DNA of 63,868 bases, the filler included, from Reclinomonas americana ATCC 50394 (Eukaryota), in the NCBI GenBank assembly GCA_048213135.1. It is 5 parts of 2 records of this genome, joined end to end, with 100 filler letters (N's around TTAATTAATTAA, not from the genome) between each part and the next. Parts side by side here need not be neighbours in the genome. Positions count along the whole stretch, not along the records: positions 1 to 17,137 come from PS015094.1; positions 17,238 to 35,281 come from PS015094.1; positions 35,382 to 51,670 come from PS015094.1; positions 51,771 to 62,578 come from PS015094.1; 1 more part is not named here. One strand, written 5' to 3'. Shown here in pieces: positions 1 to 63,868 of the stretch. The translations under genes were made by a program, and so were the position numbers. The notes below the pieces were generated by a model. That model searched no databases, was not told the origin of the DNA, and was given only the letters and a program-made list of their open reading frames with translations. Position 1 is the first letter of the stretch, and the number at the start of each line of letters is the position of its first letter.

Positions 1-1
1 G

Positions 2-1504
2 GTGCATGAGGAGCCGGCCGAGAAGAAGAAGAAGGACAAGAAGAAGAAGAAGCACAGCAGTGCTGATGAGGCGGAGGCGACAGGGGAGGAGGTGCACGAG
101 GAGCCGGCCGAGAAGAAGAAGGACAAGAAGAAGAAGAAGGTGAAGGCTGACGTGACGGAGGAGGAGGAGGAGGAGGATGAGGAGGCTGCCGAGAAGAAGA
201 GAGTGGCGTTGGCGTTGCTGCTGGCCACGACGAGCAGCTCTGACGAGTCCGACTCTGACTCGGAGTCTGATTCTGAGTCTGAGGAGGAGCAGGGCACTGC
301 TGGGCAAGCGGAGGGCTCGACCGTGTCGAGGAAGAACAGGAGGAAACATGAGAGGAAAAAGGAGAAGAAGGTGAAGAAGCAGGCCAAGATGGCGATGCTG
401 CGAGCGAGGAAGGAGGAGAGGCGCCGAAAGGAGATTGAGGAGAACATTCGGTTGGGTCGTGGGGCGACATACACTGTCAAGACTCACTGGGGCGCCGTGC
501 GGAAGCCGGCCAATTTGGGCTCTGTGCCCGCCTCGGCTCAGTATGCGGGGAATGGTGAGTCGGAAAAAAGGAGAAGGAGGGTTTCGTGGTGGGATGGCTC
601 ACTTTATTTTTTTGCAGTCGAAACTTGGGAGGGTGTGCCGGCGGCGTCGGAGGAGAAGGCCCAGCAGCGGCGCGTGTTGAGCGAGCAGGAGAGGCAGAGT
701 CGCAAGTGAGTAGAGCGGGGCGGGGGAAGGGGAGGGAGAGGGGAAGGGAGAGGGGAAAGGGAAAAGGGAAAGGGAGGGGGTTTGATAAGAGAGTGAGGAG
801 GTGTGGTTGCGTGTGACAGTTTGATGGGGAAGAGATAGTGAGAGGATGTTGATGATGAGAGAGATGAGAACGATAGGAGAGAGAAAGAGTTTGAGGCTGA
901 TGATCTCCTTTTGCAATCTCTCTCTCTCTATCTCTTCTCCTCTTTCTCCCTTCCCTCATGCTCACTCTTTCCCCCCCACACGACAGGCGTGGTCCCGACG
1001 AGTACGACGCCGAGTACGACGCCGGTCGCGTGAAGAAGGTCCGCAAGCACGAGCCGCTCAATCCCAACGCGCCGAATCCGTTCCAGCAGATGTCGGTGAG
1101 TTGACGTGTGTCTGCTGTTATCACACAAGGACAAGGAGTGCTTACTGTCTTTTTCTCGAAAGTCGCTGAGCCCGGAGGAGCGCATGCAAAAGATGAGAGC
1201 GCTGCAGCACTCGCCGGGAGACTCCGCCGGTGGATTCGGTGGTCGTGGCGGTGGTCGCGGCGGCGGTGGTCGTGGTGGCGGCCGTGGAGGTGGTGGTCGT
1301 GGTGGCGGTCGCGGTGGTGGATTTGGAGGCGGTGGCGGTCGTGGTGGTGGCCGAGGTGGATTTGGCGGCGGCCGCGGAGGTGGTCGCGGTGGAGGCCGTG
1401 GGGGTGGCCGCGGCGGTGGTCGAGGTGGTGGTCGTGGTGGTGGTGGCCGAGGTGGTGGCCGAGGTGGTGGCCGTGGCGGTGGCCGTGGGGGTAGTCGTAG
1501 GTAG
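2..1504 (+). CDS. 3' part of a nucleolar K/E-rich protein with a USP36/UBP23-like C-terminal motif and an RGG/GAR tail (5' end outside the window)
   Basis: KKE/D-rich ORF. After splicing (introns at about 555-618, 706-986 and 1096-1162) it reads VETWEG...RGPDEYDAEYDAGRVKKVRK...NPFQQ, resembling the USP36-family C-terminal D-x-E-[YF]-D-x-G-[KR]-x-KK..N[PA]FQ motif, then about 90 aa of RGG/FGG repeats to TAG at 1502-1504. Confidence 0.55.
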
Positions 1505-1570
1505 TTGCGAGACGCTCACTAATTTTCTCTCTCTCATTAAACATCAATGTTGCGTTTTTTTCTATGTGCT

Positions 1571-2600
1571 TTATTGGGAAGGCGCTGCAGCGGTGTCGGG
1601 CGCTGTCGCCACCGCCGCCGATGCGTCTGGTGGTGCGGCGCCGGCCTCGTACACCAGATAGTCGACGTTGATGTTGGCACCCACGGCCGCACGTGCGTCT
1701 TGGTCCTCACATCGGTGCAAGCGCATGTCACCTGTAGCATCCAAACAAAGTGAGACATTCCGTATTTCACCATCATCAAGAAAACGATTTGTCCCAACCA
1801 TCGAGCGTGTTCTCCACGCCACCGCACAGCTCCCAACCAGCACGGGCGGCCAATGGACCCATGCGACGGAGGTATTCCGCCTTGTTCTCTGCCTTGAGCT
1901 GAATAATGTATCTGTGCCGGGGCGCCGTGTCAGCTCGCAGAGACAGCACGACAGAGTGCGCCTTCCCCCCTCCGCAACTTGGGAGTCTCCACAAACACGG
2001 GCGCGCCTGGAATCAGCAGACGATCAAACTCGGGTCCCATGAGGTGCACCGCCGTGTTGGCAGTGGCGGCGCAATGGAAGAGATGCTCGAAGCGACGCTT
2101 GTTGAACAGCGAATCCACATGCCCGCAAATGAACCGCATGCGGAACGGCACAGACCACGGTCGCAGATCTACACCGTCGGGCAGCGGTGGTCCCTCGTGC
2201 TCCTCCTCCTCTGCTGCTGCTGCTGCTGCTGCTGCCTCCGCAACGTCGCTGGTTGGAGGTGGTGGTGGTGGGGATGAAGACCCACTCGCCTCGCCTCCAT
2301 CGCCACTGCTGGCAGAGGTAGCGGCAGCGGCCTCGGCCGCCTCGTCAGCCGCAAGCTTGGCCTTGCGTTTCCGCTCCTTTTCCTTCTCCAGTGTCTCGTA
2401 GTCATACTCACGCCCGGTCTCCAGCTCGTGCATGTACGACATGAGGTTGTGGTAGGAGACATCGGTGGCCGTCTTTCGGTGGTCGTGCATGCTCTTGGCG
2501 AAGAGTGAGCGGAACTCGCCCTCGCAGCCAAAGGAGAGGAATGGTCCGTTGGTGATGTCGCAGAGGAAGCCGCGGAGGCGGATGGGTCGGCCGGCCTGTC
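1571..2600 (-). CDS. DNAAF3: Dynein axonemal assembly factor 3 (PF22) homolog, C-terminal part, 5' end lost in gap
   Basis: RGFLCDITNGPFSSFGCE...KTATDVSYHNL resembles the DNAAF3 motif RGYWGDIxTGPFxAFGIE. Downstream HLMGPEFDRLLIPGAPVFVETPK also fits. TAA stop at 1571. Confidence 0.75.
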
Positions 2601-2661
2601 AAGTGGGGAAAGGGGAATGAGGGAAAGGGGAATGAGGGGAANNNNNNNNNNNNNNNNNNNN

Positions 2662-3790
2662 CCCCAGTTGCCGCCACCGCCACCACCTCTACGTCAGCCT
2701 TCACCACCGCCACCACCGCCATTGGTGCAGGAGCTGGCGGCAGAGAGCGAGCATTTGGTGGCGCACAGTCGGGAGGTGTTGGAGGAGTCGGTGATGCATC
2801 GCCTCTCCATGATTCAGCATCGCGAGGCCGAGTTGCTTGCCGAGCTCGGCAGCAACGCGGCACTGGAGATGGGCGATGGTGGTGCGGGGCACGAAGTCGG
2901 CGGCTACGAGCCGCCCTCTCGCCGTCCACCACCACCACCACCGTCTTCCACACAACAGCATCCACTGCGGAGGCCACCCGCGGCAAGTGTGGCTGCTGCG
3001 ACGCCACCGCCCGCCGTCACCACCATTCCCATGTTTGTCGACAGTCTGGAGAAGGTCGTCAAGGCCTCGCTGCGGAAGCGACACGAGGTGCTGGAACGCA
3101 CCGGTCCGCTGTTTGAGTCGTCGGCGTCAGCGGGCGACACTCTTGCGTTCTCGGAGGTGTGTTAATTTTCGCGACGTGAAGTATGGCGCTGCTGCTCAAA
3201 CGGGTGTGCACACAGTTTGGCACCATGACGGCCTCGCAACTGCGCGATCGCACTCGCAATGCAGGCGGCGGCAATGCACCGCCTCCACTCATGTACGCCG
3301 AGGCACCATTTCAGCAACAACATCAGCAACCACAGCAGCAGCACAATGGTACATTCTCCAGAAGCTGGATATCACCAAGAGTTGCACACTCGCACAATAA
3401 GACCTCGTGTGTGCGCGGTGGCTAAATCCTTTGGTGTTCTGCAGCGGAAAAAGTCACATCGCGACGGTGGCATCTCGCTGGACCTCAGCGATTTCAACTT
3501 GCACCAGCTGCGGTCGAGTCAGGAGGGTTCACTTCGCGACTACGCCGCTCCAGTGGTGAGTTCGACCCACTACGCACACACACACACACACACACAGCCG
3601 CAGCGAGTCGTCACTGACGTTTACCGCAGGAACGACACGGACGCCGATCGCACAGCGCCAGTCGCGGGCCCAGCACTGCCAGCCGCCCTTCCGCAGGCCT
3701 GTTGCCGGTGGCCGCCACCGATCCAGAAGGCGGCGTCGTGCTCAACTTGTCGAATTGGTCACCAAGGCGCCTTCGCGGCTCGTCGGCTGC
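2662..3790 (+). CDS. Fragment of an unknown coiled-coil/proline-rich protein
   Basis: Open frame with coding-like composition (LVQELAAESEHLVAHSREVLEESVMHRL...) and GT-AG introns; bounded by gaps; 3' end uncertain. Confidence 0.45.
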
Positions 3791-4757
3791 ACAAAGAGAC
3801 GAGGGCAGAGGGCGGAAATGAAAACCACAAAACGTCGAGAAACGCACTTCTTTGTATACGACAACTCTTATCTTGATTTTCGCACCACATGGAGCCCGCA
3901 ACGTTGAGTCTGCGCACTCTCTCTTGTGTCCATGTGTACTCAAACACCTCGCTCTCACAGTTTCCGCGCACTGGTCCACGAGCTGCTGCCCACGCTCGAT
4001 CTCGANNNNNNNNNNNNNNNNNNNNNNNNNNNNNNNNNNNNNNNNNNNNNNNNNNNNNNNNNNNNNNNNNNNNNNNNNNNNNNNNNNNNNNNNNNNNNNN
4101 NNNNNNNNNNNNNNNNNNNNNNNNNNNNNNNNNNNNNNNNNNNNNNNNNNNNNNNNNNNNNNNNNNNNNNNNNNNNNNNNNNNNNNNNNNNNNNNNNNNN
4201 NNNNNNNNNNNNNNNNNNNNNNNNNNNNNNNNNNNNNNNNNNNNNNNNNNNNNNNNNNNNNNNNNNNNNNNNNNNNNNNNNNNNNNNNNNNNNNNNNNNN
4301 NNNNNNNNNNNNNNNNNNNNNNNNNNNNNNNNNNNNNNNNNNNNNNNNNNNNNNNNNNNNNNNNNNNNNNNNNNNNNNNNNNNNNNNNNNNNNNNNNNNN
4401 NNNNNNNNNNNNNNNNNNNNNNNNNNNNNNNNNNNNNNNNNNNNNNNNNNNNNNNNNNNNNNNNNNNNNNNNNNNNNNNNNNNNNNNNNNNNNNNNNNNN
4501 NNNNNNNNNNNNNNNNNNNNNNNNNNNNNNNNNNNNNNNNNNNNNNNNNNNNNNNNNNNNNNNNNNNNNNNNNNNNNNNNNNNNNNNNNNNNNNNNNNNN
4601 NNNNNNNNNNNNNNNNNNNNNNNNNNNNNNNNNNNNNNNNNNNNNNNNNNNNNNNNNNNNNNNNNNNNNNNNNNNNNNNNNNNNNNNNNNNNNNNNNNNN
4701 NNNNNNNNNNNNNNNNNNNNNNNNNNNNNNNNNNNNNNNNNNNNNNNNNNNNNNNNN

Positions 4758-5527
4758 CACGGAGACGAAGAAGACAATGCGGTGTGCACAGTTGTCTCTC
4801 TCCCTCCCTCCCTCTCTCTCGCACACACACACTCACATGCGACACTCATGCAGCGCCCGGTTGAACTCGAGCCACAACCTCAACATCCAGCCGAATGACG
4901 CACTCGACGCGATTCTCGTGGAGGAGATTCACGCTGTGCAGCAGCAGGGGGCCGCCAGTGAAGGCAGCAAGAAGCGCACTGCAAGCGAGTGCAGCACCAA
5001 CGGCGACAGTGCAGCTGCCACGACAGCCGAGGACGACGAGTTGCGTCATCGCGCGGAGGGAAGGGAGTGACGTAAGCAAGCTGCTGAGATTGCGTCACTT
5101 ATGCTGCAGGCCGCTGCAAAAGAAGCGAAAGACAGCGACACCTGCGTCGTCGCAGTCGTCGGCGGGATCCGCCAGTCAGGGCAGTGCCAGTGGCAGTGGG
5201 TCTGGCCAAGCTGGGATGTTGCGCACGTTGTTATGCCTGGGGGAGCCTCGTCGTTCTGCTCACATCGTATTTCGTGCAGCTCGGAAAGCTGAAGCGCGTC
5301 ACGATTGAGTCGTTCAAGGGCCAGCGCCTGATCAACATTCGAGAGTGGTACATGGCCGGTAGCGAGCTGAAGCCCGGCAAGAAAGGGTTTGCATTTCTCT
5401 CCATCTTTGGACTTGATTCTCTTGCGTTGCCATGATCTCATCGCTGTGCAGCATTTCGCTGACCGTGCAGCAGTGGGATGCACTGGCGGCCGCCTGCCAG
5501 GAAATCAACGCCAGCGTCCACAAGTAA
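4758..5527 (+). CDS. KELP/SUB1-like transcriptional coactivator (possible DEK_C-like helices plus PC4 domain), 5' truncated
   Basis: Spliced WDLGKLKRVTIESFKGQRLINIREWYMAGSELKPGKKGISLTVQQWDAL is a PC4 signature. Upstream TKKTMRARLNSSHNL..DALDAILVEEI is DEK_C-like. TAA at 5525-5527. Confidence 0.85.
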
Positions 5528-5698
5528 CCGACAATACACAGACACACGCCATGTGTTTNNNNNNNNNNNNNNNNNNNNNNNNNNNNNNNNNNNNNNNNNN
5601 NNNNNNNNNNNNNNNNNNNNNNNNNNNNNNNNNNNNNNNNNNNNNNCTTGTCGATGTACATTGAGGCATTTTTTCCTTTGGTTTGTTTTTCTTGAGGC

Positions 5699-7595
5699 TC
5701 ACTTCATGCCTCCGCGCGTGATCTGCGACAAGTCCGACACGTTGCCGCCATGGTACTGGAGCGTGGACGAGGGCAGGTGGCCAGAACCCTGTGGCAAGAG
5801 AAGTCAGTCATGTCATCTTGAAACCAAGCGTCTGTGCATTGCAAACCTTGCCGCCCACGTCACGACCGGCGGTGCCACGACCGCGACCCTGCTCGTCGAA
5901 CCGCTCCTGTGGCCAGATGATTGTGAACTTCAGCGGGTGCGGCCGAGTGCGCGAGTGAGAGGAGCACACGTAACCTTGTGGAGGCCGGTGTACTGCGACG
6001 TGTCAGTCAATCGGTTCAGCGTGCTGTCCTTCTCGGCCACAGTGCCTGCGCGGAAACAAGAAGCCAGAACTTGAGATGCGCGTGGAGGCGGAAGAGAAGG
6101 CGGGAATGAGCAAGACGCAGTACCCGATGAACCCGGTCCGCCAGCCGCGAGAAGCGTCGCGACAACATCGTCGTACGATGTGCCTTCCGCCTCGGCGACT
6201 GCCTCCAGCGCACGCTGGAACTCGGCAAAGCTGATGCGCCGGGCGCCCTTGGCCTTGACGCGGGAGAAGATCAAGTCTGCACGACACCAGGTGAGCATTG
6301 GCGACATTCTTTCTCGACAACAACAACAGCATTCACCAGCTTGTGTCGTCGTGAACTTCTTGCTGCACGCGCACATCGACACGGTGAGCATGCACTGCTA
6401 GAGTGACACAGCTTCACAAAGAAAACACATACGCACGTAAGCAGCCCCGTATCGCGGCACAGCTTGACCCACTGCGATTGGTGCTTGGTCAGAAACACGA
6501 AGCCCAACAATTCAAGACTTACACACACGTGCCTTGGCGTTGTCCATCTCGCTGACATTGGTGCGATCACCAAACGACACAAACGACTGGAACACACCGA
6601 GCAGCGTGTTCGCCTCGGCGTGCTCCGGCTCGTAAATGTTGGTCGACGCAGCACCACTGCCACTCGCGCCACGAGTCTCGGCCGAGGTGGGACGTGATCG
6701 CGGCTTGGCTGCGCTTCACCAAATGAGCAAAATGCGTGGTGGAGTGGGGGTGGGAGACGCACTCCGACCACGCAACGTGGACCACCGGCCGACGACACCT
6801 GCAGTCTCGCCATGTCCGCTGTCGGAGGCGGCGGTGCATCGGCAAAACGCTGCCGCACAATCCACATCAGCAAACGTGCGTGTTCAACAACAACGGCAAG
6901 CACACACACACACTGCACCTCGGCGTACATGCCCGTGTAGCCCGACACATCGGTGAGGCGCTCCAGCGTCGAGTCACCGGCCGTCTCCGTCACACCCGAC
7001 AAGGCAGGTCCGTCGTGCGAGACAATGCTGCACCGGCACAGCAGTGAGCACGACGAGGATGAATGGTCTCTCTCATAGGCGCACACAGTACCGATCCTCC
7101 ACCGCCTGTCGACCAGCGTCTGCAACAGCCGCGACAGTGAGGAGGACGCTGAAAGCTGCTGAATTCGAATTACAAGACAACACACCGGGACTGAGCTCGG
7201 GGTACAGTTTCTCGGCCAGCAGCGTCAGCGACTCGCAGAACTGCTCAAAGCTGATCTTGCGCTCCGTGCGCTGCTTCACCTTGTTGAAGATCAGGTCGAC
7301 ATCGACGGTGCTTAGCTGCGTGAGAGACAGACAAGAGGTGAGATTCTCTCCTTCCGCAACACGTTTTCAAGTCACTCCACGAGTTTACCTTTCGCGAGAC
7401 CAGTCCAGTGTCCTTGCACAGCTTGGCAAACTTGCCGCCGTCCATGGAGTTCTGGCCGAGGAGGATGTGTGCGTGAGAAAGTGAGAAAGAGAATCATCAT
7501 GTGAGAGAGAGAGAGAGAGAGAGTGAGCTCACCGGGTCGCCTGTGCGACCAAAGGCCGCAAAGGTGCGGAAGACATCACGAAGGGCGTGGCTCAT
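5699..7595 (-). CDS. Tubulin polymerization-promoting protein with two tandem p25alpha domains
   Basis: Two copies of MDxxK[FW]xKLC[KR]DTGL..DLIFxxVK...ISFxxF..LTDxSxYTG. The C-terminal copy ends HKERFDEQGRGRGTAGR. ATG at 7595, TGA at 5699-5701. Confidence 0.88.
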
Positions 7596-7814
7596 GTTTG
7601 ATCAAAGGGGTGTGTGAGTGCTCAGCGGAGAGAGAGAGGAAAACGCGGTTGTCCTTGTTGGGCGGAGAGTGTCTGATATTTGGAGGGCGATTTGAAGTCG
7701 GTTGTCGACGCAAGTGCACAAGCAGGCAGCGGGAAAAGACTGACAGTGGCTATTCGCTGAGCGTGAAGACGTCGACAGCTCACGTAACGGTGTCGTGCGT
7801 ATCGAAAGTCGCTG

Positions 7815-8441
7815 TCAAACTTCGGAACAACTCGTACAAATGCTTGCGTGCATCGGTTTTTTCACTCGGCACTCGGCGAGCTGCTCTTCAACTTCCACAA
7901 CCACGAAACGCGGAACGGGGCCATGAGAAACGGCGCAGAGAGCAATGTCAATGTCACAGGGTTCCACCGCCCGTGTCGCTATGCATTCACCGGTCGATGT
8001 CGGCGCGTTGGCGACAGTGGTGGTGGTGTTGGTGGACGACTGCGGCTTCCCCCCATGCCCCACGCACGCACCTGGATAAAGGCAAAGTACACCAGCGTGT
8101 ACAGCACTTCTCCCGCAAGCAGGGCCTCGTAGAGTCCGGTGTTGGTCGGTGAGCGGATCTCGGCCCACCCGATGAGAATGCACAAGCAGCCGAACCAGCG
8201 CAGAATGCCGACGGCCATGTTCTGCGCCTCGGGGCGCTCCACACCCATTAGGCTCAGCGAAGTTCTGTGATGGCGGTGCGGAGACAAGTCGGAGAATCCG
8301 ACAACACGACAATAAACGCTGTGCGATATCTGGCTATCACTGGCAACGACGACGCAACATGGGAAACAGCATGAGCACAATGCCGCTGAGCAGCGTCAGC
8401 CACCCCTCAAACACAAACAGTCCCTCGCCCACCGGCAGCAT
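7815..8441 (-). CDS. Small multi-pass membrane protein, unknown function
   Basis: ATG at 8441 (MLPVGEGLFVFEGWLTLLSGIVLMLFP), further hydrophobic segments (AVGILRWFGCLCILIGWAE; LYEALLAGEVLYTLVYFAFIQ); 3' end approximate. Confidence 0.55.
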
Positions 8442-8537
8442 TTTGGCGGCGGTGTGGAAGAAGAACAAGAACAAACTACGGCACGATCCGCGATGCCCCT
8501 GTCCCGACAAACGGTACACAACAACATGACACATGTA

Positions 8538-10173
8538 TTACCATCGTGAGTGCCGTCTCCTCGAACGAACCCACACCACCAGTGCGCACACGACGACCGC
8601 AAAGCCGCACGTGGCGAATGCAACAGAAACGAAAGACGACCGCGATGAAGCCGAGGATACGGACGCAGAGAAAAGCGATCGAGCGCCCACTCCCACAGCG
8701 GCCTCCGCGGGTGGCTGCGGTTGGTCGGGCGGCGTGGTGCGGACGGTGCTTGACGACATGGAGAAGCCAGCAGTCTGACACACCGACGTGCCTGCACATG
8801 GTACAGTGAGATGCAGAGAGAGGGCGAGGGGGAGAGGGAGGGAGAGAAAGACAATCTGCGGCTGCTGCGCATGCACAGATTGCTCATCACGCACAGACGA
8901 GAGAGAGAGAGCGAGTAAGAAAAACAAGTCACAATCTGCAGCAGCTGTGCATCCGCATCGAGTACAAGACGAGAGAAAGCACGAGAGACAGACAGAGATA
9001 TCGAGAATGGCGGACGCACCATTGCTGGCCGTCAGGCTGGCCATCTGCACTTTCGGCGCAATGGTCTGGATCCACGGCAGCAACTGCGCCACATTGACGT
9101 TGGCCACGAGGTCCTGCCGCGAACCGCAGTCGTAGTTGGTGTACGCCGACAGACCGATCAGCAGCCCGGTGGTTGGATGGAACACCGGGTCGCCCAAGTC
9201 ATTCTGCATGATGGCGAGCGATTGCCATGTCAGAGTCCACAAAGGAAGGATGATGGTTGTGGGGAGAGGCACACGCAACAGCGCATGGTCCCTCGTATTT
9301 CTGCGTGCGTGTACAAAAGTACGACGGCACACCGTTGGAGAGAACGCACGGATACACCGCCTCGGGCAGCTGCTTCAGCAGGCCGCTGTTCACCGCCATC
9401 TTGTTCTTCACGGGACTCTGTCGGCGGCATCTCTCGCGAGTGAGCAGAAGACAAGCTACAGCGCACCTCCCCAACCATCCACGCGACGCACCACACCCGC
9501 CCCAAACCCAACCGACATGGTCGGCGTTCCAGCCAGCAGCAGCGTCGAGTTGCTGAGCCTCGTCGGCGTCGTCAACGCGTTGCACGTCACAGCCGACGCC
9601 AGTTGCACCAAGGCGACATTGTTCACCACAGAGCCGGTGGTGAAGTTCGGATGCACAAACACCTTCAGCACCTGCACCGTCTGCACCTCCTCCGAGTCCA
9701 ACAAGATGCCGCCACCAATCTCCGCACGCAGTGGCGTGATCGTCCGATTGGCGCTAAAGCACTCACCTGTTGCGCGCGCAAAGGTCAGCGCGCGCGATAA
9801 CCAATGCGCACAGGCACACAGCACGAACCAGCAGTGAGCACCGCATCAGTGGCCACCAGCGCGCCTGCAGCAGCGAGTCAGCGTGGCACAAGCAAATGGC
9901 GTCTGGCACAGCACTCACCACCGCACACAAGCACGCCATCATATCGCAGCGCCACATACGAGTTGAACTGCGACACACAATGAGAGAGAGAGAAAGAGAG
10001 AGCGCGCGCAGAGACAGTGGGAGAGACGAAACTCTCCCGGCGACCGTCACTGTGCCGCCGACAATGCGCTGCTCCACCGTCGCCGCCAACACAACATGGA
10101 CCAGCGCCAGCGCCACGGCCAGCGCGCCCACAATCCACACCGCGCCGCGAACCCCGCATAACCTCAGCACCAT
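8538..10173 (-). CDS. Secreted or membrane-anchored trypsin-family (S1) serine protease homolog, catalytically dead
   Basis: Signal peptide, activation motif R|IVGG, LVCGG, VFVHPNF, SVGFG. The catalytic motifs read TAGEC, NNVALVQL and NDLGDP. Hydrophobic C-terminus; last exons approximate. Confidence 0.8.
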
Positions 10174-10231
10174 CACGTCGTCGAGAAGCGTTATCGGGGC
10201 GAAATTTATGTCCGTTTCTTTTCACATCGCG

Positions 10232-11913
10232 ATGAGTGGCAAGAGCAAGTCACGCCCGACCTCCGCCGGCAGCGGCAAGCAGGAGGTGAAGCAGCAGCGG
10301 GTCGCTGGGTGCTGCTGTCGATGGGCGTATGAGAACGGGAGGTGTCGCGAGGGCATGCGACCGCGCTTTGCCACTGTGTGTGTGGGCGTGTTGCTGGCGT
10401 GGGCATTTGCCGCTGTGGTCACGTGCATTGTGGCGCTGGCCACCCCGCAGTGGCTTGTTGCGTCGCGCACACACTGCTCTCTGTGCGTGTGTGTGATGAT
10501 GATGCTGATCGGACATTGCGCAGATGGAGGATAGTCACATGCAGGCGTCGCTCGGCCTCAACATGGCCTCCTTTTGCGTGCAGCGCTTCAACGACACCTC
10601 GTTCTGTGAGCGCGTCAAGCTGCCGGGCGATGTCTATGGCAACTACACGTCAGTGGGGCTCATTGTTGCGTCGATGCCAGGGGGGTGTTTTCTGTGATGA
10701 GCGTCTCTCACGCGCGTTCTTCTTCGTTGTAGACGCTGGTGCTGGCTGCGCTGTCGATTGTGTTCCTCGTCGGTGGCATGGTCATGTGGGTCCTCTATCG
10801 CGTCTATGACTTCCGCGCACGATTCAAGTGGATTGGAGTCGTGCGTCTCGCAGTGTGTCTCTTCTCTCTCTGTCGCAGTTCCTGTCGTGCTGATGCTGTT
10901 GCGTGCAGGGCTTGCACTTTGTGGGCGCCACCATGATGGCTGCTGGAGCGGTGCAGTACACGCTGCGTGTCGACAAGAGCGTCTACACGTGGGGCTTTTC
11001 GTGGAAAATCATGTGGGCGGCCGTCGGAATCGGTGTGTGTTTTTCCTCCAGAGTGTATCGCCTTCGAGGCAGGCGATTCTCATTCCCTCCATTCGTGCAG
11101 CTGTGATTTCTGGCATCTTCTCCATGTTCATCGTCCTCATTCACAAAGTCCGCGTCAAGGTGCGTGCCCTCCGTCTCCCTCCCTCCTTCCGTCTCCCATG
11201 GCCTCACATTCTCTCTGCAGGTCAAGGCCACCTTCCAGCAGCGGCAGGCGTGGGAGGACAAGATGCGGCAATACTACCCGCAGTCGCTGCAGGGCGCGTT
11301 GACGGGTCCCGAGTTTGGCGATCCCGATCGGCCCGACCTGCTGGAGGAGGACGGCGCCGTGGGTGGCGGCAGAGAAATGCAGTCCATGCAGATACGCTCG
11401 GTGCTCGGCTCACCCCCCACCATTCGGCAGTCGCCCAATACGCGCTCCAATGTGCGTGCCTCGACTCTGTTGTGTGTCCTTTGCCTGGTGGTCACTGACT
11501 CCTGTCTTTGTTTGTTCTCACAGATTGTGCCGACATCCATCACCATGCCGAGCGATTACGAGATTGATGGCTCGGACGCCAGCATGCTGCCCAACACCCC
11601 GCAGCGAGGCTCGCCACAGACGAATGCACGCCTGGCCAGCACGCCGGTGCGGCCTGGTCGCTCATCGACCACCATGGTGGCGGCCCGTGTGGCACCCGCG
11701 GAAGGCGCATCACCCTCGTCGCCTCCACGCACGTCGCCGGCCAACAACTTGAGCGGCAGCCCGGTGGCCATTCGTATGCCAGGCAGCCCCGCGTCCCCGT
11801 CGTCGCCGACACCACTATTGCATGTGCACACGCCGGCGTCGGAACGCATCCCGGCCGAGGCGCAGCGGCGCTTCCCCCGCGCCAAGCCCACCTTTACCGA
11901 CTCACCCACGTGA
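10232..11913 (+). CDS. Tetraspan claudin/PMP22-like membrane protein with a long S/P-rich cytoplasmic tail
   Basis: TM1 ends ALATPQW; the first loop has SLGL..FC....FC; TM2 and TM3; then YTWGFSWKIMWAA before TM4, matching the claudin-superfamily W-GL-C-C and Y.wG.s pattern. Confidence 0.55.
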
Positions 11914-12169
11914 GGAGCACGGAAGGTGGTGAACAACTGGGCAACGATCGCCGCACAGCGAGAAAAAACAGACTCGCCAGCGTCGTCCTATCGAGCAGCG
12001 ATGGACACGAGACAAACGGAGAGCGCGATCAGTCCTCCACGACGACGAGCAAGTGTTGAGAAAGTGTACAACACGCGGTGGTGGATGTATTTACAAACAA
12101 CGACAACAACAACAACGACACAATCTTTCGTAAGAGCCCGGAAGGCGGGCGCGGGGGGGGAGAGGCGAA

Positions 12170-12746
12170 TTACACGCGCACAAACGATCCATCGGCAGCG
12201 CGCACAGCATCATGCACCTCCACAATCGCCTCGCGATCAATCGGACCCTGTGCGCAGAGATGAGGAAGAATGGACGGAAACCCCGCGCGCAGCACGCAGA
12301 AAGATCCGATCGGACAAAACATGAATGTGCGGGAACGGCATTCCATCGTCGACCAGCGGCGATATCTCCTCAGTCACGCGGCTCTTCACACCGAGCCTGA
12401 ACGCACAATAAGCGAGCACCACACACACACACACACACACAAAGGCAGGAGAGACAAGAGCAACAACTCAACTTGTCCGTGTCAATCGACAACACCACAA
12501 ACTGCGTATTCCGTCGCTCTCCACTGTAGAACAAGTTGGCAATCGTCAGCAGTCGATCCGCCTCGGCCGTGCATGGAATGAACCCGCTCTGCGCGCACAC
12601 ACACAGAGAGAGATGAGAATATCCTCACAGACTCCTTCTCTTTCTCTCGCGCAGAAGCTCACATCGTGCAGACACGCCGGCGCAAAGGCCACTGCGCGAT
12701 CGGCCTCGTCCCACTCGCTCTTGGGCACCAGATGGAAAATGCGCAT
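12170..12746 (-). CDS. DUF952 family protein
   Basis: MRIFHLVPKSEW...SGFIPCT...IANLFY...VVLSID...FPHIHGPIDREAI...DGSF; three introns; TAA at 12170. Confidence 0.8.
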
Positions 12747-12844
12747 TTCAGCACTGAGAAAGGGTTTGCGATGGGGTTACCGCTAGTGCCACGGAATTAC
12801 AAAGGGTTTCACCCAATTGAACGTAGAAGTGAGTCGTGGGGTCA

Positions 12845-15711
12845 ATGTCGCGCGCGGTGATTTTGTGTGTGTTTGTGGTGGTGGCAGTGGCAGTTGCACT
12901 GGGGGTGAGTGCGGACTCGGTGAAGAAGGTTTCGTTGCCTGGAATGCCGGCGGGTTATCCCGGAAATGTGTATGCGTTGCGTTTCTCTCTCTCTCACACG
13001 CACACGCGTACTTGTGCTCTCTCCTGCTGTCTCTCTCTGTGTGCCTCTCTCTCTCTCTATCGCGGAGTGTGTGCGGTGAAAAATGCACGCGTTAATGCAC
13101 TGGACTCCTCATTTCTCGGACTTTCTTCACATGCACACACACTTGCACTGACACACACAAGGCACACTGGCTGTGCTTCAGGCGTGTGATGGTGCATGGT
13201 GATGGAGAGTGAGAAGTAATGCATTCGGACTTTTTTGCTTTTGGGGGTTCTTTTCTGTTGTGCAACTTGACTGGAGTTGTTGTGTGAAGAGAGGCAGGAG
13301 AGAGGAGAGCGCTCTTTAGAGTGCAGTTTACTTTACTTGCTATCGGAATGCAGGCGAGAAAAGTGTGAAGGAAAGAGAAAACACACACGCACACGCACAC
13401 AATCTCTCGACAAGAGAGCTCTCCTTCCTTTCCTCCTTCTTCACTCCCTGCTCACCTCTATTCTCTCCTCCTTGCTTGCGTCTCCGTCTCTCTCTCTCTC
13501 TCATCTCACTTCTCTTGCTTGACTTCTTCGCATCACTCTCTCCCTTCTCTATCACTCTCTTCTTCTCACCACTCCTTGCTTTTCTTTCCCCCTCCCTCTT
13601 CACACACACACTCTCTCCCTTACTCTCTCTCTCTCTCTCTCCCTCCCTCCTCTCTCTCTCTCTCGCTCACCGCTCTTCTCCTCTTTTCCGCAGTGGTTAC
13701 ATCACGGTGGACGCGACGCACCAGCGACAGGTTCCGTACACCACTCCCCCTGCTTGCCCTGCCATGTGTTTCTCGGCCTCACGCGCTGCTGCGTGCCACA
13801 GCTGTTCTTCATGTACTTTGAGTCGCTGAGCAACCCCAAGACCGACCCGTTGCGTGTGTCCGCGGCTTTCTCGCCTCCACCATTGGATGTTGACACCCGA
13901 CTCCGCGCAGTGTGGTGTTGTGGAACACGGGCGGACCCGGATGCAGCTCGCTTCTTGATGAGTAGCTCACGCTCTCCTCCTTCTCCGTCTCCTCTCCCAT
14001 TTCCACCGGATGCTGACAGTGCGTTTTCCCCCTCGTTCCTCCCTTTGTCGGCATTCGCGTACCAGCCTTTGCGGAGAACGGTCCGTTCTGGCCCAGCGAC
14101 AGCGGCAACTCCCTGGTCAACGCGCCGTACCCGTGGAACAAGGTGCAGCCAAAACCAGCGCAGTCTCACTCATTCTCCGCTCTCTCCCTCTCACAATGTG
14201 CGTGCGTTTGCGTGCGTTAGATTGCCAACATGGTGTTCGTCGAGTCGCCCGCTGGCGTCGGCTTCAGCACCTCCAAGGTGTCGGCCGACTACGTTGTCGT
14301 TGCGTGCGGCAGTGAAGTGTGCCTTTCATTACCTCGCTCCAGTGGACTCACGCAGGGCACGACAGGGTGATCGCCGCACCGCCGACGACGAGTACACCTT
14401 CCTGCAGGGTTTCTTCAACAATTTCCCCAGCCTCCGCTCGCTGCCGTTCTGGATCACTGGCGAGTCGTACGGCGGTCACTACGTGCCTAACCTGGCGTCG
14501 ACCATCTACCACAACAACCTCAACAGCACCAGCCGCATCAACTTGGCCGGCTTCATGGTCGGCAATCCGTGGACGGTGCATGTCTTTCAAGGAAGGATGG
14601 ATGGAAGAATGTTCTGTGCTTGATGATTTCTCATTTCGTCCACGCACGCAGGATGCGTACATGGACAACCGCGGCTGCGTGGACGACTGGTACGGTCATG
14701 CGATGATCGAGCTGGAGACGCGCAACAATATGATGCAGTACTGCGGTTTCGTGTTCCATTTTTTCACTCACCCTCGTGTGTGTCGTCTACCATTATCATT
14801 CTCACTCTCTCCGCCATGTTGCAGACTTCAACATCATCGGTCCGCTCTCGGAGCAGTCGGTGGACGTGCTCAGTCGCTCCACTGTCGACGACGACAAGTG
14901 CGACCAGGCCACCAACATGGCCATGACGCAAATGGGGTTGCGTTGAACTTCCCTCTCCCTCTCTTTCTCCTTCTCCTCGCCTCCCACGCTCACGTCGCAC
15001 ACAGCCCAATTGACATTTACGACATTTACACGGACGCCTGCAACCCGCGCTCGGAGACCCCGGCCACCCGACTCCTGCGCCTGCTGTCGGAGACACCGCG
15101 CTCGCCGCACCGTGTGCCCTTCGAGGCCAAGAACAAGCTGAGCGCACCGGCGCCGCCGTGCATCGACAACTACGTCACGCAGTACTTGAACCGCGCCGAC
15201 GTGCAGGCCGCTCTCGGCGTGCCGTCGATGAAGTGGGTCGGCTGCTCCGACATTGTGCAATACTCGCGCGCCGATCTCTTGACCTCGATGCTGCCGGTGT
15301 ACCGCGACCTCATCGCCAACGCCAACATCAAGATTCTGGTGTACAGCGGTGACGTCGACGGCATTGTGCCGTTTGAGGGTGAGTGGGGGGAGTGAGACGA
15401 ATGCATTGTGGAGTGCCGGTGGTCTTATCGCTTGCATGCAGGCACTCGCACTTGGATCGCCGCACTGCAGCTCCCCGAGACCGAGATCCACCGTCCGTGG
15501 TACGTTGACGAGCAAGTGGGCGGCTACGTCTCCAAGTTCCGCGGCCTCACCTACACCACGAGTTGCGTTGCAATTCCACGACAAGCAGTTCTTTCTCGTG
15601 CACTCAATTTCCATTCACGCAGTCCGCGACGCCGGCCACATGGTGCCCGCCACCCGGCCAGCGCGCGCCTACTACATGTTCGACAAGTTCCTCAATGGCG
15701 AGGACTTTTGA
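12845..15711 (+). CDS. Serine carboxypeptidase (peptidase S10), secreted
   Basis: Signal peptide; YAGYITV, WNTGGPGCSS, ENGPF, VESPAGVGFS, GESYGGHYVP (Ser), YSGDVDGIVP (Asp), DAGHMVP (His); about 10 introns. Confidence 0.95.
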
Positions 15712-15949
15712 GATGATGCGAGGATGAGCACAGGAGAGAGAGAGGGCAAAATCGATAAACTGAAGACGTCGACAATCTCTTGTCCGCCGACTCGTCATCC
15801 ATCGCGTCACAGCAGTGTCAGGGCGACAGGAGAGAGTGACACGGAGAGAGTCAGAGCAGAGAGAGAGAGAGAGAGAGGAAGCATTGTCTCCTCCTGTCTG
15901 TGCGCGCATTACTCGCCTCTGTCACTCTGTTATCTCATAGTCGCCTCTC

Positions 15950-17080
15950 ATGACCTTCTGGGTGGATGCGCGAGGTACGTTCGCACACACTCACACACAC
16001 TCACACACACACTTACACAACACGCAAGAGGGAGAGAGCGCGCGTGTGTCTCTTACACAAGACAAATCTTCCGCGCGCACTCTCACAGAGGTCAAGATTG
16101 ACCCGAGACCGCTCTCCGAAGGCTCCTTTGGCGAGGTACGTTGACGCAGAAGAGAAGAGATACGCACGCACATGACAAAGACAAAGACAGAGAAAGAGAG
16201 AGTAGAGGAGAGAGTGCGAGCGGGAGTTGACTGGCCATGGCCACACTCACTCACTGACTTGCGCGCGCGAACAACCAGGTGTTCCAAGGCGAGTGGAATG
16301 GCAGCAAAGTCGCTATCAAGGTACTCCCCTCACACACACTCTCACTCTCTCACTCTTCTCTCTCACCAATCAGTCATCCAGACAAGAGATNNNNNNNNNN
16401 NNNNNNNNNNNNNNNNNNNNNNNNNNNNNNNNNNNNNNNNNNNNNNNNNNNNNNNNNNNNNNNNNNNNNNNNNNNNNNNNNNNNNNNNNNNNNNNNNNNN
16501 NNNNNNNNNNNNNNNNNAGAGTGACTGATGCATTTTTTCTTCCGTTCCTCTTCGCAGTTCTTCAAGGGCGCATCGCGTGAAAAGGCCGCAGAGGAGCTCG
16601 CTCGTGAAATGTCGGTGCTCGTCGAGCTGCGGTTCGTATGCATGCCACTTTTGCATGGTGTTTTAGTGCGGTTTGCATGCTGCTGATTAGCCCGCTGTCC
16701 TCAAAAAAAGTCATCCGAACGTGGTCATGGCGTATGGAGCACTGCGTGACAGCGCCAAGCCCGGTCTGGTGATGGAGTTCTGTCCGGGCGGCAGCCTGTT
16801 TGTGCTTGTGCATCAGTATGATACCAGCAAGCGACCGTCGCTGGAGCGCAAGGTGGAGCTGCTGTTGGATGCGGCGTATGGCGTGCGCTACTTGCATCAG
16901 CGCAACATTGTGCATCGCGATCTCAAGCCCGGCAATGTGCTTCTGCGTGCCGATGGCAAGGCGTGTGTGACGGACTTTGGCTTGTCGCGCGTGTCGGAGA
17001 CGCTGTTTACGGGGCAGGTTGGCACGCCGGCGTACATGGCGCCGGAGCAGCACAATCCCGACTCGCACGGCTACGATGCG
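15950..17080 (+). CDS. Tyrosine-kinase-like (TKL) Ser/Thr protein kinase, 3' truncated
   Basis: EGSFGEVFQGEWNGSKVAIK, HPNVV, HRDLKPGNVLL, DFGLSR, GTPAYMAPE. Confidence 0.93.
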
Positions 17081-17181
17081 GTGCGTTGCAGGCACAGAGG
17101 GAGAGTTATCGCTTGGTGGGTTTCTCATGGAGTGCTGNNNNNNNNNNNNNNNNNNNNNNNNNNNNNNNNNNNNNNNNNNNN

Positions 17182-17193
17182 TTAATTAATTAA
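17182..17193. other. Artificial scaffold linker (six-frame stop TTAATTAATTAA inside N padding); also at 35326, 51715 and 62623
   Basis: Identical 12-mer centred in roughly 100-nt N blocks four times. Confidence 0.95.
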
Positions 17194-17242
17194 NNNNNNN
17201 NNNNNNNNNNNNNNNNNNNNNNNNNNNNNNNNNNNNNCTGCA

Positions 17243-17777
17243 GCGCCCGTACCTCGTGAGCGGCACCCTGCGCGACCAGATCATCTACCCGCACTCGCAC
17301 GCCACCTTCAAGGCACAAGGCTTCACCGACGACGCCCTTGATCACCTGATGGAGGCTGTGTTCCTGGAGCACATTTGCCGTCGTGAGGGTGGTTGGGACG
17401 TGCAGAAGGACTGGCAAGACGTGTTGTCGGGTGGCGAGAAGCAGCGTGTGGCACTGGCTCGTCTCTTCTACCACCGACCGTTGCGTCCCCACTGCGCCCC
17501 TGTCACTTGTGCGAGACACCTCTTTCTTACTTTTCTTGCGCGTAGCATCTTTGCCATTCTCGACGAGTGCACGAGCGCCACCTCTGTTGACGTGGAGGGC
17601 CAGCTGTACCAGGCGTGCTCGGCGCGCAACATCACTCTGCTGTCCATCTCGCATCGCCCGCAACTGCGACAGTGGCACGAGAAGAACCTGCACTTTGACG
17701 GTGCAGGCCACACCTTTGTGCGCAACGTCAGCGAAATCACCGACGACGACGTGCGTGCCGGTCTCCGCGACACGTAA
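17243..17777 (+). CDS. C-terminal nucleotide-binding-domain exons of the peroxisomal ABCD transporter (opposite orientation to the rest of the gene)
   Basis: RPYLVSGTLRDQIIYP, LSGGEKQR signature, AILDECTSA Walker B, SISHR. It continues the FYIPQ exon that ends at about 18640 on the minus strand. Confidence 0.9.
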
Positions 17778-17944
17778 TAGAGTGGAAAGCACACACGCAA
17801 GACAACGAGAGAAGGAGAGAATAGTGAGAGAAAAAACGCATGATAACAACAACGCAATGTGCTATGAGTGAACGAAGGAAGCAGCAAAGACAACTTCATC
17901 TTGTGTCCCTGTCTGTCCTCTTTCAAGTTCGTTTTCGCCTCGAC

Positions 17945-18164
17945 ATGGTGCGTGTGCTCTTCAAAGGTCGCGAACTCGACTGTGAGTTGGAAGTCGAGCT
18001 TGGCCTCGCTGTGTTCCAGGCACTCCTCTTCTCCATCACCGAGATGGAGCCGGATGGTGAGTGTGAGCAAAGAGAGAGAGAGAGACAACTCTCTCATCAT
18101 TGTTCTCTGCACAGATCAAGCCATCTCTGTGGTGATCAAAGGCCGTCCAACCACGCGCATTCTG
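17945..18164 (+). CDS. 5' exons of a protein with an N-terminal ubiquitin-like segment (PNGase- or USP14-type N-terminus), truncated by gap
   Basis: MVRVLFKGRELDCELEVELGLAVFQALLFSITEMEPDDQAI resembles the VFK.QLFSLT..PPD.QKI UBL pattern; GT-AG intron at 18056-18114. Confidence 0.45.
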
Positions 18165-18639
18165 GTGCGTTCCTCTCATTCCTCTTCTTTCGTATGTGAA
18201 GGAGAGTGATTGAATGAGTGCAANNNNNNNNNNNNNNNNNNNNNNNNNNNNNNNNNNNNNNNNNNNNNNNNNNNNNNNNNNNNNNNNNNNNNNNNNNNNN
18301 NNNNNNNNNNNNNNNNNNNNNNNNNNNNNNNNNNNNNNNNNNNNNNNNNNNNNNNNNNNNNNNNNNNNNNNNNNNNNNNNNNNNNNNNNNNNNNNNNNNN
18401 NNNNNNNNNNNNNNNNNNNNNNNNNNNNNNNNNNNNNNNNNNNNNNNNNNNNNNNNNNNNNNNNNNNNNNNNNNNNNNNNNNNNNNNNNNNNNNNNNNNN
18501 NNNNNNNNNNNNNNNNNNNNNNNNNNNNNNNNNNNNNNNNNNNNNNNNNNNNNNNNNNNNNNNNNAGCGACATACACATAAGGAGGAATGATTCAGCAAA
18601 GATCTCTCTCCCTCTCTCTCTCTTTCTCCCACTCTCACC

Positions 18640-20949
18640 TGCGGAATGTAGAAGATCTGGTTGGCATCCGGCTTGGTGACCACGCCGCACGGCAGCGGCC
18701 ACAACTCTGCAGACACACACATGCATACTCAGAGTGAGCACACACTCTCTCTCCCACACTCCAATCCCTTCCGCCCCCTCCAACGCACCGCCGAGAATGC
18801 GGAACAGGCTGGACTTGCCGCAGCCGTTGGGTCCCGAGATGAGCCAGTTGGTGCCGGGGCGAATCTCAAAGTTGACATCGGTGGCCAGCACCGTACGGTC
18901 GGGCGTCACAATGTCGACATGCTCGAACTTGATCAGTTCGCCAGTGCGGTAGACGCCCGGCACCGGCACGCCACTTGCGCGGCGCGCGCGAGCCACCTTC
19001 GGGTCGCTGACGTCCTGCGGGTCGGTGGGCGGCGTATCGTCGGCCATGCCGGCCAACTCCAGCGCCAGCGTCTCGTGCTTCTTGCCCATCGTCTCCAGCA
19101 GCTCCGACACACGCGAGGTGAAGCCGGCCAGTGTCATCACACGGCGGTACAACATGACCAGCTGGCCAATGGCGCGCGCCAAGTTGATCAGCAGCTGCGT
19201 GTTGGTGACGTAGTCTTGCGTGCGGCTCGAGCTCGTCTGGTTGGCGGCAGCGCCCGGACCGAACACCGGCAGCGCGCAGATACCGTAGCCCACCAACGAG
19301 GCGGCGTACTTGACAAAGAACTGCGGGAGGAAAAGGGGGGGAAAGATGAGATAAAAATGTGATGCCTGCTCCACACTGCACCCTCGCACCACGCAACGTT
19401 CTCAAACACGCCCATGATGCCCTGCTTCTTGTAGATGCTTGACTCGTGTCGGTACAGGTCGTCAAAGGCACCGTTGATGATCTCACGCTCGCGGGGAGCA
19501 CCGCCGTAGAAAGCGATTTCTTCCGAGGAGCGGATGAGGCGCGAGTGGCAGTTGCGGAACTCGCCCTCCAGCTTTTGTGCCTCCGAGGTGAGCTTGCCAA
19601 ACGGTGGCGTAATGGAGCGCAACAGAGTGCCCGAGAGGAAGTAGTAGAGGAACATGAGGAAGGGACCCTCGGGGCCGGCCGAGCGGGCCAGCTTGCGCGA
19701 GAAGAGCACCACGTCGAGGATGGGCTTGAAGGTGCTGGTGTACAGCTCACTGATGGACGTCGAGAACTTCTCAATGTCCTGAGTGATGCGCTGATCGGCC
19801 TGGTCGATGCGCTGGCGACCAATGTTGGCGGCCTTGTAGAAGGTCAGGTCCGTCAGGTAGTCCTGGTGGATGCGGCGCACCAGATTGCGGCGGAACAGCA
19901 GCGACAGCTTCTGCGTCGCGAAGCGCAGGAACGAGTTGATGAAGCTCGCCGGGATGCACACCAAGACGATCCTGCAACGGTGGGAAAGAGAGAGTGAGCC
20001 CTGTGTGCTGTGAACGAAGGGTGCGACACACGAAACTTGGCGAGAGCACCGAGGAAGCGCTCCCACGATGCATCGACCAATGACTTGGCGGCATCTCCCA
20101 TGCGATCGGCAATCTCCACCGAGAGGAACGTGCGGCCGACCAGCAACGCCGACAGGAACATCTATTCAGCAGCGGTGAACAACAACAACAACAACAACAG
20201 ACAACACCAACAAAGAGAAAACCAGCAGCAGCGTACCAGCATGCCGACTTCCTTTCCGTAGAGCTTCGGGAAGAGAATGCGCAGGATGCGAATGATGCGC
20301 TTGGCAAAGAGCTTGTCGACCTTCACATTCGGCTTCTCATTCGCCGACGCCATGGTCGCCACACTCGACAGTGGACGATCGCGCTTGTCGTACAACTGAC
20401 GCACAATGAACGCGCCTCCTCCACTGAGCACAATAAAAGCGCGATCATGAGCGCAACACACAGAGAGATGCATAAGAAGGCGAGTACGTAACAGGCACAC
20501 GGCAGCGGCCACCGCCATCACCTTGTTCTCTGTGTGTGTGTGTGTGTGTGTCACAAGATGAGGAGTGTGCAGTGGAGAGAGAGGCATGTGCGACAACACA
20601 GACACACGCACCGAGCACAAACTTCTTTGCGGTTTGCACAAACGTTCTGTTGTGGCGCGTAGTCGAGTGTGAGTGAGTGAATAGAGAGAGAGAGAGCGCG
20701 CAGAAGGCAGAGAGGAAAGAGAGCGCCATCTCCACTTTTGCGCGCGCGATGTCTCAAGCAGCAGCACAAGACACGCAACGATTGATCGGCCTTGGAGACC
20801 ATGGCCGTCACCGACATCTGCACACATACGCAAGGAGAGAGAAGAGAGCGTGAGTGAGACACAAGAGAGAGAGAAACCAAACAAGTTGCGCGGGAAACAC
20901 ACACAGTCACACGCACCTTCGGCACGGTCAATGAGATCGTTGTAGCCAT
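18640..20949 (-). CDS. Peroxisomal ABC transporter, subfamily D (PMP70/ALDP-like), transmembrane domain and Walker A
   Basis: ADQRITQDIEKF, LEGEFRNCHSRLIRSSEEIAFYGG (EAA motif), GPNGCGKSSLFRILGELWP. Confidence 0.95.
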
Positions 20950-21114
20950 CTGGGAAGAGAGAGACGCGACAACAAGTACAGGAGGAAAGCGCGCGGCTCA
21001 GGCTCGACAACAACGCTGCGGAGTTGAGTTGAGTATCAGAACCCCGTTGTTCCCGCCACAATCAGGTGCTCGCGACCGGAAACTGTCCTGAGGCAAACCA
21101 TCATAATCACGCAC

Positions 21115-21328
21115 ATGTCGGACCTCGACTTGCCCAAGGCTGTTGTGCAGAGAATTCTCAAAGCGTTTCGTGCTGCATGCGTTACACTCTCTGACTGTGA
21201 GGGTGTTGTCTCACTTTCTTTCTCTGATTGTCAAAAAGTGTGCTTCCCGAGGGTGCAAGTGTGGCCCGCGAGGCCAAGGCCGCACTGATGAAGTCGGCCA
21301 CTGTGTTTATCTTGTATGCCACAGCAAC
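21115..21328 (+). CDS. H2B-like histone-fold protein DPB4/POLE3/CHRAC17, 5' exons
   Basis: MSDLDLPKAVVQRILKAVLPEGASVAREAKAALMKSATVFILYATA. Confidence 0.8.
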
Positions 21329-21578
21329 GTTGCGCGCGCACAGTCTTCGTTTCTTCTTCTTGTGTGCATTGTGATGTTGATGTGAGATGCATGCNNNNNN
21401 NNNNNNNNNNNNNNNNNNNNNNNNNNNNNNNNNNNNNNNNNNNNNNNNNNNNNNNNNNNNNNNNNNNNNNNNNNNNNNNNNNNNNNNNNNNNNNNNNNNN
21501 NNNNNNNNNAGAGAAGAGACGAGAGAGGGAGAGAGGGAGGGAGAGAAGAGAGAGAGAGAGAGGGAGAGATTGACGATA

Positions 21579-22205
21579 CCTCGCAGACTGTCCTCCATTC
21601 GTGAGCGGAACCCCGCAAAGTCCATCTCCTCCATGCACTCCAACACATCCTCGGCGCTGATCGTCTTGCGCTTGTGCTTCTGCGCAATGTCATGTGCTCT
21701 GCACAATNNNNNNNNNNNNNNNNNNNNNNNNNNNNNNNNNNNNNNNNNNNNNNNNNNNNNNNNNNNNNNNNNNNNNNNNNNNNNNNNNNNNNNNNNNNNN
21801 NNNNNNNNNNNNNNNNNNNNNNNNNNNNNNNNNNNNNNNNNNNNNNNNNNNNNNNNNNNNNNNNNNNNNNNNNCCATCATCATCATCATTATTTGCGCAA
21901 TATATACGATACGTTTTGAGAATGCCGCCGTACACAGACGGAGACAACCAACTCATGCTTCCTCCTCTGCGTCCTCCTCCTCTTCCTCATCACCTCCATC
22001 GTCCTCATCGCCCGCACCGCCAGTCTCCTCCTCCTCTTCCTCCTCGTCCATATCCTCCTCCATGGCTGCAGCTCCTGCACCTGCTGCTGCAGCGTCACCT
22101 CCGCTGCCCGACGCACCGCCCTCCGATGAAGGCGCCGCCGCCGCCGCCGCCGACTTGCGCTGCACACGCGCCTGCTTCAAGTTGTCCTTGTGCACTCCGT
22201 ACACT
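21579..22205 (-). CDS. 3' exons of the same DPB4/POLE3 gene on flipped gap-bounded contigs
   Basis: AHDIAQKHKRKTISAEDVLECMEEMDF at 21579-21705, and an acidic tail ending EEEA* at 21953. Confidence 0.75.
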
Positions 22206-22584
22206 GCGCGAAGAGCAACACCATCAGTGTTGGTCAGGGGGGAGAGAGAGAGAGAGAGAGAAGAGAAGAGAGAAGAGAACNNNNNNNNNNNNNNNNNNNN
22301 NNNNNNNNNNNNNNNNNNNNNNNNNNNNNNNNNNNNNNNNNNNNNNNNNNNNNNNNNNNNNNNNNNNNNNNNNNNNNNNNNNNNNNNNNNNNNNNNNNNN
22401 NNNNNNNNNNNNNNNNNNNNNNNNNNNNNNNNNNNNNNNNNNNNNNNNNNNNNNNNNNNNNNNNNNNNNNNNNNNNNNNNNNNNNNNNNNNNNNNNNNNN
22501 NNNNNNNNNNNNNNNNNNNNNNNNNATGGCGCTTCACAAAAAAAACATAGAAGAAGAGGAGTATTGGTTGTAGATGGAAACGCG

Positions 22585-25500
22585 TCATCTGCCTGTCATG
22601 TGTGTCTGCAGATGATGGGAGATGGCGTCTAGTCGCTTGGCCATTCGCTGGACCTCCTCCACCAGTGCAGTCGAGGTCATGGCCGCCACATCCTGCACAT
22701 GCACAGGAGTGATGTTACTACATGCAGAACAGTGACAGGGCTGTTGCGCTACAGCTGACGCACCGTCGTCGAGCCCAGCGATGGCGTGGCTGCGGTGTTC
22801 GACATTGACTCGTTCTGCTGCGAGTTGTTATTCGATTGATGGTCCTCGTCAGCTCGCTCTTCGTGCGCTGTGTATGCACACAGTCAGCTTGTGTGGCAAG
22901 CAGAAAGAGATAGAAAGCAAGAACACACACCACTGGCATGCACTTGCTCCAGCACAAACGCTCGCTCGGCCGGGAAGAACCCAATGTCACGTCTCTCCAC
23001 CTGCGACGCGCGTGGAAATGAGATAACATCACGTGCAACCTCCTTCTCCTGTTACGCACCAGCTCGCTGACATACTGCTCGAGACCCGTGTACTCGGTGG
23101 AGATGGTCAGATGCACATGGGTGAGGAACGCCACGTAGGCCCACATGTTGTGCTCGTGCTTGATGTGCTCCTCGAAGCCTGCGTATGAGGCGTGAGTCCA
23201 TGCGTGGGGAGAGTGCCACGACACCAGCGTGCGACTCACCATTGGCGGCACGCTCAAAGATGGATCGATCCAGGTGGCAGATGAAGCAGCGATTCTCCTG
23301 ATCGCTCAGCATCGCATCACGCTCGGCACGAAGCTCTGCAATCCCCCCGCGTGTAAGCAGCGAGAAGAAGAGCGCGACAGTGTACACAACACCAGAACGC
23401 ACCGCCGAAAGTGTCGAGAATAATACCGCTGAGATCATGCAACAAAACCAAGCAGTGAGAATGACAATCCACTTCCGCAACATGCACGTGTGGGCTACTC
23501 ACAAGATGAGATTCAGCAGAATGATGATGAGGAGAATGTAGAAAAGCATGTCGAATACGACACGCGCAGCGCCCACGTAGACGCCAAACATGTCTTCCAT
23601 GGAGCCGCCCATGCGCACCCTGCATTGCACGCGTGTCAACAACACCCGCGCGATGCGTCACATCGTGCAGGACCAACCACGCACCCAAAGTTCAACAGCA
23701 TGACAAAGCACGACAGCAGAGTCGAGCACATGTAGGTGACACCGCTGTCGGCCAGGTCGGTCTTGACTTGGTTGTTGAAGTACATGAACATGATGATGGC
23801 GAACATGTAGACCACGAACACGCCGAGCAGCAACTGCAGCCACAAAAAGATGGTCATTCACACGCTGAGAAGTAGAAGCAGCGACAGCAGTGGTGGTGGT
23901 GACGCAACGGTGACGACCAGCGAGCCGAGGTTCTTGGTGACGGAACGCACGACGCTCTGCAGCACCTTGGACTTGGCCACCACATCCAGCAGGTGGAACG
24001 CGAAGAAGAAGTCGTGCACGGTCAAGCCGAGCACGCAAAAGCCGACACAAAACATCTGTCACATGGTATGCGCGCGCCCAGGTGAGAAACAACAGCGGTG
24101 ATAATATCATGCTGTGACGAGGAGGATGGATGCGCAACGTGATAAATGACGTTGGTGTCGTACCACATCTTGTACAGGTACAGCAGGGCAAACTTGTAGC
24201 CTTTCGGCAGCGGTCCGGGCTGCAGATGTACATGAATCAGCAACGAGACGATTCGCTCTTCTCATTCCAAGCAAAGGGAACTCACCGACTCTGACTGCAG
24301 TTCGTTGATGACGTGCAGTGTTCCATTCTTGACAATGTAGATGAAGAAGAGCGTGATGGTGACAATGGTGTGTACAAAGCCCATGAAGAGCACAATTGGT
24401 GCCAGCATCCAGCTGCGATGGCCCGCCATACTGCACATACACACACGCGCTCCGTTAGTCTCAACAGAGGTTCGGTGACACAACATGCACACACACACGC
24501 AACATTCCATCTTCGTCACGGTCCTGGACTTCGTACGACAGCAGCAGCATGAGATTCATCAGCAGCGACAGGCCGAAACTCAGCATCTGCAGCGTGCGAT
24601 AGTGCTGTCGGAAGGGACGGAAGAAGAGATTGCGGCGAAGTTGATTCTGCACAGTGGCGACACCGTGTGGCCGTGTGTGTTGAGGAATGCACACAGAAAT
24701 CATACGGTCGACGCAATGATGATAATACACACCTCGTGTCGCATCTGGTTCATCATGGAGGGGTGCGCCTTGAAGAGTCCGTGCGCCTTGGCCGTTGCGT
24801 TCTCACGCTCCACTCTGCGCGCCATTTCTTGTCATCATACTGTTCACCAAGCCTCCCTCTCCCTCCCTCTCATTGTCGACGCAACGAATCGTGGAATGCT
24901 TCCTTGGTTTCCTCAGGCAGACAGAAGCAGATTTGTGGAATGGGGAAGTACACCTGCAATCATGCATAAGCAACGGACGATTATGAACGTGCAAAATCAC
25001 CCTGACCTTCTCGAGTCGCTTGTCGCGTACGATTTCCACACGGCCCGTGTACTTTGGGAAGAGGAAAATGTTCTTCAACAGCTCATCGTACTGCGCACAA
25101 AACACACATGTGAGGCGGCAATAAAGTATCATGAAAGAACGATGCAACAGACCGTTCCGTGGTACTCGGGCTCGTCGGCAAAGTACCGCATGAGCTCGTA
25201 CATGATGCGGCCGACTTGGAACTGCGCACCAAGAACTTCGTCCTTTTCGAGAACATCCATGCCGGTGGCCAGGTCTTCTCCCCACGACTCTGGCGTCACG
25301 CCCATGGGCACGCACAACACTTTCTGCAACTTCTCCATGCGGAAGATCTGCGTGTGCATGCAGTGCAGCGTGAGTGTAGCTGCGGAGACAACGTATTTTT
25401 TCCATTTCCTACCATGTGTGGAATGTCGAGACTCTCGCGAAGCATTTGCACGCCGCTCGGGAAGTGCTCGCCCTCCATCACCGTGCGTGCAGTGATGGCC

Positions 25501-28500
25501 GCTTGTCCCTACGTCCGCCCATTATGTCACCGACCATGTTTTGCAAACAAAGGAAATCGACAAGTCACAAACCTGCAGTTCCAGGAAGGCCGGGTCGTTC
25601 ATCATCGAGTCTGGCGAGAAGACCAGCAAACGGTTGACGACCACGTAGATCTTCGACTGCGTAATGGTCAACTGTGGGAGGGAGGGAGGGAGCAGAGGGT
25701 GAGGGTGAGACAACATCCACACACACCATGAAAAAGAAAGCGCACGCACCTTGTTGCCCATGCACGGGCCCTGCATCATCTCCGTGAGAGTGACAAAGGC
25801 CTGCGTGATAATGTGCAAGTTGTCGTCGTTGATGAAGCGCTCGAGCGCCACCACATAGTCGACGACCTCGCGGACCAAGTTGACGTTGGCACGGCGTTCG
25901 GGCTGCTCACGCAAGTAGTTTTGCATCTCCAAGTTGTGGCCCTCGCAGAAGAGCTGCAGCAGGCGGAAAATGTGCCACGTGTAGTCCTTGGAGATGTCGG
26001 AGGACGATGACGAAGGTTGGCCATCGCCGCCCTTCTCCACAGTCGCACGACGGCTGCTCGACACCAGCTTCTGTCGACTCTTGGTCTCCAGCACCGAGCG
26101 ATGCATGCGCAGTTGCAGCTCCTTGTAGAACTTTTCGCTGGAATGACTGGCCAGCACCTCAAAGAAGGAGCGCTGCGTAGACGGTGCGAGTGAGGCAGCT
26201 GAATTTGAGACACATCAAGTCAAGGCAACACGCACCTGCACGTCGGCATTGCCGCCGTCCAGGAATTCTACCGCAAAGTGTATAGCTTCGCGCACAAGAT
26301 CCTCGTCTCCCGTCTCCACCAGCGACACCACCAGCTCAGTGGCCCCGAGACTGTTGAGGTCGTTTTGCAGCAGCACCTTCTCCTCCGCCACGTCGTCATC
26401 TTCGCCAGAGCCGTGCATTTGCAGCAGCTGGGTCAACACGTTCAGTGCCGTCACAAACAGCGGCTGCAATTTGAGTTCCGTCATTGTGCCGGCCTCAATG
26501 CTCTCACTGTCCCCCCCATCACACGCCGAGATCAGCGCGAGCAAGAACGCAAGACAAAAAGCATTCGAGCTCCACAAAAACAAACCGCATGAATGTGACC
26601 AGACGCTCGGCGTTGACCAAGCGACCACTGGGTTCCTCCTTGATGCTGAACAGCTGGCAGAGAGCCGCCGACTCGCGTGCAATCATTTCATTGTCGCGTC
26701 TGTTGCGCTCGTCACATGATCAGGACTCGCGAGTGCGGCGCACACCAGGTGCAAACGCGGTCGAGACGCAACAGTGCTTCAATGATCTCGGCAAACCGCG
26801 CACGCACAGCGCGCTCCTCGTCGCTCACCTTCTCGGTCAGAGCTCCATCACCGCCACTTCCTACCCGTGGTGGGAGGTTCAGCAAACGCTGTGACAGACA
26901 CACATGTCAATGCCAAGAAGAAGAGCACGAAGGAAAACGCTCCACCCTGCGCACCTCCATGGCGTCACCGATCAAGAAGCCGGCGCGATTGATGATCTGC
27001 AGACAACGCAGCAGTGCATTCTGCAGCGCCTTGTCCTCGGTGCCCTCGTACAGCTCTGCCAGCGAACTGCCGAGCAGCAAGCCGAGGTTGTTCCCGTCGC
27101 TGTGGGTGTTTGATTGCATAAAATGACACGGTCAGCGAGAGCAAGGATGGGACTGGACGGCCAAGAAACACGCAACACACGCAGTCCCAGGGTCTCGACC
27201 ATGGTCTCACGCTCGAACACCATGGTCACTGCCGGACACACTGCGTCCACAAAGTACGACGTCCAGGTGGCCTCCATGGCCTCCAAGCTGGCGTACGCTG
27301 GATCGACAGCCACCTGCGTACACACTGCCGTGAGCGGCTTCCCGACTTGACAATCATATCTCGCTGCTGATAGTGCACACCTTGCGCGAATGCAATCGAC
27401 TCAAGAAATCTGCATCCTCAGTAAACGACTGCAGCAGCCGGCCAACATCGGTGGCGTACTCGCTGACCAAGTCAGGCGACAGGTACCGGAAATGCACTTC
27501 GATCAGGAACTGCACCAGCACATCCTTGACCTCCACCACATTGGTCGGATCCAACATTTGCAAAATGCACTCGTCCAGAGGCAGGTAGCGCGCCACTTTT
27601 TGCCGGTTCTGTTGAGAGAACACAGCACAATGAGTGGAATGCTTATACAATAGCCTACAATTTGTGGAACTCACCATCGTGTACGTGTTGTCCTTGCAGC
27701 ACAGCAGCAGCACCTTGACCAGCGAAATGTAGTAGGCCAGCAAGCTCTCACGTCGATTGCGCAAATGATCACGATCCTGCATCAGTTGACTCCTGCAGGT
27801 GGGGGATTGTCGCGAGTGAGCGCAAAACTCGTGCGACCTTTTGCTGACGCGCACGGACCTCATTTGCCGTCCCTCGTGACCGCGGAACAAGTAAATGGTC
27901 TTGTGTGGCCGTTGAGCCAGCGCGTTGAGAATGACGTTCTGGTGCACGCGGTGGCTGCTCTCGAGAATGACCTACACACACACAAGCAGACATGCATTCA
28001 GCAATGGGGCGGCGTAAAGGAACATGAACGCATTCAACGCACCCGCAAAAACTCCACGTAGCGCGCGTGCTTGGATCGCTCGGAGATCGTGCGGATAATG
28101 TGATGGATGACCGAGTTGTCGAGCGACGAGCACAGTGCCGTGTTGCCGCGAACCATCTCCGTCATGGTCTCGGTGGCACCGAGGCTTGCACTGCGCACAA
28201 ACGTCAACAGTGAATACTTGCGAAATAAGAGCTCGCCAAACCGGGCACACGCGTTACGCAACCCCATCTGCGACATGAACAGATTCAAGTACGGCGACAG
28301 TGCCATTTGGTTCTCCTCGTTGCCTTGCACAAACTGCATCCTGGTCAACAGAAATCACATATCGAAGCGACAGTTCACGCACACACGCACCACTTGAAGC
28401 AGGGAGTAGATGGAGCCAAAGAGATTCAGACGACCACTCTCGCGATCGTCTGCATCGTCGCCGTCATCAACATCCTCCTCCTCATCAGATTCGACGAAAT

Positions 28501-31500
28501 CGAGATCGGAGCAAATGTCACTGTGCTGATCGCCGTCAGTCGCCCGCATCGGTTGCTTGACGCGATCCAGGACACTGCTGGCGGACGCCGACTGGCTGGG
28601 CGCAGTCGAAGAAGACAGCACGAAGGGCTGGCGCAAGATGTTGAGCAGCACCTTGTGGCAGCCGAGACTGCGCAGCAGATTTTGCTTCTGCTTGAACTCA
28701 GTTTCCGAGCACGGATCCCCTGTGTGGATCACGGATGTCAGCTGCATGAGGCACAGAAACCAGCGCGAGTGCACGAAACGGAGAATGCCAATCAGACGCT
28801 CCACGGTGGCCAGCAGCTGGTGCTCACTGGCGCGTCGGTCGGCGGCCGACACCGACACCGAGTTGGCGAGAGCACCGCCCAGATTCTGCACCTGCTCCTT
28901 GATGCGCGCAGTCAGCGACGTCTTGGCCTCGCCGAACAGCAACTGAATGTCCTCCAGTGCACGAATCAGGTCTGGCGCTTGTCTGCACCACGACACGAGT
29001 CAGTGGGGCCACGCATTTCGGGCAAGACACAAAGCAATGGGCCGCACCGGTGGTCGCGGAACAGGAAGCGGAAGGCGTGCACACGCAGCGGCTCATAGTC
29101 GTACAGGCACAGATGCAACAGCACTTGATCCGAGTCCAACTGCTGCCGAATGTCGTCGTACTCCTGCACACACCCAGATGGTTAGCGGTTGTGGAGATGC
29201 ATCGGCGGAGAAAGGACAAGGCTCACCGCCAACAAATCCCGGAAAAAGTCACCGGCAGTTGTCGGATCGCGCGCAAATGCTTGCAGGAACAGATCGATGC
29301 GCGTGTTGAGACGAATGTCGAACAGAATGTTGAGCAAGCGAATGATCTTCAGCTTGCACTCCTGCACAGCGTGGGGATATGTGTAAGAGACATTCGATCA
29401 CAACACTCCATAATCAAACACAATCACACACCATGATGATGAGATTCTTCTCCGTGCGCTTGTACCTCGCATCCATGGCCACTGTGCGCATCGAGACAGT
29501 CAATGTGCCGTGCCACGCACATGCAGACAAAGAGAGAAAGCAACTGTCGCGATACACGTCGGTGCGCCCGTCGAGCATGAGGAAGAGGGCACTGGAGAGT
29601 GACGAAGCCATGACCTCGTTCGAGACCACGCCTTGCAGAAGAAGCGACTCGAGCACTTTCAGCAGCTGCATTGCCATGGTGAGCTCGACGATGTATCATC
29701 ATGTGTTGAACATGGAGACACCCCTACCGTGATAGTGAGGCGATTGGCCTGCGAGTTCGCCACGTCCTGCACGGCGTTCTCCTTGACCAGGTCGATCACG
29801 TACGACAGCACCTCCTCCTTGGCACGCAGCAGCATTTCGAGTTGCGACGGCGACATGCCCATGGTCGGCACACTGTGAGAACGCAAAAAAGCGACATTGT
29901 CGTCATAAGCTGTGGAGGCAGCGCAAAACTGGACGATGCGAAAGAATGCACCTGAATTGACGAGTCAGCGGCATCTTGGAGGCCACAGAGGCTGGCGACA
30001 AGTCACTGTACGCTCGCTGCTCAATGTCACTCCACAGCTGCGCGCAGCCATAGTGAGGAGGAGGAGGAGGAGGAGGCAGACACCCCAAGAAGGCGCACAC
30101 AAGGGGAGCGCGCGATTGAACGCACCCACATCGATTGCACCAGCGGCGTCTTTTGCGGCACGTCCAAGTACAAATTGAGCAGCAAGTGTGCAAACACTGC
30201 ACGAATGCGCTCGTCCAGGTGCGCGCAGCGAACGACGNNNNNNNNNNNNNNNNNNNNNNNNNNNNNNNNNNNNNNNNNNNNNNNNNNNNNNNNNNNNNNN
30301 NNNNNNNNNNNNNNNNNNNNNNNNNNNNNNNNNNNNNNNNNNNNNNNNNNNNNNNNNNNCCGAACACGAGCTTGAACGGGTACATTTCCGAGACAACGCG
30401 CACGCACTCGGAGGGGTAATCCTGCGCGAAGTATCGGCTTGAGCACTCTTCTGACATGCTTCCCGCATCAGTCTACGGTGACGCGACGCAACGACACACA
30501 ACAAGCCGAGCAGCTTGATCTCCGCAATGTATGCGGCAAACAACTCCTGATCACGCGTCGGCAAATCCACCAGCGAACTCGAGGCCTTGCGCGCGGTCTC
30601 ATCCCACCACGACACCACAAATTCGCCCTCGCGTTTGCACTGGGCACGCCATCCATAAGGCCCACTACCACACATGAATGCACGAGGCAAGCACACGCAT
30701 ATGTGTACTCACCTCGGTCTTGATGAGGAATTCCGGGTGCGCCTTGACAAAGTGCTCCATGATGTACATTTGGTTCGCGGGCACTCCTTGTCCGTTGCAC
30801 ACGCACAGCGCCTGCAGGAGACGCAGCGAGCTATGTGCACACGCACACACAGCACAAGGGTTAGAGGTAGGAGCACACAACATTCAAGCTGACGTGACAA
30901 CTCACCTCTCCTGACGACCACGCGAGCGAATGGCGTCGATGAACGGCTGCACGACTGTAGTCGGCGACGTGTTCACCAAGAACTCGGTGTTCTCATGCAC
31001 AATCTCCATGAGCGTGTCGGCCGCCGTAATGTCCAACACAAGCTNNNNNNNNNNNNNNNNNNNNNNNNNNNNNNNNNNNNNNNNNNNNNNGCTCAAGCCA
31101 CAGTCATCAGTGCCCACACGCGCACAGAACTCGGCTGACACACTGCGGCGTACCTGCTTCTGGAAGAACTCGGCCCACTGCGACATGTACAGGCGATTCC
31201 GCTGATTGCCCTTGCAGGCCTGCTTGATGAGGCGGTACACCATCGCCAACGTGGTCCGCATGGGCGCAAAGTCTGGGCTCTGCAGCAGCTGCGCCGTGAG
31301 CGTGCCATCACCGAACGGAGCCTCCAGCATGTTGCGGCACAGTCGCAGCATCTGTTTCAAAACAGAACAGAACAGAGTCAGCAGTGATTCCGTGCGGAGC
31401 AAGACGCGAGCAGCGGACCTCGGTGTCGCGGAGCATTTTCTGGCGTGCCGGGTACGGAACACCCTCGCGCGTCATGGGGTCGGGATTGTCTGAGTCGGTG

Positions 31501-34500
31501 CAGAAGCGAATCAGCTGCTTCAGCGCCCACACAGTCGGCACGGCGTGCGCCGACGTGTAGATGTCGTTGCGCGTCATCTGCATGCACGAATCAGTACATG
31601 GGGAGGAGAGGAACACAAGAGATTCCTGTCGACGACACGCACCAGTTCGACAAACTGCGACAGCGGCTTGTGCAGCGACTTGACAAAGATGAGGTCGGCC
31701 ACCATCTCCTGAGGACACGGTCGAATCGCAAACGCATCCTCGTCGACGGGTTCGTCCGACAGCGACACCTGTGTACGAAAAGGCTCCGTGCGTGAGCCCA
31801 TTTCACCGCGCAACACAAGCATTTGCAGGCGAGTCGCGCAACGTAAATGTTGGCCGACTCGGGATCAGCCTTGTTGGCCACGTGCAGCGGGTTGAACCGC
31901 GGAATGATGGCAATGGCCTTGGGGGACTGCGGGACGTCGGTCACGGCCGTGCCGGAGGCGTTCTCGGGGCTCTGTGACGCCAGGAAGGCGTTCGTCGACT
32001 TGTGGTGCACTCGGACGTAGCTCTGCAACGGGATGCTGCCCTTGCCCTGAGAAACACGGTGGTGAGCTTGCGTGCAAGCGACCGTGAAACGGAGAGAGTG
32101 GTGGCGAAGAACGAAACAAAGTAGAACACCGAAGTCAGCATGAAGATGCAGCCGGCGTGCATGCGATCGGGGCTCAGAAACACGCGATGCGTTTGCATGG
32201 AGCGAAGAGACCGCATATCTGTGTGCACACGAAAAATTCACCATGAGCTGTGTTGTTGCAACAGCAGATCTGCACATGCGACTCACGGCGGAAGGCGCGA
32301 GTGCCGACTTGGATCATACGGACAGCCCGCTTGAACAGCGCACGCGCATCTGCACCGAGATCCATCAGCACAGTTCTCCAGTACATACACACGCAGAACA
32401 AACCCGTCTTGCTCAAAATGCCCTTTCCACGACCGGCGTTGGCAGCTGCGGTGGCCACCGCATTCGGCAACGCTGCGGGATCGTCGTCGGGTTCGGCAAA
32501 ACTGCCGCACAGATACATGCTAGAGGCCAAGTGCTTCAGCCGGAACTCTTTGTTCCACGAGCACAGACCGCCGACGGTGGCGTCCTTCATCTCCACCTCC
32601 CACATGAAATTGACACTCGTGTCCTCATCGCTGCCGGGAATCTTGATGCTGATGCGGCTCTCGGCAGCTGTGTCGTGTGGCACGCAAGTCAGTCCCTGTC
32701 AACCCTGTCTTGAGATAAACGGAGAGAAGAGACGCACGATTCTGGCCGACGGCCGCCACAGTCAAGTATCCCTCCAGTTCCTTGTGGTACAGCATAATCA
32801 CGTCACCTGCGCAGAGTGAGTAACACGATTGTGCGCGTCATAATGCTGCAGACACACCAGCTTTCAGGTAGGGATTCTGCTGCTCGTCCGGTGCGTACGG
32901 TGCAAACGGGAACATGCGCCATCGCTGCGTGTCGGGGCTGGCATTGACTTCGTATTGCGGTCGCGAATCGGGTGACGGTGACGGTGGCACAAAAGACGCC
33001 GCCTCTGCAGAGCAGCCAACGTGAGCCGTATGGGGGAAATGAGGACAAACGCAATGGTGGCGGGGAAAAACGCACTCGAGGCTGACGGCGTCTGCAGGAG
33101 CTCCTTGGCCGACATGGACGGCGTCAGAGCCTGCGGTCGCAGCGGCGTGCGCGACGTGTTCAGGTGCAAGCGGAACTTGCGACTGGTGAGCACCACCTGG
33201 TCGCGCAGGTGCACCATTTCGCCATCGTGAGCGAGTTTGGTGCCGGGACGAATGATGAAGCCGCTGCCGGAGCTGCCGCGCGAGTCCAACCGGATCTGCA
33301 GGCAGCTCTTGTCCACGACGGCGGCGTCCCGGAACACGGAGATGAAGTGACCGGTGCGCACGTGTTGCAACTGGAGCCGCCAGAGAGTTACAACGACTTC
33401 CACAGAAGTGAACGAACTGACGGCATCAGCGATGCTCACCTGAATCACATCGCCGTACTTGACAGCCTTTCCAATGGAGCGCGTCAGCTCCATTTCGTTC
33501 TCCTTCATCTCGGTCTCGCGGTCACGCTGTTGGTGGTGAGGTGAGGAAACAACAAAGCATCGATGTGCGTCGGCAGTGAGGCTGCCGTACACGTACCCAG
33601 GCAAGCTTGAGTGCCACAATGTCCTCACGATCCCAGTCGCGAGGTGGCTCCGCCAAGTCAATGTTGGTGACGCGCGCCGCATCTTCGTACGATTTCTTGA
33701 AGATGTTTTGTGCCGTGTACTTGCGTGCCGGCACGACGACAAAGATGCACTCTGCGCGAAAGGGGAAATCAGAGCGCCGTCCATCAATATGCGCGGGATT
33801 AGAGACAGGTACCTTTGAAGCTTCGTGGAGGCGTGGCCTTGGTGCCTTCGGCAAGGAACAGTGCATTCTCCACGACACTGCGCACGCACAGAAGAGTCAG
33901 ACACAGCGGAGAAAGTGCATGCAGAAGTCGCCACGCACCCATCGCAGCACGCAAAGCCCTCCACTACCTCCTCGCTGAAGAGAGAGATGTGGTCGCCGTA
34001 GTGCAGCACCTCCAACCGTGTCAATTGTGCTACCGAGGCGGCCTGTGCCAGGGACGCCGCCGCTGCACTGCTGCCGCTGGCGGCGCCTGCCTGGGCGGAC
34101 GACGCCTTGGCAGCGGCGGACGACGGCGCAGCGCCCGACGCGTTGGGACTGCCGTGGTTGGTGGGCGACACGGGTGCCGACTCACCACCAAGGCTGGCCA
34201 CCGAAAGCAGATTGCTGTTCGACGAGTTGGCGGCGGCAAGTGGCTGCTGATCGAGAGGCACCGCAATGGACGGTGGTCGACGAGCGGCCTGGTTGCGCTT
34301 GAGATTGGCGGTCACGCTGGACAGAATCGCGTTGCCGAGAGTTGACGATGGAGCCGCGGCTCCACTACCAGCAGCAGCCGCCGGTCGATCAGCAATGGCC
34401 GAGACGGCGGTGAGGCCAGAGACGATCGGTCCGCTGCTGGCGCTGCTCGCCGAAGACGACGACACTGTCGATCCGGTGCTGCTCGGACCCCCACCACCGC

Positions 34501-35224
34501 TACCACTGCCGCCATTGGCGTCGATGAGAGACGACGAGGACCCGCTACGCAGCGACGCCAGCAGAGCCCCCACATCGGTTGTCTGGCTGCTGCGACCGCG
34601 AGCCATTGAACTGCGAGGAGACCGCTGCGGCGACGCTTCCTGACTGCTGTTGCCGCTGCTGCTCGAGGTGCCAGCCGGCGACGGATGCCTGAACGAGACG
34701 CCCGGAGCAGCACCACCAGCACCACCACGAGGCGGCGACACTCGACTGCCCGGTGAAGCAGCTGCGGCTGTGAATGCAGTCAGCACACAGCGCAACAACA
34801 ACAANNNNNNNNNNNNNNNNNNNNGCACACAAGGAACGCAACAGCTGTTCTGCCGCGCGTGCTGACGACGACGCATGAGCGACGATGCTTTCTCTCCTAC
34901 TTGATCCTGTTCCGGCACTGCTTGTTCTTCCACAGGCGGCTGTGTATCGTTGTCACTGGCGCCGTTGTCGTCGACAGCGTCTGTGGCACGAAGGCGTACA
35001 GCAGAGGGTGGAGGCGACGGAGAGCGACGCGGAGGCGGGTCGGTTGCTTGCAGAGAAGACTCTTGCTGAGCAGGCGGAGGCGGAGGCAGAAGAGGAGGTT
35101 GTGCGGGCAACTGAGGCTCCCCGGGAGGCGTATGACAACTGCTGGCCAGAGGCGGTGGTTCGATGGCAGCAGGTGGAGCAGGTTGAGGAGGAGGAGGAGG
35201 AGGAGCAGCAGCAGAAGAGGGCAC
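22585..35224 (-). CDS. ITPR: Inositol 1,4,5-trisphosphate receptor family Ca2+ release channel (more than 35 exons; 5' end runs into a linker)
   Basis: Suppressor and MIR domains ([32 protein letters not shown]), RIH segments, RIH-associated [21 protein letters not shown] and [20 protein letters not shown]6 [16 protein letters not shown], and zinc finger CFICHL...[11 protein letters not shown]. Confidence 0.95.
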
Positions 35225-35381
35225 ACGCGAGGCAGGTGCGGGGCGCGAGAGAAAGTAGAGCGAGAGCGCAAAGGAGAGGAGNNNNNNNNNNNNNNNNNNN
35301 NNNNNNNNNNNNNNNNNNNNNNNNNTTAATTAATTAANNNNNNNNNNNNNNNNNNNNNNNNNNNNNNNNNNNNNNNNNNNN

Positions 35382-35436
<55 letters not shown>

Positions 35437-35505
35437 TCTTCTTCTTCTCCTTCTCCTTCTCCTTCTCCTTCTCCTTCTCCTTCTCCTTCTCCTTCTCCTT
35501 CTATT
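35382..35505. repeat. (CT)n plus (CCTTCT)n simple repeats
   Basis: Read directly at a contig edge. Confidence 0.95.
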
Positions 35506-35612
35506 CTCCTTGCCTTGTTGTTGTTCTTCTTTTTCTTCTTGCTCCGCTCCTTGTCATTCTTGCTCCTCTCCTTCTCCTTCTGTGTCGACTCTCACACGCG
35601 CGACTGTTTGCA

Positions 35613-38241
35613 GGTGAAAAAGGTCATTGTGCACGCCGAGTTTCCCCCGGGTCCGCTCTTTCTCGGTGGACTCGCTGTCATTGAGGTCCGCTTGCGTCTC
35701 TCGTGCTGCCTCTGCCTGTGTCTGTCTGTCCTCTCACTCGCTGTGTGTGTAGGAGATGCGACGGGCGCTGAAGCAGTGTGCAGAGAAAAAGCCAGTTGTC
35801 TTCCACTCGGATTCCATGGGCGAAGGCTCTGCGAATCTGCGCACGTACTATCTCGCCACTGGTGTGTGTCTTTTACCACGAGCTTGATCTTTCCGCCAAG
35901 GGTGTGTGTGTGTGTGTCTCACTGGCGAGGTGAATGCAGCGTGCAACAAGATCTTTGTGAATCCAACTGGTGCGCTTTGCATTGTTGTTATTTTCGGCAG
36001 CATTTGTGTGCTCACATCGCTGTGGCAGGTTATGTGAATGTGCTGGGAGTCACTGCGCGTGGCTTCTTCTTGCGTGGACTGTTGGACAAGAGTTTTGTGG
36101 TCCTTCTTTTTCCCGCTGGTGGTGTTTTTCTCTCGGAATCTCACTCGCCGTGCGTAGTTGGAGTCGAACCGCAGTTCCTCGCTCGAAAGGAATACAAGAA
36201 CGCCGCCAATGGTGCGTCTCTTGGGGCTCCTCTTCTTCTTTCCCCTGCGTGCTCACACTGTGACCCGCCCAGTGCTCACCGAGCGCAAGTTCACGGACGC
36301 CCATCGCGAGAGCACGATCTCGTTGCGTTTACGTGCACACACTTATCGATCTTCGTTTGCTGCTGCGCTGAACAACAAACATCGCGCAGCATCTTGGACT
36401 CGCTGCTTGATCACGTCATTGCCGACATTGCCAAGGCGCGCCACATGTCGGTGGCCACGGTGCGCTCACTGATCGACAAGGGTGAGCAGATGGCGCCTTC
36501 CCATCATTCTCCACAAACGACAATCGCTGATCGTGTGTGTGCGTGTGTGTGCACACAGGCCCCTATACGGCAATCGAGGCGGTGGAGAACAACTTGATTG
36601 ATGGCTTCCGGTGCGTGCGCTACCCGTAGCAGCTGTGTGCGGGAGAAGACACGGGTCTCACTTGTTTTTCCGCAGGTACCGTGACGAACTGGACGATGAG
36701 TTTGTTCATCGCGAGAACCAGCGATGCATTGGATTGCGCCAGTACATCATGTCGACCGAGTTTATGCGCACCCAGCGTTACGACACGCCAATCAAGAATG
36801 CCGTGCGTGCCGTGCAAGCTCGCCACCTGGACAAGATCGCCCTGGTCTACGCCAATGGCGTCATTCAGCGAGGCAGTGCGCAGGCGGCGCCCTTTAGCGA
36901 CAACGAAAATATCGCCGCAGAGACGTTGCGTCGTTTCTCGCACACAAACCACACTCCGCACAGTCGACTGACTCGGGACTGTGTGTGCNNNNNNNNNNNN
37001 NNNNNNNNNNNNNNNNNNNNNNNNNNNNNNNNNNNNNNNNNNNNNNNNNNNNNNNNNNNNNNNNNNNNNNNNNNNNNNNNNNNNNNNNNNNNNNNNNNNN
37101 NNNNNNNNNNNNNNNNNNNNNNNNNNNNNNNNNNNNNNNNNNNNNNNNNNNNNNNNNNNNNNNNNNNNNNNNNNNNNNGTGTGCGTGCGTGCCACAGCAT
37201 GTGTGCCCTTCTCCGCAAGATCCGCAACGACAAGGACGTGAAGGCGGTGGTCATGCGTGTCGACTCGCCCGGCGGCTCCGCGATTGCGTCGGACGCCATT
37301 TGGCGCGAGGTGGTCGCACTGCGCGAGGCCGGCAAGCCAGTGGTGGTCTCGATGGGATCCGTGGCGGCCTCGGGTGGCTACTACATCAGCATGGCGGCCG
37401 ACACCATTTTTGCCGAGGCGACGACGGTGACTGGCAGCATTGGTGTCATTTTCGGCAAGCTCGTCGCCAAGCGTCTCCGTGAATGGTGCAAAAAAGCGTC
37501 GAGGTAGTTTGTTGCGCCGTTTCCTCTGCTGCTCACACGCCGTCCACAGGATGGGAGTGACGGACGATGTGGCGGTTGTGCGCGGCGAGACCAGCGACCT
37601 GTACAACAATGCGAATCCGTGGACGCCGGCTGAGATTGCTCGCATCGATCAAGTGCTGGTTTGGCGATTGTGGCACGCCTTCCCTTTCCCTTCCACTCCA
37701 CCCTCGTTGGACTGACGCATCGCTGCAGGACAATGTGTATCACTCGTTTGTGGAAAAGGCGGCGGCTGGTCGCGGAATCGCTTACGCGCAGTTTGAGCCG
37801 CTGTGCCACGGTCGCGTGTGGACGGGAGCGCAGGCCGTCGAGGTACTTGCCGCCCTTAGTTCTCCTTTTGTGTGTTTTGTGTGTGTGCATGCACTCACGC
37901 GTACGGACCCGCAGAATGGTCTCGTCGATCACCTGGGCGGCCTCAGCGACGCCATTGCCGAAGCCAAGCGCCTGTCCGCCGTCGAAGAGAGCAACAGCTG
38001 CGTGACGCACTACACACTGAGTGGCACGCCATTCGAGGAAGCGATGAAGCGCATGTCGGGCAAGGACCCGGAGGAGGACTTTGAGCAGCGCCACAAGCCG
38101 CAAAAGCCACAATTCTCGCTCGCGCTGGCCAAGATCGGCGCCCTCTTTGGCCTGCACCGCGAAGCCGACCTGGTCACCAGCGGAGTACTCGAGGGCCCGC
38201 TGATGCTCGACCTCGACGCATTCGAGATGTTCTTTGCCTGA
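35613..38241 (+). CDS. sppA: Signal peptide peptidase A / protease IV (S49, long two-domain form), 5' truncated
   Basis: KEYKNAAN (Lys motif), [33 protein letters not shown] (Ser), [25 protein letters not shown]. Confidence 0.92.
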
Positions 38242-38310
38242 GTACGTGTAACGCTACATTTACGCGGGAGGAAGAATGAAATTGCACGGAAATTCATCAT
38301 CAATCATATC

Positions 38311-41210
38311 ATGGCGACGAGTGCACAGGCGGCGGTTCCGTCGCTGTCTCTGTCGCAGCTCGACGCGTCGTCTGGCACAGTGGCACCACGGTCGGCCTCG
38401 TCCTCGTCCCGCGCAGCTCGCCCACGCGTGCGTGTCTCTGTCGTCGGCAGTGCCATTAGCGCCAAGAAGACGGCCGGCTCTCTCTCGGGATCGCGCACCA
38501 CTCACCCCCCGTCATCATCGCCGCCTCCGCCCCCAACCGACGCGGAGCTGCTTGCCAATGAAACGGCAGTGGAGCGAGCAGAGCGGTTGATGGTGGAGGC
38601 CGAGGCGCGGCGGCGTTTGCGGGTCGCGGCTCCCGCGGGAATGGAGAGTGCAGGTGTCGCGAGTGGAGACTCGGCATTGGCGCTGCTGCTGGCCAAGCGA
38701 CGCAGTGAGCGCATGGCGGCGGCCGAGGGCTTCCATGCCGTGCTCGACACACTCTCCAAGGAGCAGCTCGATGTGCACCAGGTTTGTGGTGGCACATGGC
38801 CATGTCTCTCTCTCTTTCTCTCTTCTCGCGTGTCTCTCGCTCTCTCTCTCTCTCTCTGTGTTGTGTACACGTGCGTGTTGTGTGACATAAGGTTTTTTTG
38901 CGCTGCAGCATGATCGTGAGCTGACGAGTGCGGAGCGACAAACGGGAATGGTGGAGGTGGCGCGCGGGCTGTGGCGACTCAAGTGGACTTACTTTTCGCG
39001 CTTTGGTCAGAACTCGGCCTCGTCGGTGCGTGCGACTTGAGAGAGAGAGAGAGACACACACACACACACACCCATCCATGAGTGTGGTGGTATTCGGTCA
39101 CACACACGCCAGTATTTTGACTCGGAAAATGCTGTGTGTTTGTTGTCGTGTGCAGTGGAGTGCGATTGAGCAGAGGTACCTCGACAAGCATGGGGTGACC
39201 ATGGAGCAAGTGAATGCGGCGTTGCCGGAGGTGGAGTCGGGATTCTCGACTCCCAGATCGGGTGAGCAGCAGGAGCAGAAGCAGCAGCAGAGCACTGGTG
39301 ATGATGCACAACCACCACCACCGCCGCCACCANNNNNNNNNNNNNNNNNNNNNNNNNNNNNNNNNNNNNNNNNNNNNNNNNNNNNNNNNNNNNNNNNNNN
39401 NNNNNNNNNNNNNNNNNNNNNNNNNNNNNNNNNNNNNNNNNNNNNNNNNNNNNNNNNNNNNNNNNNNNNNNNNNNNNNNNNNNNNNNNNNNNNNNNNNNN
39501 NNNNNNNNNNNNNNNNNNNNNNNNNNNNNNNNNNNNNNNNNNNNNNNNNNNNNNNNNNNNNNNNNNNNNNNNNNNNNNNNNNNNNNNNNNNNNNNNNNNN
39601 NNNNNNNNNNNNNNGGCCTCGTGCCGTTCGGTTCCGCAGTCGCCCACCCACAGTCTGCGCTCTGGTATGCCACCAGCACCGCGTGCTGCCTCTTTTTGCA
39701 TTGGCGCCTCACGTGCCTCTCTCTCGCACACAGTAACCCCATCGTCGTCCACCGACGCCGCTGGTGGCGCCCAGGCGACAGCGACACTGACAGCACAGTG
39801 CGTCTTGACTCTCTCTTTTTCTGTATTCCTCTCTTTGTTTTGCGCTGTTGGCTCACGGAGAGTCGATGACAACAGGAGTGGCGAGCTGGGTGCTACCACT
39901 GCCGCCGACACTGCTCGGGAGCCAGTCACGTTCACCTGGACGCACGGTGGTGGTGCCCTGGATCGTGTGATGGTGTGCGGTTCGTTTACTCGCTGGACTC
40001 CGCTGCCCATGGCCAAGCAGGACGATGGAGCCTACACGCTGACGACCCTGCTGACACCTGGCCAGTACGAGTACTTGGTGAGCGGCAATGACATGGCAAG
40101 AGGGAGAACTTTGCGTGTTCTCATTTCTCTCGTGCACAGGTCGGCGTGGACGGAACGTTGACGGTGGATCCGACCGTGGCGCGCATTGTCAATCGCCAGG
40201 GACGCATGGTCAACGTGGTGCGCGTCGGCCCGGCGCCTAGCCATGCCGAGCCCGAGTCCTCACACGAAAGCGAGCCAGTGGACGGAGACACGACTGCGTT
40301 GTCGGGCGAGTCCGTGTCGGATCGCGACCGTGCGACGCCGAATGGGAGCGTCGACGAGCCGGGACGCGGGCGGCCCAAGGTGCCGGCACTCGTGCGCGTC
40401 GGCGGCAACTCGAGTGGCTCAGTGCAGTCGCCGGTGAATGGTCACATGATGACCGGCAAGGCGGGCAAAACCCATGCGCAACTGGCCGACGACGATCCAC
40501 GTGGTGGCAAGCGACACGGATCGCTGGACACGGAGGAGCTGCTGGATGTCGCTCGCTCCAATGGATGTTGCGTTTCACTTCTTTTTGCGTGCACATCCTG
40601 CGTTGCCTGCTTGTCTCACCAACAAGTGTGCACTGCTCAGTCCCCTCGTCGGCTGAGATGTCAGAGGATGATGAGCCGGGCACTGGCTCGGAGACCTCGG
40701 GTTCGTGGCCTTGTTAATCCTTTTGTCTGTATATCTCTTGCGGCATTCTCACTGCGCGCACCCACCACACAGACACTGCGTCGTCATTGGCGACCTCAGA
40801 CACTGGTGAGTTTGTTGTTTTTCCCTCTTGTCTGGAGGATGGTCCTATCCAGGGAGCTCACGTTTGTTGTTGTTGCTGCTCGTGCACTAGCTTCATCATC
40901 GCGTGCCATGTGGAACTCTGTTGGACTGGAGTTTAGCAGCCGGGTGGAAGTCAATGTGCTGCTCTCGCGATTCACCAAGATTCAGTTGGCGACCGAGGTG
41001 CGCCGACTTGTACGCCTTGTGGAGCACCGCGAGCGACAGCTGGTGCGTCGCGACGCCACCATTGCCAACTTGGAGAACGAGCTGGCGGCAGCACGAGAAG
41101 TTGTGTGCTTTCTTTCTTTTCTTCCCCAACAGAAGCTCCATTGTGACTGACGATGCGCCGCACAGGAACTAAATGACATTATTCACGTGCTGGAGGAGGA
41201 CGAGATGTGA
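38311..41210 (+). CDS. Coiled-coil protein with an AMPK-beta-type carbohydrate-binding module (CBM48)
   Basis: PVTFTWTHGG..VMVCGSFTRW..LPMAKQDDG.YTL...LTPGQYEYLVGVDG at 39920-40160; C-terminal coiled coil; interrupted by a gap. Confidence 0.65.
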
Positions 41211-41314
41211 TCGTCAGGTGGCAATAACAAAGGGCGCGAGGCGACTTGAGAGGGAAAAATGAAACAGTAACGACTGCAGTGGACGAACTAAAAAAGTTAG
41301 GATTTTCACTCCTG

Positions 41315-44300
41315 TTATCTTCTCCGGGGTGATGGCTCGGAGCGGTGGGCGGCAGCCGACGCCGCTCGCAGCGCTGCGACCACCGGCCTGAAGCTGTCGT
41401 CGAAAAGATGTGGCTGCTTGGTGATTACCTCCTGGCAGAATCGCTCCGCTTCGCGATCCTTCTTGCGCGATTGCAACAGGCGGAAAATGATCTGCGTGGC
41501 AGCGGATGTCAGGTTGTTGTTGTTGTTGTGAGCGACGAAAGGTGACAGCGTACACAAGACGAAACTTGTCGTTCGATGTTGGTTCCGGCCCGCCGGAAGG
41601 CCTCAGTGACCTCCACCAGCGGCGCCGAGTACAGCGGCAACACGGAGGCCTGCAACATCTGCACACGCTCCTGCATCCACTCGCGCAACTCGACAAACTC
41701 TGGAGCGGTCTCTCCGTCGAACATGAACGTGTCGGTGGCCTGTGCCGCAGCAGCCAGATGAACACACAGGGCGGCGGGGTGGGAACTGAAGTGGAAAAAG
41801 AAAGAAAAAGACGCACATGCAGAATGCTAAAGATGCAATTCAGCTGGGTGAACTCCAGCGGCCGCGAGCTCGGCTCAAACAGCATGTCTTCCACCGCCGA
41901 CAAGATGGTGCCGTACAGGGCTACCATGAACGACAGGAACACGTTCGAGTAGCAGTAGTCGCACATGACGTCCCACTGTTGCTCCAGGTAGGAGAACATG
42001 GGTCGCAGGAAGGTCATGGCGTCGTCCACGCGGCCTAGCAAAAAGAGGCAACGAGGGAGGGAGGGAGGGGGAGTGATTATGAATATCCTCTCCGAGAGCA
42101 GCAGCAGCGACTGAGGCGCACCTTTCTTCTGCTGCCGCACGGCACACACCGCACTCCACATCTTCGGTGCCAACCCGCGGACCAGGTTCTCGCCATCAGG
42201 CTTCAACTCCACACCGACGGTCACACGCAGCAGAGGAACGAGAATCCGTGTCAGCTGCGCGATGGCCATGACACGGTCAGTGGGTCGCACAGTGTGCAGA
42301 GTCGAATGACACAGATACACAAACCACACTGGTGAGGGCGGTGTACATGGACGACCGCATGCGTGTCAACGATCGCTACCGAACCGTCAGTTGGTAAGCC
42401 TTGCAGTGAAAGAAAAAAACACGGACATTGATGCAGCCGCGCACCTGAATTTGGTCGGCGAGATGCGCGTGCATCTCATCCGTGCCAGTGTCGTGAGCGT
42501 GCGCCTCAAAGAACTCGCTCAATCTGCATGCATTCGAGTGAGCGCCCTTCACGCGACACGGATCGCATTCCTCCATGCACGCAACTGCAATGCCGTCGCA
42601 TCAATATTCTGCATAAAGCACACGTGAGCAGGCGTCAATGAGGGACTCGGCAAGGAGTGTGAAGAACGCAACATTAAGAATGATGCACATCTGCGAGACA
42701 GGTCGACGAAGGCGAAAAAGTGAGTGAACGACAACAGCCTCGACAGTAAACTCATCATACGACGTACCCTCTGAGAGATGAGCATCACATCGTCACGCGC
42801 CGTGTTGCTCACGTGCTTGATGTGTTGCATCACCACCTCGTGGTCTCTCAGCTCCTCACCAAACAGCTCCTCCAGTTTGGCAGCGTACCGTGCGGCGTTG
42901 CTCGTAACGGCCTATTATCGCAGAGTGAGGAACAAAGGCGGTAAGAACGTACGCTCTCCCTTCCGCAACATTGGAGACATTGAAAATGGTGTTGACCAGC
43001 GACGGATCGTTCTTGTCCATGATCTCCAAGCACTTCGAGAAGGTCATGTTGGCAAACTCGAACACGTGCACCACGCCCAACGAGTGCATAATGGCCGGCA
43101 GCTGAATGGGCTTGAACTGTGCACGTACACACACACACATGACTTGCTCAGTGAACGCCCCCCCCCAGTCACTGGCCAAGAGCGGCGGACGCAACATCGT
43201 CTTGCGCAATCGCCCGCTGCTGACACACATCGAGGAGACCCATGGCATGCAACGCCCACTGTTCTAGGTACGGCTTGAAGACCTCACCAATGGGGAGGAA
43301 CGATAGTCTGTGTCGCGACGTGTGAGTGAGAACGAGACCAACAGCAACAAGCAGCGGCTGACGGCACACAACTTGTCTCCCAGCAACGCTCGCCACGTCT
43401 CATGCAACTCTCGCATCACGGTGTACAGCGAGATGAAGGTGGGATCGTACACCTCGGGGGACAACTGCGAGACCACACAGTCGGATTCAGACGTCAAGCC
43501 ACTCACGGCAAGACACACGCGCACGCACCTCGGGGGGAATGGCGCGTAGCACATTCTCTGCCAGTGTCCGATAGTACACTTCGGCGGTGATTTCCTCCAG
43601 GCGGCGACCACTGTGATCAGGCGATGAGCACGTCTACCGGGCACACACTTCCAGGCGTTCGCTGGCACTTTCGTCACGCAACGTCGGAAACTCAAAAGTG
43701 AACTTGTTCACATCTGTCTCAACGGCGGCACGAGCACCGAGAGCGAGAGCGCACAGCTGGTAGCCAGTGTAGATAGCACCCGAGGTCGGACTGCCTCCCG
43801 TCGCTTGATTCACTGTGGCCTGCACAGGCGGCGTTCCACCCGTCACCGACTCAATGGCGATCAGCAGTCCACTCACACTCAGCGCCACGGCCGGACTCTG
43901 TGGCGTGGACGGCGGTGACGCTGCCGGCGCACGTCGTGCATATGCCGGCGACGGCGATTCATCGTCCATGGCCGACAGCGTCAGACTGCTGGCCACTTCG
44001 GGCAGGCGCTTGGCCTGACCGAGCCATTGCCGCGCACGCTTCTGCGTCTCGGCCACCAGTGCAGCCTCCAACAGAGCGCCCATGTCAAAATTCTTGTACA
44101 CCTCCATGGTCTCCTCGTAGTAGGCCTGGAACTCGTCGAGATCCAACGTGTTTTGTATCACAGCCAGGGCGTTCCGCAGTGCTCCGGGTGGTGTGTTCGC
44201 GGGAAACGTGTCCTGCGAGGTACACTCGGTGTGAGTGAAAGATTCGACGAAAAATCACCCTCGTGACGCAACATGATAGGCGGCACACTTGGGGACGAGG

Positions 44301-47300
44301 AAGCGCACAGCAAAGGCGTCCAGGCCACGAACAAACTTGACCACCTAACAAACGAGGGGCGCACACCATCAGACGTCGGCACATCTTGTTGCTACAACTG
44401 GATGAATGAACGCAGAACCTTGGACTGGGTCGGCAAGACACTCACGCGACGCGTCTCCTCGCGGAAATCCGAAATCAGCGCATCGGCTGCCGTGAGCACC
44501 GGTGTCTGCAGCGCGATCTGGTCGCCGCGAGTCGCGAGTTCGTTGAGCACGTCGATCGCAGCGGCGTAGCGGGAGTACTGCAGCAGCGGCGGTGGCGTGT
44601 GAATGCAAGGGTTTCGTGATGAGACATTGCAAAGAAAGGACGCACGGGGAGCAAGTTGAAGCGCAGTTCGAGATTGTCAAAGAGCAGACCGTATTCACGT
44701 GGACCCCACACACGCGGTAGTTGCACGTGCGCCGATTGTTGAACAATGCCACGGGTGAGAACTCTGTTTTTCGGAGAGCGTGAGTGCTGGGTGAGAGTGG
44801 AAGAACAGCAGCTGCGGCGAATGCGAGGATCACCGTAGGATCTCTTCGGCTTCGCCAGCACGCGTGGCCAACATCGTGTTGTTCTGCAACTGTACACGTT
44901 CTGCAAGCGACGATTGGTTTTCAGTGCTGTACGTGTGGAGTGCGTGTGGATGCAAAAAGAACAGCAACCGCATACCAAAAGCGATTTGCAGATGGATGGT
45001 ACCGCTGTGCATGTAGTAGATGATAAGAGTCGTGCTTGTGAGAGCACTCGAAAGAAGCGCAGACACACACCGATTCTTGTTGTGCGATGAGGCCTTTGGT
45101 CTGAGGTTAAACAGATTGTCGATACATCCACCATGCTCCTCTTGCAGCTCCACAATCTCCGCCACCTGCGCCACTCACATCAGTACGGTGGGCAGAGAGA
45201 GAAGCGGAGGAGATGCAGACACACACAGACCGTGAGTGACAGATCGCCCTCGAATTCATCCCGACCCAACCGATCCCAATCATAAACACACAAGTACAGC
45301 GTGTCGTCCATGCTCTTCACTCGCCTGTATCAGCATGCGAGTGAGATGGACGCCATACAGAACAACAAGCAGGTCGCCGTGCACGCAACAGCACAGTCTC
45401 CTCGTCCCACACCGGATCCAGCGTCCCTTTGCGCGTCTTGGTGCGAAACTCGGCGTCGCCAAGCGTGACCAGCACATACGGATCGCTCGTCCCTGAGCTA
45501 CTGTAAGACACCTATGCAACAGCACCAGAGACGGGAGCGGTGGAGTGCGCAACGAGAAAACATGTTCTTCGGCACCAACTTGTTGGCACAAATGACTGCG
45601 AGCGCGAAGGTGAGACGGCTGGCATACAGAAACAACACACTGCGTGTATTCTCCACCCTTGATGTACAGCAAGCCGGCAGCGTCGCCCATCTGAGTGCAC
45701 ATTATATGTCAGCATCACCGACACGTCTGTGTGTTTCATCTCCACGCAACTGCATCCTTCGGGTCGAGATAGTTCTTTTCAATGAAATTAATGTGCGCGC
45801 CGTACCGCCGCGCCGTGGCCAGCGTCTCCTCGCGCATTTCCTCCGCAGACTGCCATGACATGAGACGCATCAGCCGGAACTTCATAGGGAAGGAAAATCA
45901 AGAGTCGCTCACCAAAAATTGACTGGCAAACGCCGGTCGCTCCTGTTGCACGTCTTGCAGGTTGTTCTTTAGTTGAACCAGAAAGTGCTGGCGCGGGCAG
46001 GAAGAGCACACGTGAGGGAGATCGCAACGCACGCAAAAGGATCACCACACAGTGCGCACCTCGGGATTGGCACACGTGCGTGCACTCATGCGCAGCGACC
46101 GAGCTCGCTTGTCATCAATCTTGAGTGCATGTCTGTGATGCACGTAGCCATTTGGTGAATCACGGCTGTGCCACGCACGCGCTGGACGACAAAAGAGGCG
46201 AACCGCAGCAGCAAATCCATGAGAATCACTCGACCGGCGGCCCTGACAGCCTTTGGCACGTCCTTCTTCATGCCTCGTGCCAGCGTCTGATCCAACAAGC
46301 GCACAAACAGCGACATGACGTACGCGGAAGTGGCGTCACCAACTGCATGCAGATCCGAGTGAGGAGATTATTTTTAGGAAAGTGCACAAGTGAGGCAACT
46401 ACACAACGATCGCCATCGAGTGCGTGACGAGTCAGCGCTGGCTCCATGCTCGAGGTGACAAGGTCAAGAAGGATAGCCGCCGTGGTCGGCTCCGGGCACT
46501 CGAACACTAATGCGCGGCGTGAGATGTCCAATGTGACGGCGGCGACAGAGGCATTGCACGTACCGAGCGTCTTGACCATGCGCTTGCCAGTCGTAAAGAT
46601 AATGTCGTACATGGTCAGTTCGGGGAGCTCCAGGTCCCGATTCAGGGTGATCATGCCTCCACCGGACTCCTCCAGCGAGGGTGACAGCAGGCGGCTCTCG
46701 AATTGATCCAGCTGCAGAGCGACCAGGAACTTGAAGGTGTCGACCTCTGTGGCGAGAAAGGTGAGCAGAAAGGGAAGAAAGATATGCGACGGAAAGAATC
46801 GTGAAACGGGCAATGGAATTGAAGCACAAAAACAACCACCCTTCCTCCCACAACTGCACACTCAACGCTCCGGCTGCAACACGCGGTTGCGGTCGATCTG
46901 GGACGGGAGTACCACATTGCCGATGGCACCCAGAGCCGCCGTGCTAGCATTGTATGTGACGCGCGGCAGAAACGTAATGGCCTTCCACAGACCGCCAAAG
47001 AGCGAACTCACAAAGCCGCCGCCGTGCGGTGAATGCGATGGTGGCTTCCCCGTGCGCAGCGACTCCATCATCGGGTGTGTGTAGGCGAGAAGCATGGCAA
47101 TCGAAAACGCACGCTCCCGCTGCACGCAGAAAACGCATCAGCAACCACTCGCAGCACGAGGTTTGTAGGGAGAGGAAACCTTCTCTATCGAGTCATCTGC
47201 CTGTGTCTCTCGCAACAGCGCCGTCAACTGCAACTCCTCCTGCGAGGCAGAGCGCGCCGGTGGCGACACTGCCGGCTGCTGCTCGACCACCACCGACGAT

Positions 47301-47979
47301 TCAGGCGACGACTGGATCTGCAGCACATACTCCCAGTGCTTCGATTCCGCGTTCGAATGAGTGCCACTACACACACACGCACGTAAAGGTCAGCGACAAG
47401 AGTGGCAACATGAGACGAGAGAGAGAGAGACGAGAGACAGAACCTGGCCTTGGCCACCGACACGCCCTGCACACAACGCAATGCATGATGAGCCAATAAC
47501 AAAAAAAGGGGGAGATGCATTCATGACAACTGCAACTGATGCGATGCACCTCATTCAACACATCCATGTGCAGCGGATCGGTGCGTGAGCGCACACTGGT
47601 GACACCGCGCAGTGTCGCCTGTTGCGCATCCACTCCATGCATCACCATGCTGCGAGGCAGAATCCCGCGCAGTGACTCCTCCGCTGCGGCCGCCGTCAGC
47701 AGCGCAAGTCGTGGCGACGATCCTGCACTGCCGCCTGCTCCACTGCGATCCACAGATAATCGCGTCACTGTAGACAAATCGAGCGAGCTGGAGGTGCTGT
47801 GTGTGTGCGTGGAGAGGGAGGGTGAATGAAGAGTCATGCGCATGTGCAAGTGTGCTTGTGTGTGTGTGCGTCACCAACCTCAGTGCGGACGACGAGGAGC
47901 CCGACTTGCGCGACATGACGAGGGGCGGGGGGGGGGGCGCAACCTTTTTGGCTCGCCCAGAATTGTCACTGTCCCCCAT
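41315..47979 (-). CDS. Large C2 plus MUN-like helical protein (Unc13/BAIAP3-like)
   Basis: C2 motif SGTSDPYVLVTLG..EFRTKTRKGTLDPVWDEET at 45400-45500. Long helical region with VFKPYLEQW, VCFMQNID and AMTFLRPMFSYLEQQW resembles MHD1/MHD2. ATG at 47979. Confidence 0.65.
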
Positions 47980-49924
47980 TTTTCCACCTCGTTTCGGAGG
48001 TGTCCCCCAACCCTCACCAGGTCTCGCAATCTGTGCACGTCCGACTTGCACAGGCGCCCACCGTTAAAAAGTCCCGTCCCCCAAAAAAATTTCTCTCGCG
48101 ATCCCCCGTACGTATACCCCAGTGCACGTGGGTAAAAAAAGGGGTGTCCCCGTGTCCCCCAATTGTTGCGGTACCCCCTATGACGGTGCGTACGATGATT
48201 GAGCGGTCCGCGTGACCGACCGACACAGCTGCATTTTTGTTGTTTTGTGCGAGAGAGAAGACTAGACGACTTGTTTTTTGGTGCACCGGAGTTCAGCCAA
48301 AAATACCTCAAGTCCGTTCCAGTATTTTTCGTCAAGGAGAAATGGAAATTGGCAATGCAGTTCTGCTCGGTGTGGCGCTCATTGTTGTCGGTGAGGAGCA
48401 GCTTCGATATAAATGGGTGTGCTACGAGGGGGGAGGCATTTGTGGATTCGAAAGGAGAGCTCGAGAAAATTGCTTGAAAATTGCTTTCCTCGTTCTGCTC
48501 TTGGGGTGGAGAGCAGAGAGAAGTGAGTCACGGGAAAAGCTCGTTCCGGAACGTCCTCTTCAGTTGTACGCACGCTGCTGCATGCGCTCCCTGCTACACT
48601 CGTTCAATTCGATATTTTGAATTCTTGCAACTGTGACTTCCGCCTCTCGATCGCATGCGAGCCGATAATACATGGTACAGTACAGCGCAGTAAGAAGCAG
48701 CTGCATCTTGCACTTCGTGGCACGTCAATGAGAAAGAAGCGCGAACGCATGTGTAGCGAGGGAGAAACTGGTGCTCGATGATCCACTGCTTTTCATGCAG
48801 CTTTGCACGCTTCGATACGTAGTGCAAGAGAGTGTTAGATAAAGCGCCCTGTACTCTGTGCCCCCGTTCCTTGTCACGCTTGTCTGTTGAACGAACAGCT
48901 GGCGCAATGCATGCATGTTCGGATCCGCAAAAATTCTTCCGTTTTTTCGAAGGCAATGGTTTCCCACACTGCTTTTGCCCTTGCACAGTCATGGCCACGA
49001 GAAAAGGCAAAGGCGGCTCGGTGTCGGTGGCGCTGGAAACGCCCTGCGGATGGAAGACGTGCCTGTCACTGTGCCTGCCGTGAAATTCGCGAGTTTCGCT
49101 GCGAATGGTGGCACAAATTCGTGCGCCTCTGCTTGCAGATCGTCTGTACAAGTAAACTTGTTAATGTTGATGATGTTTCCGTGGCCGCATGCGCAGCTTG
49201 CAGCTGTTGCAACAACAAGGACATTTGTCGCATTATTGGAATGTGGTGAATGAAGTGTTTTTCTTTCTGCATTCACCAACAAACAAGCAACTGCTGTCTT
49301 GATGACCAAGTTCAACCGTATCCAAAACATCAACACAAACACCAGTCTTGAGGCAGCAGCAGGTTCCTTGCAATTGTGCGTGTGTGTTCGCTCTCGGAGC
49401 TCCGAACAAGTCGAGAACTGCGATATTCTCCATCGCTCGTGCCCGTTCAAAGCATCCCATCGCCACCGCCTGGTAGATCTGTGGCCAGATTCTCGTCGTT
49501 GTCGATCGCCGATGGTGGATCTGCAGTGTGTCCGGATTTATGTGTTGTCTGAAAGCACCTCTGGCTCTCCCTCCGCGCGTCCTCCCTCGTTCCCCCTCTC
49601 CCTCCCTCTCTCCTCCACACACCCGATTCTTGCTACACAGCCCAGCACCCCCTTCTCCCTCCACCCACACCCCTTGTCGGCAGCCCACGTGCCTCCACCG
49701 CCTACAAACCGCGAAACTGACAAAGGCCACTGGCAAACCTCTGTTTCGTTTTTTTCGAGTGTGCGTCGAGAGGAGAAGAAGTGGTGTACGCACACAAGTT
49801 CACACACACATACGCACACACACACACTCACACTCGTGGCACCATCACACACACACACGGCGGCCACGCACACACACACACTCAGTTGTCCCGATATTTT
49901 ATCCTTGCTTAATTACGGAGCAAC

Positions 49925-52900
49925 ATGATGCGCCGACGTGCAAGCCCGACTCTGGGAGTTGCGTCTTGATCCCACTCTCTCTCTTTCTCACACGCACACA
50001 CTCTCTCGCACTCCTTCCGATCACGCGGGTTGTTTGGTGGCATGCGTCTCAAAATTTCGTTTTTCTCCCCACACAGCAAACTGTCCCCGCGTCGTTCTAC
50101 AATGAAGACGACGATGATCGCGCATCGAGCAAGGCACGGCGGCAGACTGGTCGCGCAGTCGGCATGGTCGCCGCCTTGGTCGTGGCGGTGATCCTGACAC
50201 CGATCCTCTTGCGCGCCCTGTTTGCGGGCTCACCCGCACCTCCAGCGCCCTCCCCGCTGAATCGCTCCTCCGCGACACTGCAGCCACCATCACAGGAGCA
50301 GCAGAGCTCAGCAGCAGAAGGTGCAGTGGTGCCTTTGTGTGTTTTTCTGTTACACTGTGTACTCGCTTTTTTTTTTACTGATTTTTTGATGATAAGATGG
50401 CGGCCCGTGCCCTGATGAGCCCGACGGTGAGGATGCGGCGATGCTGGATGCCGAGGTAGCGGCCGAGATTCAGCATGCCATGGAGATCCAGGCCGACGAG
50501 GAGGCGTACTCGCGTGTGCGTCTGGCGAATGAGCAAATGGACGAGGAGGAGGCGGCCGCGGCCATGGAGATGGTCATGGAGAATGCGAATCTGCTGCCGG
50601 TGCCGCGCGAGGTGCTCGACGCCAAGCCCGGCTTCATTGAGGTGGCCCGCGAGAACATTGAGGAGGTGACGCCGAGCGATGCGAGCGACAACGCGCTGCC
50701 GTCGCAGTTGGTGGCCGTCATTGAGGCGCTGTCGTTGGTGCGCCACGCTCTTGACTCCCCTGGTGAGTATGCTTGTTGCGTTTGGGTCTCTGTACGATCC
50801 ATGCCCTCCCCGAGTGCACGATACTGACGAGCTGCAATCGCGTGCGTTACAGTCGGCACACAGGGCGTGCTGGTGGTGATGACGGCGCCGCCGGGCAGCG
50901 GCAAGTCCACTGTCGTGCACATGCTGGCGGCGGAGATTGCCAACTTGCTCGGTTCCCCCGAGTCGTTCATCCCGTACTATGCCGATCTGCGCGGTGGCCT
51001 GCCGGAGGAGCGTCGCCCAACGGTGAGATCGATCACAGCAGTGCAACCCTTTCCCTTCCCTTCCCTCAACAAAGAAACTGACTCGCAATGCGCAGCGCGA
51101 GATGATTCTGCGCACACTGCTGTTGCACCCGAACAACGATCGTGCCGTGGCCTATGGCGAGGAGTCGGAGGCCGGCCTGCTCACCACCCTCGGCCTGGAG
51201 CTGTACACGGACAACCCATCGGAGCGCCGTGTGGTTATTTTGGAGAATGTGGGCAGCGCTGCGCAGCTCGTCTCGATGCTCGACTGGAACGTCGACGCCA
51301 TTGGTGGTGAGTGCATTGGCGCGCATTCCTGCACGTCTCTTTGTCGCCCACTCCTCCAACTCACCTGTGCTGTTTTGCGTCCTCAGTCGGCCCTGTGATC
51401 CTGGTCACCTCGAGCTCGACCTCTCTCGTGAACGAGCTCGACACGGTGCACCTCGGCGTCACCATGATTCACCAGACGGTGTCGCACCCGATGGGCGTGC
51501 TCGATCGCCAGGTGCTGGTCGACAAGGTGGTGCCGCTGCACGACCGCGAGTTTGCCCGCGACATTGCCAGCTCGTGCCTGTCGCCCTACGACTTCCGTTT
51601 GGCCTCGAAGCTGCTGTCGCAGCGCACGACCTCGCCCGAAAACTGGCTGGCAGTTGCCACGGAGATGGGCNNNNNNNNNNNNNNNNNNNNNNNNNNNNNN
51701 NNNNNNNNNNNNNNTTAATTAATTAANNNNNNNNNNNNNNNNNNNNNNNNNNNNNNNNNNNNNNNNNNNNGGCCACGGTCCGTGCGACGTTTCGCGCTTC
51801 CTCCAGCAGTGGCTGTCGACGGCGCCGGAGGGCGTTCAGCAGGCCGCCATTGAGTTCTCGGTGGCGTCGGAGATGTGGCCTGGGTCGGTGTCGGTGGCCG
51901 ACTTGGCGCTGCTGACCAGTGCCCCTCGCGAGGACTTTGAGGCCATGCTCGAGCAGCTGCCGCTGTCGCAGGCTTCGTCGCACGGCTCGCCGCAGCTCTG
52001 CCTGGTGGAGCAGCTGGCTGGCGAGTCGACGACCGACAATGACGAGGCTAGCGCGCTGGAATTGGGCCGCAAGTACAACAACTACGCCGGTTTCAGCGAC
52101 CGCCTCACCTCGCTCATTCGCCGCCACGTGCCGCAAGCGCAGTGGCGCAAGGCCGCTCTCGGACTCGCCGACCGCGTGGTGACCTACGTCAGCTCGGCAC
52201 TGGAGCGCAAGGCCAAGACGGCGACCGTGGAGGATCTGCCGCAGGTGCTGCTGCTCGACGCGCTCTCGCTGCATCTGTCGGTGGTGTGGCCTGTGCTGCG
52301 NNNNNNNNNNNNNNNNNNNNNNNNNNNNNNNNNNNNNNNNNNNNNNNNNNNNNNNNNNNNNNNNNNNNNNNNNNNNNNNNNNNNNNNNNNNNNNNNNNNN
52401 NNNNNNNNNNNNNNNNNNNNNNNNNNNNNNNNNNNNNNNNNNNNNNNNNNNNNNNNNNNNNNNNNNNNNNNNNNNNNNNNNNNNNNNNNNNNNNNNNNNN
52501 NNNNNNNNNNNNNNNNNNNNNNNNNNNNNNNNNNNNNNNNNNNNNNNNNNNNNNNNNNNNNNNNNNNNNNNNNNNNNNNNNNNNNNNNNNNNNNNNNNNG
52601 TGGAGATTCGTCGGTGCAAGCACTCGGTCAGCAGCTCCTCGGCCACGTCGCGCTTGCCGAGTCGCCACAGCGACTGCGCCAGGCTGAACTCGGTCGCTAG
52701 TGTTGATGAGCTGGACTCGCCGAGTGCCATGGCCTGCTGCTTGAACAGCAGCTCGAGCAGCTGCGTCGACTCGTGATTGCGGCCGAGCATGACCAGTGCG
52801 TTGGCGTGCACACCCATGGTGGCCAGCGTCTGGCCGTGGGTCGAGCCCAGTGACCGTCGGCTCAGCTCCGTCGTCTGTCGTGCCATGTACTCGGCCTCCT

Positions 52901-53736
52901 CGGGGCGGTGTGCAAAGAGCAGCTCCTGTGCGTACTGCCGTCGCAGGTTGATGGTGGTGAGGCTGTCGTCGCCGTACAGGTTCTGGTACATCTCCAGCGT
53001 CGGTCCCAGCACGTCAGCCGCCTGCTCGTGGTTGTCGTCCTTGGCGAGCTGGTCGGCCCACGCCACACGCAAGCGTGCCGTCTGTTGCAGTGCGTCGTCG
53101 CCCGTCAGAGTCTGACTGGCCACCACGCAGTTGCCGAGGGTGACAGCCGCCTGGTTGTGGTCGTTCATGTCNNNNNNNNNNNNNNNNNNNNNNNNNNNNN
53201 NNNNNNNNNNNNNNNNNNNNNNNNNNNNNNNNNNNNNNNNNNNNNNNNNNNNNNNNNNNNNNNNNNNNNNNNNNNNNNNNNNNNNNNNNNNNNNNNNNNN
53301 NNNNNNNNNNNNNNNNNNNNNNNNNNNNNNNNNNNNNNNNNNNNNNNNNNNNNNNNNNNNNNNNNNNNNNNNNNNNNNNNNNNNNNNNNNNNNNNNNNNN
53401 NNNNNNNNNNNNNNNNNNNNNNNNNNNNNNNNNNNNNNNNNNNNNNNNNNNNNNNNNNNNNNNNNNNNNNNNNNNNNNNNNNNNNNNNNNNNNNNNNNNN
53501 NNNNNNNNNNNNNNNNNNNNNNNNNNNNNNNNNNNNNNNNNNNNNNNNNNNNNNNNNNNNNNNNNNNNNNNNNNNNNNNNNNNNNNNNNNNNNNNNNNNN
53601 NNNNNNNNNNNNNNNNNNNNNNNNNNNNNNNNNNNNNNNNNNNNNNNNNNNNNNCCTCGGCGCTCAACATCGCGAGACGGTGGCCACACAACGCGAGCTC
53701 GACCGCATCCGCAATGTGGAGGTCGTACCCATGTGA
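49925..53736 (+). CDS. Single-pass membrane protein with a P-loop NTPase (STAND-like) domain and C-terminal kinesin-light-chain-type TPR repeats; split by a linker and gaps
   Basis: TM AVGMVAALVVAVILTPILL; Walker A APPGSGKST; Walker B-like VVILENV; VILVTS; last exon LGAQHRETVATQREL...* at 53736. Sequence either side of the linker at 51671-51770 appears to continue in frame. Confidence 0.6.
52600..53170 (-). CDS. TPR-repeat exon of the above gene on a flipped contig
   Basis: Repeats of about 42 aa: LYGDDSLTTIN, LGSTHGQTLATM, LGESSSSTLATEFSLAQ. Confidence 0.75.
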
Positions 53737-54210
53737 GCAACACTACCTCACCACGCACTCTCTCGGTTTTTTTCTGTTTGCTTGTTTGGCTCTTGGAGAC
53801 CTCCGACATTGCTGGTCTCGATTTTGTGTTTCCCTTCCCCCCTTTTTGGTTATTATTATTTTTGCCCCCCTTCGCCTCCCCCTACACGCCACATGACACA
53901 CATGCACATACTATCTACACACGCGAGTGTGGCGTTAAACGTTGCCGTCCGCTGCGCTGGCCACGCCGGCAATCGTGTTCCCCGAACTGGTCGAAAGTCC
54001 CCGCATCCACATTGCGGGTGATCGCGCAAATTATCTGCGCGTGTGATTCGTCACCTACCCGTCCTCTCTGCCTTTTCCTCTTCCATGCCCCTCTCCATCT
54101 ATTTCTATGCCACACTAGATTAAAAATACATACTATAACGAGATATGATGAATTACATTGGTTTTGACTGCAATTGTACCTCTTTGTCTCTTTCCCTCTC
54201 TTGTCACGCA

Positions 54211-55802
54211 ATGAGCTTCCCCGAAGACGCCCGCCGCACCTGCATGGCTCTTGTGGCCGACGAAGCGCACGTGGACCACGAGGCAGTCGACCGCTTTGCA
54301 CGCTCTCTCGATGTGGATGTTGCGTGCACACACACACACACACACACTGTCATGCACACATTGTGATCCACATGCATGTTGACTGTCTCGATGCAGCTTG
54401 TGCGTCGACTCGGCTCCTCGCTGGCCACGCTCACCCAGGAGGCCAGCGCCGGTGGGCACGAGGTGGGACACACCGTCTTCACTGTCAAGTTCCCCGATGT
54501 GGACTCGGAGGTGGCCTTTATCGCCCTCGCGCACGCTCTCGACTTTGCCAGTGGCTTCCGACACGAGCTGCATCGCTTCACTGGGTGAGTGTGTGTCTAT
54601 GTGTATGCCTGCATCATGTTGCCTGCTCTGACACTGATCCATGTGCATGCAGACTCGGCGCGTGGAACACGATGCGAGTGAGTTGTTGTCACCACCAAGC
54701 AGTAGCATCCATTACCGACACTGTGTGCTTCTTTCCTGTGTGCAGCCTGGAATCGAGAACCTGTACAAGGCCGATCCGACTCTGTCGCCACGCTTCTTGA
54801 CTTCGCTCACCGCTGCCGACATTGAGCGGCACTTTGCGATCGCCGGCACAGTTGCGACAAGCATGCAAGCGCTGCGGGCGTGCTCTCTTTCTCTCTTTCC
54901 CTTTCTCGTGTTGACTTTCCGCCGTCTCTCTGCGCAGGATGTCGATGGCCGTGAAACCGGCCTGCAGCTGCTGATCGACGAAATCGTGATGGTGGTGCAC
55001 GAGCTCGGCGAGCGTCTCGATGAGCTTGGACTCGCCTCCCTGTCGCAGCTGGTGCTGCGTGCGCTCGACGCCGAACCTCGCAGCGCAGCGGCCATTGTTC
55101 GTGCCCTGGTGGAAGGTTGGCCTTGTCACCCCGTCCACTCCCTTCTTTTTTTTTTTCCGTAGCCGTGTCCCAATCTGTCTTCTCTCTCTCTCAGCGTTTC
55201 CACGCACCTTCAACGACGTGCACATGTACAAGGACCAGGAAGTGCGACTGTACAAGAAGGCGCAGTTGGTGGTGGGCGAGTTGTACCAGTTGCGAGAGGG
55301 AAACCACCGGCACCTCCTTCTCTTCCCCCACTGCTCACTCACTCACTCACTTACTCTTGTCAACAGTCGCTTCCGAGCCGAAGACCCGCGTTTCGATTTC
55401 GGTAAATCTTCATTGCTCCCTCCTCCTCCTCCGCCGCCGCAGCGTGTAGTACTCACCACCACCATCTGTCGTGCAGAGGACGCCCACCGACTGACGGCCT
55501 TTGTGGACAACGTGATTGTCGCCACGCTGCGCAAGCTCGGCGTGGTGTGGACGTGCGAGGCGGTGGCCACACGCATCGCCAGTCGCGAGTCGCTGCCGTC
55601 GTCGTCGCCGGCCGAGGTCGCGCTGCGTGCTACGGCGCTGCATGGCGTCGAGGCAGTGGTCGAAGCCGTCAACTCGATTCAGCAGCCGTCTCCGCCACTG
55701 ACGTCCATCGAGCTCGGCAACTACCTGTGGGCTGTGCTCGGCAAGGCGCCCGACTTCCGCACCTACGAGCGCCACTCCACCAAGGACACCGTGTTTTACT
55801 GA
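54211..55802 (+). CDS. Queuosine salvage protein (DUF2419/QNG1 family)
   Basis: LVEAFPRTFNDV...VRLYKKAQLVVGELY...LTAFVDNVI..TLRKLGV...EVALRA...LGNYLW...HSTKDTVFY*. Confidence 0.85.
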
Positions 55803-55812
55803 ATAAACACAG

Positions 55813-56530
55813 TCACCGAAGAGATGCTTGCACCGTCGCCGTCGAGCGCATCCTCTGCAACCACGTCACCAACTGTGCACCACTCAAACGCGTTCCCGAC
55901 GTGCGCTGCTCCCGATCGTGCGCCCGCAGCAACGTGGTCACACTCGGCACCTTGTCTGCACTCGCGGCACCAGCCGACTTGCCACCACCACCACCACCAG
56001 CAGCAGCAGCAGGCACGGGAGCAGGCAGCACTGGCGTTGTCGTCGTCGTCGTCGCCAGCAGCGACTGCACCACATCATCCCGCCCCGCCGCCACCGCCAG
56101 CAGCACATCAATCGTGTGCGGTGACGGCATCTCTGCCCCCACCCCTACTTCCACCTCTCCTTCCGCCTTGGCGGCCCAGCGCTCCGACTCCACCACCGCC
56201 GCGCGAATGCACGCAGGAGCCTCCAGCACACTCTGTTCTCCCCGCCATAACGACTGCTGCAGCTCCACCGTGCGACGCACACTGCGCACGTCCACTGGCT
56301 CAAGCACACAAGCAGCAGAAGCCGTCTCCTCTTTCTCTCCAAGTGGTGGTGGCGCTGTCGCCTCAGTGCTGGCCTCTTCTCGCTTTGCTTCCGATGCCTG
56401 CAATCGATCGCGTGCACGATTCAGCAGGCCGAGCACCATGCGTGCAGTGTCCACCGAGAGCGATTGCTGTGGAGCACAGCGCTGCAGACGGACGAGCAGC
56501 GCGGCCACGCGGAGTTCACGCATTTGGGTT
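55813..56530 (-). CDS. Hypothetical protein, start not resolved
   Basis: Open frame of about 240 codons with coding-like composition, converging on QNG1. Confidence 0.5.
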
Positions 56531-56792
56531 ACCTGCCGGCAATTCCAGTTCCGTCGCCTCACCGCAACCCCACAATCACTCGATCAATCACTCACTTGTT
56601 TTTCAGTCTTCTGAGAGGTGCGCTGCCTGGGCCACTCGCCCACTCTCTGCTCTCCATTGCGACATGATCCACTGACTGCGAAACTGTGCTGCTCTGTCTG
56701 TCTGTGTGCGTGTGTGTGCGTGTTTCGTTGTCGTGCATGTCATGTGCATGTGCTGCTTGCCCTCCAGCCCCCTCGCCCCACACACACACATC

Positions 56793-57376
56793 ATGGTCCG
56801 CGCCTCTGTCTTGCACGACGCATTGAAGGTAAACGCACACTTTGTTGCTGCGCTGTTGTGCTCTGTGTGAGAAGGGGAGTCACTCATGATTATCATTGTC
56901 ATTATCAGTCGATCTACAACGCTGAGAAGCGTGGTAAGCGACAGGTGCTGCTGCGCCCCTCGTCAAAGGTGGTGCTGCGATTCCTCCAGGTCATGCAGAA
57001 GCACGGTGAGTGCGCGCGCGCGCGTGTGTGTGTGCGTTTGTGTGCGAGCGCCATGCATTTGCTCCCTGCCACTCACCTTTGCCCCTGTCCTCTTCTGCCT
57101 TGCGTCGCAAACAGGCTACCTGGGTGAGGTGAGTGCGATTGTAGTGCGCGTATTCAACTCATCATGACTTCGAGAGAGGGTGTGTGCTGACTCAACAATG
57201 TCTCATCACAGATCACTGTGGTCGATGATCACCGCGCTGGCAAGAGTTTCGTCTTTGTGTGTGTATGCCACCTGATGAGCAGCCTGTACTCATGCTTGCC
57301 TCTCTTCGCAGTTGTCGTCGAGCTGACTGGCCGCATCAACAAGTGCGGTGTCATCTCACCTCGCTTCCCTGTGCCT
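56793..57376 (+). CDS. RPS15A: 40S ribosomal protein S15A (uS8), exons 1-5
   Basis: [79 protein letters not shown]. Confidence 0.97.
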
Positions 57377-57628
57377 GTTGCGTCTCGTAGTGCTGTTGCC
57401 CTTGTCGACAACGCCCNNNNNNNNNNNNNNNNNNNNNNNNNNNNNNNNNNNNNNNNNNNNNNNNNNNNNNNNNNNNNNNNNNNNNNNNNNNNNNNNNNNN
57501 NNNNNNNNNNNNNNNNNNNNNNNNNNNNNNNNNNNNNNNNNNNNNNNNNNNNNNNNNAGCCCCCTCGGAAGAACACACGACGCCATCACCGTGTGCTCCT
57601 CCACTACGACAATGCCGAGTTGAAAGAT

Positions 57629-57775
57629 TTAGTAGAAGAAGCCGAGGATCTTGCCGCCGACGCTCTTCTGGCGGGCCTCCAGGTGATCAATGATGCCGTC
57701 TGAGGTGGTCAACACAATGTAGCCGAACTGGCGGGATGGCAGCAGGCTGCCAGACCACGACTCGACCTTCTCCAG
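57629..57775 (-). CDS. RPS15A: Last exon of RPS15A on a flipped contig
   Basis: [48 protein letters not shown]. Confidence 0.93.
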
Positions 57776-58838
57776 CTGCGCTCACATACCCACCAACGTC
57801 AGTGGGAGAGCAAGACAANNNNNNNNNNNNNNNNNNNNNNNNNNNNNNNNNNNNNNNNNNNNNNNNNNNNNNNNNNNNNNNNNNNNNNNNNNNNNNNNNN
57901 NNNNNNNNNNNNNNNNNNNNNNNNNNNNNNNNNNNNNNNNNNNNNNNNNNNNNNNNNNNNNNNNNNNNNNNNNNNNNNNNNNNNNNNNNNNNNNNNNNNN
58001 NNNNNNNNNNNNNNNNNNNNNNNNNNNNNNNNNNNNNNNNNNNNNNNNNNNNNNNNNNNNNNNNNNNNNNNNNNNNNNNNNNNNNNNNNNNNNNNNNNNN
58101 NNNNNNNNNNNNNNNNNNNNNNNNNNNNNNNNNNNNNNNNNNNNNNNNNNNNNNNNNNNNNNNNNNNNNNNNNNNNNNNNNNNNNNNNNNNNNNNNNNNN
58201 NNNNNNNNNNNNNNNNNNNNNNNNNNNNNNNNNNNNNNNNNNNNNNNNNNNNNNNNNNNNNNNNNNNNNNNNNNNNNNNNNNNNNNNNNNNNNNNNNNNN
58301 NNNNNNNNNNNNNNNNNNNNNNNNNNNNNNNNNNNNNNNNNNNNNNNNNNNNNNNNNNNNNNNNNNNNNNNNNNNNNNNNNNNNNNNNNNNNNNNNNNNN
58401 NNNNNNNNNNNNNNNNNNNNNNNNNNNNNNNNNNNNNNNNNNNNNNNNNNNNNNNNNNNNNNNNNNNNNNNNNNNNNNNNNNNNNNNNNNNNNNNNNNNN
58501 NNNNNNNNNNACCTCCGAAGTGAAACCAGCCAAATTGCAACTGACTGCTTTGTCGCCTCTCTCTCTCTCTCCCGCCCCCCCGCGTCTGTCCCTCTGTCCG
58601 TTCTCTTTTCCTTCTCCCACCTCCCCCTCTTTACATCCACGCTTCTTTGCTGGTGTGTACCGCCCCGCTTGAGCTCAGCCTAGCTGAGTTTCCTATCCTC
58701 GCGTGCACAAAGTCGCACGTGAGGCAAACGGGTGCGAACACTTGCCAGTTCTTGAACACCATACAGAATCCGTGCACCACCACCACGACGACGACGGACG
58801 AAGAACCGCATACATATCGCGAGGAATGACGTGTTCAT

Positions 58839-60192
58839 TTATCCTCCAGTTACCTCCACCACCTCAGCAGCGCCGTCGAAGTCGCGGACATAGACGCGTG
58901 GCAGTCGTGCCGCCAGTGCCGTGCCCATCTCGTACGAAATCGTCCCGAGCAGGTCGGCCTTGCCAGAGAGCGACGTCTGGGGATCGTAGTCTGCGCTGGC
59001 CACCTCGAATACGTCGTCCACGGTGGTGTCCGAGGGCACTACGCATGTCACTTGATCCATGGAGACGCGGCCGGCGGTGCACAGCATAAGGCCGTCGCGC
59101 ACGCGACGCAGGAAACCGCGTCCGTTGGACTGGGAGCGGAAGTATCCGTCGGCGTAGCCAAACGGTAGCGTGGCCACTGTCTCGCCCTGGGGGTTTGTGC
59201 ATTCGTAGGTTCGCGAGTAACCGACCGTGTCGCCTTGCTGGATGTGTTTGACCAGGGTTGGCGTGGCGCGCCAGCGTGCAATGGGACGGAATCCTTCGCG
59301 GGCCATATCCCACGGCCCTCCCGGGTGCAGGCCGTACAGAATGATCCCGCAGCGTGCCCAGTCGTAATTGAGGCCGGTGCCGGCGTAGCGCATGACGGCG
59401 CCCGAATTGCAGGCGTGTCGGATCAAGTGTGCGTGCGGTGCCGTCGCCTTGTCGAATCGCTCCCGTTGTAGTGCAGTAAATTCGGGATTGTCTGGCGAGT
59501 CGGCGTAATGCGTGTAGAGGCCCTCCACTGCGACGTTGAGAGTCGCAGCATCGCGCAGGAACTGATCGAGGGTGTGCGGCGGAATGCCGACGCGACCCAT
59601 GCCTGAATCGATCTTGATGTGCACCGGTCGCTTCGGCAGCGGACTGCCGGGTGGAGGTGACAGGCCGGCATACGCCGTCAGCGCATCGCGCGTCACTACG
59701 GTGGGCGTCAGATCGTATCGAACAACCTGCAGGAAGAGGCTTCAGAACAGCAGCAACAGCAGCAGGAGGAGGAGCAATGATGAGCGCAACATCGGCCATT
59801 TCCCGAGCCGGCACCGATCCCATGACCAAGATGCGGGCGGTGTGCGGGATGCCACCGTCGCGCAACGCGGCACCCTCCGAGGTGCACGCCACCGCCAGCG
59901 TACGCACTCCCATGGCCAGCAGAGCACGCGACACAGGCACCGATCCGTGTCCGTATGCATTCGCCTTGACCACACCTGCGAGTAGAGAGTGATGAGCAGG
60001 GGGAGAGGGAGAGGAAGCAAGAGGCGGAAAGGAGATGCACCGACGAGCTCACAGCCAGGTCGCACCCGTTGTCGGATCTGCTGCACATTGTTGGCCAGCG
60101 CGGCTGCATGCATGTCAGCGGTGAGCCCCAACTCACTGCATTTTTCCGCCGATAATCTCACCCAAAGACACCTCCAGCCACGATCCTCTCAT
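58839..60192 (-). CDS. alr: Alanine racemase (PLP fold type III) with three spliceosomal introns
   Basis: MRGSWLEVSLAALANN, VVKANAYGHG (PLP Lys), VHIKIDSGMGRVG, GLYTHY, HACNSGA, RCGIILYG, VGYS (catalytic Tyr), PFGYADGY, GRVSMDQ, GTISYE. Confidence 0.95.
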
Positions 60193-60208
60193 GCTGTTTA
60201 CGCCTTTA

Positions 60209-62420
60209 TTACAACTCGACTCTGCGCAGAACTTCTGCGGTCGACAGCGGTTGCCGGATGAGTGGGACAGTGCGTCGGAATTCGGCGGCGCCTTCGGGCG
60301 TCGGGTGGTTGCCTTGCGGGTCACAGATGGAGGTGAGTGCAGGCAGCTGGCGACACATTATCTCCTCAAAAATGCTCACCTCGCAAGTCGACAAACGCCA
60401 GCTTCGGCACGTGTGGCAAGTTCAGTTCGACGTGCAAGAGACCGGTGTCACCAAACTCGCAGCCTGTGAACGCAAAGTGAGATGCGGAAACACGGTGGGG
60501 AGCCCTGGAAATGTGCAATACCGCTTAGGTCCAAGTAGTGCAGCGATGGCAAGTTGCCGAGGTGCGACGCCACGGCCTGCGTGCCTGCATCCTCAATCTT
60601 GTTGTTCCGCAAATCCAACAACTCGAGTGCCGGCATTGCGTGGAAGTGCTGTGCCAGCAGCCGAATGCCCTCATAGCCGAACTCGTTGTCTATGGAAAAA
60701 GAATGAGCGCCCGCTTCAGTCATAGTCACGATCGCGAGCTGCGTGACGTACCCGACAATCGAAGCGTGCGCAGCGCCGGCGCCTCGTGTACGTGAAACGC
60801 CAATGTGCGCACTCCTGAATCGGTAATGGCATTGACGCTCAGGTCCAGCTCGGTGATGCGTGGCATGTGCTTCAGTTGGGCAGCAAGCGAGGCCACTCCG
60901 TCGGCACGAATGAAACACCGACACAGGTTCAGCGAGCGCAGCAATGGCACATCCATGAGGTGGTAGGTGAGGTTGTTGGCCCCCTGCGGACCAAACTTGG
61001 GATTGCCTGTACATGCACCGTGAGTGGCCGAGTGCCTGGCTACACACACACACACATACACGCAGCACGCACGTGACAGATCAAGCGCCGTCAGCTGCTG
61101 TAGCAAGCGGAGCCGTGAACTAATGTCGATGACGGCCTCGGCGGTGATCATGTTTTCTGCGGCGCAGGCGTCGGATTTCCCACCCACACACGCGAACAAC
61201 AACACGACGCAAATCGCAACTGGCCAAGCGTAGATCGGAGAGATGTGGCGTGTGCACCAAAGCTCGCATCAGCGCATTGATGCCACTCGCACCAGCGTCG
61301 TTGTCTGCACCACCACATGCGTAATGAGTCGGCGAGCAAAAAGCCACAGTGGCATGCGTACGAAGTTGTGAATGCAACTGCTGAGGTTCAAGAATCGCAG
61401 CTCTTGCATGCCTGCAAAGTGTGCAGCCTGGCGCAAGCGGAAACACCACAAACATGAGAACACGTGAACAAGGCATGTTTCTTTCTCCGAAGCATGAGAG
61501 TACCAGTGCTACCACTCCATCCTGCATGTCGTTGCCCGACAGATCCAAGTGCGTGATCTGCGCCAGATTAACCAAACTGGGCGCCAGCGCCACCGCACAT
61601 GCCGGTCCCATGCAGTTGTCACCCAGATCCAAGGTGCGCAAGTTGGGAATGTCTTGCAGACGCAAGCCGAAATCAGTAATGCCAGCCACACCGTTCAGGT
61701 TGTTTGCTGTGCAGCACACAATCGTAAGGCGCAATGCGCACACCCGCCATCGCCGAACAAAGCACGCATAGACAAACATCGCAGGCGCAGCTCCGTGAGG
61801 TTGCGATTACTGCGAAGGTTGGCGGCCAGCAGCAGCAGGCCACGATTCTCCAGGTCACATTCTGCACAAGCGCACTCGGTAAGCAGGAATGCTCTTGTTT
61901 TTCTTTCAACACCAAACCAGTCAGTCGCCATGCACTTCACCATTCATGTCCAGCGACTGTAGCCTGGAGAGCGTCTGCAGATGGTGGGCAAAGGCGTGCG
62001 CACCCTCCGGTCCAATGTGACAACCTGTGAGTTTCTCGGCGCAGGTGAGGCGCGAGTGGAGAGAATGCAACGGAAACACCCGCGGTCGCCGACACACACC
62101 TGCCATGTAAATGGCAGTCAGGTCGGGCACCTCCTGCAGCACCAACTCGGCTGCCTCGGCCACCACTTTCTGGATGGCCATGGCGTCGGGTTCACGGCCG
62201 GCTGGGGCGTGCGGAAAGGTGACCTCGCTCAGTTGAGGGAAGCAGCGCAGAGTCGGGTGCAGCGCTCTGGCGCGCAGCAGAGACGCTCTTCCGGGTTTCA
62301 ATGCTTCCGCTGGGTCGTCCATCTGTGCGGAGAAACAATGTCGGCACATCAACACATTGGCATGTGTGTACAAAATTCACAACTCGACCTCCAGATTCAA
62401 GTGCGTCAGCGCTGCATGTA
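60209..62420 (-). CDS. Ribonuclease-inhibitor-type leucine-rich-repeat protein (about 28-aa repeats), 5' end in gap
   Basis: Repeated LxxLDLxxNxIxxxG (LELLDLRNNKIEDAG, ITELDLSVNAITDSG, LRTLDLGDNCMGPA). Last exon ends LRRVEL* at 60209-60211. Confidence 0.88.
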
Positions 62421-62700
62421 GATCGGTGGGTGTGAGCAACGATAGACACACAACACACACACACACAGACGATGCAACCGCACGCAAACCATTTTCCAGT
62501 GCCGTGCAGAACCCACGAGCAACACGCCACCACGAGCGCTGTGGACATAACACTGTGAGAAACGCGTTCCACACAAAANNNNNNNNNNNNNNNNNNNNNN
62601 NNNNNNNNNNNNNNNNNNNNNNTTAATTAATTAANNNNNNNNNNNNNNNNNNNNNNNNNNNNNNNNNNNNNNNNNNNNCGTACGTACGTCGTCGTCGTCG

Positions 62701-62827
<127 letters not shown>

Positions 62828-62845
62828 TGTGTGCGTGTGCCACAG

Positions 62846-63728
62846 AAACATTTACTGCGAGGCGTGGAAGACTCGTGACGGCAGCTCGCTGTGCGACTAC
62901 TTCCTCGAGCTGTGCACGGAGAGCGGATTGCAGCCATTCGACTTGGTGTGCATGGGACCGTGGCAGCTGCTGCTGGCCGCGTTGCTGCAAAAGCACTCCT
63001 TTGACGAGTACTTTGGCATTGTCTTGCGACTGGCACAGGTGTGTGTGTTTGTTAACGTGGATGTCGCGCCGCGGTGAGCGACACTTAACGCCACGACTGT
63101 GTGTCGCAGTTGTACGAGGGACGAGCCGCGGGAAAAGTGTTTGCCAACGAGGCTCTGGAGAACGGCTATCCCACCTTGTGTGACGAGGTGGATGCACTGA
63201 TGGAGGTCGATGCAATGGGATCGCTGCAAAAGGTGCTGTCCACCATCGCGTCCGTGTACGGACGAGTGTGCGGCACACTGCCACCTGCCGGCGATGCCAG
63301 TGCGTCGCCGTCGAGTCGCGAGTCTGTCGCAGCCACCGCCACTCGCGGCCTCTCCTTCGAGGTGCCGCTGCCTGCCGCTCCTGCCTACCTGCTGGAATTT
63401 GTGTCGACAACAGCGCTGTGCGTCGTGACCAGCATCCGTGGAATGCATGTGGTCGCTGATGCGTTTTGTGTGCTGTCTGCTGCAGGCAGGTGGCCGTGGC
63501 GCTGGAGAACCTGCTGAGTCAAACCGGATCAACCATGGACGGTCAGTGGCTGCGAATGGAGTGGCGCGTTTCGTTTGTTCTCAACGTTGTGATGCAGCCT
63601 CGCGAACCGCCCGCAACTTGCTCCGCGAGCTCGCCCAGTACATCCCGCAAGTCGACAACGAAGTATTCAAGCAAATCCGATTCGTTCTCGATCGGTACAG
63701 CTCACGAGGCGGTGATGCAAGGCGATAA
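62846..63728 (+). CDS. 3' exons of an unknown alpha-helical protein
   Basis: Exons separated by GT-AG introns (CEAWKTRDG...; LYEGRAAGKVFANEAL...; ARNLLRELAQYIPQVDNEVFKQIRF...*). Confidence 0.55.
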
Positions 63729-63868
63729 AAAGAACAAAAGCCGTTGTGTAGACCCTTGCATGGCGGGAATTGTCATCTACAATTTTTCAACCAACACACA
63801 CCGAGAACATGTGTTGCGTCTCCATCAACCGCCCACACTCACTGCACCTCTCTTTGTACGCCTCTTCT

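Follow-up and report, generated by a model that had tools for sequence, protein, structure and literature searches.

In animal 5′ splice sites, the G at the last exon position (−1) and the intron positions compensate for each other, sites without −1G leaning on the intron, and a U1 pairing that is out of register with the cut is a curiosity, concerning about 1.5% of sites and proved minigene by minigene. The genes in the window studied here (the whole 64-kb stretch of Reclinomonas americana DNA analysed) raise the question of how a donor is specified when the exon does not end in G. A sequence-only reading of this window had proposed that its donors fall into two classes sharing the element G[G/T]TGCGT, with the cut either following or preceding its first G, and that the class is tied to the last exon base. 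In contrast to the compensation known in animals, the intron motif would then be displaced by one base and not merely strengthened.

All junctions in the window are inferred from DNA and homology, and the sample is this one window, with about 120–260 modelled introns, some of them surely mis-modelled. One set of gene models was motif-blind: it relied on GT..AG ends, reading frame, self-trained codon usage, an acceptor weight matrix and a length prior, was fed zero donor-motif information, and gave 263 introns overall, with a well-flanked subset of 124. A refined model contained a donor term restricted to positions +3 to +9 and never saw the exon bases. Canonical donors, GT[GA][CA]GT, are referred to as class A and shifted donors, GTTNCGT, as class B. 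Pfam matches named the genes DUF4471, p25-alpha, Peptidase_S10, Pkinase, ABCD, ITPR, Peptidase_S49, a C2-domain gene, Q_salvage, alanine racemase and LRR; the label "MUN gene" given earlier to one of them was not confirmed, only two of its 23 scanned exons giving Pfam matches, both to the C2 domain.

Two donor classes and the last exon base

Among the 124 well-flanked motif-blind introns, the base at +3 was G in 55 and T in 52. The +3G introns have the consensus G^GTG[C/A]GT (the caret marks the cut), with −1G in 37 of 55, and the +3T introns have the consensus ^GTTGCGT, in which CGT lies one base deeper into the intron and the preceding exon base is without preference (A11 C13 G14 T14, n = 52). 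Hence, the two classes and their shared 7-mer are recovered by models blind to the motif, and their presence in the window is confirmed. The shifted class is also a major mode, as had been claimed, with 47 of the 118 class-assigned donors in the refined model and 52 of 124 by +3T in the motif-blind models, and 13 of 15 gene stretches hold both classes. The information at +4 to +7 of class B (0.96, 0.98, 1.69 and 0.89 bits) mirrors that at +3 to +6 of class A (1.01, 0.50, 1.46 and 1.14 bits), displaced by one base and with the −1 signal gone (0.97 bits in class A vs 0.02 in class B). Within these profiles, C occupies +5 in 35 of 52 motif-blind class B donors, and a mixture model puts A at +4 in 27% of class A donors.

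On both strands of the window, GTTNCGT occurs at 67 sites, whereas 100 dinucleotide-preserving shuffles gave 32.2 ± 4.7 and never more than 42. The matches are on the plus strand within plus-strand gene stretches and mostly on the minus strand in ABCD, ITPR and the 40–46 kb stretches. At 35 of these 67 sites, a motif-blind donor fell exactly on the G (binomial p ~1e-33), the baseline being 3.3% (263 predicted donors among 7,880 GT dinucleotides).

The class is linked to the last exon base. Among all 263 motif-blind introns, class B followed A, C or T in 30 cases and G in 5 (35 in total), and class A followed G in 25 cases and another base in 13 (38 in total; Fisher p = 1.1e-5), which agrees with an earlier hand tally of about 30 class B donors after non-G, about 5 class B after G and about 7 class A after non-G. 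In the well-flanked subset, +3T was found after 14 of 63 G-ending exons vs 38 of 61 others (p = 9.5e-6). In the refined model, −1G preceded 52 of 71 canonical-type vs 10 of 47 shifted-type donors (p = 2.8e-8), where codon-position composition predicts 25.9 and 14.9, respectively, and only 2 of the 24 full GTTGCGT donors have a G before them. The base at +3 is itself constrained: among motif-blind donors carrying CGT at +5 to +7, it is T in every one of the 26 well-flanked cases and in 35 of the 36 overall. Likewise, T is the +3 base of each of the 26 motif-blind GTNGCGT donors, although GTGGCGT and GTCGCGT occur at 23 and 13 sites of the window, respectively.

Both classes have introns of mostly 60–80 nt and are alike in acceptor (YRCAG), branch-like YTRAY motifs (CTGAC, CTGAT, TTGAC), length and base composition. 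Together with their occurrence in the same genes, this suggests that one machinery serves both donor classes. The YRCAG consensus and the enrichment of CTCAC, CTGAC and CTGAT came out of the data themselves, whereas GT and AG were imposed by the models, so that the GT-AG ends are not an independent test of U2-type identity. Intron removal restores the frame and protein continuity, as seen in the ABCD and ITPR homologue alignments and the Pfam profiles. In summary, the introns appear to be ordinary U2-type GT-AG introns whose donors take either of two interleaved forms of a single 7-base motif. U12-type introns, which begin with RTATCCTT, were considered and rejected: the class B consensus is GTTGCGT and its 3′ signals match those of class A.

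Junctions placed by homology and protein profiles

The coordinates of the donors are collected in the table below. For ABCD, a GT-AG-only spliced alignment of the 69%-identical homologue P0002 made all seven junctions uniquely optimal, every alternative being at least 12 score units worse, and the spliced product (532 aa) is free of stops and aligns without a gap at each of the seven. The exons before its four shifted donors end in C, T, A and C, and those before its three canonical donors end in G. For ITPR, where the homologues are only about 33% identical, 23 donors had the backing of 7 or more of the 14 homologues; all three shifted-type donors follow C and 18 of the 20 canonical ones follow G. 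The final model missed four donors with this backing, and some class B donors lie in poorly conserved ITPR stretches, such as 27176 with 1 and 32117 with 0 of 14 homologues. When the homologue-supported donors are pooled, G precedes 21 of 23 canonical vs 0 of 7 shifted donors (p = 1.8e-5).

Donors of both classes in the window, with the evidence for each (exon base in lower case; a caret marks the cut; alternatives in score units)
Feature	Position	Strand	Evidence
Intron-rich genes where both classes were counted	706..62100	both	gene models and Pfam on ORFs/exons
Shifted, c^GTTGCGT, ABCD, intron 1 of aligned part	20773..20779	−	P0002 (69% identity); best frame-keeping alternative −14
Canonical, g^GTGCGT, ABCD	20606..20611	−	spliced alignment; best alternative −12
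Shifted, t^GTTACGT, ABCD	20486..20492	−	spliced alignment, best alternative −15; motif-blind
Shifted, a^GTTTCGT, ABCD	20030..20036	−	P0002, P0005, P0006, P0003; best alternative −13; motif-blind
Shifted, c^GTTGCGT, ABCD, flanked by two large conserved exons	19391..19397	−	four homologues; alternative −34; motif-blind
Canonical, g^GTGCGT, ABCD	18783..18788	−	four homologues; no frame-keeping alternative within 15 nt
Shifted, c^GTTGCGT, ITPR	24879..24885	−	7/14 homologues; motif-blind
Shifted-type, c^GTTGCGC, ITPR	24132..24138	−	13/14 homologues
Shifted, c^GTTGCGT, ITPR channel region	23902..23908	−	exact intron with 14/14 homologues; motif-blind
Canonical, g^GTGCGT, ITPR	23679..23684	−	14/14 homologues
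Canonical, non-G exon end, t^GTGAGT, ITPR	23497..23502	−	13/14 homologues
Shifted, c^GTTGCGT, serine carboxypeptidase	14299..14305	+	Peptidase_S10 88-108, then 111-181; later model only
Shifted, a^GTTGCGT, serine carboxypeptidase	15562..15568	+	profile 353-394, then 396-420; motif-blind
Shifted, after G-ending exon, g^GTTGCGT	14937..14943	+	motif-blind; one of 5 such
Shifted, t^GTTGCGT, inside C2 domain	45383..45389	−	C2 19-53, then 60-87; motif-blind
Shifted-type, t^GTTGCGC, alanine racemase	59784..59790	−	Ala_racemase_N 26-83 before, 86-220 after
Shifted, t^GTTGCGT, 67-nt intron	10457..10463	+	direct reading; motif-blind
Shifted, t^GTTGCGT, 68-nt intron	10665..10671	+	direct reading; motif-blind
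Canonical, non-G exon end, c^GTGCGT	10841..10846	+	direct reading; motif-blind

Pfam profiles carry on gaplessly across the donors at 14299, 15562, 45389 and 59790. After 14299, the second Peptidase_S10 match starts at the first residue of the next exon; at 15562, the profile reaches the last residue of the upstream exon and resumes at the first residue of the following one; in the C2 domain, the second match begins at residue 4 of the exon that follows; and the intron at 59790 is the sole one within the alanine racemase domain. Of 17 donor coordinates listed in the sequence-only reading, 13 were found again by the motif-blind models and 14 by the later model, which alone recovered 12976 and 14299, with 57246 being motif-blind only. 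Neither model gave 21165 or 57377, which shortly precede N runs starting at 21395 and 57417.

Possible pairing of U1 with the shifted donors

The explanation that we favour, and to which we give about an even chance, is that U1 takes a fixed alignment on the 7-mer, the cut is set later on the GU, and the class B duplex is thereby shifted. The donor element is G-(G/U)-U-G-C-G-U. With G as its second base, the intron begins there (G^GUGCGU) and the first G is the last exon base; with U as its second base, the sole GU lies one base upstream, so the intron starts at the first G (^GUUGCGU) and leaves the last exon base free. The 5′ end of U1 snRNA, as the early recogniser, would most likely bind the 7-mer in one fixed alignment, and a later U6/Prp8 step would fix the cut on the GU, such that the class B duplex would be shifted by one base relative to the cut. 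We infer that U1 reads the 7-mer, and a shift is favoured over a bulged U by the absence of −1G enrichment and by the T at +3 in all 26 such donors; a required U there would fit a pair with U1 A7. The A at −2 (21 of 47 class B and 27 of 71 class A donors in the refined model) keeps step with the cut site and not with a shifted U1, an observation that counts against the shifted-U1 reading.

No U1 or U6 gene was found within the window. Pairing was modelled by nearest-neighbour energies. With the standard U1 5′ end, the mean best energy was −1.5 kcal/mol for class B vs −6.0 kcal/mol for class A; class B means were −0.77 (shifted), −0.88 (canonical) and −1.31 kcal/mol (bulged), and the shifted register was best for 18 of 47 donors, with weak energies in all registers. 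Plain shifted pairing of the human type thus seems insufficient alone for so conserved a motif, nor would a standard U1, by these energies, account for it in any register; given the poor match of the standard 5′ end to GUUGCGU, a variant U1 deserves serious consideration. With a hypothetical U1 carrying G at position 5 (G5), the shifted register was best for 33 of 47 class B donors, and in a scan of all 16,384 7-mer guides, with both registers allowed, ACGCACC was the best for the donor set, followed by ACGCAAC, with the standard ACUUACC ranking 49th. One might speculate that the U1 5′ end has changed in this organism, for example to G5 pairing with the conserved C.

Alternatively, U1 could pair with +1G and +2U, with one U of +2/+3 bulging and pairing resuming at GCGU, which would be the human bulge +2/+3 class made common; we consider this unlikely. 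Such a register is known from human introns (Tan et al. 2016, PMC4856993), keeps the cut in its normal place relative to U1 C8/A7 and the A at −2 in step with it, and needs the UU that the donors have at +2/+3; with G5 its mean energy is −3.83 vs −3.88 kcal/mol for the shifted register, and it is best for 10 of 47 donors. However, −1G would add a G:C9 pair (−9.5 vs −4.6 kcal/mol in the G5 model) and should stay favoured, yet it is below expectation in class B, is frequent in class A and seldom precedes the full motif; the bulged base could also be other than U, yet +3 was T in 26 of 26. Rather less probable still is a co-evolution of the donors with two kinds of U1 or with a single divergent U1: one 5′ end would complement GGUGCGU and the other, with A replacing C8, would complement GUUGCGU, so that each class is paired perfectly. 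The poor pairing of standard U1 with class B, the conserved +5C without a partner in it and the two top-ranking guides speak for this, as do the precedents of Entamoeba and Mastigamoeba balamuthi (Roy and Bowser preprint, 10.1101/2022.06.08.495308). According to the same preprint, however, Thecamonas and Mamiellales combine +4C donors with a standard U1 5′ end; a +4C consensus by itself is therefore no proof of a changed U1, and the +4A of class A would be a mismatch to a G5 U1.

A modelling artefact, in which GTTGCGT sites are not true donors or the −1 link arises from junction choice, appears very improbable. The junctions are all computational, the hand-traced donors were picked partly by motif and the final model has a donor term, but the pattern is already there in motif-blind models, the later term is blind to exon bases, the ABCD junctions were set by homology alone, and just over half of the motif sites fall exactly on frame-restoring donors. 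Equally hard to credit is that the shifted class represents a recently spread, introner-like intron family with its own start sequence and not a recognition mode. The highly uniform 7-mer and the uniform length would fit such a family, but an all-against-all blastn of 107 introns gave just short low-complexity matches (13–24 nt), mostly between classes, the information is at background beyond +7, class A introns are of equal length, and class B introns sit in conserved old genes (ABCD, ITPR, carboxypeptidase).

Comparison with known systems and significance

A U1 register shifted by +1 is described in human by Tan et al. (PMC4856993), who cite an earlier study as their reference 10; the validated non-canonical registers combined comprise 3,119 of 201,541 sites (1.5%). 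For the bulge +2/+3 register, 68 sites among the 201,541 are predicted, 54 after curation (their Table 3). As in the human shifted register, U1 would pair one position deeper here, with the cut on GU and +1G replacing −1G, but what is rare in human would concern about 40% of donors, with a tight GUUGCGU consensus, a +3U that could pair with A7 and a tie to the −1 base. The human bulged sites likewise have a GUU start and a normal downstream consensus displaced by one base, whereas in the window a simple bulge is disfavoured by the invariant +3U and by a −1G frequency that is not raised. In Entamoeba, GUUUGU-type donors accompany the U1 5′ end AACAAAC, and in M. balamuthi GUGCGC donors accompany ACGUAC, the U1 changes being offered as an explanation for the atypical donors (10.1101/2022.06.08.495308). 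Those donors resemble ours in +3U (Entamoeba) and +4C (Mastigamoeba), but each organism has one dominant consensus, whereas here two occur, one base out of step, within the same genes. Class A contains the GTGCGT core of the GTGCGTG donors of Ostreococcus and other Mamiellales (Irimia and Roy 2008, PMC2483917), a text in which "GTT" and "GUU", as a companion class would be written, occur 0 times; +4C is also shared with Thecamonas.

The earlier interpretation, a shifted register as a major mode with a possible variant snRNA, is thus partly supported. Its strongest form, a constitutive shifted U1 duplex in about 40% of introns supported by a changed U1 5′ end (G5, or a second U1 with A8), is a tentative possibility that we hold to be doubtful. 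If true, the organism would use two interleaved donor registers read by a co-evolved snRNA, and would be the first lineage in which cut site and U1 register are routinely uncoupled. For gene finders, a single donor weight matrix would blur both classes and mis-call junctions in this genome. With about 40% displaced donors beside canonical ones in the same genes, these introns would be a natural experiment that bears on how U1 passes the 5′ splice site on to U6 and how the scissile bond is fixed, and the organism would be well suited to asking how the spliceosome decides where to cut.

Donor classes in gene models blind to the donor motif

The sequence-only reading had proposed two classes of donor tied to the last exon base (−1): a canonical class A, G/GT[GA][CA]GT (the slash marks the cut), and a shifted class B, /GTTNCGT, in which CGT lies one base deeper in the intron. 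Since those donors had been picked partly by eye, we wrote a Viterbi gene finder whose only inputs were codon usage (seeded from Pfam-supported parts of ORFs, then self-trained), GT...AG and the reading frame. In the next model stage, an acceptor weight matrix and an intron-length prior, both taken from its own output, were added, with donor information still excluded. Among the 124 well-flanked introns of these motif-blind models (both flanking exons at least 5 bits, without a stronger antisense exon), the +3 base was G in 55, T in 52, A in 11 and C in 6. The +3G set read as G/GTG[CA]GT (−1G in 37, +5G in 38, +6T in 33) and the +3T set as /GTTGCGT (+4G in 30, +5C in 35, +6G in 39, +7T in 35), the latter with a flat −1 base (A 11, C 13, G 14, T 14). 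Donors with +3T made up 14 of the 63 introns after G-ending exons, compared to 38 of the 61 after other exons (p = 9.5e-6).

Over all 263 motif-blind introns, 35 started with GTTNCGT, 30 of them after non-G and five after G, which almost exactly matches the earlier hand tally for class B. Starts of the form GT[GA][CA]GT numbered 38 (25 after G), and the remaining 13 show that class A does occur after non-G, as had been noted, although more often than the seven cases first counted. The association between class and −1 base was strong (Fisher p = 1.1e-5). A motif-blind donor fell exactly on 35 of the 67 GTTNCGT sites of the window, against a baseline of 3.3% for any GT, and 13 of 17 donor coordinates named in the sequence-only reading were recovered.

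The gene models were then re-run with a two-component mixture on +3 to +9 that never used exon bases; its components were GTG[CAT]GT (58%) and GTTGCGT (39%). This refined model assigned 71 of 123 well-flanked introns to the canonical type and 47 to the shifted type, with −1G in 52 of the 71 and a −1 base of A 10, C 13, G 10 and T 14 in the shifted type (p = 2.8e-8). As codon-position composition predicts 25.9 and 14.9 cases of −1G, respectively, class A is enriched in −1G and class B is simply not enriched. The full GTTGCGT followed G in just two of 24 cases (compare a possible depletion of GGUUGCGU), and 13 of 15 gene stretches carried both classes. In summary, the proposed classes and their link to the −1 base were borne out by both models, and the evidence for the two-class pattern is solid for the one window whose sequence was analysed.

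Junctions placed by homologues and profiles

The large exon of ABCD, named by Pfam as a peroxisomal-type ABC transporter, retrieved a 707-aa unnamed protein (P0002, 69% identical). Our own spliced aligner, with GT-AG as its sole splice rule, placed seven ABCD introns against this protein, four with shifted and three with canonical donors (see table). Frame-keeping GT-AG alternatives up to 15 nt away all cost at least 12 in alignment score, and there were no alignment gaps at the junctions.

ABCD donors placed by spliced alignment (slash, cut site; lower case, last exon base)
Feature	Position	Strand	Support
Shifted donor c/GTTGCGT	20779	-	P0002 spliced alignment
Canonical donor g/GTGCGT	20611	-	P0002 spliced alignment
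Shifted donor t/GTTACGT	20492	-	P0002 spliced alignment
Canonical donor g/GTACGC	20236	-	P0002 spliced alignment
Shifted donor a/GTTTCGT	20036	-	P0002 spliced alignment
Shifted donor c/GTTGCGT	19397	-	P0002 spliced alignment
Canonical donor g/GTGCGT	18788	-	P0002 spliced alignment

For the IP3 receptor gene (ITPR), the same aligner was run with 14 distant homologues (~33% identical), and 23 donors were recovered with at least seven of them. Three are of the shifted type (24885, 24138, 23908), all after C, and 18 of the 20 canonical ones follow G; the final model missed four of the 23. In poorly conserved stretches of ITPR, several class B donors had little homologue support. A 150-aa fragment (P0029, 72% identical) fixes two more canonical-side ITPR junctions. 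When homologue-supported donors are pooled, 21 of 23 canonical donors follow G compared to none of seven shifted donors (p = 1.8e-5). Pfam profiles also run without a gap across shifted donors: Peptidase_S10 across 14299 and 15562, C2 across 45389 and Ala_racemase_N across 59790.

Searches with the window's exons returned no protein match of 100% identity. Named ABCD matches were 42-46% identical and scattered over ciliates, a red alga and Amoebozoa; an ITPR exon gave one distant match among proteins of up to 2000 aa, and the large ABCD exon retrieved a single metagenome locus (L001, 48% identical) whose matched part is intronless.

Gene content and individual loci

The window (63,868 bases, 25 N runs totalling 4,482 N, G+C 46-61%) holds densely packed, intron-rich eukaryotic genes on both strands. 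In Pfam, long ORFs and modelled exons matched DUF4471, p25-alpha, Peptidase_S10 (serine carboxypeptidase), protein kinase, ABCD, ITPR, S49 peptidase, C2 domain, queuosine-salvage protein, alanine racemase and LRR protein families. At 17138-17237, 35282-35381, 51671-51770 and 62579-62678, two 44-N runs are separated by 12 bases, a regular pattern that looks like a masking or scaffolding convention; the other N runs are gap-like (20-752 bases). The most frequent 7-mers are microsatellite words, (GT)n and (GA)n (GTGTGTG 225, GAGAGAG 183, both strands), many of them intronic. An Rfam scan of the window gave no family at the gathering threshold and, at E ≤ 1, just seven weak microRNA-precursor look-alikes and no snRNA.

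The modelled intron 706-986 (+, 281 nt) contains a long hairpin at 808-985 with a GA-rich and a CT-rich arm (MFE −70.7 kcal/mol, z = −2.6 relative to shuffles). Its microRNA-precursor look-alike matches lie far under Rfam thresholds, and the structure probably represents an inverted repeat of low complexity. The alanine racemase gene (58854-59973, -) has both Pfam domains and a single spliceosomal intron, whose donor at 59790 is of the shifted type (t/GTTGCGC); such genes are uncommon in eukaryotes. The gene at 41315-47648 (-) had been called a MUN gene, a name that the Pfam scan does not uphold: none of its 23 scanned exons matched a MUN domain, and the only two with any match were both C2 (45231-45499). 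A protein search with its largest exon returned no homologue. No other gene is as rich in shifted donors, which 11 of its 17 well-flanked introns carry. One donor of the p25-alpha gene is uncertain (6123-6133, -): the motif-blind model placed it at 6123 (g/GTACTGCGT) and the earliest and final models at 6132 (g/GTTCATCGG), and the Pfam profile misses six positions across this junction.

Register of the shifted donor and U1 pairing

Introns of the window are narrow and sharply peaked in length, mostly 60-80 nt. The two classes are alike in acceptor (YRCAG), branch-like motif (YTRAY, as CTGAC, CTGAT or TTGAC), base composition and length, suggesting that one spliceosome serves both. With the classes pooled, CTCAC is enriched near intron 3′ ends and, like CTGAC and CTGAT, in the last 45 nt. 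Three other accounts were rejected: U12-type introns by the donor consensus, an introner-like family because the introns have no extended mutual similarity, and an offset of both intron ends by one base because this needs TT...GG ends. Only 15 of 44 class B introns are followed by an exon starting with G, so shifting the junctions by one base is not an option.

Per-position information in class B at +4 to +7 matches that of class A at +3 to +6, with the −1 signal absent. The data indicate that the 7-mer G(G/U)UGCGU is read as one unit and cut before the sole GU in its first three bases. Two routes by which U1 could achieve this are known (Tan et al. 2016, PMC4856993), namely a shifted register and a +2/+3 bulge, and for class B the sequence pattern favours the shift. 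A bulge would keep pairing of −1G with C9 usable and favoured, which does not agree with the unenriched −1G; nor need the bulged base be U, yet T occupied +3 in each of the 26 well-flanked donors of the motif-blind models that carry CGT at +5 to +7. GTGGCGT and GTCGCGT are also present in the window, but neither serves as a donor in those models. On the other side, A at −2 stays aligned to the cut in both classes, which speaks for the bulge over the shift but could be explained by U5. The shifted register remains the favoured reading and the bulge the less favoured one.

GTGCGT-type donors are already known in Ostreococcus (PMC2483917), as are +4C donors in other Mamiellales and Thecamonas and atypical donors with a co-evolved U1 in Archamoebae (preprint 10.1101/2022.06.08.495308). 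In human, all validated non-canonical U1 registers amount to 1.5% of sites, and the +2/+3 bulge is predicted for 68 of 201,541 sites (PMC4856993). Literature searches outside supplements and subscription journals turned up no account of a genome whose donors take two similarly frequent forms offset by one base. The titles and abstract openings of the papers listed gave no GTTGCG/GUUGCG donor consensus, and the matches listed for the full 7-mer were of primer type.

Nearest-neighbour modelling of pairing to the standard U1 5′ end gives class A a mean of −6.0 kcal/mol, compared to −1.5 for class B in its best register. A hypothetical G at U1 position 5, the base described for Mastigamoeba balamuthi U1 (10.1101/2022.06.08.495308), brings class B to −4.7 and makes the shifted register the best for 33 of 47. 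The best of all 7-mer guides for the donor set was ACGCACC, whereas the standard ACUUACC ranked 49. Given the poor modelled pairing of class B with standard U1, its improvement with G5 and the top rank of ACGCACC, a changed U1 5′ end in Reclinomonas americana is a real possibility. However, the same preprint describes U1 as standard both in Thecamonas and in Mamiellales, although their donors carry +4C, so that +4C by itself is no sign of a changed U1.
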